Shown: one piece after another, positions 1 through 64,000 of the stretch
How positions within the stretch are numbered: the first letter of the stretch is position 1
How the letters are laid out: each line of letters opens with the position of its first letter
Origin: Squalus acanthias
Lineage: Eukaryota
Direction: 5' to 3'
NCBI GenBank assembly: GCA_030390025.1
Contig: CM059452.1
Coordinates: 8,618,001-8,682,000 of the forward strand
DNA length: 64,000 nucleotides
The notes under the pieces: model-generated
What the model saw: the letters and a program-made list of their open reading frames with translations, nothing else
What the model was told of the DNA's origin: nothing
The model's database searches: none
Translations under genes and position numbers: made by a program

Positions 1-545
1 GGGAAGGTCATTGATGAAGCAGCTGAAGATGGTTGGGCCGATGCACTGCCCTGAGGAACTCCTGCAGCGGTGTCCTGGGGCTGTGAAATTGACCTTCAAC
101 CACCACAACCACCTTCCTTTGTGCTAGGTATGACTCCATCCAGTGGAGTTTTTTTCCCCTGATTCCCATTGACTTCAGTTTTACTAGGACTCCTTGATGC
201 CAGACTCGGTCAAATGCTGCCTTGATGTCTAGGGCAGTCACTTTACCTCAACTCTGGAATTTAGCTCCTTTGTCCATGTTTGGACCAAGGCTGTAATGAG
301 GTCGGGAGCCGAGTGGTCTTGTCGGAACTCAAACTGGGCATCAGTGAGCAGGTTATTGGTGTGTGAGGGCCATTTGATAGTACTGTCCATGACACCTTCC
401 ATCACTTTTCTGATGATTGAGAGTAGACTGATGGGACGGTAATTGGCCGTGTTGGATCTGTCCTGTTTTTTCTGGACAGGACATACCTGGGCAGTTTTCC
501 ACATTGTCCACATGCCAGTGTTGTAGCTGTACTGGAAATAGTAAA
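1..545 (-). mobile_element. CR1-clade LINE reverse transcriptase fragment (degenerate, runs off window start)
   Basis: ORFs 238-513 and 8-241: WKTAQVCPVQKKQDRSNTANYRPISLLS...ALDIKAAFDRVWHQG. Confidence 0.9.
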
Positions 546-616
546 CACAGTAAAATGGAAGGTACTTTATGTTCGTGACACCTGCAAGAGGAAGATTGTG
601 TAAAGTGTAAACTTAC

Positions 617-668
617 CATTTAAGAGAGCTGCATTTGTGACGAATGAATAAACTGAAAGAAACAACAT
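617..668 (-). pseudogene. TCR V leader exon (MLFLSVYSFVTNAALLN); its V exon is not in the window and the intron is interrupted by CR1
   Basis: 52-nt phase-1 exon ending G|GTAAGT; paralogous to the leader at 58320-58371. Confidence 0.7.
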
Positions 669-805
669 GTTTGCAGAGAGTTGATGGCGGATTTGAACAG
701 AACGGGTTGAACCTGTGATTGTTTTAGTCAAGAGTTGGGAAGATGTGCGTAATTTCCGGTCTTTCTGCCGCTTGACCCGTCCCTGTCAGAGTCGACACGT
801 GACAT

Positions 806-956
806 CTAATCAGCTCACGTGTCCTTTGTTCTCCAAATCAACCAAACAGCTCACGTGTCCTTTGTTCTCCAAATTAACCAATCAACTCAGGTGTCCTTTG
901 TTCTCCAATTCATCCAATCAGGTCAACGGTCCTTTTTTCTCCAGTTCATGACGTCA
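806..956 (-). promoter_or_regulatory. V promoter: about four ~36-bp CCAAT/E-box repeats plus a perfect CRE (TGACGTCA, 949-956)
   Basis: Repeat unit (c)caatcagctcacgtgtcctttgttctccaa upstream of the leader; paralogs at ~58500-58620 and ~60635-60760. Confidence 0.6.
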
Positions 957-1308
957 GAGCGGGAAGCGGAGAACGAGGTGAAATTGTTCTCCTCATAACA
1001 GAGAATTAGACGGGTATTAAACCCAATGTTGGCCCATTAACAGGTCAATCTCTGAGGTGTGGGCAGTGAAGCAAAATAGTTCAGATTGTTCAGTGCGAAA
1101 GCGTCCAATTAAAAGAGTTGCTGACTGAGCATGTGAACTACTCACTGCCGAAATAAAGGGGGATATTACGTTGAATGACATAGTGTCTGCAGCTAAGACA
1201 CAGGTCATTCGGCAAAACTGGTCTTTATAGTTTGGTTCCCGTTCTATTATCATATCACAATCCAGGTCCCAAATCTGATTCATTGAGAGGGGATCGGAGT
1301 CCTTTGCT

Positions 1309-1347
1309 GGTTTTTGTACGGACTGACTGCGCCCCTGTAACAGTGTG
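1309..1347 (-). other. 23-RSS (CACACTG-23-ACAAAAACC)
   Basis: Directly follows ...YHCALH of the V exon. Confidence 0.9.
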
Positions 1348-1770
1348 GAGTGCAGCGCACAGTGATACACGGCAGAGTCAGAGACATTTAAAAGAACCGT
1401 TTTCTTGCCTTGGTCCAAATCAGCAGAGAACCGGTTTTGGAAATCTGGAGACTTATCCCCCTGCCCCTTGCCGTATCTCTTCAGTAAATATCTCGGACCT
1501 TCCCCGGCGTACTGGTTGTACCAGAAGAGATAGGGAAAGTTATCGGATGTGGAGCAACTGCAGTTCAATATTATGGTCTGTCCTTCCTGAATCGTTAATT
1601 CAGACGGATTCTGTGACACTGAGTCTTCGCCACTCGTTCCTGTATCAAAATACAGAATGCATCAAAAGTCGGTCAGTAAATATAACCCATGGAACACACA
1701 CTGATCCTTTCCACATAGACTCACCGGGCAGCACGACCATTATTATCAGCAAGGAACATGGGGAGCACAT
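1348..1770 (-). CDS. TCR alpha/delta-type V segment (leader 1725-1770, V exon 1348-1639); open, with a 5-codon FR3 deletion
   Basis: SVSQNPSELTIQEGQTIILNC...LFWYNQ...DSAVYHC; GT/AG intron; paralog at 54791-55222 has ITAVL that is missing here. Confidence 0.85.
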
Positions 1771-2029
1771 GGTGTCTGGTTTAGAATTAGACAGGAAATA
1801 GCAGATCGCGTTAAATATGTTGACCCTTCTATTCTTATATCAAAGAGTAAAGTCAAATTAGGGGCAGGCTTCAATTATTGGGAAAATGAGAGGCTTCTCG
1901 CAGGGACAAGATTGGCTGGTCTCTCAGAACTGACACCAGCTGTGCAACAATCAGCGTTAGTTGTGGATCAATTACTGATGTCTCCCTACAAACCCTTTCC
2001 TTGCCTAGCTCTGTGAGTGAGTCTCTCTC

Positions 2030-2045
2030 TCAATCTCTGTCTGCG

Positions 2046-2091
<46 letters not shown>

Positions 2092-2155
2092 TGTCTCGTT
2101 GTCACTCACTCTGCTTAAATCGGTGTCTTTCTCACTCTCTCTTTCTCTCTGTCTC
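2030..2155. repeat. (CT)n microsatellite
   Basis: Direct inspection. Confidence 0.9.
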
Positions 2156-2565
2156 AGTAAGGTTAAAGGCGAAACATAATATACATCATTCTCAATTCCC
2201 GGTATCACTGAGCTTCCTCCACAGTCAATGAGTTCCATTGCTAGTCATAACCTTAAGACCACGAGCGACGTGTTATGTGGACAGCCCTCCGCACCAGTGA
2301 GGTATCGTTTAAAAAAGTGACCTGACAGATCTGCACCACACCCAGGACTTTTACTTGTCGAGATTGATCCTGTTATTCATCCCAGAGAGCTGCAGGTTTG
2401 TGCTAACACTGGGGTCTGAATTTGCCCCTGGATTAAAATGGTTCAGAATAGTCACATTTCCCAACGCTGACAGCATTGACCTTAACTAGAAAAAACCGCT
2501 CGGATTACGCTTTATTTTCCCATTTACATTTTCCTGGAGCACAAACTTGATGCAGACCTGTGCCT

Positions 2566-2880
2566 TGTTTTTGGATGAGGACCGAGGGACCCTTATTCAC
2601 TGTGGGTCTCAGAGCACAGTAATACACGGCGCTGTCTGTGATCTCCAAGCCTTTCATGGATAAGTGAAAAGTGCCTTGTGTCCGGTTGAGATTTCCACTG
2701 AAGTGTTCAGAACCCGGAGCCGTCTCGTTATTCCCATAACTATCGTCTCTGAGCAGATACTGAGGGTCTTGGTGGGGATACTGGCGATACCAGAAGAGGC
2801 CATAGTTTGTAGCTGAACCCGATACAGACTAACTGCAGGTTATTACAGAGTCTGCACTCTCTTCTGATCGGACAATTAGA
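2566..2880 (-). pseudogene. TCR V pseudogene (V 2605-~2880, RSS 2566-2604 CACAGTG-23-CCAAAAACA); in-frame TAG after first Cys, 5' end lost at a microsatellite/L2
   Basis: ITCS*SVSGSATNYGLFWYRQYPHQDPQYLLR...GLEITDSAVYYCALR. Confidence 0.9.
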
Positions 2881-2931
2881 CTCACAAACACAGGCAGATA
2901 AACACACACAGATTCATACTCACAGACATAA

Positions 2932-4480
2932 CAACAACAACTTGTATTTATATAGCGCCTTCAACGTAGTAAAACGTCCCAAGGCGCTCCACTGGAGTAT
3001 TTTAAGACAACAAATTGTCACCGATCCACATAAGGATAAATTAGGGCAGGTGACCAAAAGCTTGGTCAAAGAGGAGGTTTTAAGTAGCGTCTTAAAGGAG
3101 GAAACTGATGTAGCGAGGCGGAGAGTTTTAGGCAGGGAATTCCAGAGTTTAGGCCCTAGGCAACAGAAGGCACGGCCACCAAAGGTTGAGCGATTATAAT
3201 CAGGGACCCTCAAGAGGGCAGAATTAGAGGAGCGCAGATATCTCGGGGGGTTGTGGGGCTGAAGGAGATTACAGAGATAGGTAGGGGAGAGGCCATGGAG
3301 GGATTTGAAAACAAGATGAGAATTTTGAAATCGAGGCGCTGCTTAACTGGGAGCCAATGTACGTCAGCGAGCACAGGGGTGTTGGGCGAACGGGACTTGG
3401 TGCAAGTTAGGACACGGGCAGCCGAGTTTTGGATAACCTCAAGTTTACGTAGGGTGGAATGTGGGAGGCCAGCCAGTGGTGTGTTGGAAGAGTCAAGTCT
3501 AGAGGTAACAAACGCATGGATGAGTGTCTCAGCAGCGGATGAGCTGAGGCAAGGGCGGAGACGGGCGATGTTACGGAGGTGGAAGTAGGTGGTCTTTGTT
3601 ATGCTGCGAATATGTGGTTGGAAGCTCAGTTCAGGATCAAATATGACACCAAGGTTGCGAACAGTGTGGTTCAGCCTCAGACAGATGTTAAGGAGAGCAA
3701 TGGAGTCAGTGGCGAGGGAACGGAGTTTGTGGCGGGGACCGAAAACAATGGCTTCGGTTTTCCCAATATTTAATTGGAGAACATTTTTGCTCATCCAGAA
3801 CTGTATGTCGGACAAACAGTCTGAAAATTTAGAGACTGTGGAGGGGTCGAGAGAAGAGGTAGTGAGGTAGAACATGTGGAAACTGACGCTGTGTTTTCGG
3901 ATGATGTCGCCAAGGGGCAACATGTAGATGAGAAATAGGAGGGGGCCAAGGATAGATCCTTGGGGGACACCAGAGGTAACGATGCGGAAGCGGGAAGAGA
4001 AGCCGTTGCAGGTGATTCTCTGGTTACGATTAGATAGATAAGAATGGAACCAGGCTAGTGCCGTCCCACCAGCTGGACGAGGTTGAGAGGCGTTGGGGAA
4101 GGATGGAGTGGTCAACCGTGTCAAAGGCTGCAGACAAGTCAAGAAGGACGAGGAGGGATAGTTTACCTTTGTCCCCGTCACAAAGGATGACATTTGTGAA
4201 TTAGATGAGAGCCGTTTCTGTACTGTGGCAAGGGCGGATACCTGATTGGAGGGAATCAAACATGGAATTACAGGATACATGTGCACAGATTTGGGAGGCA
4301 ACAGCACGTTCAAGGATTTTGGAGAGTACAGGGAGGTTGGAGATGGGGCGGTAGTTTGCAAGGACGGAGGGATCAAGGTTTGTTTTTTTGAGGAGAGGGG
4401 TGATGACGGCAGATTTGAGGAGAGAGAACCGTTAACAATATCAGCTAACATGGGAGCCAAAAAAATAAGTTGGCTGGTCA
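2932..4480 (-). mobile_element. L2-clade LINE, 5'-truncated, flanked on both sides by CA/GACA simple repeat
   Basis: ORFs 3210-4628 and 2920-3213 ([47 protein letters not shown]); (GTT)n tail. Confidence 0.9.
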
Positions 4481-5739
4481 GATAACACAGACAGATAAAC
4501 ACACGTGGACAGATAAATACACACAGACTCACAAATTCATATTCACAGACACAGACAGATAAACACACACAGACACACATATTCACACTCACAGAAACAG
4601 ACAGATAAACACAAATAGACAGACACATTCACACTCAGATACAGACAGATAAACACACAGAGACACAGCCAAAACTGTTTAAGAGTAAACTGTGGTTAAT
4701 GGGAAACTCTGAGTTAGTGACATTGCGACAACATCGTGTCAGATTTTAATTTCTATCTAATGGAACTTCTCTCCTGCACAAGAAAACTTGACAATCGATT
4801 CCTCATCAATCGTCAGCATCGGGTTCAAAACACGGTTAAATTGGAATCTTTTTAAAAATAAACTTGAATCCAAGATGTTTCCCCCCTTTCCGTGCAGTTC
4901 CAGGATGTCTCCATGACATTGTGGGTGAGGCTGGTAACGGTCAGACAGAATCCTCACCCATTCCCGGGACCGGATGATCAGAAGTCCGGGACAAAGCAGA
5001 ACAGCACACGGAGCCTGTGTGCCGAGGCCGCGGGCAGTGATGATGAACACAGACAGCGACAATGATCACCGGCAGCTCATTGAAACCAGGCTCTTGGTTT
5101 GATTCAGGAAATGACGGGGACTCCGTGTGCTGATAGAAACACTTCAAATTCCCCCCTTCAGTCCGAAAGCTGCAACTGAGAGGAGGCAACGGGTGAAGTG
5201 CGGGGTCCCAGTGTGGGGAGACTACGCTCATTATGGAGTTCGGACTTTTCGTTATTTGGGGCCTAACAACTTGGTTTTTGGTTTGTTTATTTATTTATAC
5301 ACCTGTGTCTGTCTGTCCATTCTACTATTGACACAACTGTCTTCCATTCATCGAGCTCTAGGTCTGTCCATTTATTTGTCTAATTGTCTATCCACCTATC
5401 TGTCAACTTATCTGTCTGTTCATGTGTGTGTCGCTCTCTGTCTCTCTCTCACTCTCCGTCCTTTTGTCTGTCTGTCTATCTGCCTGTCTGACTGTTTTTC
5501 TGTTTGTCCCTCTGCTGTCTGCCTTTCCCTCTGCCTCTCTGTCTGTCAGTCTTTATGTCTGTCTATCTGTTAATCCACCTGTCTTTCTATGTCTAGCCAT
5601 TAATCTGTTGCTTTCACTTTCTCTCTCTTTGTCTCCCTGTGTACACACAGATAGATAGAGATATATATATGGAAAGAAAGAGAAACGTGTGATTTGTTCT
5701 TCACTCTGTTTCCTGGGTAACCGGGAATGTTTTCTGCAG

Positions 5740-6073
5740 GACTAAGTTCTGGAGACTCCGTCGATCAGTGGCCAACAGAAGCCCAATATCTGGAAGGAAC
5801 CTCGATGAGCATTAATTGTAACTATTCAACCTCCGAAGCCAGCTACTACCTGGAGATTTATTGTCAGAGCCAGAACAAGGCTCCCGCTCTCATAATTCGA
5901 AGACATTTCTTTGGAAAGGACGAAGTTAACGGGTGTTTCTCTGTCATTCTGGAAAAGTCGAAAACTATCGCTGTTTTCACCCTGACTGAGCTGCAGCTCG
6001 CTGACAGCGCCGTGTACTACTGTGCACTGAGTCCAACAGTGAGTAGGGCCTCGGGACACCTCGTACAGTAACT
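5740..6073 (+). pseudogene. TCR V segment (V exon 5740-6034) lacking the FR2 Trp; RSS heptamer mutated (AACAGTG-23-ACAGTAACT, 6035-6073)
   Basis: GDSVDQWP...SINCNYST...LEIYCQ...DSAVYYCALS; possible leader near 5233-5280. Confidence 0.85.
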
Positions 6074-6115
6074 GTGTTCTGTGAGATCAGCGCAAAGGAG
6101 ATACTTTAAACTCGG

Positions 6116-6129
6116 CCACCAGGTGGCGC
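6116..6129 (+). promoter_or_regulatory. CTCF-consensus motif CCACCAGGTGGCGC downstream of V RSS
   Basis: Matches CCASYAGRKGGCRS about 43 bp after the nonamer. Confidence 0.7.
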
Positions 6130-6439
6130 TGACAGAGCGCGGAGTACCCCCGCCGGTCATCTTACATCAACCAATACTGACTGAGATTTCTCAATACAAA
6201 TTAATGCGAAATTTATTTTTATCTCACATTTCTACTCATTAATGTTAAACATTTCCTTACAGTTTTTTTTCTATTTCCCACCGTTACTTTCAGCCCCTGC
6301 TTTTAATCCACTTCACGGTTGAAGACTTTGACAAAAATTGTATAATATATAATTCTGCAATTCCTGACACTAGTCTGCTTGTCTCGAGGCTACATCATTA
6401 CATAAATTAGCTACATCATTACATAAATTTAAAACAGAA

Positions 6440-6740
6440 ATAGACAGTTTGCTCGAAGTAAAGGGAATTAAGGGTTACGGGGAGCGGGCAGGAATTTGGA
6501 CATGAGTCTAGGTTCGGATCGGTCATGGCCCTGTGGGTAGTGTCGTGGGCCCAGGGGCCGTGTAGCCTGATCCTGCTCCTATTTCGTGTGTCCAATTCTG
6601 TTAGGTTCAGGAGATGGTTCTGTGATAATAGATTGGCGGTTAGGATCAGATCAGCCATGATCTTATTGAATGGTGGAGCAGGCTCGAGGGGCAAATTGAC
6701 CTACTCCTGATCCTATTTCTTATGTTCTTATGTTCTTATG
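6440..6740 (+). mobile_element. CR1 3'-end remnants
   Basis: agatcagccatgatcttattgaatggtggagcaggctcgagggg...(ttatgttc)n tail. Confidence 0.75.
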
Positions 6741-7047
6741 TAATTTGAAACGATTGTGAAAGTAACGCAGCCCTTATAGAGAGGCAGAGTTTTATAATTT
6801 CCGATGGGGACATTATTATTGAATTCAGTTCCTCACAGGTGGATCCCACGTGTGACAACACTGCCCGCGGCAGCGCCGCCCACAGCTGCCGTTTGCTGCT
6901 CTCGCTCTGACCTGCCTTGCCTGCACTGTGTTATTGGAGAGATTGCTGCCGCCGTTCCCTGTTTGGCAGTGCAGTGGGGCGGGGATCTGTATTTCTGCTC
7001 CGAAAGAGGATTTCCCGGACTGTTGAGTTGCAGACTCAGGGAGCATC

Positions 7048-7399
7048 ATGTGGAACCGTCTCGCACCGCTTCTCGTCATTATATCACTCCTCAGTAATTA
7101 TCTCCGTCCCAGTAAACATCCATTCCCAACCTGACTGCTGTAACCCAGATGGCATTATTGGTGAAATGATAGTGATGACCTTTACAATTACTTTATGTTA
7201 GAATGGAGCCACCAAGACACAGTGCAACAGCTGACTCCTGCAATGGTGGTTGAAGAGGAAAGTAACGTCACACTAAGCTGCACCTTAAAAACAAGAGATC
7301 CTAACCCATATGTGTTCTGGTACATTCAGCAGCTCGGGTATCCTCCACAGAACGTGTTTTATCTCTCTGGAGGGATATAGCGGATCCCGCACAAAAACC
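7048..7399 (+). pseudogene. Truncated TCR V (leader 7048-7093; FR1-FR2 7202-~7366) fused to RSS spacer+nonamer of another V family
   Basis: DTVQQLTP..VTLSCT..VFWYIQQ; 7367-7399 matches the spacer/nonamer at 55230-55262; no FR3 and no heptamer. Confidence 0.85.
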
Positions 7400-7423
7400 C
7401 ACACTGAGAGCTCCAGTAAGTGC

Positions 7424-7437
7424 TCACCAGAGGGCGC
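7424..7437 (+). promoter_or_regulatory. CTCF-consensus motif TCACCAGAGGGCGC
   Basis: About 25 bp after the nonamer. Confidence 0.6.
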
Positions 7438-7729
7438 TTTCATGCCGAAAACTGCAACAATAATTCAGCCTCCCGCTTCAGAGTCATAGGGACCTTCTTA
7501 AAAGGTCGAGAAAACACAACTCTCAACAAGAACAGGTGAGGCCCACTCGCAGAATTATATTAGCCCGGATATTCCGATCCCTACAGATGGGTAGGCGCTG
7601 TGTACCCACCCGTAGGGACATCGGAAAAGTCGGTTTCAGGCATGCACAGCGCATGCGCTGAAAACCGGCCTTTCCGATCTGTCAAGAATGCTCTTGACAG
7701 ATCGGACGCCGGCCCTGGAGAACAGAGAT

Positions 7730-10310
7730 AGAGTCATAGAGTCATAGAGTTATACAGCACAGAAAGACGCTCCTCGGCCCATCGTCTCCGCGGCGGCCAT
7801 CAAGCCCTGTCTATTCTAATCCCATTTTCCAGCACTTGGTCCGTAGCCTTGTATGCTATGGCGTTTCAAGTGCTCACCTAAATGCTTATTGAATGTTGTG
7901 AGGGTTCCTGCCTCTACCACCCTTTCAGGCAGTGAGTTCCAGATTCCAACCACCCTCTGGGTGAAAAAGTTTTTCCTCAAATCCCCTCTAAACCTCCTGT
8001 CCCTTACCTTGAAATTATGCCCCCTGGTTATTGACTACTCTACTAAGGGAAAAGTTCCCTATCTGTGCCCCTCATAATTTTGTACACCTCAATCAGGTCC
8101 CCCCTCAGCCTTCTCTGCGCTAAGGAAAACAACTCCAGCCTGTCCAGTCTCTCTTCATAGCTGAAGCGCTCCAGCCCAGGTAACATCCTGGTGAATCTCC
8201 TCTGCACCCTCTCCAATGCAATCACATCCTTCCTAAAGTGTGGCGACCAGAAATGCAAACAGTATTCCAGCTGTTGCCTAACTAGCGTTTTGTACAGCTC
8301 CATCATAACCTCCCTGCTCTTATATTCTAAGCCTCGGCTAATGAAAGCAAGTATCCCATATGCCTTTTAAACCACATTATCTACCTGTTCTGCTGCCTTC
8401 AGGGATCTATGTACATGCACACCAAGGTCCCTTTGATCCTCTGTCCTTCCTAGAGTCCTACCATTCATTGTGTATTCCCTTGCCTTGTTAGTCCTCCCAA
8501 AATGCATCACCTCACACTTTTCAGGGTTAAATTCCATTTGCCACTGTTCTGCCCATCTGACCAACCCGTCTATATCGTCCTGTAGCCTGAGGCTTCCCTT
8601 CTCGCTATTTACCACCCACCAATTTTCGTGTCATCTGCAAACTCACTGATCATACCTCCTACATTCATATCTAAATCATTAATGTACACTACAAACAGCA
8701 AAGGACCCAGCACCGATCCCTGCGGTACACCACTGAACACAGGCTTCCAGTCACAAAAACAACCTTCGACCATCACCCTCTGCCTCCTGCCACTAAGTTA
8801 ATTTTGGATCCAATGTGCCAAGTTGCCCTGGATCCCATGGGCTTTTATCTTCTTGACCAGTCTCTCATGCAGGACTTTGTCAAAAGCCTTACTGAAGTCC
8901 ATGTAGACCACATCAACTGCACTACCCTCATCCACACACCTAGTCACCCCCTCGAAAAATCAATCAAATTGGTCAGACATGATCTCCCCCTGACAAAGCC
9001 ATGCTGACTATCCTTGATTAATCCTTGCCTCTTCAAGTGGAGACTGATTCTGTCCCTCAGAATTTTTTCCAATAAATTCCCTACCACTGATGTTAGGCTC
9101 ACTGGCTTGTAATTCCCTGGTTTATCCCTAGTACCCTTCTTGAATAATGGTACTACGTTAGCTGTTCTCCAGTCATCTGGCACCTCCCCTGTGACCAGAG
9201 AGGTTCTGAAAATTTGTGTCAGAGCCCCTGCTATCTCCTTCCTTGCCTCACACAGCAGCCTGGGATACATATTGTCTGGGCCTGGGGATTTATCCACTTT
9301 TAAGCCTGCTAAAACCGTTAGTACCTCCTCCCTCTCAATACTAATTTGTTCAATTATATCACAATCCCCCTGCCTGATTTCTATGCCTACATCGTCCTAC
9401 TCCATATTGAACACAGACACAAAATATTCATTTAAAACCCCACCTACATCTTCTGGCTCGACACACAGATTGCCACTTTGGTCCCTGATAGGCCCAACTC
9501 TTTCCCTGGTTATCCTCTTGCCCTTAATATACTTATAAAACACCTTGGGATTTTCCTTTATTTTGCCCACCAGTGATTTTTCATGCCCCCTCTTCGCTCT
9601 CCAATTTCTTTTTTAAGTAGCCCCCCTACACTTTCTATACTCGTCTAGGGCTTCCACTGTTTTTAGTACTTTGTATCTGCCAAAAGCCTCCCTTTTTATC
9701 CTAATCCATTCTCGTATATCCCTTGACATCCAGGGTTCCCTGGGCTTGTTGGTCCCACCCTTGACCTTTACAGGAACATGTTGCCGTTGTACTCTCTCTA
9801 TTTCCTTTCTGAAAGACTCCCGTGCTCTGATGTGGATTTTCCTACAAGTAGCTGATACCAGTCCACTTTGGCCAGATCCTGCCTTATCATGTTAAAATCG
9901 GCCTTCCCCCAATTTATAACCTTTATCTCCGGTCCATCTTTGTCCTTTTCCATGACTACCTTAAATCTCACCGAATTATGGTCACTGTCACCAAAATGCT
10001 CTCCTACTAACACTTCTACCACTTGCCCGGCTACATTCCCTAGAATTAGGTCCAGTACCGCCCCCTCTCTTGTAGGACTTTCTACATGCTGGCTCAAAAA
10101 GCTCTCCTGGATGCACTTTAAGATTTCCGCACCCTCTAAGCCTTTCACACTCTGACTATCCCAGTTAATATTGGGGAAGTTGAAATCCCCTACTATTATT
10201 ACCCTATTATTTCTACACTTCTCTGAGATTTGTCTACATATCTGTTCCTCTATCTCCCCCTGACTGTTTGGGGGCCTATAGTACACTCCCAGCAAAGTGC
10301 TTGCCCCCTT
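7730..10310 (-). mobile_element. CR1 LINE, endonuclease+RT, fragmented ORF2
   Basis: ORFs 9798-10295 (GVYYRPPNS, VGDFN, SDHN), 8944-9297, 8367-8615, 8043-8306; (gagtcata)n tail. Confidence 0.92.
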
Positions 10311-11550
10311 TTTTTCCCCAAGGAAAACAACCCCAGCTTCTCCAATCTATCAACGTAACTGAAGTCTCTCATTCCTGGAATTATTCTCGTACACCTTGTC
10401 TGCACCTTCTCTAAGGCCGTCACATCCTTCCTAAAGTGTGATGCCCAGAATTGGACACAGTACTCCATTTGGGGCCGAACCAGTGTTTTACAGAGGTTCA
10501 TCATAATTTGCACACTTTTGTACTCTATACCGTTATTTATGAAGCCCAGGAGCCTTTTTTAACTGCTTTCTCAAACTGCCCTGCCACCTTCAAGGATTTG
10601 TGCACATATACCCCTAGGTCTCTCTGTTCCCCCTTCAGGATTGTACCATTTAGATTATATATCCTCTCCTCATTCTTTCTACCAAAATGTATCACTTCGC
10701 ACTTTTCTGAGTTAAATTTCATCTGCCACATGTCCGCCCATTTCACCAGCCTGTCTGTCTTCCTGAAGTCTATCACTCTCCTCCTCACTGTTCATTATAT
10801 TTCCAAGTTTTCTGTCATCTGCAAATTTTGAAATTGTGCCCTGTACACCCACGTCCAAGTCATTAATATATATCAAGAAAAGCAGTGGTCCTAGAACCGA
10901 CCCTTGGGGAACACCACTGTATACCTTCCTCCAGTCCGAAAAACAACCGTTCACCGCTATTCGCTGTTTCCTGTCACTTAGCCAATTCCATATCCATGCT
11001 GTCACTAGTCCCTTTTATTCCATGGGCTTCAACTTTGCTGTCAAGCCTATTAAGTGGCACTTTGTCGAACGCCTTTTGAAAATCCATGTACACCACGCTA
11101 ACCGCATTACCCTCATCAACACTCACTGTTACCTCATCAAAAAACTCGATCAAATTAGTTAAACACGATTTGCCTTTAACAAATCCGTTCTGGCTTTCCT
11201 TAATTAATCCACATCTATCCAAGTGACTGTTAATTTTGTCCCTGATTACTGTTTCTAAAAGCTTCCCCACTACCGAGGTTAACCTGACTGGCCTCTAGTT
11301 GCTGGGTTTATCTTTACACCCTTTTTTGAACAATGGTGCAACATTTGCAATTCTCCAGTCTCTGGCCCCACCCCCGTATTTATGGAGGATTGGAATATTG
11401 TGGCCAGTTCCTCCGCAATTTCCAGCCCTCAATTCCCACAGCATCCTAGGATGCATTCCATCCGCTCCTGGTGATTTATCTACTTTAAGTACAGCCAGCC
11501 TTTCCAATACCACTTCTTTATCAATTTTTATCTCATCAATCAACTGGTTT
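10311..11550 (-). mobile_element. Second CR1 RT fragment abutting the previous copy
   Basis: ORFs 10250-10513, 10537-10788, 10712-11005 ([16 protein letters not shown]), 10974-11270, 11295-11585. Confidence 0.9.
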
Positions 11551-11748
11551 CCCTGAAAAATGTAAAAAAGGAAATGAATCAGCAAGATTTAAACTGGATT
11601 GGACATTGACCTTATATGTTTATCGATATATGTGATCAATATCGCTGCAATACCCCTCCCCATAAATGGGCGCTGGAAACTGCCCCATAGAATCACTTAC
11701 AGTGTGTTTTAATTCAGTATCCGAGCAGTGTAAAGGTTCCCATCGTAT

Positions 11749-11762
11749 CCGCCAGAGGGCGC
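11749..11762 (+). promoter_or_regulatory. CTCF-consensus motif CCGCCAGAGGGCGC downstream of a minus-strand V RSS
   Basis: About 65 bp beyond the nonamer; same motif and flank at 62168-62181. Confidence 0.7.
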
Positions 11763-11827
11763 CATAATCACATGTTTCTCGCTGCTCCCTCGGGATTCGG
11801 TTTAGCTCAGATCAGTGAAGCGCCCGG

Positions 11828-12344
11828 AGTTTCTGTACGAGGGTTTAACTGGTTTCCATCACCGTGAGTCTCAGGACACAATAATAAACCGCAGTGTCGG
11901 CCAGTTGCAGCACCCAGATTGTTAAACTGTTGAATTTACTTGAGATCTGGAGCTCTGCAGAGAAGCGGGTATGAGCAATTACTGCTTTATCTTCATAACC
12001 GCTCGGGTATTTCATCAGAGTAAACTCGGGCTGTGTGTCTGGGAATTGCCTGTACGAGTATAAATAATAGCTGCTCCGTGTAGTCTCAAAGGTACAGCTT
12101 AAAGTCACCGCTTCTCCTTCTGTCTTAACTCCTGAGGACAGCGGCTGAGTGACAGAATCTCCAAGTCTCAGATCTGAAAAACATGTTCAAACAGGAAAAG
12201 ATCAGACCGGCGGGTGCTTGAAATTCAGATTCAAAACCTGTTAGAAATGAGAGAAAAGATGAAATGTGTTTGGTCCACAATAACCTGTCAGAAATGCTCC
12301 CCCCCCCCGTCCCCCCACACAGCCCAGATGCTGAGTAGCCGCAT
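11828..12344 (-). pseudogene. TCR V (leader 12285-12344, V exon 11867-12173, RSS 11828-11866 CACGGTG-23-ACAGAAACT); FR2 Trp->Ser and 14-nt G-rich insertion frameshifting the leader
   Basis: GDSVTQPLSSGVKTEGEAVTLSC...YSYRQ...DTAVYYCVLR; paralog of 56575-57089. Confidence 0.88.
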
Positions 12345-13236
12345 TGTCGCTGGCCGCTCTGTAAAAGGGGGGTTGGATATTTGAAGACCCCCGTTCTAAT
12401 TCCCGCCCTGAATAATCTGCTGTCGTGCCTCAGGATGCTCTCACCTCACTTCCTGGTGTCCCAAGTGGTGCTGTGAGACCGGTAGGTGGTGAGCTGGCTG
12501 CCAGTGAATGGAAACACCCCAAGCTGGGCTACAGCCAGTGTCCTTATAGGGGAATGGTTCCGCTTTTAGAGAATGGGAACGGAATGAAACTCTTGTCTGG
12601 TTATTGTAACCCAGAAGCTCAGCGATTGTTAATGGTGACAGAAAACATTCCAGCACCAAAGAGACATTCTGAAGGGCAATGGACATTGGGAGAACTTTGT
12701 GCTTGGGGCTTGTTTTAAAGAGCACAATCGCTACATTGTGAAATCTGTTCATTGTGTGTAAACTGTCTCTGAGCCAGCAACATACTCTGATCAAATAAAC
12801 CCTGTGTACAGGCCGCGATCAAAGAGCTTGGGAAACTGACAGGGGAGATGTGTAAAGGGCTGCACAATACTGCAGGCATCAAAGGACAAAAGAGGAGTTA
12901 AGGGTCACAGACGGATTTTTGATGTTCATTTTTATTATAAATGCGAGTTGCAATCATAAACTAATATAATTCCTGACCTCACCTGCTCTTGCTGAGTGTT
13001 ATAATTTGTTGAAAGTTTAAGAATCTCCCCGCGGCTCTCATTATGGAGACTGAATTATTACTTCTGCTTATCGCTGTGAGAGCAGAAGTCCGGATTATAT
13101 TGGCAGCCTTTTACAGATGGCGCTGGTTGAACTGCTCCTGATGTCCTATGTGGACAGTGAAAAGGTGTTCCTAGTGCTGGTGTGAATGCTACTAATTAAG
13201 AAAGGGATTAACTGATGATTTAAATAATTTTTACAG

Positions 13237-13365
13237 GTAAAATCCAACGGAGTTCGGTAACGCAGCCTCAACATGAGATGAAGGTATACGAAGGAGATAA
13301 TTCTCAATTGAACTGCAATTATAATACCAGTTCGGATGATCCGGATTGTTACTGGTACCGGCTGG
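13237..13365 (+). pseudogene. TCR V 5' fragment (FR1-CDR1-start of FR2)
   Basis: ttacag|(G)KIQRSSVTQPQHEMKVYEGDNSQLNCNYNTSSDDPDCYWYR; similar to the V at 16325; truncated near a CR1 3' end. Confidence 0.8.
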
Positions 13366-13409
13366 AGGGAAGAGTGAAATGCCAAATGGAAATCCCATAC
13401 AGGGCAGTT

Positions 13410-15910
13410 TAGGAACATCGGAACAGGTGTAGGTCATTTAGCCTCTCGAGCCTGTTTCGCCATTCAATGAGATCATGGCTGATCTGTGACCTAACTCCAT
13501 ATACCCGCCTTTGCCCCATATCCCTTAATACCTTTCGTTAACAAACATCAATGAATCTCATGTTTAAAATTAATAATTAACCTACCATCAATTGCCATTT
13601 GCGGAAGAGAGTTCCAAACTTCTGCCAAACTTTGTGAGTAGAAGTGCTTCCTAACTTCACTCCTGAACGGCCTGGCTCTAACTTTTATATTTTGTCTCCT
13701 AGTCCTAGATTCCCCACCCAGCGGAAATAGTTTATTTCTATCCACCCATCAGTTCCCCTAAATATCTTGAAAACTTTAATCAAATCACCCCTTAACCTTA
13801 TAAATTACAGGGAGTACAGCCCTAGTTTGTGCAATCTCTCACCGTAATTTAACCCTTGGAGTCTGGGTATCATTCTGGTAAACCTGCGCTGCACTCCCTC
13901 CAAGGCCAATATATCCTTCCTAAGGTGTGGTGCCCAGAACTGCACACAATACTCCAGGTATGGCCTAACCAGGGCTTTGTATAGCTGTAGTATAACTTCT
14001 ACCCACTTATTTTCTAATCCTCTAGATATAAAGGCCAGCATTCCATTAGACTTTTGTTTATTTTCTGTACCTGTTCATGACATTTTAATGATCTATGCAC
14101 ATGGACCCCCAAATGTCTTTGGACCCGCACTGTTGCTAGCTTTTCACAATTTATAAACTACTCTGTTCTGTCCGTTTCAGGTCCAAAGTGGACGACCTCA
14201 CATTTGCACACTTTGAAATGCATTTGCCACAGGTTTACCCATTCGCTTAATCTATGAATATCTCCTTGTAATTTTATGCTTCCATCTACACTGCTTACAA
14301 TGGCGGCTATCTTTGTGTTATTGGCAAAATTGTGGTTTTCTATCTATCGCATCATCTAAGTCGTTAATAAATACGGTGAATAGTTGAGATGCCAAGTGAT
14401 CCTTGCGAGACACCACTAGTCACATTCTGCCAATTAAGGTACCTGCCTATTAGCCCCACTCTCTGTCTCCTGCCGCTCAGCCAATTTCCTAACCAGGTCA
14501 TAATTTGCCTTCACTTCCATGAGCTTCAACTTTAACTAACAGTCTCTTATGACGGAGTTTATTAAATGCCTTCTGGAAGTCCATATAAATAACATCCATA
14601 GACATTGCCTGTCCATTAATTTAGTCACCGCCTCAAAAATGCAATCAGATTCGTCGGGCATGACCTACCCTTTATAAATCCATGTTGGTTCTCTCTGATC
14701 AGCTGAAAGTTTTTCAAGGTGTTCAGTCACTCTATCCTTAATTATAGACTCCAATAATTTTCCGGCAACAGATGTTATGCTAACTGGTCTATAATTCCCT
14801 GGTTTCCCTCTCCCACCTTTCTGAAATAGCGGAGTGATATGCAACAATTTTCGAATCTAAAGAAACGGTTCCCGAATCGAGAGAACTTTGGAAGATTATA
14901 GTTGGGGCATCTGCAATGTTCTCATCTACTTCCTTTAAACCCCTGACTTGGAAACCATCTGAACCTGGGGATTTGTCACTCTTTAGTGCCATCATTTTCT
15001 TATGATATAATTGAAGAAAAATTGTGTTGATTTTTATATCTCTTGCAGGTTTATTTTCATACTTCCTTTTATTTATAGCTCTTTCTATCTGCTTGTCACA
15101 TTTTGTTGTTCTTTGTATCTCTTCCAGTCTCCAGGATCTGTGCTTGTTCTAGTTTTTGTGTATGCCCTTTCTTCTAGTTTTATGTTGTCCCTTACATCAT
15201 TAGTCGTCCATGGCTGGTTTTTGGCAAGTAGAACTTTTGCCCCTTAGAGGTATAAACTTATTTTGTTTCGCAGTAAATTCTTTTTGAAACAACTCCCACT
15301 GATCTTCTGTCGTTTCACCCATTAATAGAGTTGTCCAGTTTACTGTGGACAGTCTCTGTTTCATTGCATTGAAGTCAGCCTTACATAAATCTACAATCTT
15401 AGTAGCTGTTTCACGTTTCTTCCATTCAAACACTACGATGAACGCGATCATATTATGATCGCTATTAGATAAATGTTCATGCACCGTTAGGCTGGCTCAT
15501 TGCTCATTGCTAAAGCTAATATGGCCTGCCCCCTTGTTGGTTCTAGGACATACTATTGCAGAAAACTATCCTGAACACAGTCAAAAAATTCACTACCTTT
15601 CTGACATGAGCTAGTCTGCTTATCCCAATCTATATGAAAGTTCAAATCCCCCATTAAAACCACTCTGTCTTCGCTACATGTTTGTCTAATCTCTGCATTT
15701 ATACATTCTACCACTTCACAGCTTCAACTGGGGGTGGGGGGTGGGGGGCTATACACAAATCCCACTACAGCCTTAAATCCATTTTTATTTCTTAATTCTA
15801 CCCATTAGTCTCCACTGCCTGCTTACCTCTCGTTATATCCTCCCTTATCATTGAAGTTATTTCATCCTTAATCACTAATGCTACTCCTCAACCTCTACCA
15901 TTTCCCCTAA
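13410..15910 (-). mobile_element. CR1 LINE, degenerate EN+RT
   Basis: ORFs 13548-13745, 13805-14041, 14665-14995, 15200-15484. Confidence 0.9.
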
Positions 15911-16190
15911 TCTGTGCCTCTCCTCCTTTAATCTACTGAGCGACATTCTGAGTGATGCGGTCGTATGACGTAGTAGGAAGTAGATAAACTATATCTGACG
16001 AGATGTTGAAATGCTGTTACCCAATTATTGAATTCGTTACTTTTACCAGAAACAGAATTGCACGAGATACCTCTCACCTTCTGTTATCCCTTCCTGTCGA
16101 ACACTTACTCACTTTACTCAGTATAATTTATTGCAACAGTAAATAGAGCTGCTAATCCAAGGGATTGTTGGTGAAGATACAATAGAGCCC

Positions 16191-16628
16191 ATGTCGTACC
16201 GTCACCTCATTATATTGTGCCTGGTGTTCGGTAGGTATGGCCAGGCCTTGTGTCTGTTTGCACTAATGTGATGTTAATAGACTTTCTACCTCAGTATTGT
16301 ATTCAAATTTAACTTTTATTTCAGGGGAGATTCAGGCAGATTCGGTGTCACAACCTCAGACCGCGCTGTATGTCACTGAAGGAGATGCTGTGAAAATAGA
16401 CTGTAGCTACACAACAAGCTACAGTAACCCCGATCTGTACTGGTACCAGCAGCACACGAACCAGGCTCCGCGATTTATTTTGTACCGGGATAACAGCAGG
16501 AAAAAGGATGCGGATTTTGCCAAGGGAAGATTCGAGGCCGACCAGACCAACGCAGAAAAGAAGTTTCCTTTAACGATCACTCGAGCGGAAATCCAGGACA
16601 CCGCCGTATATTACTGCGGGCTGAGAAT
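16191..16628 (+). CDS. Intact TCR alpha/delta-type V segment (leader 16191-16230, V exon 16325-16628)
   Basis: MSYRHLIILCLVF-GEIQADSVSQPQ..KIDC..LYWYQQ..GRF..DTAVYYCGLR; canonical splice sites; TGACGT half-CRE at 15966. Confidence 0.93.
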
Positions 16629-16667
16629 CACAGTGTTTTAAAACTCATCTGTCACTGTACAAAAACC
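16629..16667 (+). other. Perfect 23-RSS CACAGTG-23-ACAAAAACC
   Basis: Exact consensus heptamer and nonamer. Confidence 0.97.
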
Positions 16668-16717
16668 TCTGCGGCAGATGGTGCCTCCAGTTCAAGGGAA
16701 CACACCCGTGTCTGTAA

Positions 16718-17090
16718 GTGTCAGCAGTGGTTCAGCGGCATTCTCGGCACTGAGTGGGAAGACATGGGTTCAAGTCCAACTCCAGAGAATCGAGGCTGAC
16801 ACTCCCAGCGCAGTACTGAGGGAGCGCTGCACTCTCAGAGGTGCCGTCTTTCGTGTGAGACGTTAAAGGGAGGTCCTGCCTGCCCTTTCAGGTGGATGTA
16901 AAAGATCCCACGGAATTATTTCGAAGTATAGCAGCGGAGTTCACCCCGGTGTCCTGGGCCAATATTTATCCCTAAACCAACATCACTCAAATCAGATTAT
17001 CACATTGCTCTTTGTGGAAGCTTGTTGTGCACATTTTGTCTGCCGCGTTTCAACAGTGACGACACTTCAAAGTTACTTCAATGGCACTTT
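16718..17090 (+). mobile_element. tRNA-derived SINE with Deu-domain-like core
   Basis: B-box-like GGTTCAAGTCC; core ggtggatgtaaaagatccc...ccccggtgtcctgggccaatatttatccct; related copies at ~20275-20550(-), 20930-21030(-), 21300-21480(-), 22860-23050(+), 39970-40390(-). Confidence 0.7.
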
Positions 17091-19789
17091 ACAATGTGTG
17101 GGACAGGCTGGATGGACCTTTCCTATCTATCATTGTTCATATATATAGCATATTAAATATCGCAACTCCCGGGGCGGTCTCACTTCCAGACTCTCCCATA
17201 TGTTGTCAATTATTTGACAAGGCCTCGCGCCTGGCCAATGGGGCACTGCATCTTTCAAGGCAGCGGATTGGAGGCTCTTTGCAACAATCCGCGAACAGTA
17301 CTTGAACCCAGACCCTTAAAGGCTCTCGGCTGCTGAGTGTGCAACATAGGCTGAACCCAGAGCCGCTCCATTTAAGCTAATTTAGCTTCATTAAGCCGCA
17401 CAATCTCACTGTTCAATTCTCTCTTTACCCACATCCTGCAAAACAGGGCTTTTGTTGACCTAGTTTTTTGGCAAAAAAACCCGAAGACCGCAGGATGTCA
17501 GTTGTACTGACATAAAATCATTCCATGATGAAATGTGTGAGTTTAACCGAGTTCCTCTTGCGGTTGGTAACCCTGAGCAACGGTTTCCATCTAGTGCTTA
17601 TTACAGCAAGTGTAATTTGGCAGTATAATCTTCGATAGTATCAATTATTTTCATTTTTCTGTAACCCTTTTGTGCTGTGTGTGTGAGAGAGTGGGAGAAG
17701 GGGTGTTGTAAAGCGGTGATAACAGTAAAAAAAACCAGAGAGGATAGCAATCCTGGAAATATTACATTCAACCAGAAAGCGCTTGAAATGTAAGAGACAG
17801 TCAACATCTGATAGTGAAGGAGAGGTCAACGCTTTACTGGGAGATCTCAGCGACCAAGAGCTTTTAAGATTCGCTGATGGACCTGCTGCTCAATTCAATA
17901 ATTTTCAGTTATTTATACCATTAATTCGACCCTGGACACTATCGTCAGGTTCAATAGAAGGGAAACCTCTGAAGTAAATAAAATAATTTTCAACAATTTT
18001 ATATCAGTTATTACCCTTCAACCTCAACGTTGATTTCATTTTTCGGGGTGACTCTTTTTCCCGTGTATTCACATATTTTCTGATAAATTTAGCGCGTTTA
18101 CTTTCACCTTAGTGCAGTATTTAGCAGCGGGGGGCCCTTAATCAATTCTCGCTGACACTTTCAGTGAAGCATCAATAACTCTTATCCCGTCGTCCTAGTT
18201 CTAAAGTTCTCCCAATTGTACTGGATGTTTAAATGAAACTGGTTGGTGCAGGTTGTGGTCATTTTCGCATCGTGGACACAGCGAGATAATGCGAAACATC
18301 AGTAGTTACAGCTACTGGGATAGGACTTTAGTAATCTCCAGGGACATTACATGTGGGAACCGGAATAGAAAGAAGTTAGACAAAGAGAGGTAGATAAAAT
18401 ACTTTGATTGATAAATTCCACAAAATACATGTAAATTGAGTAGAAATACTTCTGACCAAAATAAGGAGAGAAAACAGGAATCTAACGGAACGCGACAGAA
18501 CAAAAGATCACCTTAATTTTGAAAGTGTTTTTCCAAGCTATCTGATACCACGTTTTAACATTATTAAAATCTAAAGAATTTCAACACACACGAAGTGAAG
18601 CAAAGCAACATTCACAGTGCTGCAGTCAGTGCACAAACACGAGCAGAAATCTCTGCCTTTAAAGACTAAACTCACAGGCGGTTCACAAATACTGCGGTGC
18701 GGGAAATAATAAGGGCGTTCGACAGAAAAGTGACTGTGGAAAACTCAAAACTGTTCGGCTGTAATTAAAACTATTTATTCCGACAAAGGTTAAAATACAA
18801 TGTGCTTTCTGCCGGTTGTACCACCCTGAGACTCCTGTTTCTGAAAGTCCGGTCATGCCGTTCTGGAGAAGGATCAAAGGAAATCGGAGTAAGTGCAAAA
18901 TCAAGATGTTTGGAGCGTTACTAATGGTTTTTGGGTTATACGTGAATATTGCATTTTCCCATTCTCTTTTTCTCTCTGTCCCTTTCGCTATCTCACTCTT
19001 TCTCTCCCTCTGTTTCTGTCTCTCCTCTCTCTCTGTTTGTGTCTGTCTCTCTGCGTGTGTCTGTGTCTCTTTCTCTATCTCTCTATCTTTCTTTCTCTCT
19101 CTCCAGCGATTCGACGTCAGTTATCATTTGCTTTAAGTGAAGTGTAACGCGCCGTCTACACTCGCAGAGCCACTTCATGTCCTATACAACACCGGTCAGA
19201 TGCAGGGTAAAGCTCCCACTACGCTGTCACACCAAAATCACTGATGTCAGGTATTGCGTGGGTTAAATGCAATGTAAATGTCAATTTACAGCGTGCCATT
19301 AGAGACTCAAATACCGGGTTCAGAAATTTTGGGAAGACAGAGTAGTTTCCTTTAAACTGTCGCAAAATGCACTCATTTGGGTATGTAGAATTCAGAAGTG
19401 CTATTGATTTCCAATTCCCATTGTGTATGTCACTTGAAGAGTGTTGCAATTCAAAGTTTCAGATATCATGTTTAGTTTGTATCCGAGTGCTATGAGCGTG
19501 CAATCATTTAGAAGCACCTCACTTAATCTCAGCTCTCCCAAGACCGACTCATCTGTGCATTTCAAACAATTTTATCTTAAGTGCCACACACGTGCAGTCA
19601 TGAGCACACTGATGACGAGTGTCTTGACCAAGAGCAATCTGATGAAGAGCAGGCACAATCCCATTTCAGTCAACCCTGCCTCGCGGGAGACAGAACAGTG
19701 AGAATAAAACAACGTCAGCCAATATTGAATTGACAACGTATCAACGGAATGTTATTTTCAAAAAGATTCAACACAATCGCATATATTTA

Positions 19790-20060
19790 CACGTGTGTCT
19801 ATCCGTCTGTGTATGTGTGTGCGTGTATTTGTATCTGTGTCTGTGTGTGGGTATATATGTGTATGTGTGTGTCTGTGTGCATATGTGTGTCTGTTTTCTA
19901 TGTGTAATTGTGTATGTCGGTTATCTGTGTGTATGTGTCTTTCTGTGTGTGTGTGTGTATCTATCTGTGTGTTTTATGTATGTGTGGGTATGTGTATCAT
20001 TTATTTGGGAGTATTTGTGTCTGTGCGTATGTCTGTGTGCTTGTCAGTGTGTGTTTCGTA
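19790..20060. repeat. Degenerate (TG)n microsatellite (a (CT)n tract also lies at ~18960-19105)
   Basis: Direct inspection. Confidence 0.85.
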
Positions 20061-23000
20061 CCTACATGCATTTGTTCCCTTCTATGTATAGAAACCCGTA
20101 TATGCTGTTTGTGTTTCCAGATGGATTATTTGCAAAGCACGTTCCATTAATTTCTTGACAATAAGTGGGGGCGGGTAGAAGGAAATTTGAATGTTTAAGC
20201 TCCTCAACGCCTCGTATTACTACAACGCGGGAAGACACAATAAATAAAAGTAGAATGCTGAAAGAAAGAGATTTGAAGTGTAGTCACTGTTGTAATGTAG
20301 GGAAACGCACCAGACAATTTGCGCTCTGCAGGATCTCACTCACAGTAATAGGTTAATGACCAGATATTCTGCTTTTACCTGGTGGTTCATGTCTTAATAT
20401 TGGCCCACGATACCGGGGAGAACACCCTTGCTCTTTTTCGAAATAGTGCCATGGGATATTTTACATCCGCAGAGGGTAGACAAGGCCTCGGTTTAACGTC
20501 TCATCCGAAAGACGGTGCAGCGACGGTGCAGCGCTCCCTCAGTAGGCCCTGTGCTGAAATCCCTGGATTGGGACGTGATAACCAACTCATTCGATATAGT
20601 TAGGGATCCGCTATTATCCGTGGGACGAAATATTCAATTCGACAATTTATTCATTTTATAGCCAATAAAGACCTGAACGCACCCGCGGTCTGTCGCATCC
20701 TCTCGGTTCGCGAATCGATGGATTGATTCCGAGGGATCTTCTCTGAACAGTTCTGCACCTCCGGTCCTAAACAGAAATGCATAAAATATTAACATGATTC
20801 ACAACTTGCTGAGAAATCAAAGAAGAACATATCGACATTCATCAGAGATAGAAAGACTCGCACTTTCACGGCGCTGTATTCCGTCTCCTGGATGAACTTC
20901 AATGGTTTTCCCCAGTCCTGGGTGCCAGTATATAATCTAGGCTGATACTTCGGTACAGGACGGGGCCAAGCGCTGCATTGTCCACGGTGCCGCCTGTCGG
21001 AAAGGTTCAGCCGAGGCCCTGTCGGCCTGTTCAGGTTGGGGTAAGAGGTATCTCGAGGTGTCGGGAGTTGTCCCGCATACCTGACCAACAAGAACCCCTC
21101 GCTCAACGCACTGAAGGCAGTTTAACTGGTTGCTTAACGAACTCTCCCTTTGTGGGACCCGGAAGTGTGAAACACTGACTGCAACAACTGCCAACAAAAC
21201 AGTGACTTCATTTGAAAAGTTAATGCGCGATATGAGCCCTTCTCTCTTCCTCCTGGTGCCCTTTGGTTGTTAAAAACAAATAATTCCATTAATAGCACCT
21301 TTCACCACGTAAGAAAGCGCTTCACAGCCATTGAAGTACTTATGAAATGTAGGAAACGCGGCAGGCAGTTTGCACACAGCAAGCTCCCACAAACAGCAAT
21401 AAGATAAATGACTCGATCATTTTTTTGTGTGATAATGGCTGAGGGATAAATATTGGCCAATACACCGGGGGAAACTGGTCACCAATCCGTCACCAAGCAA
21501 ACTGCGGCTGCGTTGCCGCCCTCAGTCAGAACGCCGCTTGGAGGGAAGAAGAGGTGCGATTTTGTCCAGGAATGTTTGCTGTGCTCTGTAATTGGAATTT
21601 GATAACGTCACTGTCTGACGCATTATTAAAATAGAAATAGAAGAATATATATTAACCTTCACTACCGTTCGAAAACGTACATCTACACAGGACCCGCCAG
21701 ACATAGCAACAGCAACATAAATGTCCGTTTAACCATTGGATTAATATCATTTTCAACAGGACTGCTTTTGGCTCCTGTCCCGCATCATGTGCTTGGTTTT
21801 TAACGCCCGCTGAATTGGCCGAGCAAACAACTTCGTTGTGGAGCAGATCAAATAACCACGGCCCCTAAATGTCAGCCCTGCCGGCGTTGCCATTAAGAAT
21901 CACCGAGTCATACAGAACAGAAGGAGGCCGTGCCTGTGCTGGCACTTTGAAAGAACTATCCAATTAGTCCCAGTCCCTCCTGCCCTTCCCAAAAAGCCCT
22001 GCAAATATTTCCCTTTGAAGTAAACATTAAAATCTATTTTGAAAGTTATTTATTGAATCTGCTCCCATCAGCCTTTCAGGCCATGCATTCCAGATCACAA
22101 CAACTCGCTGCATTAAAAAAACTCAGCTCCTCTCTGGCTGTTTTTCATCTCTGTGCTTACTTTCAACTTGTGTAAATACATCTTTTTCTTAAAAAATGAA
22201 TAAAAAGTAGCTCTTATTCCAAATCTTTTCAGTGGAAAAATGACCAAAAAGCCCTGAATCGCGTTAGTCACATAAGAGAGTGGCTAATGCTGTGCTCTCC
22301 ATAATTCTTGCAATACCTGCAAATATTTTGTTCTTAATCTGGAATTTTAATCCATCCTTCTGTTACCGTCACACAGACTAACCTTACGAAAGCGGCAAGA
22401 TACATACGTTGGAAATAAGCCCAGAGAGTCAGCGGCAATAACACGGTCTTCATTTCAACCGAAACTGTCCCGTGTGCTTGTTCACCGCACGGGCAACGCA
22501 ACTGATGGCGTCTGAAGCGAGCAAAGTGTCGCCTCTCCCGAGCATTGGAATCAGCGAGTGAATCTCGTCTCTACTTCGCCTACGTCAACACTCAAGATCT
22601 CACACCGTGCTCTGCGCTCTTTCCACCTCCGGCTTGTTGTTGCAAGAATTAAAATCTAGGCCCGAATCTCAAGGAGGCCAGAAATGTGAAAGAAAATGTA
22701 AAACGCCAAACACCCAAAGAAAAATCAGTCTCGCTTTCACACGGCCGTTTTGTGCCAGCCTTGTCTTCGAGGCAACACTCTCTCTTCTGAGTCATACGGT
22801 TGCAGAGAACAAGCCGCACTCCAGAGACATGAACACAAAACATGAGCTGATACTTCACCCTCCTTAAACCAAGGCCCAGCCTTTCCTCTCAGGTGGATGT
22901 AAAAGATCCCGCAGAACCATTCGAAGAAGAGCGGAGGGATTTCTACCCTGGTCATGGCAAATATTTATTCCTCAACCGACACTAACAAAAAACAATCTCT

Positions 23001-23337
23001 TATCTGGTCATCATCACATTTCTGTTTGTGGGATCTTGCTCTGCCTTTCGGCACAACGTGTCTTACAGGAACATTGGAAGAGCAGTCGACCATTCAGCCC
23101 CTTTAGCCTGCTCTGCCACTCAATTAGATCATGGCAGATCTGTATTTGAACTCCAGCTACCCTCCTTGGTCCCGTATCACTTAATAACCTTCCCTAACGA
23201 AAGCGTATCAATCAATCTCTGCGAGCAACCAGAAAATAATGCCAATGCCTGTTAAAGCTTTCACTTTCTTATTAATTCGGGGGATGTGGGCGTCGCTGTC
23301 AAGGCCGGCATTTATTGCCAATGCCAAGATGCCCCTT

Positions 23338-24657
23338 ATAGAATCATAGAATCATAGAAAGTTACAGCACAGAAGGAGGCCATTTCGGCCCATCGTGTCC
23401 GCGCCGGCCAACAAAGAGCTATCCAGCCGAAACCCACTTCCCAACTCTTGGTCCGTAGCCCTGCAGGTTAGAGCATCCCAATTGCACATCCAAGTACTTT
23501 TTAAATGTGGTTAGGGTTCCTGCCTCTACCATCCTTTCAGGCAGTGAGTTCCAGATCCCCACAGCCCTCTAGGCGAAAAAATTTCCCCTCAAATCCCCTC
23601 TAAAACTTCCACCAATTACTTTAAATCGGTGCCCCCTGGTTTTTGACCCCTCTGCTAAGGGAAATAGGTCATTTCTATCCACTTTATCTATGCCCCTCAT
23701 AATTTTATACACCTCAATAAGGTCTCCCCTCAGCCTCCTCTGTTCCAAGGAAAGCAGACTCAGCCTATCCAGTCTTTCCTCATAGCTAAGATTCTCTACT
23801 CCCGGCAACATCCTTGTAAATCTCCTCTGTACCCTCTCTAGTGCAATCACATATTTCCTGTAATGTGGTGAGCAGAACTGCACGCAGTACTCTAGCTGAG
23901 GCCTAACTAGTGTTTTATACAGTCGAAGCATAACCCCCCTGCTCTTGTATTCTATGCCACGGCTAATAAAGGCAAGCATTTCGTATGCCTTCTTAACCAC
24001 CATATCTACCTGGCCTGCTACCTTCAGGGATCTGTGGACATGCACGCCAAGGTCCCTTTGTTCCTCTACACTACTCAATGTCCTACCATTTAATGTGTAT
24101 TCCCTTTCCTTGTTAGCGCTCCCCAAATGCATTACCTCACACTTCTCCGGATTGAATTCCATTTGTCACTGTTCTGCCCACCTGACCAATTTATTGATAT
24201 TTTCCAGCAGTCTACAGCTTCCTTCTTCAGTATCAACCGCACAGCCGATTTTAGTATCCTCTGCAAACTTCTTAATCATCCCCCCTATATTCAAGTCTAG
24301 ATCGTTGATATATACCACAAAAAGCCAGGGACCTAGTACTGAGCCCTGCGGAACCCCACAAGAAACAGCCTTCCAGTTACTAAAACAACCATCAACCATT
24401 ACCCTCTGCTTCCTGTCTCCTAGTCAGTTTTGAATCCAACTTGACACTTTGCCCTGGATCCCATGGGCTTTTAACTTCGTGACCAGTCTGCCATGTGGAA
24501 CCTTATCAAAAGCCTTGCTAAAGTCCATATACACTACATCAAACGCACTACCCTCGTCTACCCTCCTTGTTACCTCCTCAAAAATTTCAGTCAAGTTTGT
24601 CAGACCCAACCTTCCCTTAACAAGTCCGTGCTGACTGTCTTTCATTAATCCGTGTCT
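23338..24657 (-). mobile_element. CR1 RT 3' half, apparently nested in an older repeat (23270-23337 / 24658-24900)
   Basis: ORFs 23569-24162, 24166-24399, 24424-24684; (agaatcat)n tail. Confidence 0.9.
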
Positions 24658-24954
24658 TGATGGTGGGCCTTCTACTTGAACCACTGCAGTTCTACTCGTC
24701 CGAGCGGTTTGGTACCACTGAATGGCTTGTCAGGTCACTTCAAAGGACAGTTAAGAGTAAACTATATTGATGTGGGGACTGGCGTCACATATAAACACAG
24801 ACCGGGTAAGGATGGCAGGTTTCCTATCCTAAAGGACATTGGTGAACCAACTGGGTTTTTACAAGAATCCGACACTTTCACGATCACTTTTACTGATACC
24901 AGATTGTTAATAGATACAAAGGTGTGGCTGTGTACATTGAACGATACAAGCAAG

Positions 24955-26145
24955 CAAGGGGTCAAGCAAGGCTGTGTCATCGCACCAACACTCTTCTCGG
25001 TCTGCCTTGCTGCAATGCTCCATCTCATCCTCAGTAAGCTCCCCACTGGAGTGGAGCTAATTTACACAACAAACGGGGAACTGTTCAACCTCCATCACCT
25101 CCAGTCCAGATCCAAGGTCGTCCCATCCTCTGTCGTCGAATTACAGTATGCAGACGACGCTTGCGTCTGCGCTCACTCGGAGGTCGAACTCCAAACAATC
25201 ATCAACACCTTCACCGAAGCGTACGAGAGCATGGGACTTACTCTAAACATCTGTAAGAGAAAGGTCCTCTACCAACTTGCCCCAACCACACAGTACTGCC
25301 CCCCGATTATCAAAATCCACGAGAAGGCCTTGGACAACGAGGACCACTTTCCATACCTCGGGAGCCTATTGTCAACAAGGGCAGACGTCGATGACGAAGT
25401 CCAACACCGCTTTCAGTGTGCCAGTGCAGCCTTCGGTCGCCTGAGGAAGAGAGTGTTTGAAGACCAGGACCTCAAACCCGGCACTAACCTCATGGTCTAC
25501 AGAGCAGCAGTGATACCCGTCCTGCTCTAAGCCTCAGAGACATGGACCATGTACAGCAGGCACCTCAAAGCACTGGAGAGGGACCACCAACGCTGCCTCC
25601 GCAAGATCCTGCAAATCCAAATGCAGGATAGGTGCACCAACGTCAGTGTTCTCGCTCAGGCCGAAATCCCCAGCATCGAAGCTTTGACCACGCTCGATCA
25701 GCTCTGATGGACGGGTCACATCGTCCGCATGCCCGATACGAGACTCCCAAAACAAGCGCTCTACTCGGAGCTCCGGCACGGCAAGAGAGCCCCAGGTGGG
25801 CAGAGAAAACGCTTCAAGGACACCCTCAAAGCCTCCTTGAAAAAGTGTACCGTCCCCACCGACACCTGGGAATCCCTGGCCCAAGACTGCACAAAGTGGA
25901 GGAGAAGCATCCGGGAAGGCGCCGAACACCTCGAGTCTCCTCGCCGGGAGCAAGCAGAAGCCAAGCACAGGCAGCGCAAGGAGCGCAAGTCAACCCAAGC
26001 ACCCCACCCACTCGCCCCGTCATCCACCGTCTGCCCCACCTGTGACAGAGACTGTAGGTCCCGCATTGGACTCATCAGACACTTGCGAACTCATTTTTAA
26101 TGTGGAAGCAAGTCATCCTCAGTTCCGAGGGACTGCCTAAGAAGA
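24955..26145 (+). mobile_element. RTE-clade LINE 3' half with C-terminal C2H2 finger
   Basis: GVKQGCVIAPTLF, LQYADD, FPYLGS, MPDTRLPKQALY, CPTCDRDCRSRIGLIRHLRTHF; in-frame stops. Confidence 0.9.
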
Positions 26146-27094
26146 CAGAGAGAAATCAATCGATGGAGTTAGATAAAGGTCTCAGTGATACCGAAATAAT
26201 CCAACAGATGGAGCGAAGTAAAGGTGAGACTGAGAACAGTGATACAGAGATACAACAACATAGGGGATAGATAAAGGTCAGACTGTAAACACAGACTTCA
26301 GGCTACACAACATCACAAGTGAGCATGGGAATGTTTGGGAATATGTGAATTGTAAAGGGAATGGGGCGATGGGGAGACAAGAGTAGAGGGAAAAGCTCTA
26401 CAGATGGGGAAAATCATCGGAAAGAAGTAATAAAACATAAAGGTAACAAAATAAAGCAAAGGAACTTGTGAAATAGTACAATGATTTCATGAAAGGAAGA
26501 TCTGAACAATGTACCTGTGCAAGTGAGTGAGACCCCCCTCGGTGGATCAGCCCAGGCCATTTCTGTGCTCAGTGCTGAAAAGGTTATCCCCAGGCAGCAA
26601 CCGTTAGACCCTATTACATGAATCTACAAAAAAAATCACACTGACCCTAAACAAGTCACACAACGGAACTACAACCTTTTGAGAAATAGGGCATTGCATT
26701 AACCGCATTCCATAGAGCACTGACCGTATAATATTGCTCAAAACCGTGATCCAGTCAACATATGCGGCATCTTCACCGACTCAGCACTGCTTGGATGATG
26801 TACCATGTTTACCCTAACCATATGTCTCCATCACGGTGACCGTATTGCAGCATATTGAGCAAATCTCAGTGAAGTACAGACTTTACCCGCCCAACTCGTG
26901 AAAATTCATTCTGTGTATGAATTGACTGAATGGAAAGACTCTGGCGAGTGTGGTTAGAAGGAGTGAAGGGCATTTCAATTTGCGACCACAATGTGCAATA
27001 CTCACAGGATATATTTTGATGTGCCAACGATTATAATGACTATATGGCGGTAAACAATGTCATTGTTCATGCTCCTTTTATTTGTGCTGTTCAG

Positions 27095-27400
27095 AATGGT
27101 GTGACTGCACCAGTCTCACAGAGGAACAAGTATTTCGGTAGGGAAGTGGAAAAATTATGTATCCAACGATCAGATTTGTGTTCGAAGTGATTGATGTAAT
27201 TCGGGTGAGGATATGTTCAGTTCTTTGTTGTACATGAAAGAACCACGTATTCCAAACATTACACTTGTCTCTTCTAAACCCAGTAATATGCTCGCTTTAT
27301 ATCTTTGAGAGGAAGATTTCCCATCGCCAAAGGAACATCAGTAACCCTAAGATACATTCAGGCTTCTCTTGGTGAAGTTCAGCTCTTTGGTTATGGATAC
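27095..27400 (+). pseudogene. Possible highly decayed V relic
   Basis: ttcag|NGVTAPVSQ.. and LRGRFPIAKGTSVTLRYIQAS..(EDSAL-like) in different frames; no clear RSS. Confidence 0.3.
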
Positions 27401-27683
27401 CGTAGGGGTTGAAATGACCCAGAAAATGAGGAGGCGCCATACTGATACAAATGTAGTAAACAGGCTGCTTCATGTTTGGAAGTAGACCATCACAAAGATG
27501 AGAATGTCGTACAGCATCTTTCAGGCCCATCTGTCTAACCAACCAACCATCCATCCATCCGTTCATCGGTCTATTAATCAAAATATTCAGTCATCCAACT
27601 AACCATCCATACCTACATCCATCCACGCCAAAATGCATGTTTATCCATTTCAGGATGTATCCTGTCTCGCAGGTGATCCGTCC

Positions 27684-27715
<32 letters not shown>

Positions 27716-29254
27716 GTCTGTCTGTCACAGGGTTGTAATGTGCTGGACAGACCCTCCAGCCGACTGCTGCTACTGGAAGAGTGTCTGAGACGCTGGATAT
27801 ATTTCCTTTCCTGAGAGATGGAAACAGTTCATGTGGTTACACAATTAAAAAATGAAATAACTCCAGTATTGTTGCTGGGTAAATTTGTTTATAAATAGGC
27901 CTCTTTTACCATGTGAAGGGGTTGAGGTTGGCTTTCAGCCAAGCAGTCAGTAGTGAGGAAACAGATCTTTGATTCACTGCACAGAACCCCCAGATGCTTC
28001 CTGTAAATGACATTGGGTGTTCGAGCCTCCATGACGGCAGTCAGCTGGGTTGCTGCCAAATACTGTGTGGGGCAGATTAGCGTGAATATGAATTGGGGAT
28101 CAAGATGGGATTTAACTATTTAAACATTCAATTATTCAGTAGCGCTCTTTCAAGAAAAAGAATTTTACTTGGTGTAACCTATAAAGAATGATTTCATCTA
28201 AATTCCGTGCTCACAATATTATAAAATAGGATCAGAAAAATTCATCCATATTTTATTTAATTAAAAGTATTGCCAAATAAAGATAATTCTAGATATTTCA
28301 AACCGTTTATTCAGTACTGCACGAAGTGCTGGAGAGAGATTTTAATGAGCCGATACTCACAGTGTAATGAGATCAGTGGGAATCGCAAAGGGAAAAAAAT
28401 AGGTGGAATTGCCTTGAACCCGCTGCATTTCCTTCAATATTCTCACAGAGTTGTGAGCTTCATTGAAACTCAGGGCCCCCTTATCACTGATCAGCAGCCG
28501 CGCACTGTGCAGTTTAATTTGTGCTGATTTGGATTCCTTAACAAGCCTTCTCAAAAAACGGCTGCCAATGGGCAGAGAAATGGCCAGCTTGTGATCTGTT
28601 TCAGCGGGAGATGAAGCATTCATTCTAGTAATATTCTTTAATATACCGCTATGTCCTGATATACTGTTTTCCTGATACCAGTGTATTTTGCACAGTCGGT
28701 CGCTTTTAAATTAGCTGCAAGGATTTGGATGCCGCGGTTTCTGATCGCATTATCAGTTCTGATTCACCAGCTTCTCTTTACCAAAAGCTGATCTGAAGCG
28801 GGCGGGCCCCACATTCTTATGTGTCTCCGTCAACTCACTCCTTAATATCAGGCAAGCGAATTTAGTTTAAACCTAATTTTATAAAGGACTGTCTTAGGGT
28901 CACAGACTCAGGGGCAGTTAGAGAAATGCAATGAGAGACACTTGTATAATGTGAGGGCTTTCTACTCATCTCCGGATCCAAATCGTGTAGCTATAGCCAT
29001 CCACATTGTAAATAGAATCACATCACCCATCTCCCGCATTCAGATAAATAGACCTAAAGCGATTCATAATATAGGGGATACTTTATTGGTACAGAATAGA
29101 TAGCGGGAGATGGAGTCACACATACTGGCAGTCTCTTTAGACCCTGATAATGTAATTTAATCTGAGAGATTCACATCTCCTGTGAAGCAGTGAGGAAATA
29201 AAGGGATTTAATTGACAGTCCAGATGTGAGTCCATTCTGTTGGTGATGTGGAGG

Positions 29255-29338
29255 GTGTGACGTGGATCCAGTAGCCGCCTCTATCAGGGAATCAATAGGC
29301 GGCGCCTGTAACCTCGCCCCCTTCTACCGGGTATTTAA
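29255..29338 (+). promoter_or_regulatory. IgH promoter: CRE-like TGACGT (29258) and TATA-like TATTTAA (29332); no octamer seen
   Basis: Position 100-175 bp upstream of the leader ATG. Confidence 0.55.
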
Positions 29339-29430
29339 CGGCCGGTCACTGGGACCGCAATACAACAGTCCGGGAGCGGGTTTGCTCAGTGAGTTCTTGC
29401 CGGAACCATTTCCCACACATTGCCAGGAGG

Positions 29431-29476
29431 ATGAGGTCGGCGATTTCTCTCAGTCTGTTGCTGGCTTTCTTATCCG
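29431..29476 (+). CDS. IGHV: IgM VH leader exon (MRSAISLSLLLAFLS)
   Basis: 46 nt, phase 1, G|GTGAGT. Confidence 0.93.
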
Positions 29477-29603
29477 GTGAGTAGTTTTTATTGTCCAAGT
29501 CTCTCACTGTTACTGTCTCAGTGTTAGTCTCTCTCTGGAATGTTACAGAGTCAGGAATCATTTCACCAGGGTTAATTCTCGGGGTCTTTGATTGTTTTTA
29601 CAG

Positions 29604-29952
29604 GTGTCCAGTCGGATGTCGTGTTGACTCAGCCAGATGCAGAGACCGGGAGTCCCAGAGGCTCCCTGAGACTGACCTGTAAAACCAGCGGGTTCAATCT
29701 TGGTAGCACCTACATGTACTGGGTCCGACAGGTTCCCGGACAGGGGCTGGAGTGGCTGCTTGAGTACTACAGTTCATCGAACAAGAACTACGCCCCAGGG
29801 ATTAAGAGCCGATTTACTGCCTCCAAAGACACTTCAAACAACATCTTCGCTTTGGACATGAAGAACCTGAGAACCGAAGACACCGCCATCTATTACTGTG
29901 CAAAATACTACAGTGGGTACAGTGGATGGCGCCATGGTGACGGTGACTGCAG
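29604..29952 (+). pseudogene. IGHV: Pre-joined shark IgM VH-D-D-JH exon; J truncated and out of frame
   Basis: [58 protein letters not shown] + ATACTACAGTGGGT + ACAGTGGATGG + CG + CCATGGTGACGGTGACTGCAG|GTAAG; no RSS. Confidence 0.9.
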
Positions 29953-29994
29953 GTAAGAAACATTCACTCTTTCAGCAACTGTTGTATTTGTGCC

Positions 29995-31265
29995 TTTATT
30001 TTATATTTCTGTTTATTTCAATAATTCATTCATTCACTGAAACTTGGGTTCGGTGGATTCTGTATTGAGATTTTTTGCAATGTTTCATTTGATTCTGCTG
30101 CAAAGGGATAATAGATTTAAACAGTTTCTTCAGGAAAAATTTTGTTGAGGGATTGAGTCCCTGATTGATGTGATTTGGTGTTTATCTGCTGATGAGACTG
30201 TGCGCCTGGGTTACTTTAAATACCTAACGGTTGTTGAACTGTTTGGCGTTTCTACAATGTTTACTCTCGGTGAAATCTAATAGTTGTAGGTTTTCTGATC
30301 AAATGTAAACATTATGTGACTAAATGTGTTTGAAATAAGATTGCAGACAGAAAACAGAAAGCTTTAGCGGTCAAAAATAATCTTAAGATATTTTAATTTA
30401 TTTTTATTTGCGATATTTACATTGTCAGCTTTTAATCTAATGTTCACCAACGGTCATATTCAATACTTGAAATATTACTGTAATTTATAACTAAATAATT
30501 AACAAATTTGTAGCCTGAATGAGATTTAACTTAATATAAATAAAGTTATCATATGTAGTAATATCACTCAATATTACAACAATATGCTATATCAATAGTA
30601 ATTTATTAAACCTGATCCGTCTACTCACAATTCCGCTGTCATTATTTTATATTTTTGTTTATTTCAATAATTAATTCGTTCAGTGATAGATGGTTCGCTG
30701 GATTCTGTATTGTGATTTTTTTGCAATGTTACATTTGATTCTGCTGAAAGGGTTTATAGAATGAAGCTGCTTCTCCACAAAACGTTCTGTTGCGGGATTC
30801 AGCCCCTCAGTGATGTGATTTGCTGTTTATCTGCTGAGGAGAGTGTGTGCCTGGGTTACTTTGAATAAGTAAAGTTTGTGAAACTGTTTGGCGTTTCTGC
30901 AATGTTTAATCTCGGTGACATCGAACTGCTGCAGGTTTTCTGATCTGTTTGAAACTGTTTGAAAGTTGATTGTAGGCAGACAACAAGTAGGTTTTATAAA
31001 TCAAAAATCATTTTAAAATAATTTAATGCATGTTTTTATTTAAGTGAGAATTACAGAGTCAACTATTAATCTCTGGTTTACGGTGCTCACATTTAATAGG
31101 TGAAATGTTACTGAAATTACCAATTATATAATTAACAATTGGCAGGTTGAAGGAGAGTTAAATTAATATAACTCAAACGATTATAATGCGGTAATATTGC
31201 CCAATATCACTAAATATGTTGCAGTATTAATATTAATGTATTAAACATTATTCGCCTTCCACAAT
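29995..31265 (+). repeat. Diverged ~640-bp tandem duplication at the start of the J-C intron
   Basis: 29995-30635 aligns with 30640-31265 (e.g. tggattctgtattg, tgatgtgattt, cctgggttacttt). Confidence 0.85.
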
Positions 31266-31784
31266 TTTGCTGTGCACTAGTCACAATTAACCTGAGCGGA
31301 GAATTTTAGAGGCTGGAGACAATTTCTGATTATGTCTGAAATTATTTTAATAACAGCAGACTGATTCCACCGCAGTGTTCAGTTTAATGAGGGGTTTGAA
31401 ATTAATTGTTATCTCCCTGTTTCACACAGATGAATGACAGATTGTATTTAATTATGTATTAAATGCGAGTATAAATTGCAGTTTATAAATGTAATAAATC
31501 TGCCGGGATATTAAATTCTTACTGTGCAGCGGAAACCATGTTATTCCTTCAATATTATTTGTTGTTCGATAATGAGACAATAATCACTAAACTGATCTTA
31601 AACAGTTTCTAAGATCATAGACTGAGCGGTCGCTGGCAGTCAAAGAATTGTTCATATGATTCTATTTAAATTCACGGAAGGTGCAGACTGCTTAAGGCTG
31701 GTGACAGACAATTGTTGTCTGCAATTGTAAGGTACACATGCTTTGTTCTCTATCTATATATGCTTTGGCGATTCTGTATCTATT

Positions 31785-31872
31785 TACTTCACCTGAGGAA
31801 GGGGCAATCGATAGCTCCGAAAGCTTGTGATTTCAAATAAAACTGTTGGACTATAACCTGGTGTTGTGCGAC
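31785..31872 (+). mobile_element. Penelope-like element 3' remnant
   Basis: cttcacctgaggaagg...ctccgaaagcttgtgatttcaaataaaactgttggactataacctggtg; family assignment from memory. Confidence 0.5.
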
Positions 31873-33644
31873 CTCTCAATTTTGACAGACAAATAACCCA
31901 TTGATATTCAAGCAGATTAATTTAATTATAAAAGGTTAATATTAGTTTTGAATTTAATAACAACATCCTGTCTCCCATTGCTGTGCTGTATACGGGATAG
32001 AATTATAGACCGTGAACAGATTACATCTGAGAGTTATGTTTAATTCTCATTAATGTTAAATTGATCAACAAAATCTCTCCTCCATTTGCTCATTAAATTT
32101 CAGTGTCGCAGATGGTCTGATTGATTTGTTCTCCGCCAGTTTTACACTGATCATTCTGGAACTTATTTCCAATAAATAGCAGAATATATTTAATAATTAA
32201 TTTACGAGCATTGTGTGAATTACGGGAGTAAAGTATAAAAAGATTGTTTGTGTTATTAAATAGCGGAGTCTCTGTTACTGACTGCAAACTGGCCGGTTGT
32301 CTTTTAATTCACGAAAATAGTATTTAAAGTTAAGATTGAGGACAGTGTTTAAACTCGAGACCCTGCTTTAGTAAACATACGGTGTTACAGTCCATCGGTA
32401 GTTAGTGAGATGTGACCACGGCCAGACTTTGAACTATTTAAAATAATCCACTCCTAAATCCATCATGTGAAATCCACTCTGAGAAAAGATGGAGTTTATG
32501 TTGTATCAGAGAGTTCAGGAACATGCAGAGTTTACAAGTGTGTAGATAGAGAGCGGGAATGTATTAGAAGTTAGTGACCATTTTAACTTATTCAAATGTG
32601 ATTTGATTTAAATAAAAATAATATATTTGTCTGAATGTCTTTATTTATTAATATGATTTTTAATATTTTAATATTGATAAGTTTCATGTTAATTTACTTG
32701 AAACCCTATAAGTTCAAAAGTTACCAGGCAGAAACAGGATTAAAATTAATATCAACCAATTTTAATACAATGTAGCTAACATCAATATTAACTTAGAATA
32801 TAATGTGAGTGCGAATTAATTAAACATAAATGACCTCCCACAATTGCGTTGTATACTGGACAGGATTACAGTTACTGCAAAATCTCAAGTGTTGGAGAGA
32901 ATTTTAAATTATGTCTAAAATTAATTTAGAAACAATACATGTCTTACTCAGCTGTGCTCAGCTCGAGAAGGTGTCGCCGCAGATTTTAATGAATTAACTT
33001 CGTGTTTTGCCTCGATGATTTTACCGGTTATATTTAATTATGAAATTATATTAACCCAGTGGGTAATCGGTTTTCAATGTAAATGTCTCCTGGTTTGTTA
33101 AATTCTTGCTCTGTCACGGAGTCCCTGTTATATGCAGCAAATTACTCTGGAATGTGAATGATTTCAGTAAACTGGTTTTCAGGGAAGCTAAATCTTATTT
33201 GTTTGTAAGATTGTAGACAGAGGGGGAGAAATGGTTGGAAGTCGAAGAGAGTTTTTCAAATTAATATCAGTTTAATTTCAAAAAACGTGCAGACTTGAGG
33301 TGGTCGGAAATTGACAAGAGAGCAATTAGAAATCAGCTTCATTGAAATTGACAGATTGAACAGATCTATCTGCTGAGAGCACGATTGTTGCACCGTATGT
33401 GTCTGTTCTGTTTCTGTGCGCCTGCTCACTGTGTGAGAATCAGGAGTCCTCCTGACTGGTTGTAAACCTGCTGGTTTTTTCTCTTGTGTTTCATGGAGTA
33501 CAATTCGAAGCATTTATTTTAGAAGCTTGTATCTGTGAGAAATGCGATAGTTTGACTTTAAGTTTGAGGAGGCGTCTCAGAAATTGGATCAGTAACACAG
33601 TTTGTGACAATCAGAAGGAGCATTTCAGAAACACTTCTGGCAGA

Positions 33645-34345
33645 CTGTAGAAGGAGCTTTAATCAGTTTCTAACCCGTGCCGTATCTGACCTGGGTGTGT
33701 TTGATGGGACAGTGTAGAGGGAGATTTACTCTGTACTTAACCCGTGCTGTACCTGCCCTGGGAGTGTTTGATGGGATAGTGTAGAGGGAGCTTTACTCTG
33801 TATCTAACCCGTGTTGTACCTGCCCTGGGAGTGTTTGATGCGACAGTGTAGAGGGAGATTTACTCTGTACTTAACCCGTGCTGTACCTGCCCTGGGAGTG
33901 TTTGATGGGATAGTGTAGAGGGAGCTTTACTCTGTATCTAACCCGTGTTGTACCTGCCCTGGGAGTGTTTGATGCGACAGTGTAGAGGGAACTTTACTCT
34001 GTACCTAACCCGTGTCGTACCTGCCCTGGGTGTGTTTGATGGGACAGTGTAGACGGAGCTTTTCTCTGTCTCTAACCCGTGCTGTTGTGCCCCGTGAATC
34101 TTTGATGGTTCAGTGTAAAGGGAGAATTTACTCTGTATCTAGCCCATGTTGTACCTGCCCTGGAAATGTTTTATTGTGAAATGTAGGATGGAGCTTTGCT
34201 CTGTATTTAACCAGTCCGGTGCCTTACCCGGAGTGTTTGAGAGTGCTGTGCAGACTTGGCGTTGCTCGGGATCAATCCCTTCCTATACCTGAGGGTACAG
34301 CGGATGGCAGGACAGTGCAGAGGGAGCTTTACTCTGTATCTGTAC
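33645..34345. repeat. 67-bp minisatellite (about 9 copies plus a partial)
   Basis: gtgtagagggagctttactctgtatctaacccgtgctgtacctgccctgggagtgtttgatgggaca; starts at 33712, 33779, 33846. Confidence 0.92.
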
Positions 34346-35099
34346 TGTAACAGATCTGTGAGTGCTTTGTCCCGTGTTGTTCAAGGAACCTTAATGTGCG
34401 TCCAACTAATAAAGTGTGAGTTTCCGCACCAGATATATAAAAATAAAACTTTCCATTGCTCCGATGAAACAACCACGCATTAATTGAGTTTAACCTTATT
34501 GCAAATAAAACTGCCCAATTTTTAATGAATTAATAAACTTTAAGCATTCTGAGTATCAGATAATGATTGAATGAGATTGGCCTGATCCTGAGCTCACTTT
34601 CAGAACAAACAGTTTCAGGAAGTGACTGTAACGCTCCAGAAAGCAGCGCCTGTTCTGATCTGATGGGAGGCTGGAAGTTATTTTGACAATTTAAATAGAG
34701 AATGTCGAGACTCCCGCTCCAAATAACCATCATGGGAACATTATGTTTGAAAGCATTATTTCGTTCAATTGGTTTATTGAAAAGGTAACAGGCCGGGACA
34801 AACGCGTGTGAGGTGCAGCTATTGGACTGGGTCACAGCACAAGGCTCACAGTCACTGAGCCGCACCTCTGTGAAACATTTAAAGAGAAACAGTCAGCCTG
34901 CGATGAGTCGTCATTCACAATAAGCTTTAAGACACTGTGACGGGATCCGATTGAATCATTTGATTCAAATTCCTCAGTTCCTTTATTTTAAACATCCTCT
35001 TGCATTATAACAAACAATAAAATAGATCTGATAGAGGTGTTCAACATTATGAAGCGTTTCCTTCCATTAAATCGGGAAGAACTAATTCTGCTGAGCCGT

Positions 35100-36262
35100 G
35101 CAGAATCATAGAATCTCAGAGCACAGAAGGGGCCACTCGGCCCGTCTTGCCTGTGCTGGCTCTGAAAGAGCTGTCCAATCAAGTCCCAGCTTTTTCCTCG
35201 TAACCCTCCACTGAGTCCTCTTCAAGAACATGTCCAGTTGCCTCGTGCATTCCGGAACTTAACAACCCTCTGTTTGAAAAAAATGAGCCTCAGTTCCCCT
35301 CTAGATATTTTGCCAATTATTTTAAATCTGTGGCCTTTGGTTACCGACATACTCGCCAGAGGAAACCGTTCCTCCCGACATGCTCTGACAAAACCTCTCA
35401 CAATTTTGAACACCTCTATTAGGTCTCTCCTTAACCTTCTCTGCTCCAAGGAACAATCCCAGCTTATCCAATCTCTCCGCATAACTGAAGTCTCTCATCC
35501 CCGGTATCATCCTGGTCAACCTCCTCTGTACCCTCTTCAAGTCCTTGTCATCCTTCCAAAATTGTGGTGGTCAGAATTGAATATCCTACTTCATCTGATG
35601 CCTAACCAGTGATTTGTAAAGGTTTAGCAGGACTTCCTTGTTTTTCTATGCAATGCCCCTTTTACAATGACAAATATCCCACACACTTCCGTAACCACCT
35701 GATCAACTTGCCCTGCCACCTTCACAGATTTGTGAATAAGCTCCCCAGATCCCTCTGCTCTTGCATTCCCCACAAAATAGTACGTTAGATTATACTGACT
35801 CTCCCTGTTGTTCCTCCCAAAGTGCATCACTTCACACTTATCTGCATTAAATTGCATCAGCCACATGTCTGCCCATTTCACCAGTCTGTCTATGTCCTCC
35901 TGAAGTCCGCTGCTATCCTCCTCCCGAGTTACTACGTTGCCAAGTTTTGCATCATCTGCGAACTTGGAAACTGTACTCCCTATAAACAGGTCCAGGTAAT
36001 TGATATATAAAACATGAAAAGCAATGGTCCTAATACCGACACAAGTGGGACCCCACTGCATACTTCTCTCCAGTCAGAAAAACATCCGTTCACCACTACT
36101 CTCTGCCTCCTCTCCCTTAGCCAATTACATACCCAAGTTACCTCCATCCTTTAATGTGTTTCTATTTTCCGAATAAGTCTTTTATGAGATACTTTATAAA
36201 ATGCCATTTGAAAGTCTATATGTACAACATCTACTGCAACACCATCATCAACTCTCTCTGTT
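35100..36262 (-). mobile_element. CR1 RT fragment
   Basis: ORFs 35222-35540, 35624-36061 (SKFADDAKL). Confidence 0.88.
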
Positions 36263-38050
36263 ACTTCACACTGTAGACCGAGCTTTCAGTATCTGACCAA
36301 TACGCCGCAGGTGTTTGACTTATCCGCACAAACCAGAAGCCAGAGTTGCCCACATCAGCAGTCAGCATATTAGTTATTGTTTGTCCTTCCTTGCATAGAA
36401 CCCGCTGATAACCAATCGATTTAGAATGTTTAAGGATTGCCAATATTAGATATTTAGAGAAGAAACCTGTCCCGATGTTTAGATTATTTTCGGTACAAAC
36501 AGCAACAAGAAGTGACTGTAACGACCCAGAAAGCAGCGCCTGTTCTCTCTGGTGGGAGGGTGGAAAGTAATTTGGAAAATGCAATGGAGCATTTAAAGAG
36601 CATCGTTCCATATAACCGGCTTTGGGAATCGTATTTAATTCGGATTATTTAATTGAGTGAGTGGGAGGAGGAAAGTCAGGAGACATCCATTCAGTAGAAT
36701 GGGATAGAGCTCAAGTCACACTGCATCGCTCTTCCTCCAATTCTGAGAAGGAACGAGAGAGACTCGAATCAATCCCGATTCATCTAAAGCTTGAATCTTA
36801 GAAACCAGGCTGTGCAAAAGTTCCCAATTCAAATCTGTGCGTTAAATTATTCCGCTCACATTTTAAAGGAGACTTCAACCATTTATTGTAAACGTCCTTT
36901 ATTGTCATGGGAACAAAGAAGATTTAGATGAGGTCTGATAGAGGGGTTTGGAATTATGAAGGGTTTTATGAAGGGATTCGGGAAACATATATCCCCGAGT
37001 CGGTGAGTTGGTGAGTAAATGGCACTGATTGAAAATCAGCAGCAACAGAATGAAGGGTGTCGGAATTATTCTACTTTTCTACACAGGGGGCTGTTGAACA
37101 TGGGATGTCCTATCAGAAAGAGGGCTGCATGCAGAATCCACAATAGCTCGATAAAATTGCACAGTTGAGAAGATTGGGAATTGGAAGGTGCACGGGATTG
37201 GTGGAGAGATCTTTCAGAGGCGTGACTGGCCCAATAGCCTCCTTCTGTGCTGTAAAGTTGTATTATTTTATAATTCCGGTCATGCTTTATAAACATGCTG
37301 GGATTTGTTTTAAAGGTAATACAACTAGTAGATCTAGCTGTAGGAGTTGTGTGATGAGGAGAACTAATCCCACCGCTATTCAAACAAGTCTATCCCCTGA
37401 AAACAACAACTTGCATTTATATAGCGCCTTTAACGTAGTAAAACGTCCCAAGACGATTCACAGGAGCGTCAGCAGATACAATCTGACACCGAGCCACATA
37501 AGGAGATATTATTTTATTCTTTAGTATGGTTGGTAGTTACTCTGACAGTTGACCAAAAGCTTGGTCAAAGAGGTAGGTTTTAAGGCAGCATCTTACAATG
37601 GAGAAATGACGACACTTTGATATCATGGAATGGCCTGATTCTGTGCTGATAATAAGAGGCTGACAGCAAAAGGATGTAGGGAGGAGCTCAGTGGACAGAA
37701 TGTGAAAGAATCTAATGTGAAAGTGGTTGAGGATTGAGGGGAGTGTTCCATAACAAGGATCAAGAGCTGGAGGAAGTCCCGATACAATATTCCGGCATTC
37801 ACTCGGTATAAAGGGGCCTCATGGACAGAATGCCCCTTTCAGACTCCTGACTTTTCTTATGTACAAGACTGGAGTCACATGAAGGCATTTCACGTCGGGT
37901 CTCACAATTCACAGAAACTCAAATGCTGATCTAGGTTTTGATTGGCAAATGATGGAATTGTTCATTCTGTAGTCACATTTCGAGTTGTTTGGTTATGTTA
38001 TAAGCACGGATTACAGAGTCTAACTTGTTCAATTGGCCATTCTTTCCCAG

Positions 38051-38350
38051 CGACACAGTCTCCTCCCACCCTCTACGCCCTGCTCTCCTCCTGTGAACAA
38101 CCCAACACCGGCGGCCCCGTCACCTACGGCTGTTTGGCGATGGACTACTTCCCGGAAATCACCAGCCTTTCCTGGAGTAAAGATAAAGAGCCGATCACCA
38201 CTGGATTTAAGACCTATCCGTCAGTGTTCAACAAGCAGGGAACCTACACCCTGAGCAGCCAGTTAACTATCACCGAGTCAGAGGTGGGGAGCAGCACAAT
38301 CAACTGCCAGGTGCGACAAAGTGGGTCGGACTTAAGCATCAAAATGCTAG
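38051..38350 (+). CDS. IGHM: IgM Cmu1 exon
   Basis: [47 protein letters not shown]; cccag| and G|GTCAG, phase 1. Confidence 0.95.
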
Positions 38351-38379
38351 GTCAGTGTTGTGGGATACAGGGGGAAACT

Positions 38380-39215
38380 GTGAAAAGCAGAGAAGTTATG
38401 TTCAACTTCTATACAACCTTGGTTAGACCAGACTTAGAGTACTGTGCACACTTCTGGTCTCCATATCACACTTAGTGCACTGAGCACAGTTCTGGTCTCC
38501 ATCTCACACTTGGAGTGCTGAGCGCATTTCTGGCCTCCATATCAGATTTACAATACTGTGCACAGTTCTGGTCTCCACAACATACTTAGAGTATTGTGAA
38601 CAGTTGTAGTCTCCATATCACACTTAGTGTACTGTGCACAGTTCTGTTCTCCATATCACACTTACAATTCTGTGCACAGTCCTGGTCTCCATATCACACT
38701 TGGAGTGCTGAGCACAGTTCTGGTCTCCATATCACACTTACAATACTGTGCACAGTTCTGGTCTCCATATCACACTTAGTGTACTGTGCACAGTTCTGGT
38801 CTCCATATCACACTTAGAATACTGTGCACAGTTCTGTTCTCCATATCACACTTAATGCACTGTGCACAGTTCTGGTCTCTATATCACACTTACAATTCTG
38901 TGCACAGTTCTGTTCTCCATATCACACTTAATGTACTGTGCACAGTTCTGTTCTCCATATCACACTTACAATACTGTGCGCAGTTCTGGTCTCCATATCA
39001 CACTTAGTGTACTGTGCACAGTTCTGTTCTCCATATCACACTTACAATTCTGTGCACAGTTCTGTTCTCCATATCACACTTACAATACTGTGCACAGTTC
39101 TCGTCTCCATATCACACTTAGTGTACTGTGCATAGTTCTGTTCTCCATATCACACTTCCTGTACTGTGTAGAGTTCCGGTCTCCATATCGCTCTTAGAAT
39201 ACTGTGCACAGTTCT
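38380..39215 (+). repeat. CR1 RT fragment expanded into a 38/39-bp minisatellite (about 20 copies)
   Basis: [26 protein letters not shown] followed by repeats of ttagtgtactgtgcacagttctggtctccatatcacac. Confidence 0.92.
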
Positions 39216-39339
39216 GCTCTCTGGAAGTGCCAGGTTAGCGTGAGCCTGACAGTAAAGGGCCTGTTAAAATATAAGGACACTTTGCATTTCTTAATCATTT
39301 ATTTTATAAGGAATGTCATTAACATGTGTTCTTTTGAAG

Positions 39340-39657
39340 TATCGAAACGTGATATCGTCCCTCCAACTGTGATCCTCACCCTGAGTTCCAGTGAAGAAAT
39401 CACCAGCAGCAGGTCTGTAACCGCCGTGTGCTCAATCATCGATTTCCGTCCAAAGTCACTGACCGTGAATTGGCTGAAGAATGGACAACTCATGGATTCG
39501 GGCTTCGTCACCTCTCCCGTCTTTGAAGTGAACGGGAACTTCTCGGCGACCAGTCGGCTGACATTCACCGCCGGGGATTGGTTCGCCGACTCGGTCTATA
39601 CCTGCCAGGTCACTCATGAACGAATCCCCCAAAGCAGAAACATCTCCAGATCTAAGG
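39340..39657 (+). CDS. IGHM: IgM Cmu2 exon
   Basis: [44 protein letters not shown]; ttgaag| and G|GTAAG. Confidence 0.94.
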
Positions 39658-40589
39658 GTAAGAGACACAACCCCGGGAAGTTCCAGATCATTCTGAGCGC
39701 CGATCTCAGTCAGGACTTTTATTGGAATTAGTAAAAAGCACAGAACAATTTCTAATTTCCAATCATACAGTTTGTGTTTCCTTCCGATGTCAGTGCTGAC
39801 TCAGGGTTCCTCACGGTTCAGGATTCCATCACTTCGCCAAATGTTTCCCTCAGCTGTGATGTCAGACAGTGAATGAGGTGTCCTCAGTCTCAGGTTTACC
39901 CTGAGAAAGCTCTATTTCTAATTTCCAATCATGCTGTTTGTGTTTTCTTCCGATATAAAAGAAAAGAAAGAACTGCCTTTACATAGCGCCATTCCCGACC
40001 TCCGGACGTCCCAAAGCGCTTTACTGCCAAGGAAGTACTTCCTGAAATGTGGTCACTGTTGTAATGTAGAAATCGCGGCGGCCAATTTGCAGACAGTAAG
40101 GTCCCACAAACAACAATGTAATAATGACCAGAGAATCTTATTATTTGGTGATGTTTGTTGAGGGATAAGTATTGGCCAGGACACCTGGGAGAACTGGCCT
40201 GCTCTTCCTCGAAATAGTGCCATAGGATCTTTTACGTCCACCTGAGAGAGCAGACGGGGCGTCGGTTTAACTTCTAAAGCGAAAGACGGCACCTCCGTCA
40301 GTGCAGCTCTCCCTCAGTGCTGCACTAGGTGTGTCAATTTACATTTTGTGTTCAAGTATTTGGAGTGAGACTTGAACCCACGATCTTCTGAATCAGGATT
40401 CCTCAGGTTCATGATTCCATAACCTCGCCAAAGGAGGTTTCCCTCTGCTCTGATGTCAGTCAGTGAGTGAGGTGTCTTCGGTCTCAGGTTAATCCTGAGT
40501 TGGCTGATCATATTCGGAGCGGCAGTAGGTGTCTGGAACCCTTTACTGGTAACTGTCTCGGGACCCACTGCTAGAAAGGGCATCTTCCC

Positions 40590-41140
40590 TATTTAGAGAA
40601 CTGCGTTCAATTCTGGACACCGCGCATCAGGATGGATATATTGGCCTTGGAGGGGCCGCAGTGCAGATTTAAAAGAATGACACGGGGATAAAAGTGTTAA
40701 ATAATGAGGAGAGGCTGCACAGATAGACTCGTATTCCTCTGAGTATAGAAGATTAAGAGGTGATCTAATTGAGGTGTTTAAGTTGATAAATGGAATTGAT
40801 AGGGGAGATAGAGAGAAACTAATTCCTCTGGTGCGGGAGTCCAGAACAAGAGGCATAACCTTAAAATTAGAACTGAGCCGTTCAGGGGTGATGTCAGGAA
40901 ACACTTCTTCACACGAAGGACAGTGGAAATCTGGAACTCTCCCCGCCAAATGCTCTTGAGTCTGTGGGCCAATTGCAAATTTCAAAACTGAGATTGATAG
41001 ATGTTTGTTAGGCAAAGGTATCAAGGGTTACAGAAACAAGGCGGGTAGATGGTGTTGAGGTGTAGATCAGCCATGATCTCATTGAATGGCGGAACAGGCT
41101 GGATGGGCCGAATGGCCTGCTCCTGGTCCTCTGTTGCTAT
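40590..41140 (+). mobile_element. CR1 3' fragment
   Basis: RRLRGDLIEVFK-like sequence and typical 3' UTR. Confidence 0.85.
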
Positions 41141-41833
41141 TACTGCCCTGCGGTCATATTTCCTCTCTCTCAAACCAGACATGTTAAGTGCTCACAAATG
41201 ACAGAAATGAACAAACTACTTCATATCGGCATTACACATTATTCACCACCACAAAAGACCCCTTGGAACTCCATTCTCCCGACCTTTCACTTCTCCTCTG
41301 ACGGGGCCGCAACTGATTCCTGCACATTTTCATCGCCCCCAAAATCGCAACAAGACACCAGAAAATTAACTTTGTTTCCTGTTGCAATAAAATCCTGGAT
41401 TTCATTTGACACTCGGTTTGAACCAGTGTAATTTTCGTGTAGAGCTCTTGACCCTGGGGGAGGGACCATTATAATGAGCGGGAATGCGTTCGGGGACAAG
41501 GAGCTATAGAGTGGCGTAAAGGAGCAAGGGATTTCGGGAAGATCGCTATTTACTGCCTAATAAAATTGCGGCCGAATTTATTCAAAGTTTTTACGCCGGG
41601 TGTTTGCTTCACAGCCGATTACAGGAGGCTCTGGGAGCAAATACACAGGAAATGTTAAAGTGTCTCGGGGAATCGTTGTCAATTCGTTGTCCTTCCAATA
41701 ACGATGGTGTTTAAGCAACAACGAGAGGTTAATCTCTCAAAGGTGATTTATTCTTCCTGAGAGAGTGAAGGCTGAATACTGGTGTCCTGATTCTGAAGAT
41801 GAAGCTTTGCTTGACTTTCTTTTCTGTTCTCAG

Positions 41834-42142
41834 ATGAGATCCAATGCAACGATCCAGAAATCACTCTTCCGCAACCGTCACTAGAACAAGTCTTACTGGA
41901 GGCGACGGTGACCTTAACCTGCGTCGTGTCTAATGTTCCTTATGGAGTCAACGTGTCCTGGACCCGAGAAAAGGAGACTTTGAAATCAGAGATTGCCGTC
42001 CAACCCGGAGAGGCTCCCAACAGCGTGATCAGCAACTTAAACATCTCGACACAAGCCTGGCTGAGTGGGGATGAGTTCTACTGCGTGGTAAGCCATCAGG
42101 ATATGCCGACTCCTATAAGAGATTCCATCCACAAGGAAAAAG
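41834..42142 (+). CDS. IGHM: IgM Cmu3 exon
   Basis: [45 protein letters not shown]; ctcag| and G|GTGAG. Confidence 0.95.
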
Positions 42143-42661
42143 GTGAGCGGTGAGATTGTAGCAATAAGTGAGACACTGTGACTATTTCCGGTGCTTGTGC
42201 ACGGCCCAATTCGTTCTATTCAGTGTTTTAATGGACTGCTCTGATAATTCAAAAGCTATTTCCACTAACTATACCCTCTGCGACCCGAGATGATGCATTT
42301 AAAGGGAAGCTGGATAAGTCAATGAGGGAAAAAGGAATAGAAGGATATGTTATGAGGGTTAGAGGAAGTAAGGTGGGAGGAGTCTCGTGTGGAGCATTAG
42401 CAGCAGCATTCATCAGTTGGACCGAATGGTCTGTTTCGATGATGTAAATTCTATAAAAAATTTCCTGTCCAACTCTTCAAGCTCCCAGAGAGAAGGATTG
42501 TATCCCCCTCTGCTCGGGGCTGGAAAACCGGACAGGACACAGAGGGGGAAAGTGAATCGTTCAAAATTCAGTGCAAAGCACATTTCTCTCACATCTAACC
42601 GCCGGTTGCATTGTCTCTGGAATTCTCCTCTTTATTGACCTTTATTGTAATTGTTTTGCAG

Positions 42662-43053
42662 TTGAAGATCCGCGGGAACCGTCCGTGTCTGTCCTCCTGC
42701 CCCCGGCAGAAGAAGTCTCCGCTCAGAGGTTCGTGACCCTCACCTGCTTAGTGAGAGGTTTCTCCCCCCGAGAGATCTTCGTCAAGTGGACCGTCAATGA
42801 CAAGCCGGTGAATTCCGGCAACTACAAGAACACCGAGGTGATGGCGGAGAACGGCAGCAGTTCCTTCTTCATGTACAGCCTGTTATCAATTACAGTGGAG
42901 GAGTGGGCCAGCGGCGCATCTTATACCTGTGTGGTGGGACATGAAGCGATCCCCTTGAAGATCATCAACAGAACGGTTAATAAAACCAGCGGTAAACCCA
43001 GTTTTGTGAACATTTCCCTTGTTCTGATGGATACCGTCAATTCTTGTCAATGA
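42662..43053 (+). CDS. IGHM: IgM Cmu4 exon plus secretory tailpiece (internal donor for the membrane form after 42991)
   Basis: [50 protein letters not shown]; N-x-S glycan site and penultimate Cys. Confidence 0.96.
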
Positions 43054-43081
43054 GAATCTCTCGATTGCATTTCAGTTGTTG

Positions 43082-43097
43082 AATAAAAACCAATAAA
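43082..43097 (+). terminator. Tandem AATAAA polyA signals for the secreted mu transcript
   Basis: AATAAA at 43082 and 43092. Confidence 0.8.
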
Positions 43098-43489
43098 GGC
43101 CTTTTCTTCCAATCGTCAGTTACACACACAGCCGCTCAATTAATTTTGTTTTCCATTTTTGCCAAGGGGAGGGCTGTTTATCTGAAGTAGGATATTTGCT
43201 GGTCTCGGACCCAAGGCTTGTACAGCCAGCGCTCCCAGCTCAGATACACCACGGGTTAGAGACAGACTGAAGCTCTTTCATGACAGGATTCCTCAAAGTC
43301 ACTTCAGCAACTTTCCTCCCGCTGGGGGAAATCAAAAAGTTCCCATTTCAGACAGACAAACGCAGCACATTTAGATCTCGGTGTCCCTGTTTCTCGTGCT
43401 GTCCATCCCTTCAGAATTGGGGCCTGTTTTATTTTGCAGCATCGCACCCTCTGGGATACGATATAAGGCAACTCACGCACACGAACTGT

Positions 43490-44883
43490 CACCCCTACTC
43501 CCCCACCAGAGAGAGGGGAAAGGGCAATTGTTAACCCACTGTACCTCCCACTCCCCCACTAGAGAGAGGGGAAAGGGCAATTGTTAACCCACTGTACCCC
43601 CCACTCCCCCACCAGAGAGAGGGGAAAGGGTAATTGTTAACCCACTGTACCCCCACTCCCCCACCAGAGAGAGGGGAAAGGGCAATTGTTAACCCACTGT
43701 ATCCCCACTCCCCCACCAGAGAGAGGGGAAAGGGCAATAGCTAACGCACTGTACCCCCCACTCCCCCACCAGAGAGAGGGGAAAGTGCAATTGTTAACCC
43801 ACTGTACCTCCCACTCCCCCATCAGAGAGAGAGGAAACGGTAATTGTTAACACACTGTACCCCCACTCCCACACCAGAGAGAGGGGAAAGGGCAATTGTT
43901 AACCCACTGTCCCCCCACTCCCCCACCAGAGAGAGGGGAAAGGGCCATTGTTAACCCACTGTACCCCCCACTCCCCCACCAGAGAGAGAGGAAAGGGTAA
44001 TTGTTAACCCACTGTACCTCCCATTCCCCCACCAGAGAGAGGGGAGAGGGCAATTATTAACACACTGTCCCTCCCACTCCCCCACCAGAGAGAGGGCAAA
44101 GGACAATTGTTAACCCACTGTACCCCCGCTCCCCCACCAGAGAGAGGGGAAAGGGCAATAGCTAACCCACTGTACCCCCCACTCCCCCACCAGAGAGAGG
44201 GGAAAGGGCATTTGTTAACCCACTGTACCCCCACTCCCCCACCAGAGAGAGGGGAAACGGCAATAGCTAACCCACTGTACCCCCCACTTCCCCACCAGAG
44301 AGAGGGGAAAGGGCAATTGTTAACCCACTGTACCTCCCACTCCCCCACCAGAGAGAGGGGAAAGGGCAATTGTTAACCCACTGTATCTCCCACTCCCCCA
44401 CCAGAGAGAGGTAAAAGGGCAATTGTTAACCCACTGTACCGCCACTCCCCCACCAGAGAGAGGGGCAAGGGCAAGTGTTAACCCACTGTACCCCCACTCC
44501 CCCACCAGAGAGAGGGGAAAGGGCAATTGTTAACCCACTGTACCTCCCACTCCCCCACCAGAGAGAGGGGAAAGGGCAATTGTTAACCCACTGTACCCCC
44601 ACTCCCCCACCAGAGGCAGTGGAAAGGGCAATTGTTAACCCACTGTACCCCCACTCCCCCACCATAGAAAGGGGAAAGGGCAATTGTTAACCCACTGTAC
44701 CCACACTCCCCCACCAGAGAGAGGGGAAAGGGCAATTGTTAACCCACTGTACCTCCCACTCTCCACCAGAGAGAGTGGAAAGGGCAATTGTTAACCCACT
44801 GTTCACTCACACACCCAACAGAGAGAGGGGAAAGGGCAATTGTTAACCCACTGTACCCCCCACTCCCCCACCAGAGAGAGGGG
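43490..44883. repeat. 52/53-bp minisatellite (about 26 copies)
   Basis: cccactcccccaccagagagaggggaaagggcaattgttaacccactgtac. Confidence 0.95.
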
Positions 44884-45584
44884 AGCTGCACAACTTTCTA
44901 TTATAGTAACTCAGTTCCCATCAGTAAAAAGTCAGCTTCTAACTCACTGTCCAAAATCGTTAAACCTGCCGCATGGGAATCAAATTGTAAAATAAATATT
45001 TATTCAACATCTTTAGCTAGTATTTTGGGTAAACCCGTCCCTGTTATTCGTAAACTAACAGATTGAATTTTAATAGTCCAACCCTAAACTGGCGATTGAA
45101 TCCTCTCAGGGTTTCTCACGGTTGTGTCCCTGAAGGTTCTGAGGCCCATCGGTTGAATTGTTGCATTCCATCGGCTGACGTCACAATGCGTCTCCCACAG
45201 AACACATTTACATAGAGCGGGGAAGAATGCGTGTAAAAGTGAGTGTGTCTGTGTTTATGTGTAAGTGTGTTTGCAATTTTGTGTAAGTGTGTGTATTTTG
45301 TGTCAGTGCACACACACACATAAACACACACGCACTTACACATAAACACACATTAACACACTGACACAGAATATTACACATACCCAGGATATAATACACA
45401 CCGTCATTGTCAGACCCAGTTATTGGTGCTCTCTGAAACTTTGAACAATAGCAAAAATACACACACACACCCTTACACAAAACACACACAAACACACGCA
45501 TTAACACACACACACTTACACACGCATAAACACACACATCAACACAAAAACACACTTACACAAAACACACACTTATAATTACAA

Positions 45585-47212
45585 TCACCAGGGAAGTGGT
45601 ACTGAGCAAATTGTTGGAACTCCGGTCTGACAAGTCCTCGGGTCCTGATGAACTTCATCCTAGGGACTTAAAAGTAGTGGCTGGTGAGGTAGTTGATGCG
45701 TTGGTTTTAATTTTCCAAAATTCCCTAGATTCGGGGAAAGATCCATTAGATTGGAAAATAGCGAATGTAACTCCTTTATTCAAAAAGGGAGGGAGACAGA
45801 AAGCAGAAAACTACAGGCCAGTTAGCTTAACATCTGTCATAGGGAAGATGTTAGAAGCTATTATTAAAGATGTTATAGCAGGGCACTTAGAAACGTTCAA
45901 GGTAATGAGGCAGAGTGAACAAGGTTTTGTGAAAAGAAAATAATGTTTAACCAAATTATTGGAGTTCTTTGAGGAAGTAACATGTGCTGTGGATAAAGGG
46001 GAACCGGTGGATGTACTGTACTTAGATTTCCAGAAGACATTTGAGAAGGTGCCACATCAAAGGTTATTGCGGAAAATAAAAGATCATGGTTTAGGGGGTA
46101 ACATATTGGCATGTATAGAAGATTGGCTAGCTAATAGGAAACAGAGAGTAGGCAGAAATGGGTCATTTTCTGGTTGGCAAGTTGTAACGAGTGGTGTGCC
46201 ACAGGGATCAGTGCTGGGGCTTCAACTTTTTACAATTTATATAAATGACTTGGATGAAGGGACCGAAGGTATGGTTGCTAAATTTGCTGATGATACAAAG
46301 ATAGGTAGGAAAGTAAATTGTGAAGAGGACATAAGGAGGCTACAAAAGGATATAGATAGGTTAAGTGAGTGCGCACAGATCTGGCAAATGGAGTATAATG
46401 TGAGAAAATGTGAAATTCTCCATTCTGGCAGGAAGAATAAAAAATAAGCATATTATCTAAATGGTGAAAGATTGCAGAGCTCTGAGATGCAGAGGGATCT
46501 GGGTGTCCTAGTGCATGAATCGCAAAAGGTTAGTATGCAGGTATAGCAAGTAATTAGGAAATCTAATAGAATGTTATCGTTTATTGCGAGGGGAATTGAA
46601 TACAAAAGTAGGGAGGTTATGCTTCAGTTATACAGGGCATTGGTGGGACCACATCTGGAGTACTGTGTACAGTATTGGTCTCCTTTTTTAAGGAAGGATG
46701 TAAATGCGTTGGAAGCAGTTCGGAGAAGGTTTACTAGACTAATACCTGGAATGGGCGGGTTGTCTTATGAGGAAAGGTTGGACAGGCTAGGCTTGTATCC
46801 GCTGGAATTTAGAAGAGTAAGAGGTGACTTGATTGAAACATGTAAGATCCTGAGGGGTCTGAACAGGGTGGATGTGGAGAGGATGTTTCCTCTTGTGGGA
46901 GAATCTAGAACTGGGGGTCACTGTTTAAAAATAAGGGGTCGCCCATTTAAGACAGAGATGATGAGACATTTTTTCTCACAGAGGGTCGTGAGTCTTTGGA
47001 ACTCTCTTTCTCAGAGGGCGGTGGAAGCAGAGGCTTTGAATATATTTACGGCAGACGTAGATTCTTGATAAATAAGGGGGTGAAATGTTATCGGGGGTAG
47101 GCGGGAATGTGGAGTAATCAGGTCAGCCATGATCTTATTAAATGGCGGAGCAGGCTCGAGGGGCCGAGTGGCCTACTCCTGCTCCTATCTTCTATGTTTC
47201 TATGTTTCTATG
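45585..47212 (+). mobile_element. CR1 RT 3' half inserted within a CA-rich simple repeat
   Basis: ORFs 45596-45943, 45959-46447, 46571-47068; (ctatgttt)n tail. Confidence 0.92.
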
Positions 47213-48064
47213 GCGGCGGTTGTTATACACATAAACACACACATGAAGGCATTTAGACACAAACGCACACACACTTAAACATAAACACACACAATTACAC
47301 ATAGATACACCTACATAGAATTACACATAAACACACACACTTACACATCAACACACACATTAACACACAAACAGAGACGATACCAAAACAAGAGATCGTC
47401 AGACTCACAAATGCAAACACTAAAGCGCGCAAAAAACGTCAGGCTATCGACGAATGTAGAATTAAAATTCACTTTTTTACGGACTCAGTATCACACGATT
47501 ATACTGATTGAATAATTCCTGATTCCATAACATCTCACATTTCTCTATTCTGCTCCTACACATACACTGAATCAATGTTCTTGTTGGAAACTGATACAAG
47601 TTAATTATATTCAGAGCACTGCCAAAACAAATAAATAAACAAGATTATAACTCACATCTAATATCTTACCCAGCCCCCTTGACAGTCTCCAAATAAGTAG
47701 CTATCTAAACCTATCATTAAAATAATCGATATCAATCAGTAAACCTCCCTCGATATTTCATATAATTCTCGAATGATAGATTGTATGAAATTGATGCAAA
47801 ATCAATTAGCGTGTGACATTGAAGAAAAGAAATATCATATTTTCCAACACGGACTATAGGAGGATCCTAAAGGAAGAGCGACTGTGGAATTAGGAACAGA
47901 GATAGATTGCTGACAGTGATTAACTTAACACAAGATATACATTGAAAATTCAATTAGAGAACAAACTGATACCTTAAGGAAAATAAAAGAGAATATATAA
48001 TAATAATAAGATATCTTTATTTAATAAAGGATCTGAATATATTTCCTCCTCTACATCCCCGTAG

Positions 48065-48192
48065 ATTCGTCAGACCACATCTTGATTGAAGACTATGAGG
48101 AAGAGAGCGGCAGCATCTGGACAACCGCTTCCACATTCATCATCCTGTTCTTCCTGAGCATGTCCTACAGCGCTGCCCTCACTCTAGTGAAG
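48065..48192 (+). CDS. IGHM: IgM transmembrane exon TM1
   Basis: cgtag|DSSDHILIEDYEEESGSIWTTASTFIILFFLSMSYSAALTLVK|GTGAG; Ig TM motif. Confidence 0.93.
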
Positions 48193-48332
48193 GTGAGAAG
48201 ATTCAATCCACTCACACTTCGATCTGACTGAAGCGGTTTGACAAATCTCTAAAAGTTTCATTGATTAAAACCCTGAGATAAATGCCCCAAACCACTAAAT
48301 CTCTGCTTCATTCTTTTATCCCTCTTTTACAG

Positions 48333-48341
48333 GTCAAGTGA
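48333..48341 (+). CDS. IGHM: IgM TM2 exon (VK*)
   Basis: ttttacag|GTC AAG TGA; AATAAA at 48405. Confidence 0.9.
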   Translation, partial: VK

Positions 48342-48973
48342 ACGGTTGAATTTCGGACGCCGTGGATTTTCTTCATCTGTTTATTAACATCTCTGTGTCA
48401 TGAAAATAAAATATATCCTCTTGGTGATTCTCAGAGTCAAATGTCTTCAGTTAATAGATCCGAATCTGAAGCTGAGAAAATCATAACCGGGATTTCCGTC
48501 TCTCTGTTTGAAATGTGTGAGATAATCGTGGCTATAATATAAATGTTTCTTAGAGTTTCACCGTTGTTTGAATATTTCATGTGTAAATAAGTCACTTTTC
48601 TCAATCCTAATTCACAATTGTTCCCTTCCCTTTATGTAGAGCCCCTGTTTTCTCTCCCTGGTGCCTGTTACAGTTGTACAGATAACTGGCAGCTCAGACC
48701 GCCTGTGTTCAGGTCTCAATGTGACGCTCGGTTTTAATATTCACTTTGTGTTAATTTTTGAAAAACTTCACTGTAAATTGATCTCTGTGAAATTGTTAAT
48801 AAATCTGGAATGACAAATTGACTAATTTAGACTTTGCTGAATTCCTTTATCCAAGGCTCGTCCACACGCCCCATTTTCCCAATCACACTTTGTTTTATTT
48901 CCCTGACAGGTATTTTTCACCCGTCCTGTCTGGGTTGTGTTTGAACACAAGTCCCTTCGGTTAAGGAGCCACT

Positions 48974-48987
48974 GCGCCACCTAGTGC
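48974..48987 (-). promoter_or_regulatory. Reverse-oriented CTCF-like motif (GCACTAGGTGGCGC) 3' of the IgM gene
   Basis: Plus strand reads gcgccacctagtgc. Confidence 0.55.
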
Positions 48988-49242
48988 CTCATCAGAGTAA
49001 AAACACCTTTACCCGTGCCTTTTTTTGTCAAGACCCAGAGGCGGAATGACTGCATAGCGACCAACAGCGACCAGGCGCACCTTGCAGTCTCCTCTAATAT
49101 TATGGTCTGTAACAGTCACATGCCAGGTTCTAATAAAGAGCAGGGCTCTGCTCCATCACAGCTTGAAACATTACAGTACATGGCAGAGTAAATCTCCCTC
49201 TACACTGTTCCATCAAACACTCCCATGGCAGGTACACACTTA

Positions 49243-50197
49243 GCATAGAAGCATAGAAGATAGGAGCGGGAGTAGGGCATTCGGCCCCTCGAGCCTGCTC
49301 CGACATTTAATGAGATCATGGCTGATCATCCAAATTCAGTACCCTGTCCCTGCTTTCTCCCCATATCTCTTGATCCCTTTAGCCTTAAGAAATATATCAA
49401 TCTCCTTCTTGAATATATTTAATGAATTGGCCTCAACTGCCTTCTGTGGTAGAGAATTCCACAGGTTCACCACTCTCTGGTGAAGAAATTCCTCCTCATT
49501 TCAGTCCTAAATGGCTTACCCTTTATCCTTAGACTGTGACCCCTGGTTCTGGACTCCCCGGCCATCGGGAACATCCTTCCTGCATCTAGTCTGTCTAGTC
49601 CTGTTAGAATTTTATAAGTTTCAATGAGATCCCCTCTCATTCTTCGAAATCCTAGCGAATATAAGCCTAATCGACCCAATCTCTCTTCATACGTCATTCC
49701 TGCCATCCCAGGTATCAGTCTGGTAAATCTTCGCTGTACTCCCTCCATGGCAAGAGCATCCTTCCTCAGATAAGGCGACCAAAACTACACACAATACTCA
49801 AGGTGTGATCTCACCAAGGCCTTGTACAACTGCAGCAAGACATCCTTGCTCCTGTACTCGAATCCTCTCGCTATGAAGGCCAACATACCATTTGCCTTCT
49901 TAACCGCCTGCTGCACCTGCATGCTTACCTTCAGCGACTGGTGCACAAGGACTCCCAGATCTCGTTGCACTTCCCCTTTTCCCAATCTATTGTCGTTCAG
50001 ATAATAATCTGTCTTCCTGTTTTTGCCACCAAAGTGGATAACCTCGCATTTATCCACATTATACTGCATCTGCCATGCATCTGCCCAATCACCCAACCTG
50101 TCCAAATCATACTGGAGTTTATCTGCATCCTCTTCACAGCACACACGCCCACACAGCTTTGTGTCGTCTGCAAATTTGGAGATATTACATCTAGTTC
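49243..50197 (-). mobile_element. CR1 3' kb, very similar inverted copy of 53786-54749
   Basis: ORFs 49467-49748 and 49785-50144 nearly match 53656-54651. Confidence 0.92.
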
Positions 50198-51556
50198 CCT
50201 CGGGGTCACAGCCCTCCGCCAGGGGTCACAGGCAGCACACACGGGGAATCGTTAGCGCTGAGCGGAGCCTGGAGACTGCTCGTGACCTCTGACCCTCAGT
50301 GAATGTGAAAAACAGCCAATTGCGGTGCTCTGACATGCGAAAAGCATTGTGGCGTCATCCAGTGCAGGGCAAAGCGGTGACGGCCATGTTTGTGTGACGT
50401 ACGGTGTGACGTGTGACTTCAATTCCCACAAAAGAAACGGTCTCCCTTTCTTAATAAAAAGGCGAAAATATGCGACAGAGATAAAGATACAGACAGCGAT
50501 AATTGAAGCGGTTGGCGAGTTGCGCATGTGCGAAGAGTGCTCCCAGGCAGCAGCACGGCCCGTGGTCTACATTGGGCCTATTCTGGTCCGCTGTGCATTG
50601 TGGTAATCTCTGTCCTTCATGGCTGCTTAAATCACTGACAGGGTGTGAGCCAACTGAACCACTGAATGGCAATTTATTACAGCCTCCCTCGGGGAAACTG
50701 CCACACAGTCAGAGTTCTCCTTACAGGCCAATAGCACTTGGTCAGATTTATTGCAGGTTAACTGACGCACTTAGGCAGCCAGTGACCGGAACAGCAAGAA
50801 TAGCGAAACAGTTGAGAAATCTCTCTATTTTCTCCACAGATCTCCCGCAACATTCAACTAATTTTCTCTTTCATGTCCTCTCCCATTCGGTTGTGGGTTT
50901 CCAACACCTCTGTTTTCAAGCTTGGAAAGTGGCATCTAAATATAGTGAAACTAAAATAGAGTAATGGGTCGGAGGATTTCCCGAGCATCTCAATACATTA
51001 AATACTTGGTTTTGAAGGAATACACGAGATGAAATAACACACTCAGGCAGAATATGGGAACCAGATCCTGTCCCATTAACGGAGCGACCAGCATGAGGTT
51101 CCTGGCGCTGTCAGCAACCTCTTTCTCGGAGCTGATCTTAACATTATTCACTGACCTGTCTGCAGTACTTGTCTATGGGAAGCTGGGTTAGAGCGGTTCT
51201 GAATTAATATGCCGTGCAGCAGTAAAGGTTTTACATCGTTAAACTAAAGACTGGAAGAAGAAAGTCCATACGATTAGTAAAGAGTGGAGACAAGGGATGA
51301 GAAGAGACAGGCAGGCCCGGAAATTGCATCAAAAGACAAAAGGTGAGTTGTGGAACCACAGACATGATTGCTGAAGTTCATTTTTAGTATAAATGCGAGT
51401 TGAAATCACAAACTAATATAATTCGGCCAGGGGACCTCACCTGTTCTTGTTGAGTGCTGTGTTTTTTTAATACTTTTAAGGAGATCCGTGTGACTCTCAC
51501 TGTGGAGACTGAATTATTGCTTCTGGTTATCGGTTTGAGAGCGCCCTCTCAGTGTG

Positions 51557-51667
51557 CGTTTTGGTACACTAGGGACGTTGAATAGTTACAATTAATGCTC
51601 ATTGAGGTTCCTTCCAGATATTGGGCTTCTGTTGGCCACTGCTTCAAGGAATCTCCAGAACTCAGTC
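51557..51667 (-). pseudogene. TCR V FR1 fragment (same family as 5740) fused to a nonamer remnant and downstream flank of another V family
   Basis: GLSSGDSLKQWPTEAQYLEGTSMSINCNYSTS, then ACCAAAACG-CACACTGAGAGGGCGC; 51350-51556 matches 55263-55480 inverted. Confidence 0.85.
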
Positions 51668-51711
51668 CTGCAGAAAACATTCCTGGTTTCCCATGGAAAC
51701 AGAATGAAAGT

Positions 51712-52255
51712 GAGAGTGACTGCCTTGCTATCAAGGCAGCATTTGACCGAGTGTGGCATCAAGGAGCCCAAGTAAAAGGGAAGTTAATGGGAATCAGGGG
51801 GAAAACTCTCCACTGGCTAGCGTCATACCTAGCACAAAGGAAGATGGTTGTGGTGGTTGAAGGTCAATCATCACAGCCCCAGGACATCGCTGCAGGAGTT
51901 CCTCAGGGCAGTGTCCAAGGCCGAACCATCTCCAGCTGCTTCATCAATGATCTTCCCTCCAACATAAGGTCAGAAATGGGGATGTTCGCTGATGACTGCA
52001 CAGTGCTCAGTGCCATTCGCAACTCCTCAGATAATGAAGCAGTCCATGCACGCACACAACAAGACCAGGCAATGACTATCTCCAACAAGCGACAGTCTAA
52101 CCACCGCCCCTTGACATTCAACGGCATTACCATCGCCGAATCCCCCATCATCAATATCCTGGGGGGGTGGGGGGTCACCGTTGACGTAACTGGACCAGCC
52201 ACATAAATACTCTGGCAACAAGAGCAGGTCAGAGGCTGGGTATTCTGTGGCGAGT
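51712..52255 (+). mobile_element. CR1-clade RT fragment (same family as 1-545)
   Basis: IKAAFDRVWHQG..GVPQGS..MFADD. Confidence 0.88.
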
Positions 52256-54749
52256 TATCATGAGTGATTTTAATCTACATATAGATTGGGCTAACCAAAT
52301 TAGTAACAATACCGTGGAGGAGAAATTCCGAGAGTGTATACGGGATGGTTTCCTGGACCAATATGTCGAGGAACCAACTAGAGCCAGGCCATCGTAGACT
52401 GGGTATTATGTAATGAGAAAGGATTAATTAGCAATCTTTTTGTGCGAGGCCCCTTGGGGAGCAGCGATCATAATATGATAGAATTCTTCATTAAGATGGA
52501 GAGTGAATTAGTTGACTCAGAGACTAGGGTCCTGAATTTAAATAAAGGAAACTACGATGGTATGAGGCGCGGGTTGGCTAGGGTGGATTGGGGGACGTTA
52601 CTTAAATGGTTGACGGTGGATAGGCAATGGTAAACATTTAAATATCGCATGGATGAACTACAGAATTTGTTCATCCCTGTTTGGAAAAAAAAAAAGTTGA
52701 CTCAACCGTGGCTAACAAGGGAAATTAGGGATAGCATAAAATCCAAGGAGATGACATATAAATTGGCCAGAAAAAGCAGCAAACCTGAGGTTTGGGAGCA
52801 GTTTAGGATTGAGCAAAGGAGGACAAAGGGATTAATTAAGAGGGGGCAAATAGAGTATGAGAGTAAGCTTTCACGGAACATAAAAACTGACTGTAAAAGC
52901 TTCTATATATATGTAAAGAGGAAAAGATTGGTGAAGTCAAGCGTAGGTCCGTTGCAGTCGGAATCAGGGGAATTTATAATGGGGAACAAAGAAATGGCAG
53001 ACCAATTAAATACATACTTTGGCTCTGTCTTCACAAAGGAGGACACAAATAACCTCCCAGAGATGTCGGGGAACATAGGTTCTAATGAGAGGGAGGAACT
53101 GCATGAAATCAGTATTTGTAGGGAAATGGTGTTAGGGAAATTGATGGGATTGAAGGCCGATAAATCCCCAGGGCCCGATAATCTACATCCTTGGGTACTT
53201 AAGGAAGTGGCCCTAGAAATAGTCAATGCATTGCTGGTCATCTTCCAAAATTCTATAGACTCTGGAACAGTTCGCATGGATTGGAGGGTAACTAATGTAA
53301 CTGCACTATTTAAAAAAGGTGGTAGAGAGAAAACGGGGAATTATAGACCGGTAAGCCTGACATCGGTAGTGGGGAAAATGCTAGAGTCCATTATAAAAGA
53401 TGTAATAGCAGAGCACTTGGAAAACAGCAACAGGATCGGACAAAGTCAACATGAATTTACAACAGGTAAGTCTTGCTTGACTAACCTACTGGAAATTTTT
53501 GAGGATGTGACTGGTAGAATAGATAAGGGAGAACCAGTAGATGTGGTGTATTTGGACTTTCAGAAGGCTTTCGATAAGGTCCAGCATAAGAGATTAGCGT
53601 GCAAAGTTAAAGCACATGGGATTGGGTTAAGGTACTGACTTGGATAGAGAACTGGTTGGCAGACAGGAAGCAAAGAGTTGGAATAAACGGGTCTTTTTCC
53701 GAGTGGCAGGCAGTGACTAGTGGGGTACCGCAGGGATCGGTCCTTGGACCCCAGCTATTCACAATATATACTAATGATCTAGGCGAGGGAACTAGATGCA
53801 ATATCTCCACGTTTGCAGACGACACAAAGCTGGGTGGGCGCGTGTGCTGTGAGGAGGATGCAGAGAAACTCCAGTATGATTTGGACAGGTTGGGTGATTG
53901 GGCAGATGCATGGCAGATGCAGTATAATGTGGATAAATGCGAGGTTATCCACTTTGTTGGCAAAAACAGGAAGGCAGATTATTATCTGAACGGCAATAGA
54001 TTGGGAAAAGTGGAAGTGCAACGAGATCTGGGAGTCCTTGTGCACCAGTCGCTGAAGGTAAGCATGCAGGTGCAGCAGGCGGTTAAGCAGGCAAATGGTA
54101 TGTCGGCCTTCATAGCGAGAGGATTCGAGTACAGGAGCAATGATGTCTTGCTGCAGTTGTACAGGGCCTTGGTGAGACCACACCTTGAGTATTGTGTGCA
54201 GTTTTGGTCGCCTTATCTGAGGAAGGATGTTCTTGCCATGGAGGGAGTGCAGCGAATATTCACCAGACTGATACCTGGGATGGCATGAATGACGTATGAA
54301 GAGAGATTGGGTCGATTAGGTTTATATTCGCTAGAGTTTAGAAGAATGAGAGGGGATCTCATTGAAACTTATAAAATTCTAACAGGACTAGACAGACTAG
54401 ATGCAGGAAGGATGTTCCCGATGGCGGGAGAGTCCAGAACCAGGGGTTACAGTCTAAGGATAAGGGGTAACCCATTTAGGACTGAGATGGGGAGGAATTT
54501 CTTCACCCAGAGAGTGGTGAACCTGTGGAATTCTCTACCACAGAAGGCAGTTGAGGCCAATTCATTAAATATATTCAAGAAGGAGATAGATATATTTCTT
54601 GAGGCTAAAGGGATCAAGGGATATGGGGAGAAAGCAGGGACAGGGTACTGAATTTGGATGATCAGCCATAATCTCATTAAATGGCGGAGCAGGCTCGAGG
54701 GGCCGAATGGCCTACTCCTGCTCTTATCTTCTATGCTTCTATGCTTCTA
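52256..54749 (+). mobile_element. CR1 LINE, 5'-truncated, relatively young
   Basis: ORFs 52442-52633, 52649-53638, 53656-54288, 54289-54651; (ctatgctt)n tail. Confidence 0.95.
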
Positions 54750-54790
54750 AAATGATCTGCTGTTTTCTGTCTAATTCTAAACCAGACACC

Positions 54791-55222
54791 ATGTGCTCCC
54801 CGTGTTCCATACTGATAATAATGGTCGTGCTGTCCAGTGAGTACATGTGTAAATGGTCATTGTGTGTTTCACGGATTATCCTTACTCCCAGACTTTTGAC
54901 ACATTCTGTGTTTTGTTACAGGAACGAGTGGCAAAGAATCAGTGTCCCAGGATCCGTCTGAATTAATGGTTCAGCAAGGAAAAAACATTATATTGAACTG
55001 CAGTTACTCGGCAGCTGCTCCAACTCTGTTCTGGTACATCCAGTATCCCGGGGAAGCTCCGAGATATTTACTGAGGATAGATAGCTCGGGGACGGTAGAC
55101 CGGTCTCCAGATTTCCCAGGCCGGTTTTCTGCTGTTTTGCACAGAGACAGCAAAACGGTTCCTTTAAATATCACCGCGGTTCTTGTCTCCGACAGCGCCG
55201 TGTATTTCTGTGCCATGAGCCC
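54791..55222 (+). CDS. Intact TCR alpha/delta-type V segment (leader 54791-54836, V exon 54922-55222)
   Basis: SVSQDPSELMVQQGKNIILNC..LFWYIQ..GRF..DSAVYFCAMS. Confidence 0.92.
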
Positions 55223-55262
55223 CACACTGCTGAAGAGATACAGCGGATCCCGTACAAAAACC
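55223..55262 (+). other. RSS CACACTG-24-ACAAAAACC
   Basis: Follows the V exon; spacer counted as 24 nt. Confidence 0.88.
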
Positions 55263-55286
55263 CACACTGAGAGTTCCAGTTAGTGT

Positions 55287-55300
55287 TCACCAGAGGGCGC
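55287..55300 (+). promoter_or_regulatory. CTCF-consensus motif TCACCAGAGGGCGC
   Basis: About 25 bp after the nonamer. Confidence 0.6.
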
Positions 55301-55519
55301 TCTCACATCGCTAACCAGCAGCGATCATTCAGCCTCCACAGTGAGTGTCACAGGGAGATTCTTAATAGAGCGACATGTCACAACACTCAGCAAGAACAGG
55401 TCAGGTCCACTTGGGGATTTTTTAGGTGATTTCAACTCGTATTTATAATAAAAATGAACGTCACAAATCATGTCTGTGGCGCCTTAACTCCCCTTTTGTC
55501 CTTTCTCTATTGTGGACAT

Positions 55520-56020
55520 TTCTGGGCAGCACACGTTAGGATGATGTCAAGGCCCTGGAGAGGGAACAGAGGAGGTTTACCAGGATGATACCAGGGATGA
55601 GGGAGTTCAGTTATGTGGAGAGATTGTAGAAGCTGGGATTGTTCTCCTAAGAGCAGAGAAGGTTAAGAGGAGACCTAATAGAAGTATTCAAAATTATGAG
55701 TTGTTTTGACGGAGCAAATAGGGAGAAACTATTTCCTCTGGCAAGTGGGTTGATAACCAGAGGGAATAGATTTAAAATAATTGGAAAAAGAACTAGAGTG
55801 GAAATGAGGAGACATTTCTTCACAAAGAGGTTTGTTAAGATCTGAAAGGCAATGCCTGAAAGGGTGGTGGAATCAGATTTCATGGGAACTTTCAAAAGGC
55901 AATTGGACATGTACTTGAAGAGGACTCATTTGCAGGGTTATGGAGAAAAAGCTGGGATATGGGACTAAACAGGCACGACAGGCCGAATACCCCTTCTGTG
56001 CTGTAAGATTCTATGAATCT
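55520..56020 (+). mobile_element. CR1 3' fragment
   Basis: EQRRLRGDLIEVFKIM-like sequence; absent from the paralogous flank at ~12870. Confidence 0.85.
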
Positions 56021-56574
56021 GTGATGCCCCTTCCGTGCCTGCCTGCAATATTGTGCAGCCCTTTACTCATCTCCCCTGTCAGTTTCCCGGACCCTTTGAT
56101 CGCGGTCTGCACACTGGGTTTATTTGATCAGAGTATGTTGCTGGGTCAGAGACAGTTTATACACAATGAACAGATTTCACAAGGTAGTGATTGTGCTCTT
56201 TAAAACAGGCCCCAAGCATAGAGTTCCCCCAATGTCCATTGTCCTTCAGAATGTCTCTATAATGCTGGAATATGTTCCGTCACCATTAACAATCTCTCAG
56301 CTTCCGGGTTCCAATAACCAGGCAAGAGTTTCATTCCCACCCCCGGTCTCTAAAAGCGGAACCATTCCCCCAAAAGGACACTGACGATAGCCCAGCTCGG
56401 GGTGTTTCCATTCACTGGCAGCCAGCTCACCACCTACCGGTCTCACAGCACCACTGGGGACACCAGGAAGTGAGGTGAGAGCATCCTGAGACACGACAGC
56501 AGATTATTGAGGGCGGGGATTAGAACGGGTGTCTTCAAATATCCAACCCCCCTTTTACAGAGCGGACAGCGACA

Positions 56575-57050
56575 ATGCGGCTACTCAGCATCTGGGCTGT
56601 GTGGGGGGCATTTCTGACAGGTAATTATGGACCAAACACATTTCATCTTTTCTATCATTTCTAAACATGGTTTGACTCTGAATTTTAAACACCCGCTGGG
56701 GTGATCTTTTCAAGTTTGAACATGTTTTTCAGATCTGAGTCTTGGAGATTCTGTCACTCAGCCGCTGTCCTCAGGAGTTAAGACAGAAGGAGAAGCGATG
56801 ACTGTAAACTGTAGCTACGACACAAAATGGAGCACCTTTAATTATTTATATTGGTACCGGAACCACCCAGACACACAGCCCGAGTTTATACTGTGGAAGG
56901 ATCATGATGGTGTTGATGGTGTTGAGCATAAAGCAGATTTTGGTAAAACCCGTTTCTCTGCAGAAATCCAGACCTGGACTAAATTCACCAGTTTAACCAT
57001 CTCGGGGCTGCAGCTGACCGACGCTGCAGTTTATTACTGCGCCCTGAGAC
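56575..57050 (+). CDS. Intact TCR alpha/delta-type V segment (leader 56575-56620, V exon 56733-57050)
   Basis: MRLLSIWAVWGAFLT-DLSLGDSVTQP..VNC..LYWYRN..RFSAE..DAAVYYCALR. Confidence 0.92.
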
Positions 57051-57089
57051 CACACTAATGGAAACCAGTTAAACCCTGGTACAGAAACT
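57051..57089 (+). other. 23-RSS CACACTA-23-ACAGAAACT
   Basis: Follows the V exon. Confidence 0.82.
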
Positions 57090-57801
57090 CCCGCCGTTTT
57101 GTAGATCAGCGGCTCCGCCTGCTGAAGCCGGATATAAGGCTCACTTTGTGCTGTTTGCGGTTCCGGCCATCCTGAGAACTGTTCCCAAAGTCTCTCATTT
57201 GTCGGTTGGGTTCAGTCTGTGCAGTTTCCGCGTTGTTTTCCCCGTTACTCACTGGGAACTGTCTCTCCTGAATCACTGCCACCTTCATCTTCAGACTATT
57301 GGCTGTCGCTCTTTTGCCTGTTTTCTGGACAGTTTTCTCTGAGTTTGCGCACCAGCTGGGGAATGGGAGTCTCGCGGGGTCAGAGTTCAGCCGAGACTTC
57401 TTTGTTCTGAAGGTGTTTTGACTCCTCAATGGTTTATTACATCGTCACTGAATGTGTTCCCTCCGTTCAGTTCATTTCCTGCCGACTGGAGCGCCAGGTC
57501 TGAGTGCGATTCTGACACAGAATGAGAACTGGTTTATATTTGTTTCACTATGTTTGAAAGTTGAGGTGCCCATTCCATGAACAGGGATTGGAAGCACCGT
57601 CCGATCGAATACCTTATTATCAAATTAGCAACACGATTATTTTTATTAATAATAAACATGATGTTTCATGTTCTGTACTGTTAGTTGGATAGCGATTGAT
57701 TTGTCAGTTTTTACACGGATACTCTCCTGTGAGAAGTACTGACAGTCCCCGTTTCTCCCCACACTGCCCGCTATCCAGTTGTCCCTGTCACATTCCGGCA
57801 G

Positions 57802-58371
57802 TGTGTTTGTACGGGGCTCCCTGTGGTTCCTGTCACTGTGTCTCTCAGCCCGCAGTGATACACCGCGCTGTCAGACAGCCGTAGGCCGCGGATGGTGAAA
57901 TTCCCCTCACTTTCTGAAATGTCGTGAAATGCGGAAATTCGAGCCCCCCTGTCCTCTGCTTTGAAAACATCTCCCGAAGAAGGACTGTAGATCAGCAATG
58001 TTGGCCCTTTGTCGCGGTCCTGACGGTACAGTTGTAAGGAATGTGAAGGAGCAGTGGTCGAATTGCTGTAATTACTGGTCACCGAGTCTCCTTCAAACTG
58101 CATCGCTGCAAGCGGCCCCTGTGAGACCGAGTCCGCACAACTAACACCCGCAGAAATATAGAAATACACAACTTTAAACCTATCTTATCATTTTATTATA
58201 ACTGACAGTTTCAAGGTGACGGAACATACAGGAAATTGAGGGAAAATACAGTTAAAAGGAAGATTCTCTATGGCAGTGATACGTGCAAGAGGGAGGATTG
58301 TGTAACTTGTAAACTTTACCAGTTAAGAGAGCCGCAGCTGTGACGAATGAATTAAAAGTAACTCCTAACAT
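57802..58371 (-). pseudogene. TCR V pseudogene (leader 58320-58371, V 57841-58147, RSS 57802-57840); acceptor AG->GG, first Cys and FR2 Trp lost
   Basis: ADSVSQGP..EGDSVTSNYS..LQLYRQ..DSAVYHCGLR; CACAGTG-23-ACAAACACA. Confidence 0.88.
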
Positions 58372-58837
58372 GTTTGCAGAGAGTTGATAACAGATTTGAA
58401 CAGAACGGGTTAAACCTGAAATATTTTAGTCAAGACTTGGGAAGGTGTTGAATGATATGCGTCTCTGCCGATTGGTTCATTCCTGACAGAGTCAACAGGT
58501 GAGATCCAAGCAGCTCACAGTTCCTTTTTACTCCAATTCTTCCAATCAACTCACAGCTACGTTGTTCTCCAATTCATCCAATCAGCTCATAGTTCCTTTG
58601 TTCGTCACTTCATGACGTCTGTGGTCAAAATGCTCTTGCTGACTGAACAAGCGACTGGGAGGAAATAGAGTGAGTGCGTAATTAAGGGATTATACAGCAT
58701 CAGAAATAATGAGCGGCTTTAATCAACTATAATCTTGATCTTTGAGAGCCAATAGCTGGCAATCGTGTTTTTATACATGACCAAAAACCTTAAATCTCCT
58801 CAATGACCTCATTCTAAGGCTTAGGTAATACAATGCG

Positions 58838-58851
58838 CCAGCAGAGGGCGA
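58838..58851 (+). promoter_or_regulatory. CTCF-consensus motif CCAGCAGAGGGCGA
   Basis: Motif match. Confidence 0.55.
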
Positions 58852-59014
58852 CAAACTCAAGAATGATCATTAGAAAGTCATGTGATGTAAACGCCAAGGC
58901 CAACAGCAATCGAAGCCTGAATGAGGTCACAATGGGGACGCCCCCTGCAGTGTGTGGGTGGAACAATGAGCTGAACAGCCCGGGTTACCGCTCTCCTTCT
59001 CAATCTCTGCCTCA

Positions 59015-59400
59015 TTGAAGCATACAAAATTATTACAGGGCTTGATAGGGTGGATGCTGGGAGAATGTTTCCCTTGGCTGGGGAGTCTAAAACCAGGGGC
59101 CACAGCCTCAGGATAAAGGTTAGGCCATTCAGGACTGAGATGAGAAGAAATTTCTTCACACAGAGGGTGGTGAATCTTTGGAATTCTCTACCCCAGAGGG
59201 CTGTGGAGGCTCAGCCATTGGGTATATTCAAAACAGAAGTCGATAGATTTCTGACTAGTAAGGGCATCAAGGGATATGGCGCTAGGGCCGGTGAATGGAA
59301 TTGAGGCAGAAGATCAGTCATGATCTCATTGAATGACGGAGCAGGCTCGAAGGGCCGAATGGCCTACTCCTGCTCTTATTGCTTATGTTCTTATGTTCAT
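59015..59400 (+). mobile_element. CR1 3' fragment
   Basis: ORF 59050-59304; (ttatgttc) tail. Confidence 0.88.
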
Positions 59401-59415
59401 TCAATTCCAAGTCAC

Positions 59416-59988
59416 TGTGAGAGAATCAGTCAATTTCTAATAATACTGGCGGCTGTGTTGAACAGTAAGTATTGGATTATATTTAAAACACAGGTTAGCT
59501 GGTTGATGCAAAGAGCGTGTGCAGGGATTTAGTGCAATTACCGATCAGAAATGTCCATAGGATCGACAGCTGTGTAGATGGAGGGTTACCCACTCTCATA
59601 CAGATAGACACAAGTTTCGATTTAATCTTCTGCTCTTCTGTTCCCCTATCTTCACAGGCGGGCTGTGTGCAGATCCAGTAACTCAGTCGCCGGTGACAAT
59701 TGCCGTGTCAACAGGGGGTTCGGTGCAGTTAGATTGTGAAAATAAAAGCCCGGATATTGACTACATGCAATGATATCGGCAGAAATCGGCACAGCCACCA
59801 AGCTGGATAATTAGCAAAGTGGTAGCACTGAAGGAAGACGAAATCTCAGGACAATATCTGGCAGCTGCTAATACGTCGAGAAAGTACGGTTACCTCAATA
59901 TAAGCAGCATGAGTGTGGAGGACGGAGCGGTCTATTACTGTGCAGTGAGGCACAGCGTCAGAAAAAGCAAAGGCCCCGGACAAAAACC
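59416..59988 (+). pseudogene. TCR V pseudogene (ATG-less leader ~59416-59464, V 59658-59950, RSS CACAGCG-22-ACAAAAACC); FR2 Trp->TGA at 59771
   Basis: ADPVTQSP..GGSVQLDC..YMQ*YRQ..EDGAVYYCAVR. Confidence 0.9.
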
Positions 59989-60114
59989 TCAGCGAGAATT
60001 TACAGCTCCATCAAGTGTTCTTTTGTGCTGCTTTCTGTGGGGTTAATTTGATCCCAAACCCACGGAGACTAAAGACAGCAAGGTTTCTATTTCAACGAGT
60101 TGTATTTGTGTCTG

Positions 60115-60470
60115 TGTCTTTGCCCAAATCAGCGGAGAACCGGTTTGGGAAATCTGGAGACTTCACTCCCTGCCCCGAGCTGTATCTCCTCATTAAATAT
60201 CTCGGATCTTCCCCGGGGATACTGGTTGTACCAGAAGAGGTAGGGAAATCTATCGGCTGTGGAGTAACTAGAGTTCAGTATTAAGATCTGTCCTTCCTGA
60301 ACCGTTAATTCAAGTGGATCCTGGGAAAATGAGGCTTCACCATTGTAACAAAATACTGAATCTGTCAGAAGTCTGGGAGTAAATATAACCCATGAAATAC
60401 ATACGATATTTTAAACATAGACTCACCGGGCAGCACGACCATTATTATCAGTAAGAAACATGGGGAGCTG
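60115..60470 (-). pseudogene. TCR V pseudogene (family of 1348/54922): leader ATG and acceptor deleted, Cys->Ser, frameshift, 3'-truncated
   Basis: SQDPLELTVQEGQILILNSSYSTADRFPYLFWYNQY../..SPDFPNRFSADL. Confidence 0.88.
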
Positions 60471-60579
60471 GTGACTGGTTTAGATGGGAGTCTCCGGCTC
60501 TGATACCAGAACAACATTAACTATTGGTCACTGGCCCCATCTCACAGACTGACGCTGTTAAAGGGCGAACATTGGCTTT

Positions 60580-60938
60580 AATCCTCGTGCAGTTCTGAGG
60601 AGAACAATTTCACTCCGTTCTCGCATCCCCGCTCTGACGTCATGAATTGGCGAACAAAGTAGCTGTGAGCTGATTGGTTGAATTGGAAAACAAAGGAGCT
60701 GCAAACTGATTGGATAAATTGGAGAACAAAGGACCGAGAGCTGATTGGATGTGATCTGCTGACTCTGTCGGGAACGGACCAATCGGCAGAGACCGGATAT
60801 TACTCAACATCTTCCCAATTCTTGACTACAAGACAATTTCAGCTTCAAACCGTTCTGTTCAAATCCACCACCAACTCTCTGCAAACATGTTGGGTGTTAC
60901 TTTTTATTTATTCGTCGCAGCTGCAGCTCTCTTAACTG
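60580..60938 (+). pseudogene. Orphan V promoter (CRE 60635-60642, CCAAT repeats) and leader exon 60887-60938 with dead donor (G|ATAAGT)
   Basis: Inverted paralog of 617-1010 and 58320-58620. Confidence 0.75.
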
Positions 60939-61489
60939 ATAAGTTCACAAGTTACACAGCATTGTGTTTCACATCTGTATCATACATTATATTTAATCGG
61001 TCAGTTCCCTGAACACATGAATATCAATAGGTTGATCCGAAGTGAAGAAAACCATCAGGATCCACCTTGACTCAACACTGAACACTGTTTGGGGAAACTC
61101 GACAAACTCCCTCAGTGAATGAAAGCGGATGAGTTGAGGTGAGATTACAGGCGAATGGCAGACAGACAAGCCCGTCGGCGTCAATGACGGACATTGACAG
61201 ACACACGAGTCTTAAACCCACAGACAGTTTGGAGTTTTCCCTTCACATCACAAGAGGTGAAGGTGAGGAACTGATCCCGTTGGAAGGTGCTGAAGGTTAA
61301 TTAAAGGATGTTTATTCAGTCGATCCCAGCGCCATCCCGTGAGCAGCCCCTGAGCTGTGGGGATATATATTTATGTTCAACTGCCCTGATTTGCTTCACA
61401 GTTAAGTGTTGAGGGTGACGGGCTGATTCTGGTCGGTAAACAGAGTGAAGTGACATTGTTTAATTTAATATCGCTCTGGGCTCTTGCAG

Positions 61490-61600
61490 GACATGGGCGA
61501 GGAGACTCCGGTTCACAGACACCGGCTGCAACCACAGTAAATGAAGGAGACGATGTTCAGTTGTATTGTAATTATACAGCCACAAGCATCAATCATATCT
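61490..61600 (+). pseudogene. TCR V FR1 fragment ending in a TA/TCTA microsatellite
   Basis: ttgcag|GHGRGDSGSQTPAATTVNEGDDVQLYCNYTAT. Confidence 0.78.
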
Positions 61601-62167
61601 ATCTATCTATCTATCCATATATATATATATATTGTGCAGGTAGATGAGTGAAAGTCTTTCATAGAGGTAACCAGGCTGCTGACTGACAAACAGATGGACA
61701 GCGGCCTGTCTGGGCCTCGGTCGCTTGTTCTCCCTGAGCAGGGGGACCAGTTTGTATTCGGGTTCCCACAGTGCGGAGACACAGAGAAAGGAATCACTGG
61801 ACACCGGGTAATACAGGAGGAGAAACATACTGACTGTCTGGAGCCTGTGCACAAAGGTCACGAGCATCTGGCACCAGTAGAACTGAAAGGAAATGAAAGT
61901 CAGTTGTTGTGAATGTGGGTTGTGAGTTGTTGTTTATTTTGCAGATCAGAAAGGGTTAAATCTGCGAGCGCAAGCTGTCAATTTCCGAGCTCGAATACAT
62001 CTGATTGATGTTTCTGTCGCTGTAAGTGTTGATGTAAAAGGCTCTACATTCGCCATCAGCATCACCGCAACACATCTCGCTATAGATGAGCCCTGGAAAC
62101 TGCCCATAGATACACTGACTGTCTGTTTTCACCCAGGATCTCAAAAGTGTAAAAGTTCCCATTATAT

Positions 62168-62181
62168 CCGCCAGAGGGCGC
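62168..62181 (+). promoter_or_regulatory. CTCF-consensus motif CCGCCAGAGGGCGC in a paralog of the 11728-11787 flank; no adjacent V seen
   Basis: gtgtaaa(a/g)gttcccat..tatccgccagagggcgcc..atgtttctcgctgct shared between the two sites. Confidence 0.65.
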
Positions 62182-63864
62182 CGTGCTCATATGTTTCTCG
62201 CTGCTTCCTCCGCACTCAGTCCCATGTTATTCATGATAGGTCGAAAACCATCAACATTTCAAACCTGTTCATATTTGTGTTGTGTTCCTGGTGTTCAGTA
62301 AAATACCTACCCTCCCTCTTGTTCTGTCTTGTTTTCACCGTCACAATCTCTCTCCACCACGCTTACGAATGATTTCCTTATATTGCAAATCTTAAAGCAA
62401 CTGCTAAGTGACATTTTTGGTAGTTTTGTAAAGCTGCAGTTTGAAAAAAAAAGTCTTATATATTAAAATATGTAATGGGCGACACATTCAGAGAGACAAG
62501 ATTGTAACCCGAGTGAGGAGTTTCTCCCGTGTCTCAAACCACTGTTGGACAGCCTCGAGAGATGTATGTTGGACATCTTGGGGAGTGACGGGTTAACAGT
62601 CGAACTTCTCGGTATCTTGGATTAACAAGCTTCCAGGCTTTCAATATATAAACAGGATGACTTTGAAGTGTCGTAAAAAGAATGCACTGCTTGTTTTCTG
62701 AGATGTAAAGTGCTTGTGTAAGGGAATAAATGATAGTAGTGACGTCACCCATGAGTGATTTAGTTTTAGGGTAATAAACATGGTTAGAAGGGAATCATTA
62801 GCTACAGAGAGCAGTTGGTACAGCTGTTACTTCAAAGATGCTAGCTAACTGTTCTGTCAGGAAGTCTTGTTTAAGGGACGTAGTTATGAATTAAACAAAC
62901 AACAAACTGTTTAGATGAATATTCCGTTTTCAAAGGGTCTGGGAATAGATACGTCATACAGGCTTATCTATGACATTCTCCTTTGATGTAGTCAAATATG
63001 GTGTATAAAGGATCATGGTTTTCAACAGTATCTCAGCGTGTACTCGAAAGATACTGAAACCGAAACAGTCACTCTCTGTATACAGTTAAAGACCGATCAC
63101 CTTCACTGTGCATCAATAAGGTCTGTTCCGCATACTCCACTACTGAGTCTCGTGCTTACTGGAAACGTGTTGCTGTGAACCAGAGGAGAAAGGATGTTGA
63201 CTGCTAACAACCTCCATTTCCCTCCCCGTGTGATTAATTTCCGCGCCTCCTGTTAGTTTCAGGCAGACTTTAATCTAACGGGTTCAGCAGATATTTAGGG
63301 AAGGGGCTCATATTCCCCTCCGAGCTATTGCCAACATAGTCGGATGATGGCGGTAAGATATTATCTCGAAGTGACAATATATCGGTTTGAATGTAGATGA
63401 AGATGTTCAGTTTATTTCACTCATTCTCAGTAATCAGACTGAGGTGGTTGATGGGGGTCGGGTTTAATTAACCTTCTGATGGGGTCACACAAGGGGAAGA
63501 TTTCCTCTGCTTTCTCTGTGGAATTCTCCTCTGAAAGTTGTTTTAACGAAATCGCAAGCTTATTTTGTTTTGTTAGAAATAGCGACCAGAGGAAATCTCA
63601 ACCACAGTGTGGACACCTCGGTGTAAACACGAATGTTACAGGAGAATGAAGTTAATGCTCTCGATGAGTCGTCACACACCAGCATAAAATAAACACTCAG
63701 TGTGACCGATTCGGCCCCGGTGAATATAATCCCACAATTAAGCAATGCTGAAGTTTTCCTCACACCAAGGAATGCACTCACTGAGTGACGGCTCCACAGG
63801 CCGATACTTTATGCTGTGACTGTCAGTATCTCTGATCAAACCCGCTATCAACTGGAAATTGTAG

Positions 63865-63980
63865 AGACAACACTTGCGGTAACACTGCCTGCGGCAGCCC
63901 CGCCCACAGCTTCCGTTCGCTGCTCTCGCTCTGACCCGCCTTGCCCGCCCTGTGTTTTTGGAGAGATTGCTGCAGCTGTT
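63865..63980 (+). promoter_or_regulatory. Paralog of the upstream region of the V at 7048; predicts another V just past the window end
   Basis: Aligns with 6853-6957. Confidence 0.65.
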
Positions 63981-64000
63981 ACGGGACTGTAAACAGGAGG

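What the first reader, a model, noticed from the sequence alone, without database searches (positions are those of the whole stretch)
6116..62181. RSS-adjacent CTCF motifs, co-oriented regardless of V strand
Seen: CTCF-consensus matches at 6116, 7424, 11749, 55287, 58838 and 62168, with weaker ones at 13110 and 16671, all on the + strand. Five lie 3-65 bp beyond a V nonamer, including one for a minus-strand V (11749). A degraded minus-strand copy lies at 51541. Established: RSS-proximal CTCF elements promote use of mouse proximal VH segments during cohesin loop-extrusion RAG scanning. Inference: a similar architecture may operate in a shark TCR locus, with polarity preserved through local inversions.
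Basis: partly seen in the sequence, partly recalled or inferred. Interest (0 to 1): 0.7.

Follow-up and report, generated by a model that had tools for sequence, protein, structure and literature searches.

The report
Aligned CTCF sites in shark TCR-V
A stretch of shark T-cell-receptor-type variable gene segments carries strong binding motifs for the chromosome-folding protein CTCF, several just past the cutting signals and mostly facing one way as in mouse antibody and T-cell-receptor loci, which hints that this folding layout is very old, but binding and function are untested and the one-way bias is not proven.

Summary
The six strong + strand CTCF motifs are real (7 matches on both strands, 0.51 expected). 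Four lie 24-65 bp past a V nonamer, far above chance.

The six sites are four lineages; a strong minus site at 48974 was missed; 13110 is noise; two weak minus sites next to RSSs outscore the weak + sites. By lineage the bias is 4+ to 1- (p=0.375). 'Regardless of V strand' rests on one pseudogene V. Only 1 of 4 RSS-adjacent strong sites flanks an intact V.

New here: among paralogous V flanks, 4 of 4 copies whose motif reads + keep it intact, and 0 of 4 inverted copies have a strong one (post hoc p=0.03). All three intact Vs are +. A teleost TCRα/δ V contig also has only + strong sites, none at an RSS.

Best reading: a co-oriented V-region CTCF array like mouse Tcra/d, Tcrb and Igh, kept polar by loss in inverted copies. 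A RAG-scanning role is untested. No report for sharks turned up in my searches, and the scan's notes hold no earlier example.

The parts
6116..6129 (+). Strongest CTCF core (0 mismatches, 26.2 bits), 42 bp past the nonamer of pseudogene V3, sense to the V
5740..6073 (+). V3: TCRα/δ-type V exon without the conserved Trp; RSS heptamer begins AAC, so probably non-functional
7424..7437 (+). CTCF core (15.9 bits), 24 bp past the nonamer of chimeric pseudogene V4; paralog of 55287
7200..7399 (+). V4: 5' half of one V fused to the spacer and nonamer of a V9-type RSS; no heptamer
11635..11791 (+). 157-bp CTCF cassette with core at 11749-11762 (19.8 bits), 65 bp past the V5 nonamer and antisense to V5; paralog of 62055-62210
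11828..12344 (-). V5: pseudogene (frameshifted leader, Trp replaced by Ser), inside an inverted duplicate (11818-13083) of the V9-flank/V10 block (55299-57099)
12906..13083 (-). Inverted copy of the V9-type RSS flank; homology stops at the 3' end of the CTCF core, which is absent
13110..13123 (+).
16191..16667 (+). V7: intact leader, exon and consensus 23-RSS
16671..16684 (+). Weak CTCF-like motif (6.6 bits), 3 bp past the V7 nonamer; doubtful
48974..48987 (-).
50216..50229 (+). Intermediate site (2 mismatches, 14.1 bits) at the edge of a repeat that recurs at 53784-53920; uncertain
51331..51567 (-).
54791..55262 (+). V9: intact leader and exon, RSS with 24-bp spacer; the only intact V with a strong RSS-adjacent site
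55287..55300 (+). CTCF core (18.9 bits), 24 bp past the V9 nonamer, sense to the V
56575..57089 (+). V10: open leader and exon, heptamer with 2 mismatches; paralog of V5 with a different 3' flank
57112..57125 (-). Weak minus motif (7.8 bits), 22 bp past the V10 nonamer
58838..58851 (+). CTCF core (19.3 bits), intergenic, about 700-800 bp from the V11 and V12 exons on their upstream sides; no RSS nearby
60005..60018 (-). Weak minus motif (8.6 bits), 16 bp past the nonamer of pseudogene V12
62055..62210 (+). Second copy of the CTCF cassette, core at 62168-62181 (19.5 bits); no V or RSS beside it
1309..1770 (-). V1: V9-family V with an open frame 5 codons shorter than V9 in framework 3; good RSS; no strong site (best 3.9 bits)
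2566..2900 (-). V2: pseudogene with a stop codon; no CTCF site at its RSS
57802..58150 (-). V11: pseudogene lacking the first Cys and the Trp; no strong site at its RSS (best 2.8 bits)
29431..48341 (+). Context: whole IgM cluster embedded in the TCR-type V array; germline-joined VDJ out of frame at J; CH1-CH4, secretory tail and TM exons open

Best explanation
The strong motifs are real CTCF-binding elements in a duplicating, pseudogene-rich shark TCRα/δ-type V array. Their polarity belongs to the chromosome, not to each V. As in mouse Tcra/d, Tcrb and Igh V regions, they probably face one side, here rightwards, where they halt or anchor cohesin loops coming from a distant D-J-C centre and so bring Vs into contact with it. 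Some V families (V9-type at 24 bp, V3-type at 42 bp) carry the element just past the RSS; other sites are intergenic. The polarity appears to be kept by differential survival: + copies keep an intact core even after their V has died, while copies flipped by inversion lose it. The minus-V case (11749) most likely arose when an inverted V duplicate landed beside a separate + cassette. Shown: motifs, distances, paralogy, loss pattern, V status. Inferred: CTCF binding, selection, position of D-J-C on the right, loop anchoring, any effect on V use.
For: Excess of strong motifs (7 vs 0.51; 6 vs 0.42). RSS proximity in 4 of 10 RSSs. Cores are 14/14 identical in both paralog pairs against 75-76% in the flanks (P=0.022 and 0.017). 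Among paralogous flanks, 4 of 4 + copies are intact and 0 of 4 copies that would read minus have a strong motif (51541, 13083, V1, V10); Fisher p=0.029, or 0.067 with only the two alignable inverted flanks. The four V9-type flanks are about equally divergent (68/97 to 85/109), so the two inverted copies are not recent twins. Two lineages share the word G[TC]TCC 8-9 bp upstream of the core (background 0.0034), the 3' half of the upstream CTCF module in the register of the IL3 site (PMC12885311 passages). 3 of 8 plus Vs and 0 of 6 minus Vs are fully intact. In mouse Tcra/d, 129 of 144 sites point to J-C. Teleost TCRα/δ V contig L003 has 4 sites >=12 bits, all + like its Vs (null mean 0.14, 0 of 500 simulations). 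Skate has a CTCF orientation code.
Against: The strand bias by lineage is not significant: 4+ to 1-, p=0.375; 5+ to 1- with 50216, p=0.22; even uncollapsed 6 of 7 gives p=0.125. A strong minus site exists at 48974. The intact-versus-lost contrast was framed after seeing the data; both inverted V9-type flanks also lost their V, so they may simply be wreckage; for V1 and V10 the flank does not align, so loss is inferred. The V4/V9 core test picks 1 of 6 possible pairs, and the whole 39 bp from nonamer to core is conserved (36/39). The V strand-versus-intactness contrast has p=0.21. 3 of 4 RSS-adjacent strong sites flank pseudogenes, and 2 of 3 intact Vs have no strong site. The upstream word was chosen post hoc and matches only 5-6 of 10 letters. 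No occupancy, contact or repertoire data. D-J-C is not in the window, and TCR-type Vs also occur between shark IgH clusters (PMC12227049), so this may be a largely orphan array.
Confidence: 0.5

Rival explanations
1. One reading: RSS-proximal CTCF elements act as in mouse proximal VH, stalling cohesin so that a scanning RAG complex dwells on the adjacent RSS and uses that V more. Selection places a + site next to Vs of either strand.
For: 4 of 10 RSSs have a strong site within 65 bp, and 7 of 10 have a motif of >=6.5 bits within 70 bp against a background of 5.5%. The sense sites at 24 and 42 bp resemble the human IGH gaps of 19 and 48 bp. The mouse mechanism is described in 10.1101/2020.01.01.891473 (passages). 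A Trbv1 element anchors loops and promotes recombination at a TCR locus (PMC10772921 section 8).
Against: Only one minus V has a site, and it is a pseudogene beside a cassette that also occurs without a V. Gaps are not fixed. 3 of 4 sites flank dead Vs, whereas non-functional mouse 7183/Q52 VH typically lack the site. Scanning cannot join inverted Vs. Two of the three weak RSS-adjacent motifs are on the minus strand.
Confidence: 0.17
2. Real CTCF sites with no selected polarity or RSS role. A few ancestral sites were copied with V flanks during duplication; the + excess and the losses in inverted copies are small-number accidents of a decaying region.
For: Four lineages only, p=0.375. Most Vs are pseudogenes or fragments (11 of 14). 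Inversion breakpoints wreck flanks generally. In mouse Igk the site orientation does not correlate with V orientation, so independence from V strand needs no special mechanism.
Against: Three lineages (V3, V9-type, cassette) sit within 65 bp of a nonamer. Cores are perfectly kept in copies whose flanks differ by about 24%. The loss pattern is one-sided.
Confidence: 0.23
3. The sites are general insulator or domain-boundary elements that fence the embedded IgM cluster off from the TCR V array, unrelated to V choice.
For: A minus site (48974) and a + site (50216) lie back to back just 3' of the IgM cluster, a divergent arrangement of the kind seen at skate insulation minima. The + sites at 6116-11749 converge with 48974 across the IgM cluster. 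A partial upstream module, linked to insulator activity in PMC12885311, is present in two lineages.
Against: It does not explain the RSS adjacency or the three + sites to the right of the IgM cluster. 50216 is doubtful. The IgM VDJ is out of frame.
Confidence: 0.07
4. Chance matches, or motifs of another factor (the 6116 site contains an E-box word).
For: No binding data; the matrix was recalled from memory.
Against: 0 of 100 shuffles reach 7 matches of the published consensus. Five of the six sites lack the E-box word. The CTCF motif is nearly identical in lamprey, chicken and human (PMC5504073 passages).
Confidence: 0.03

Closest known systems
RSS-associated CTCF sites of mouse and human IgH V genes (Ciccone et al. 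2019, PMC6746451; Ba et al. preprint 10.1101/2020.01.01.891473)
   Same: Strong CTCF core a short way past the V 23-RSS nonamer; restricted to some V families; one dominant orientation; mixed with intergenic and upstream sites.
   Different: Here the Vs are TCRα/δ-type in a shark. Gaps are 24, 24, 42 and 65 bp, not a fixed 17-19 bp (mouse) or 19/48 bp (human). One of four is antisense to its V, and three of four flank pseudogenes. Vs lie on both strands, whereas all mouse VH must join by deletion.
V-region CTCF array of mouse Tcra/d and Tcrb (Loguercio et al. 2018, PMC5859386; Allyn et al. 2024, PMC10772921)
   Same: Same receptor class as Tcra/d; many sites among Vs with most facing one way (129 of 144 toward J-C) and a minority reversed. 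Tcrb has 2 sites near an RSS.
   Different: Mouse Tcra/d sites are mostly upstream of V promoters, as in teleost contig L003, whereas 4 of 6 strong + sites here are RSS-adjacent. Direction relative to J-C is unknown here.
Mouse Igk V region (Loguercio et al. 2018, PMC5859386)
   Same: Vs on both strands, and CTCF orientation uncorrelated with V orientation.
   Different: Igk sites are mostly intergenic and occur in both orientations, and its inverted Vs rearrange by inversion; here no minus V is fully intact.
Elasmobranch antigen-receptor complex (Flajnik et al. 2025, PMC12227049)
   Same: IgH miniclusters linked to TCRα/δ, with TCR-type V exons between IgH clusters; fits this window's layout.
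   Different: The two parts of that paper I read do not deal with CTCF, and it did not come up in my CTCF + shark searches.

Membership tests
IgH-type RSS-associated CTCF element | Consensus CTCF core just beyond the V RSS nonamer, more often than chance | tested here: met
   4 of 10 RSSs
IgH-type RSS-associated CTCF element | Fixed gap to the nonamer (17-19 bp mouse; 19 or 48 bp human) | tested here: not met
   24, 24, 42 and 65 bp; fixed only within the V9-type family (standard)
IgH-type RSS-associated CTCF element | One orientation relative to V transcription (>98% in mouse) | tested here: not met
   3 sense and 1 antisense among strong sites; 1 sense and 2 antisense among weak ones
IgH-type RSS-associated CTCF element | Present at functional Vs, usually absent at non-functional ones | tested here: not met
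   1 of 4 strong sites flanks an intact V; 1 of 3 intact Vs has one
IgH-type RSS-associated CTCF element | Core more conserved than the surrounding sequence | tested here: inconclusive
   14/14 vs 75-76% in two pairs, but the V4/V9 stretch from nonamer to core is also 36/39; the cross-species lay showed 40 of 1123 rows
IgH-type RSS-associated CTCF element | Raises use of the adjacent V through contact with the recombination centre | not testable with these tools
   Needs repertoire and contact data
Co-oriented V-region CTCF array (Tcra/d, Tcrb, Igh) | CTCF motif density above background among V segments | tested here: met
   7 vs 0.51; 8 vs 1.0 at >=14 bits
Co-oriented V-region CTCF array (Tcra/d, Tcrb, Igh) | Strong strand bias | tested here: inconclusive
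   6 of 7 (p=0.125); 4 of 5 lineages (p=0.375); one-sided loss in inverted copies, post hoc p=0.03-0.07
Co-oriented V-region CTCF array (Tcra/d, Tcrb, Igh) | Sites point toward D-J-C and converge with sites there | not testable with these tools
   No TCR D-J-C seen in the window; no whole genome held
Co-oriented V-region CTCF array (Tcra/d, Tcrb, Igh) | CTCF and cohesin occupancy in developing lymphocytes | not testable with these tools
   Needs ChIP or CUT&RUN

The most novel reading that the evidence does not exclude
Polarised, RSS-proximal CTCF elements were already part of the ancestral jawed-vertebrate TCRα/δ-IgH complex. In sharks, selection acts on the chromosomal direction of each site, purging it whenever a V flank is inverted, and inverted Vs die because V capture is direction-dependent loop-extrusion scanning. 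Scanning-based V(D)J joining would then predate the shark/bony-fish split, and the mammalian IgH RSS-CTCF design would be a retained ancient feature, not a mammalian invention.
Probability: 0.2. Interest if true: 0.72.

Novelty: new member of a known kind. Interest (0 to 1): 0.45.

Why it matters
CTCF-guided folding of antigen-receptor loci has been worked out in mouse, with motif surveys in a few other mammals. Sharks belong to the oldest lineage with RAG-based receptors. If their TCRα/δ V array has a polarised CTCF layout, the link between loop extrusion and V(D)J joining is as old as the system. The window gives named test sites: 55287 beside intact V9, its naturally deleted inverted twin at 51541, and intact V7 and V10 without strong sites. 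The locus-wide scan is cheap on existing shark assemblies. If the bias vanishes there, the finding is an ordinary set of duplicated CTCF sites.

Tried and rejected
1. Whole-locus scan: not possible, no genome is held for this window.

2. Cross-species motif conservation. Contigs of 4 of the 23 listed runs (X2, X11, X12, X15) were laid on 54760-62300. Only 40 of 1123 variant rows were shown. None fell in the three cores, but about 0.2 would be expected there, so this is uninformative. The V9-type flank is covered by several contigs in all four runs (26, 31, 31 and 6 contigs carry the variant at 55346), and contigs of X11 and X12 span 58838. Of 566 joints 15 were shown, none linking a V10-type RSS to the 62168 cassette, so the cassette's ancestral position is unresolved. 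No RNA holder was listed; no conclusion on expression.

3. A search of metagenome contigs for the V9 nonamer-flank word found 0 stretches. The protein search gave 3 overlapping teleost contigs, counted as one locus, and no shark DNA.

4. 13110 as a CTCF site: rejected (1.2 bits).

5. Decayed sense motifs beside V1 (3.9 bits) and V11 (2.8 bits): near background, not counted as motifs; the V7/V11 alignment past the nonamer is poor.

6. V10's weak minus motif as a homolog of the V5 site: the flanks do not align.

7. Repeat origin of the strong sites: the neighbourhoods of 6116, 58838 and 48974 have no second copy in the window. A genome-wide repeat origin could not be tested.

8. CpG observed/expected near the sites (0.55-0.84 against 0.55 for the window): not informative.

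9. The homolog search with V9 returned 1 protein among 1 candidate, of no use.

10. Earlier scan notes: four look-ups; 8 of 69 notes were shown and none concerned CTCF or this locus; the other three returned nothing.

11. Dropped before strand counts: the 52-bp tandem array at 43.4-44.95 kb, one repeated unit that gives 20 weak + hits.
Full report
WHAT THE WINDOW IS. Six-frame translation, an RSS scan and self-comparison show 14 TCR-type V segments or fragments, 8 on + and 6 on -. I number them V1-V14 from the left; V8 is the fragment at 51573-51708. The best single-domain PDB matches of V7 are TCR delta V chains. A whole IgM cluster on + (29431-48341) sits in the middle; its CH4 is 81% identical to a bamboo shark protein and 63% to elephant shark IgH, so the source is a cartilaginous fish. 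TCR-type V exons between IgH clusters are described for elasmobranchs (PMC12227049, parts 1-2 of 8 read). Only V7, V9 and V10 are fully intact, all on +. V1 (-) is open but 5 codons short in framework 3; the rest have stops, frameshifts, lost Cys or Trp, or are truncated. I saw no TCR D, J or C in the window, and no genome is held.

THE MOTIFS ARE REAL. The human consensus CCASYAGRKGGCRS (from PMC6746451) with up to 1 mismatch gives 7 matches; the shuffle mean is 0.51 and 0 of 100 shuffles reach 7. A matrix recalled from JASPAR MA0139.1 (from memory, not from a call) scores the six at 15.9-26.2 bits, 48974 at 15.0 and a further + site at 50216 at 14.1. Markov nulls give 0.42 hits at >=15.5 bits against 6 observed.

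RSS PROXIMITY HOLDS. Of 10 V RSSs or RSS remnants, 4 have a strong site 24-65 bp past the nonamer (V3 42 bp, V4 24, V5 65, V9 24). The chance is about 5e-6 on the window's own background. With paralogs collapsed and only 20 kb counted as eligible it is 0.002 (3 of 6 lineages) or 0.03 (2 of 6, if the cassette lineage is not counted as adjacent). Three more RSSs have weak motifs: V7 (+, 6.6 bits), V10 (-, 7.8) and V12 (-, 8.6). Three of six at that level has P about 0.002, so they may be decayed sites, but two of the three are on the minus strand. 58838 and 62168 have no RSS nearby.

THE POLARITY CLAIM IS WEAKER THAN STATED. 7424 and 55287 are copies of one V9-type flank; 11749 and 62168 are copies of one 157-bp cassette. 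That leaves four + lineages and one minus: p=0.375, or p=0.22 if 50216 is added; uncollapsed 6 of 7 gives p=0.125. At >=6.5 bits outside the tandem array the count is 26 + and 25 -. 'Regardless of V strand' rests on V5 alone; V1, V2 and V11 are also minus Vs with an RSS and have no strong site. V5 is a pseudogene. It lies in an inverted duplicate (11818-13083) of the block 55299-57099. The homology ends about 10 bp past the RSS, and the cassette begins 27 bp further on. The cassette's other copy has no V. So V5 most simply landed beside a separate element, although I could not fix the ancestral state.

WHAT THE PARALOGS ADD. The V9-type flank occurs four times. Both + copies keep the core unchanged (14/14 against 101/135 in the flank). 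The minus copy at 51541 keeps a nonamer remnant but has a 22-bp deletion through the motif. The minus copy ending at 13083 stops aligning right at the core. The four copies are about equally divergent, so the two inverted ones are not recent twins. V1, a minus-strand V9-family gene (77% over 515 bp), has an unrelated flank and no strong site. V10, the + paralog of V5, whose site would read minus if it had V5's layout, also has none. Both cassette copies are + and identical in the core (14/14 against 109/143). The tally is 4 of 4 intact on + and 0 of 4 on minus (p=0.029), or 0 of 2 if only alignable flanks count (p=0.067). I framed this contrast after seeing the data, and the inverted flanks have lost their Vs as well, so it is a lead. 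Both lineages also share G[TC]TCC 8-9 bp upstream of the core (background 0.0034). That resembles the 3' half of the upstream module read by zinc fingers 9-11 (PMC12885311 passages), but only 5-6 of 10 letters match and the word was chosen post hoc.

OUTSIDE EVIDENCE. A search with V10 returned three overlapping contigs, L001-L003, counted as one locus. Its V proteins are closest to teleost proteins, one named TCR alpha/delta variable. L003 has 5 V exons or ends, all +, and 4 sites at >=12 bits, all + (null mean 0.14; 0 of 500 simulations reach 4); it also has one weak + and one weak - hit. None is beside an RSS; two strong sites and the weak + site lie about 200 bp upstream of a likely leader start. 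This resembles mouse Tcra/d, where many sites are upstream of V promoters and 129 of 144 point to J-C (PMC5859386, passages and section 21). It is one small contig. Laying contigs of four related genomes on 54760-62300 could not settle motif conservation, because 40 of 1123 variant rows were shown. Skate has CTCF sites oriented into TADs (PMC10115646 passages), and the motif is nearly identical in lamprey, chicken and human (PMC5504073 passages); that paper also notes that motif scanning alone predicted human Hox sites poorly.

MECHANISM. In mouse Igh, over 100 V-region sites converge with sites at the D-J end, and those directly downstream of proximal VH promote their use during RAG scanning (10.1101/2020.01.01.891473 passages). 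A Trbv1 site anchors and ends loop extrusion and promotes its recombination (PMC10772921 section 8). By analogy the + sites here would stop or anchor loops coming from the right. Scanning cannot perform inversional joins (PMC10772921 introduction part 1), so a site beside an inverted V cannot work that way. That all three intact Vs, the IgM cluster and most strong sites share + fits a productive direction to the right, but 3 of 8 against 0 of 6 has p=0.21.

COMPARISON WITH WHAT IS KNOWN. It works like the V-region CTCF arrays of mouse Tcra/d, Tcrb and Igh. It is not shown to be a member of the IgH RSS-associated class: the fixed gap, the uniform sense orientation and the link to functional Vs (PMC6746451, parts 1-2 of 8 and passages) were tested and not met. 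Independence of site direction from V direction is already known for mouse Igk, and mouse Tcrb has 2 sites near an RSS. PMC6746451 names only mammals and does not mention shark, zebrafish or Xenopus. Searches for shark + CTCF + T cell receptor + recombination signal, CTCF + ChIP-seq + shark + motif + orientation (20 of 24 listed), CTCF + RAG scanning + evolution + fish + immunoglobulin (20 of 21 listed), CTCF + zebrafish + TCR + V genes + binding sites and CTCF + elasmobranch + antigen receptor showed no title or abstract start on CTCF at shark or fish receptor loci. I saw those results as listings only, and the library lacks most subscription papers; no supplements were read. PMC5931798 (passages) says the nurse shark locus was not fully assembled in that study.

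VERDICT. This is a new member of a known kind, in a lineage where I found no report. Interest 0.45. It would deserve about 0.7 if locus-wide polarity, purging in inverted copies and thymic occupancy are confirmed.

Noticed in passing
window 29431-48341 (+): A complete IgM cluster inside the TCR-type V array. Leader, V, CH1-CH4, secretory tail and both TM exons are open, but the VDJ is germline-joined and out of frame at J, with a stop at the J donor. It looks like a processed rearrangement fixed in the germline.
   Followed up: partly
window 48974-48987 (-) and 50216-50229 (+): A strong minus CTCF motif about 630 bp 3' of the last IgM exon and a weaker + motif 1.2 kb further on form a divergent pair; possible boundary, recalling the 3' CTCF elements of mouse Igh.
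   Followed up: partly
window 43485-44884: 52-bp tandem array, 26.7 copies, just 3' of the IgM secretory exon; most units carry a weak + CTCF-like 14-mer (2 mismatches, about 9 bits). Human VH has tandem CTCF hot spots; probably too weak to bind.
   Followed up: no
window 33646-34240 and 38432-39221: Tandem arrays in IgM introns: 67 bp x 8.9 between J and CH1, and 38 bp x 20.8 between CH1 and CH2.
   Followed up: no
window 808-943, 58504-58603, 60642-60751: A 36-bp tandem unit with repeated CCAAT-like words in three paralogous regions; one lies upstream of the V13 leader, so it may be part of a V promoter.
   Followed up: no
window V1-V14: All 3 fully intact Vs are on +; none of 6 minus Vs is fully intact (Fisher p=0.21).
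   Followed up: partly
L003 817, 3235, 4452, 5876, 7038 (+): Teleost TCRα/δ V contig with co-oriented CTCF motifs, three of them about 200 bp upstream of likely V leaders and none at an RSS.
   Followed up: partly
window 18613-18651 (+): An isolated perfect RSS heptamer with weak nonamer-like words at 11, 13 and 23 bp and no V motif found upstream; cryptic or remnant RSS.
   Followed up: no
window 55388/56791 and 55584/60392: Contigs of related genomes join the V9-type flank to a V10-type exon on the opposite strand (2 runs) or to a V13-type leader region (3 runs), so these modules are shuffled and inverted in relatives too.
   Followed up: no

What the first reader, a model, noticed from the sequence alone, without database searches (positions are those of the whole stretch)
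29255..48410. A whole IgM heavy-chain cluster embedded inside a TCR alpha/delta V array
Seen: promoter, leader, VDDJ, Cmu1-4, secretory tail, TM1 and TM2 are flanked on both sides by TCR-type V segments with 23-RSS, and the same V families occur left and right. Established: sharks carry IgH as many separate V-D-D-J-C clusters, and nurse shark TCRdelta can use IgM/IgW VH segments, with IgH-like sequence reported at the TCRdelta locus. Inference: this is a full B-cell receptor transcription unit nested in the T-cell locus. It could be a relic of ancestral IgH-TCRad linkage or a later insertion, and it would be deleted or inverted when T cells rearrange distal Vs.
Basis: partly seen in the sequence, partly recalled or inferred. 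Interest (0 to 1): 0.9.

Follow-up and report, generated by a model that had tools for sequence, protein, structure and literature searches.

The report
Shark IgM cluster among TCR V segments
A complete but non-productive shark IgM heavy-chain gene cluster really does sit between T-cell-receptor alpha/delta-type V segments, but this intermingling of antibody and T-cell-receptor genes in sharks and rays was already published in 2025.

Summary
On the + strand lie a split leader, a VH exon, four open Cmu exons, the mu secretory tailpiece, TM1, TM2 and AATAAA (29431-48410). Seven TCR alpha/delta-type V elements lie on each side. Seven of the 14 carry a strict 23-RSS (8 such sites in the window against 0.37 in shuffles). 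Three V families have a member on both sides.

Two corrections. V-D-D-J is fused in the germline with no RSS. Its J remnant lacks W-G-x-G, and the V frame is one base off the J/Cmu1 phase, so it stops 15 codons into Cmu1. The unit is exon-complete but cannot make a normal mu chain. Only 4 of the 14 flanking Vs look intact.

The TCR alpha/delta assignment rests on named database hits (15 of 16 specifically named among the 120 best), on the RSS type, and on the absence of any adjacent J or C. I could not obtain TRBV/TRGV/IGLV references for a full phylogeny.

The arrangement is in print. Flajnik et al. [quoted passage not shown] The scan's own unchecked notes list at least ten other IgM/TCR-V junctions in this genome, so this looks like a mosaic, not one nested insertion. 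The read-based boundary test was inconclusive. Interest is low to moderate.

The parts
29431..29476 (+). IgM leader exon (46 nt, phase 1, GTGAGT donor)
29604..29952 (+). VH exon fused in the germline to D-D-J. There is no RSS. The Cys codon is at 29897-29899, the junction at 29906-c.29930, and the J remnant lacks W-G-x-G. The V frame leaves 2 bases at the donor, but Cmu1 needs 1.
38051..38350 (+). Cmu1 exon (C1-set, open, phase 1)
39340..39657 (+). Cmu2 exon (C1-set, open)
41834..42142 (+). Cmu3 exon (C1-set, open)
42662..43053 (+). Cmu4 exon with the secretory tailpiece and stop. An inner G|GTAAAC donor after 42991 serves the membrane form.
48065..48192 (+). TM1 exon
48333..48341 (+). TM2 (V-K-stop); AATAAA follows at 48405-48410
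1350..1625 (-). TCR alpha/delta-type V with an open frame, a leader and a 23-RSS at 1347. Same family as 54936.
2610..2870 (-). TCR-type V pseudogene (in-frame stop) with a 23-RSS at 2604
5751..6029 (+). TCR-type V with an open frame but no Trp41 and a degenerate RSS. The fragment 51573-51656 is its relative.
7216..7458 (+). TCR-type V pseudogene (several stops)
11869..12162 (-). TCR-type V with Trp41 lost and a 23-RSS at 11866. Inverted paralogue of 56744.
13245..13361 (+). truncated TCR-type V fragment
16333..16626 (+). intact TCR alpha/delta-type V with a leader and a consensus-perfect 23-RSS at 16629
51573..51656 (-). truncated V fragment, cut by a LINE reverse-transcriptase ORF
54936..55217 (+). 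intact TCR alpha/delta-type V with a leader and an RSS (24-nt spacer) at 55223
56744..57049 (+). TCR alpha/delta-type V with an open frame, a leader and a weak RSS (heptamer 2 mismatches, nonamer 2)
57843..58136 (-). TCR-type V that has lost Cys23 and Trp41, with a 23-RSS at 57840
59669..59950 (+). divergent V pseudogene (stop at the Trp41 position) with an RSS (22-nt spacer) at 59951
60041..60332 (-). frameshifted TCR-type V pseudogene
61498..61593 (+). truncated V fragment

Best explanation
The window is a piece of the elasmobranch IgH/TCR alpha-delta linkage region, called the 'antigen receptor complex' by Flajnik et al. 2025. In that region, self-contained IgM miniclusters and TCR alpha/delta-type V segments are interspersed.

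Shown here:
- One IgM minicluster has every exon.
- Its V, D, D and J were fused in the germline. By established knowledge of shark germline-joined Ig genes, this happens through RAG activity in germ cells.
- The join is out of frame and removed the FR4 W-G-x-G motif, so translation from the leader ATG stops 15 codons into Cmu1.
- The cluster is therefore a V-region pseudogene with a still intact constant region.
- Of the 14 TCR-type V elements around it, in both orientations, 4 look usable and 10 are decayed. LINE fragments fill the spacers.

Inferred:
- The mosaic grew by local duplication and inversion of blocks in a region where IgH and TCR alpha/delta genes were linked from early on.
- If an intact V beyond the cluster joins to TCR D/J, the cluster is excised or inverted, depending on orientation.
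For: Anatomy and frames. Domain identity. There is no RSS at the VH end and no 12-RSS element anywhere. There is no further C exon; the next best hit has E 0.083 against 1e-37 or better for the four Cmu exons.

Flank Vs: a profile of 7 flank Vs found 4909 proteins. Of the 120 listed, 16 carry a specific receptor name: 15 are TCR alpha or alpha/delta V and 1 is 'Ig lambda V-II', apparently an automatic name (my inference). RSS enrichment is 8 against 0.37.

Left-right paralogues. LINE content: 6 of 10 large ORFs are RVT_1, 1 is an endonuclease and 3 have no family.

Literature: Flajnik et al. [quoted passage not shown] Germline joining by RAG-like activity: Lee et al. 2000, PMC2193156, abstract read. 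IgH genes rearrange partially in shark thymocytes: Malecek et al. 2008, PMC2435157, passages read.

Unchecked scan notes report NAR-TCR Vs 16-21 kb before the window and many other IgM/TCR-V junctions.
Against: - No phylogeny against TRBV, TRGV, IGLV or IGKV was possible. PDB sequence searches do not separate TCR V-delta/V-alpha from Ig V-light for these Vs.
- The tree holds only TCR-named or unnamed rows plus VH. Half of the window Vs sit on unresolved or long branches. One pseudogene (2610) even pairs weakly with VH (83/70).
- TRDC, TRAC and PSMB5 were not seen, because they lie outside the window.
- No read or contig bridges an Ig exon and a TCR V. Only contigs of 302 nt or less were listed.
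- The species is unknown. Cmu4 is 81% identical to a Chiloscyllium punctatum fragment.
- The mosaic picture rests on unchecked notes and on one paper whose table S1 I could not open.
Confidence: 0.8

Rival explanations
1. Later insertion. A single IgM minicluster was copied or moved into a pre-existing, purely TCR alpha/delta V array and split it.
For: The same three V families lie left and right, as if one array had been cut. The paralogues are in opposite orientation, so rearrangement happened around the cluster.
Against: - The left and right paralogues are only 86-95% alike and do not lie in mirror order, so there is no clean insertion footprint.
- No target-site or duplication boundary was found.
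- Unchecked notes list many other IgM/TCR-V junctions in the genome.
- The pattern is reported in four species, which favours an old, repeatedly reshuffled mosaic.
Confidence: 0.1
2. The flanking Vs are not TCR alpha/delta segments. They would be orphan or Ig-related Vs, such as light-chain relics or the Ig/TCR-intermediate Vs mentioned in print.
For: PDB scores for human V-delta/V-alpha and V-light are nearly tied. One of the 16 named hits is called Ig lambda. V 59669 and V 2610 are divergent. Flajnik et al. mention Vs intermediate between TCR and Ig.
Against: - 15 of 16 specifically named hits are TCR alpha or alpha/delta V, at 103-130 bits.
- The Vs carry a 23-RSS with no J or C beside them. 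The paper says elasmobranch light chains come as V-J-C miniclusters.
- The C-A-L/V/M ends are typical of TRAV/TRDV. This last point is recalled, not tested.
Confidence: 0.06
3. Assembly artefact. An IgM cluster was mis-joined into a TCR V contig.
For: The region is repeat-rich: LINEs, and SINE-like units with word depths in the millions. No independent contig bridges the boundaries. In all four runs many unique positions carry letters other than the window's.
Against: - The window has 64 kb without any N.
- Two independent mis-joins would be needed.
- Paralogous TCR Vs lie on both sides.
- The same kind of junction is noted at many places in the genome and is published for four other assemblies.
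Confidence: 0.03

Closest known systems
Elasmobranch antigen receptor complex: IgM/IgW/IgNAR miniclusters linked to TCR alpha/delta (Flajnik et al. 2025, Sci Adv, PMC12227049; sections 6 and 15 read)
   Same: IgH miniclusters lie on the same DNA as TCR alpha/delta-type V exons, with TCR-type Vs between IgH clusters. NAR-TCR Vs are nearby according to unchecked scan notes.
   Different: The paper gives a map-level description; its table S1 was not visible to me. Three details of this window are not in the text I read: the dead germline-joined VDJ with an intact C region, the 4-of-14 intact Vs, and the inverted paralogue pairs. Whether this species is one of the paper's four is unknown.
Germline-joined Ig genes of cartilaginous fish (Lee et al. 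2000, J Exp Med, PMC2193156, abstract read; Malecek et al. 2008, PMC2435157, passages read)
   Same: V, D and J are fused in the germline with loss of all RSS, inside a normal minicluster.
   Different: The join here is out of frame and has lost FR4, so it is a pseudogene. The germline-joined genes described in that abstract are expressed, mainly early in ontogeny.
IgH-like V segments inside TCR delta loci: TAILV and VH-delta (Deiss et al. 2019; known to me only from the reference list and discussion of PMC12227049; the paper itself is not held)
   Same: Ig heavy-chain sequence lies within TCR alpha/delta territory.
   Different: Those are lone VH-like segments with an RSS that TCR delta uses. 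Here there is a whole cluster with its own C and TM exons, and its VH has no RSS, so it cannot be donated by ordinary V(D)J joining.

Membership tests
Elasmobranch IgM heavy-chain minicluster | Split leader plus VH (V-set) exon | tested here: met
Elasmobranch IgM heavy-chain minicluster | D and J elements beside V, either with RSS or germline-joined | tested here: met
   Germline-joined form: there is no RSS at the V end, and one exon runs to a J-type donor. D identity was not testable without reference D segments.
Elasmobranch IgM heavy-chain minicluster | Four C1-set constant exons, a mu tailpiece with Cys, and TM1/TM2 ending K-V-K | tested here: met
Elasmobranch IgM heavy-chain minicluster | Open reading frame from the leader through C (functional gene) | tested here: not met
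   The V frame leaves 2 bases at the donor and Cmu1 needs 1. A stop follows 15 codons into Cmu1, and FR4 W-G-x-G is absent.
TRAV/TRDV gene segments | Leader, V-set exon and a 23-RSS directly 3' of it | tested here: met
   Seven of 14 elements have a strict RSS. Four of 14 have a leader, an open frame, both Cys, Trp41 and an RSS.
TRAV/TRDV gene segments | Closest named relatives are TCR alpha/delta Vs | tested here: met
   15 of 16 specifically named hits among the 120 listed
TRAV/TRDV gene segments | Phylogenetic separation from TRBV, TRGV, IGLV/IGKV and IGHV | tested here: inconclusive
   Only VH and TCR-named or unnamed rows were available for the tree. PDB scores do not discriminate.
TRAV/TRDV gene segments | Use in rearranged TCR alpha or delta transcripts | not testable with these tools
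   No raw RNA reads were offered; only Logan contigs were served.
IgH/TCR alpha-delta antigen receptor complex (Flajnik 2025) | IgH cluster and TCR alpha/delta-type Vs on one contiguous stretch | tested here: met
IgH/TCR alpha-delta antigen receptor complex (Flajnik 2025) | Linkage to the TCR delta/alpha C genes and PSMB5 | not testable with these tools

The most novel reading that the evidence does not exclude
The constant region of this cluster stays perfectly open although its own VDJ is dead, because it is used by other V regions. One route would be TCR-type or NAR-TCR Vs joined in cis to the D-J cassettes of nearby IgH clusters. Another would be splicing onto these Cmu exons. Either would give TCR-V/Cmu chains, the mirror image of the known Ig-VH/TCR-delta chimeras. 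Alternatively, the C exons are kept open by gene conversion among the interspersed clusters.
Probability: 0.05. Interest if true: 0.85.

Novelty: already known. Interest (0 to 1): 0.3.

Why it matters
The physical mixing of antibody heavy-chain clusters with TCR alpha/delta V segments has three uses. It explains how sharks make Ig-V/TCR-delta chimeric chains in cis. It gives a reason why both receptor types are open to hypermutation and to RAG in thymocytes. It also bears on how the IgH translocon arose.

All of this was set out by Flajnik et al. in 2025. This window adds a base-level example: exact exon borders, a germline-joined dead VDJ beside an intact C region, the decay state of 14 neighbouring Vs, and inverted paralogue pairs. 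It does not add a new principle.

Tried and rejected
- PDB sequence searches with two flank Vs and with the 7-V profile. The lists are dominated by chains with two or more V domains. Among single-V chains, human V-delta, V-alpha and V-light score almost alike. I rejected this as a classifier.
- Single-sequence homologue search with V 16333. It gave 2 hits among 4 candidates, both generic names, so it was uninformative.
- Species identification. The best Cmu4 match is 81% (Chiloscyllium punctatum fragment) and 63% to Callorhinchus IgH. Flank Vs are at most 60-63% identical to any stored protein. Run names were coded. The species stays unknown.
- Boundary test with reads. Only Logan contigs were available, the listed pieces were 302 nt or shorter, and none bridged. 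The repeats at 49.1-50.3 kb and 51.7-53.9 kb have word depths in the millions. The possible RNA run X17 covers 47.9-48.9 kb (TM exons and 3' UTR) but also the TM1-TM2 intron, so it shows neither splicing nor expression.
- Octamer search found none. I treat the 'promoter' as unverified, not as refuted.
- I looked for a simple palindrome around the cluster. The paralogues are inverted but not in mirror order, so I rejected this.
- Papers by Deiss 2019, Ott 2021 and Criscitiello 2010 are not held. I know them only from the reference list of PMC12227049. Table S1 of that paper (supplement) was not opened and may already list this cluster.
- Searches for other print sources found only PMC12227049 as directly relevant. 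('TAILV') matched unrelated words.


Full report
**What is there.** The window is 64,000 bases with no N. On the + strand between 29.4 and 48.4 kb lies a complete IgM heavy-chain minicluster. Borders were read from the DNA:
- leader 29431-29476, with a GTGAGT donor
- V exon from 29604
- Cmu1 38051-38350
- Cmu2 39340-39657
- Cmu3 41834-42142
- Cmu4 42662-43053, ending in a secretory tailpiece and containing the inner G|GTAAAC donor after 42991
- TM1 48065-48192
- TM2 48333-48341, so the chain ends K-V-K
- AATAAA at 48405-48410

Every C and TM exon is open, starts in phase 1 and keeps its Cys-Trp-Cys pattern. Pfam calls VH a V-set domain and each C exon a C1-set domain. Cmu4 with its tail aligns to the last residue of human IGHM chains at E about 1e-50. 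A local HMM of the four Cmu domains finds no fifth C-type exon in the window; the next best hit has E 0.083.

**The V region is dead.** No RSS follows VH. After the Cys codon (29897-29899) the sequence runs through about 27 nt of junction into a J remnant and a GTAAGA donor at 29953. V, D, D and J are therefore fused in the germline.

The J remnant keeps only its last codons, and the FR4 W-G-x-G motif is absent. The V frame reaches the donor with two bases left over. Cmu1 starts with two bases that complete a codon, so it needs one base. Read from the leader ATG, translation meets TGA 15 codons into Cmu1. The frame that fits Cmu1 is the J frame, one base off the V frame.

The scan's note s1-889971 says the same, and I confirmed it independently. 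I could not assign D1 and D2, because no reference D segment is at hand. No ATGCAAAT or ATTTGCAT octamer exists in the window, so the 'promoter' is unverified.

**The flanks.** tblastn with three window Vs finds 14 TCR-type V elements besides VH, seven on each side and in both orientations. Reading each one gives this:
- Four have a leader, an open frame, both cysteines, Trp41 and an RSS: 1350-1625(-), 16333-16626(+), 54936-55217(+) and 56744-57049(+). The RSS of the last one is weak.
- The other ten have stops or frameshifts (2610, 7216, 59669, 60041), have lost Cys23 and/or Trp41 (5751, 11869, 57843), or are truncated (13245, 51573, 61498).

A strict scan finds eight heptamer-22/24-nonamer sites. 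Block shuffles give a mean of 0.37 and a maximum of 3, and none of 200 reaches eight. Seven of the eight sit directly at a V end; the one at 26637 does not. No 12-RSS D- or J-like element is present. These are therefore V-only segments, not V-J-C light-chain miniclusters.

**What kind of V.** A profile of seven flank Vs retrieved 4909 proteins at E <= 0.001 among 6699 candidates, and 120 were listed. Of these, 104 have generic or no names. The other 16 carry a receptor name: 15 are TCR alpha or TCR alpha/delta variable, from teleosts and gar, and one is 'Ig lambda V-II' from a turtle, apparently an automatic name (my inference). No hit is named TCR beta, TCR gamma or Ig heavy.

PDB sequence searches did not discriminate. 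A maximum-likelihood tree of ten window Vs and 27 stored proteins shows three left-right pairs:
- 1350 with 54936, in a starred four-row clade (100/95)
- 11869 with 56744 (93/73), inside a clade with Chiloscyllium and Callorhinchus Vs (94/96)
- 5751 with 57843 (96/82)

VH sits on a very long branch. The pseudogene 2610 joins VH weakly (83/70), and 16333 and 59669 are unresolved. The tree has no TRBV, TRGV or IgL rows, because I had no permitted source for them. The C-A-L/V/M ends of the Vs fit TRAV/TRDV; that point is recalled, not tested.

**Left-right relation.** Inverted repeats join 12063-12878 to 56040-56843 (87-95%) and 1552-1807 to 54754-55009 (86%). The truncated V at 51573-51656(-) matches the start of 5751(+). 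The copies are inverted but not in mirror order, so there is no simple palindrome or clean insertion scar. The spacers are full of LINE pieces: of ten large ORFs, six hit RVT_1, one hits an endonuclease family and three hit nothing.

**Artefact test.** The look-up of sequencing runs offered only Logan contigs under coded names. I laid four runs on 47901-53900, which covers TM1, TM2, the 3' end and the V fragment. All 30 bins have depth in the three DNA runs. However, the listed pieces are 302 nt or shorter and none bridges an Ig exon and a V. Two stretches are high-copy repeats. At many unique positions every contig of every run carries another letter than the window. The test is inconclusive.

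Arguments against an artefact are indirect. The sequence is gap-free. Two mis-joins would be needed. The same kind of junction occurs elsewhere in this genome and in print.

**Context in the genome.** These are unchecked first-stage notes. NAR-TCR V cassettes lie 16-21 kb before the window. IgM constant regions or clusters next to TCR alpha/delta or NAR-TCR Vs are noted at about -1.36, -1.18, -0.95, -0.50, -0.32 and -0.15 Mb, at +0.69 and +8.3 Mb, and on other pieces. This changed my reading from 'one cluster nested in a TCR array' to 'one tile of a megabase-scale mosaic'. I did not verify these notes. No note names a TCR C gene.

**Literature.** Flajnik et al. [quoted passage not shown] Their coordinates are in table S1, which I could not open, so it may already list this cluster.

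Lee et al. 2000 (PMC2193156, abstract) attribute germline-joined shark Ig genes to RAG-like activity in germ cells. Malecek et al. 2008 (PMC2435157, passages) report pseudogene IgH loci and partial IgH rearrangement in thymocytes. Searches turned up no other directly relevant paper, and one search was wasted on an ambiguous term.

**How it most likely works.**
- Shown: the cluster is an autonomous transcription unit by anatomy, but it cannot encode a mu chain from its own leader.
- Inferred: it was inactivated at the moment of an out-of-frame germline join. Its C region is still open either because the event is recent or because of conversion among clusters.
- Inferred: the four intact neighbouring Vs can rearrange to TCR D/J. 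Whichever side the D-J-C genes lie on, at least one intact V lies beyond the cluster, so its use would excise or invert the cluster.
- Shown and inferred: the VH of this cluster has no RSS (shown), so it cannot be donated to TCR delta by ordinary joining (inferred).

**Verdict.** The value of the window is as a base-level example.

Noticed in passing
window 33646-34240; 38432-39221; 43485-44884: There are three minisatellites inside the mu unit: 67 nt x 8.9 in the J-Cmu1 intron, 38 nt x 20.8 starting about 80 nt after Cmu1, and 52/105 nt x 26.7 about 430 nt after the secretory stop. By my reading of its ORFs, the 38-nt unit looks derived from a LINE coding motif.
   Followed up: partly
window 30102-30300 and 30747-30945: The intron just 3' of J is tandemly duplicated (81% identity, 645 nt apart). 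There is no second J in front of the second copy.
   Followed up: partly
window 49242-50202 and 53784-54745: Inverted arms that are 95-97% alike and bear LINE sequence bracket a V fragment (51573-51656, -). The fragment is cut by a reverse-transcriptase ORF at 51586-52203.
   Followed up: partly
window 12063-12878 vs 56040-56843: In this inverted paralogue pair the upstream flank is 90-95% alike, but the part overlapping the V exon is only 87% alike. The left copy has lost Trp41.
   Followed up: no
window 59669-59950: This is a divergent V on a long tree branch, at most 34% identical to any stored protein. It has a stop exactly at the Trp41 codon but a good RSS. It could be one of the Ig/TCR-intermediate Vs mentioned in print.
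   Followed up: no
window 47901-49100 and 50300-51700: In all four public runs laid here, many unique positions show only letters that differ from the window. Word depths are in the hundreds to thousands. The contigs therefore seem to come from paralogous copies or from other individuals.
   Followed up: no
window 1-64000: No Ig octamer (either strand) occurs anywhere in the window, including upstream of the IgM leader. Only a TATA-like TATTTAA lies about 95 nt before the ATG.
   Followed up: partly

Follow-up and report, generated by a model that had tools for sequence, protein, structure and literature searches.

An IgM minicluster among TCR V exons

The DNA analysed here, a stretch of 64,000 nucleotides from Squalus acanthias (C29:8618001-8682000 of the assembly G000; hereafter the window), contains a single IgM cluster, L001, amid many TCR alpha/delta-type V exons bearing 23-spacer signals. 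L001 has the organization of a shark IgM minicluster: downstream of leader, V, D1, D2 and J come four Cmu exons, a secretory tail and a transmembrane exon (Table 1). The leader, V, Cmu1-4, secretory tail and transmembrane exons are all open, with canonical splice sites. In homologue searches the V matched antibody heavy chains, and the best named relatives of Cmu4 were shark IgM heavy chains (81-86%). The cluster keeps its leader intron, its J-C intron and about 700 bp of promoter. An octamer was looked for in this promoter and not found, and a search for GGTRAG splice donors within 29600-30300 returned none beyond the canonical one.

Table 1. Features of the IgM cluster L001, in positions of the window
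Feature	Position	Strand	Remarks
Tract about 1% different from L002	28750..31500	+	Promoter, leader, V, joint and start of J-C intron; 5' edge sharp near 28750, 3' edge gradual
Leader exon	29431..29476	+	Intact, GT donor
VH exon part	29604..29905	+	Frame open to YYCAK
D1	29906..29918	+	1 nt trimmed at 5' end; 3' end complete to the heptamer point of L002; V-D1 joint common to L002 only
D2	29919..29929	+	Minus 2 nt at the D1-D2 joint (GT overlap); joint unique to the window and source of the frameshift
J, 5' end	29930..29937	+	Germ-line J minus 1 nt; D2-J joint common to L002 only; contains the one CCATGG repeat left by the 24-nt deletion
J, 3' end, and intact splice donor	29938..29957	+	Exon ends at 29952; read out of frame
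Cmu1 exon	38051..38350	+	Own frame open; read on from the joined VDJ, it reaches TGA after about 15 codons
Cmu2 exon	39340..39657	+	Intact
Cmu3 exon	41834..42142	+	Intact
Cmu4 and secretory tail	42662..43053	+	Intact
Transmembrane exon	48064..48195	+	Open; borders approximate

According to the accessible part of Flajnik et al. 2025 (PMC12227049), IgH clusters lie in linkage with TCR alpha/delta in four elasmobranchs, and TCR V exons are interspersed among them. The TCR alpha/delta-type V exons with 23-spacer signals around L001 resemble the antigen-receptor complex described there; since this linkage has already been published, the genomic setting of L001 is ordinary. Searching for a TCR constant region with the Pfam PF09291 profile gave 0 of 36 candidates, and no shark TCR chain was among the results of the homologue searches. 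One TCR-type V with a perfect 23-spacer signal (16267-16670, + strand) lies 13 kb upstream of the IgM cluster, in the same orientation; until the last joint was made, the 12-spacer signal of D2 could have served as its partner. Minisatellites of about 67, 38 and 52 bp occupy 33640-34370, 38430-39220 and 43485-44880, in introns and the 3' flank, and their copy numbers differ among paralogues.

V, D1, D2 and J are fused out of frame

L001 is a non-productive shark IgM gene in which V, D1, D2 and J are fused without added bases. A first-pass annotation, made from the sequence alone, had claimed a V-D1-D2-J fusion with no recombination signal left between V and J, and a heptamer-spacer-nonamer scan of that interval indeed returned none. 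TACAGTG occurs twice (29909 and 29918), each time without the initial C and with no nonamer at 12 or 23 nt; a cryptic signal able to rescue the V was also sought, and none was found. Between the V Cys codon at 29897 and the splice donor after 29952 the joined exon is 2 nt short of frame, so that the J core is read out of frame. The predicted spliced product, of 146 residues, ends at the TGA in Cmu1, as the annotation had worked out, and the unspliced reading frame also ends as given there.

Both D segments of L001 match signal-flanked D segments in unjoined clusters of the same genome, so the fusion is not a chance resemblance. The earlier assignment to a shark IgM cluster is supported. D2 is of the L029 type, and J is of the type found in L014, L015, L038 and L043. 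The annotation had proposed aligning the exon to unrearranged D1, D2 and J segments of the species; when this was done, all three joints proved to be templated by segments found unjoined in the same genome, and the parse could be refined. Its pieces stand, except that the first A of its 'D1' belongs to V. The 'CG' that it read as N addition is the 5' end of J itself, since the unjoined J of L014, L015, L038 and L043 starts ACGCCATGG; N addition is thus zero.

A sister cluster carries two of the three joints

A search of the assembly with the V-J stretch gave 50 matches, 30 of which were fetched. Among these, L002 at C29:6.60 Mb, 2 Mb from L001, is 99% identical to it in V and beyond J and carries 405 more bases between V and J. 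Its arrangement is VD1-signal-spacer-signal-D2J, with the D1-D2 spacer and WGQG kept. With one mismatch allowed, searches of the 3.7 Gb assembly for the V-D1 joint and for the D2-J joint gave exactly two places each, L001 and L002 (reversed controls, 0), whereas the D1-D2 joint of L001 has no duplicate there. Their presence in both of these diverged paralogues shows the V-D1 and D2-J joints to be heritable. L001 and L002 are sisters with support 100/100 and branches of 0.0039 and 0.0040 in a tree of 35 loci over 1.1 kb, from which 11 loci of a second VH family and L052 were left out; a first V-exon tree of all 47 rows did not resolve, owing to a TCR V outlier. RAG excision is one-way, and the state of L002 is therefore ancestral. 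Joints of RAG type, as first proposed, are supported, but not a single event: L002 shows at least two joining rounds, with a copying step between them. Compared with the unjoined J types, the J of L002 has two or three substitutions next to one another that resemble the tandem changes of shark hypermutation, and the 5' nonamer of its D2 has one extra mismatch.

The L001 junction equals that of L002 minus the 379-bp signal-bounded spacer and 2 nt (381 nt), minus a further 24 nt, plus one substitution at the V end (last codon AAA in L001, AGA in L002; a derived change at 29904). The 2 nt correspond to a GT overlap between the end of D1 and the start of D2, and their loss alone shifts the frame, with or without the J deletion; by computation, a blunt D1-D2 joint in L002 would stay in frame. 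The ends of the D1-D2 loss lie at the heptamer borders, with small trimming and no signal remnant, as in a RAG coding joint. Of the 1,583 pairs of 3-bp microhomologies in the V-J interval, 3 fall on both signal borders, which makes RAG the likely cutter. The 24-nt loss is of another kind: it is an in-frame deletion between two CCATGG repeats (6-bp microhomology) that removes WGQG, and because it lies inside J, away from any coding end, it is not RAG trimming. The annotation was thus right that this J lacks WGxG, but not in ascribing the loss to the joining event. In another cluster, L022, the J has lost 8 nt between short repeats, D2 has been shortened next to its heptamer and the D1-D2 spacer lacks about 120 bp; these lesions amount to repeated damage near joints that is not of RAG type.

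Between about 26.6 kb and the end of the window, more than 35 kb, L001 and L002 are collinear. They differ by about 1% from 28750 to 31000, in the tract of Table 1; elsewhere the difference is 12-14% upstream of 28750, 4-8% over the C region and, in the downstream block of TCR V exons, 1.5-6% with most values at 2-4%. The 5' flank of L001 differs by 10.9% or more from each of the 30 other flanks in the comparison, whereas that of L002 is 3-4% from several and continuous with the family. Cmu3-4 of L001 is nearest to two other clusters and not to L002, which indicates that mosaicism is common in the IgM cluster family. On the simplest reading of these sequences, an old duplication was overwritten by a promoter-V-J tract from an L002-type donor, with L001 as the recipient. 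L040 and L042 were considered as the source of the L001 5' flank or V and rejected, as they belong to a different VH family. A processed retro-copy of a rearranged transcript was likewise rejected, because the promoter and both introns are retained inside the tract. The TCR V block at 53600-64000 of the window is 94-98.6% identical to C29:6627800-6638300; it was duplicated along with the IgM cluster, so Ig and TCR segments expand as one unit.

Joining states across the assembly

The J pattern was found at 48 places; with 20 further stretches, 50 loci were parsed, and 46 clusters were counted once L052, in which a TCR V accompanies an orphan J, and three loci missing V or J had been set aside. 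These counts are lower bounds, and unmerged haplotypes are possible. Pre-joined clusters make up 34 of the 46, and all eight possible joining states are present: fully joined (15), unjoined (12), VD1D2-J (8), VD1-D2J (4), V-D1D2J (3), V-D1-D2J (2), V-D1D2-J (1) and VD1-D2-J (1).

L001 is the sole exception among the full joins, the other 14 of the 15 being in frame by length with a WGxG-type motif; the L055 junction has an internal stop, and there are V stops in four full joins. Grouped by eye according to common junctions, the full joins form eight lineages, seven of them in frame (p = 0.0026 against one third). This in-frame excess is a signal of selection to which L001 is the exception. Identical joints recur among duplicated paralogues and, on this sequence evidence, pre-joining in this shark group is germ-line in general.

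A second parent-daughter pair consists of L030 (V-D1D2-J, G000:C3620:78341) and L020 (V-D1D2J, G000:C449:750882). Their D1-D2 joint and V end are common, L030 retains the D2-J signals and L020 is joined; the two are nearest neighbours in the J intron, 3.9% apart.

Several loci have unusual structures. In L014 and L015, where D1, D2 and J are unjoined, a D1-like G-rich remnant forms the end of V and precedes a normal V-type signal; this is either an open-and-shut joint or a re-split gene. L052 and L053 (C29:7.90 and 9.07 Mb) have a J without nearby V or D, preceded by repeat sequence instead of a signal. A second VH family, of about 70% DNA identity and with the same D, J and Cmu, comprises L038-L040, L042, L043, L045, L046, L050, L051, L054 and L055; 10 of these 11 loci are pre-joined.

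Is the last joint germ-line or somatic?

Sequencing runs were searched for the joints of L001 and L002. Twenty-two runs were listed, with a best share of words of 0.55; no RNA carrier was listed, and the runs have no bearing on expression. X1 and X4, from one sample, each gave two contigs that match L001 as far as 29918 and beyond it read the D1 heptamer, as would be expected if another animal carried the older V-D1 joint. In the filtered records of X1, X3, X4 and X9 (three samples; X3 read to 55%), no listed contig spans 29923-29927, the joint peculiar to L001, nor does any in those of X1 span the D2-J joint of L002; such gaps are no evidence of absence. On L002:1801-2221, the DNA-type run X3 gave a full VDJ joint at a depth of 96.6 that is absent from G000. 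These four runs therefore come from other animals or species, and the set of joined clusters, as read from such contigs, differs between animals or species. X8, a DNA-type run with another organism label, matched the L003/L005 junction letter for letter, making this in-frame, fully joined VDJ a candidate for a conserved, selected germ-line antibody. With X8 and the X1 and X4 contigs, pre-joining in this group is visible beyond the assembly as well.

Because the last joint of L001 has neither a duplicate in the assembly nor a sighting in a second animal, we infer its germ-line status from other evidence. Its lack of N addition fits the little or no N addition of germ-line-joined Ig genes; in the accessible part of Lee et al. 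(PMC2193156), germ-line light-chain joints are without untemplated bases. If the germ line here were VD1-D2J, as in L002, the assembly would have caught the somatic D1-D2 joint of a lymphocyte. Shark thymocytes and B cells are documented to make the same joints somatically, in random order and with many out of frame (PMC2435157, accessible part), and a joint of single copy in the assembly would suit such an origin, as would the derived changes in the first kb of the J intron (6-7 on L001 against 0-2 on L002), a mild skew that hypermutation could also give. Upstream and in V, however, derived changes number four in L001 and five in L002, and the L001 V shows neither an excess nor tandem changes. 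A consensus of many cells should, by established practice, give the germ-line form, and the 24-nt deletion would be required as a second lesion. Two junction ends in X9, which is RNA by guess, apparently carry untemplated letters on an informal parse, whereas L001 has none. We consider a somatic joint unlikely.

Probable serial joining and its alternatives

The last joint might also be real and heritable but belong to the L002 locus, the tract being the other L002 allele or a mis-joined paralogue misplaced by the assembler. A difference of 1% would suit two alleles, and the tract starts abruptly at 28750; the divergent 5' flank of L001 could likewise result from an assembly join. Yet identity to the L002 cluster falls gradually to 92-96% over the C region of collinear clusters, and the affinity of Cmu3-4 to two other clusters marks mosaicism as a common condition, so we give misplacement little credence; serial joining would hold regardless. 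Loss of the D1-D2 spacer by an ordinary microhomology deletion, with no part for RAG, is still less probable. A 3-bp GGT repeat does flank the lost spacer, the adjoining J deletion is of such a kind and L022 has similar non-RAG deletions, but few microhomology pairs end on both signal borders, as counted above, and other joined clusters also lose their signals in pairs. Least credible is the reverse order, in which a fully joined ancestor gave rise to L002 by re-splitting through conversion from an unjoined cluster. The D1-like remnant and V-type signal of L014 and L015 hint that odd exchanges near heptamers may occur. Re-splitting would require one crossover within 13 nt of D sequence and another within 11 nt, however, and the L002 5' flank continues that of the family. 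The L002 spacer is 2.6% from the nearest of 18 relatives, against a divergence of 0.9% between L001 and L002; it is thus older than the split of the pair, which argues against re-splitting.

Serial germ-line joining by RAG, followed by decay to a pseudogene, is quite probably the history of L001. An older cluster would already have had its V-D1 and D2-J joints; a copy of it was probably made, and RAG probably went on to fuse D1 with D2 in the L001 copy only, presumably in germ cells or an early embryo and without TdT. The 2.7-kb promoter-V-J tract was likely transferred to an older flank, either by conversion or by unequal crossover. A separate 24-nt microhomology deletion, before or after the D1-D2 joint, stripped WGQG from J. 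The L001 transcript would be expected to be lost by nonsense-mediated decay. Each germ-line cut would permanently remove one somatic joint, and L001 most likely represents a neutral dead end in this one-way process. With a pair differing by one RAG joint, joining was repeated on the same gene lineage, and the last event is bounded by the 0.9% divergence of its members. The pair bears on whether RAG still edits the shark germ line and offers a defined PCR target.

More tentatively, germ-line RAG cutting might be a recurring ratchet on half-joined IgM genes, closing one joint each time and in any order, with the frameshifted L001 very young, unpurged and perhaps still segregating; we regard this wider reading as possible rather than probable. 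If it is true, present-day germ-line V(D)J recombination is testable by one PCR across a population.

Comparison with known germ-line-joined genes

The annotation's statement that germ-line-joined IgH clusters are known in cartilaginous fish agrees with the literature. Germ-line-joined IgM clusters (V DD-J, V D1-D2J and VDJ) of the horn shark and little skate were described by Kokubu et al. 1988, as cited in the accessible parts of PMC2193153 and PMC5192425. As far as these sources go, L001 shares with them the V-D1-D2-J-Cmu minicluster, the excised signals and the coexistence of split and joined clusters in one genome; it differs in that its genome holds an immediate two-joint precursor (99%) and all eight states, and in the non-RAG deletion of its J. 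The NS4 (kappa) light chains of the nurse shark (Lee et al. 2000; PMC2193156, accessible part) are alike in their joined and unjoined pairs of up to 99%, trimming without N addition and recent origin; two of six joined NS4 genes are pseudogenes, and an age of 0-7 Myr was argued from light-chain pairs. Unlike L001, a split light chain has one joint, so serial rounds cannot show. In the accessible part of PMC2193153, polymorphism between joined and unjoined forms was not seen by Lee et al.

Nurse shark IgM1gj (PMC4279169 and PMC5192425, accessible parts) also has a fully pre-joined VDJ on a mu-type constant region. However, it is in frame, neonate-expressed and without Cmu2, whereas L001 is out of frame, lacks WGxG and has Cmu2 intact; an IgM1gj-like identity was rejected on these grounds. 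In the literature searched, mostly outside subscription papers, no parent-daughter pair showing a second germ-line joining round was reported. The phenomenon has been known since 1988; what is added here is the parent-daughter pair, together with the census.

Functional consequences

As predicted from its sequence, the VDJ of L001 cannot yield an antibody chain; even if V were replaced at the FR3 heptamer-like word, the J would still lack WGxG. Its intact Cmu may only reflect youth. By analogy, this region could serve as a putative acceptor in inter-cluster switching, which is mentioned in the accessible part of a review (PMC4279169); unless the intact Cmu acts as such a switch partner, a dead L001 is unlikely to matter to the animal. 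With every signal lost, the L001 V can join neither its own nor TCRdelta segments, in keeping with the first-pass suggestion that this VH could not rearrange normally to TCRdelta D/J. A VH donor for IgV-TCRdelta trans-rearrangement would offer a usable 23-spacer signal 3' of V or D1; none is present in L001, and L002 still carries the D1 3' signal.
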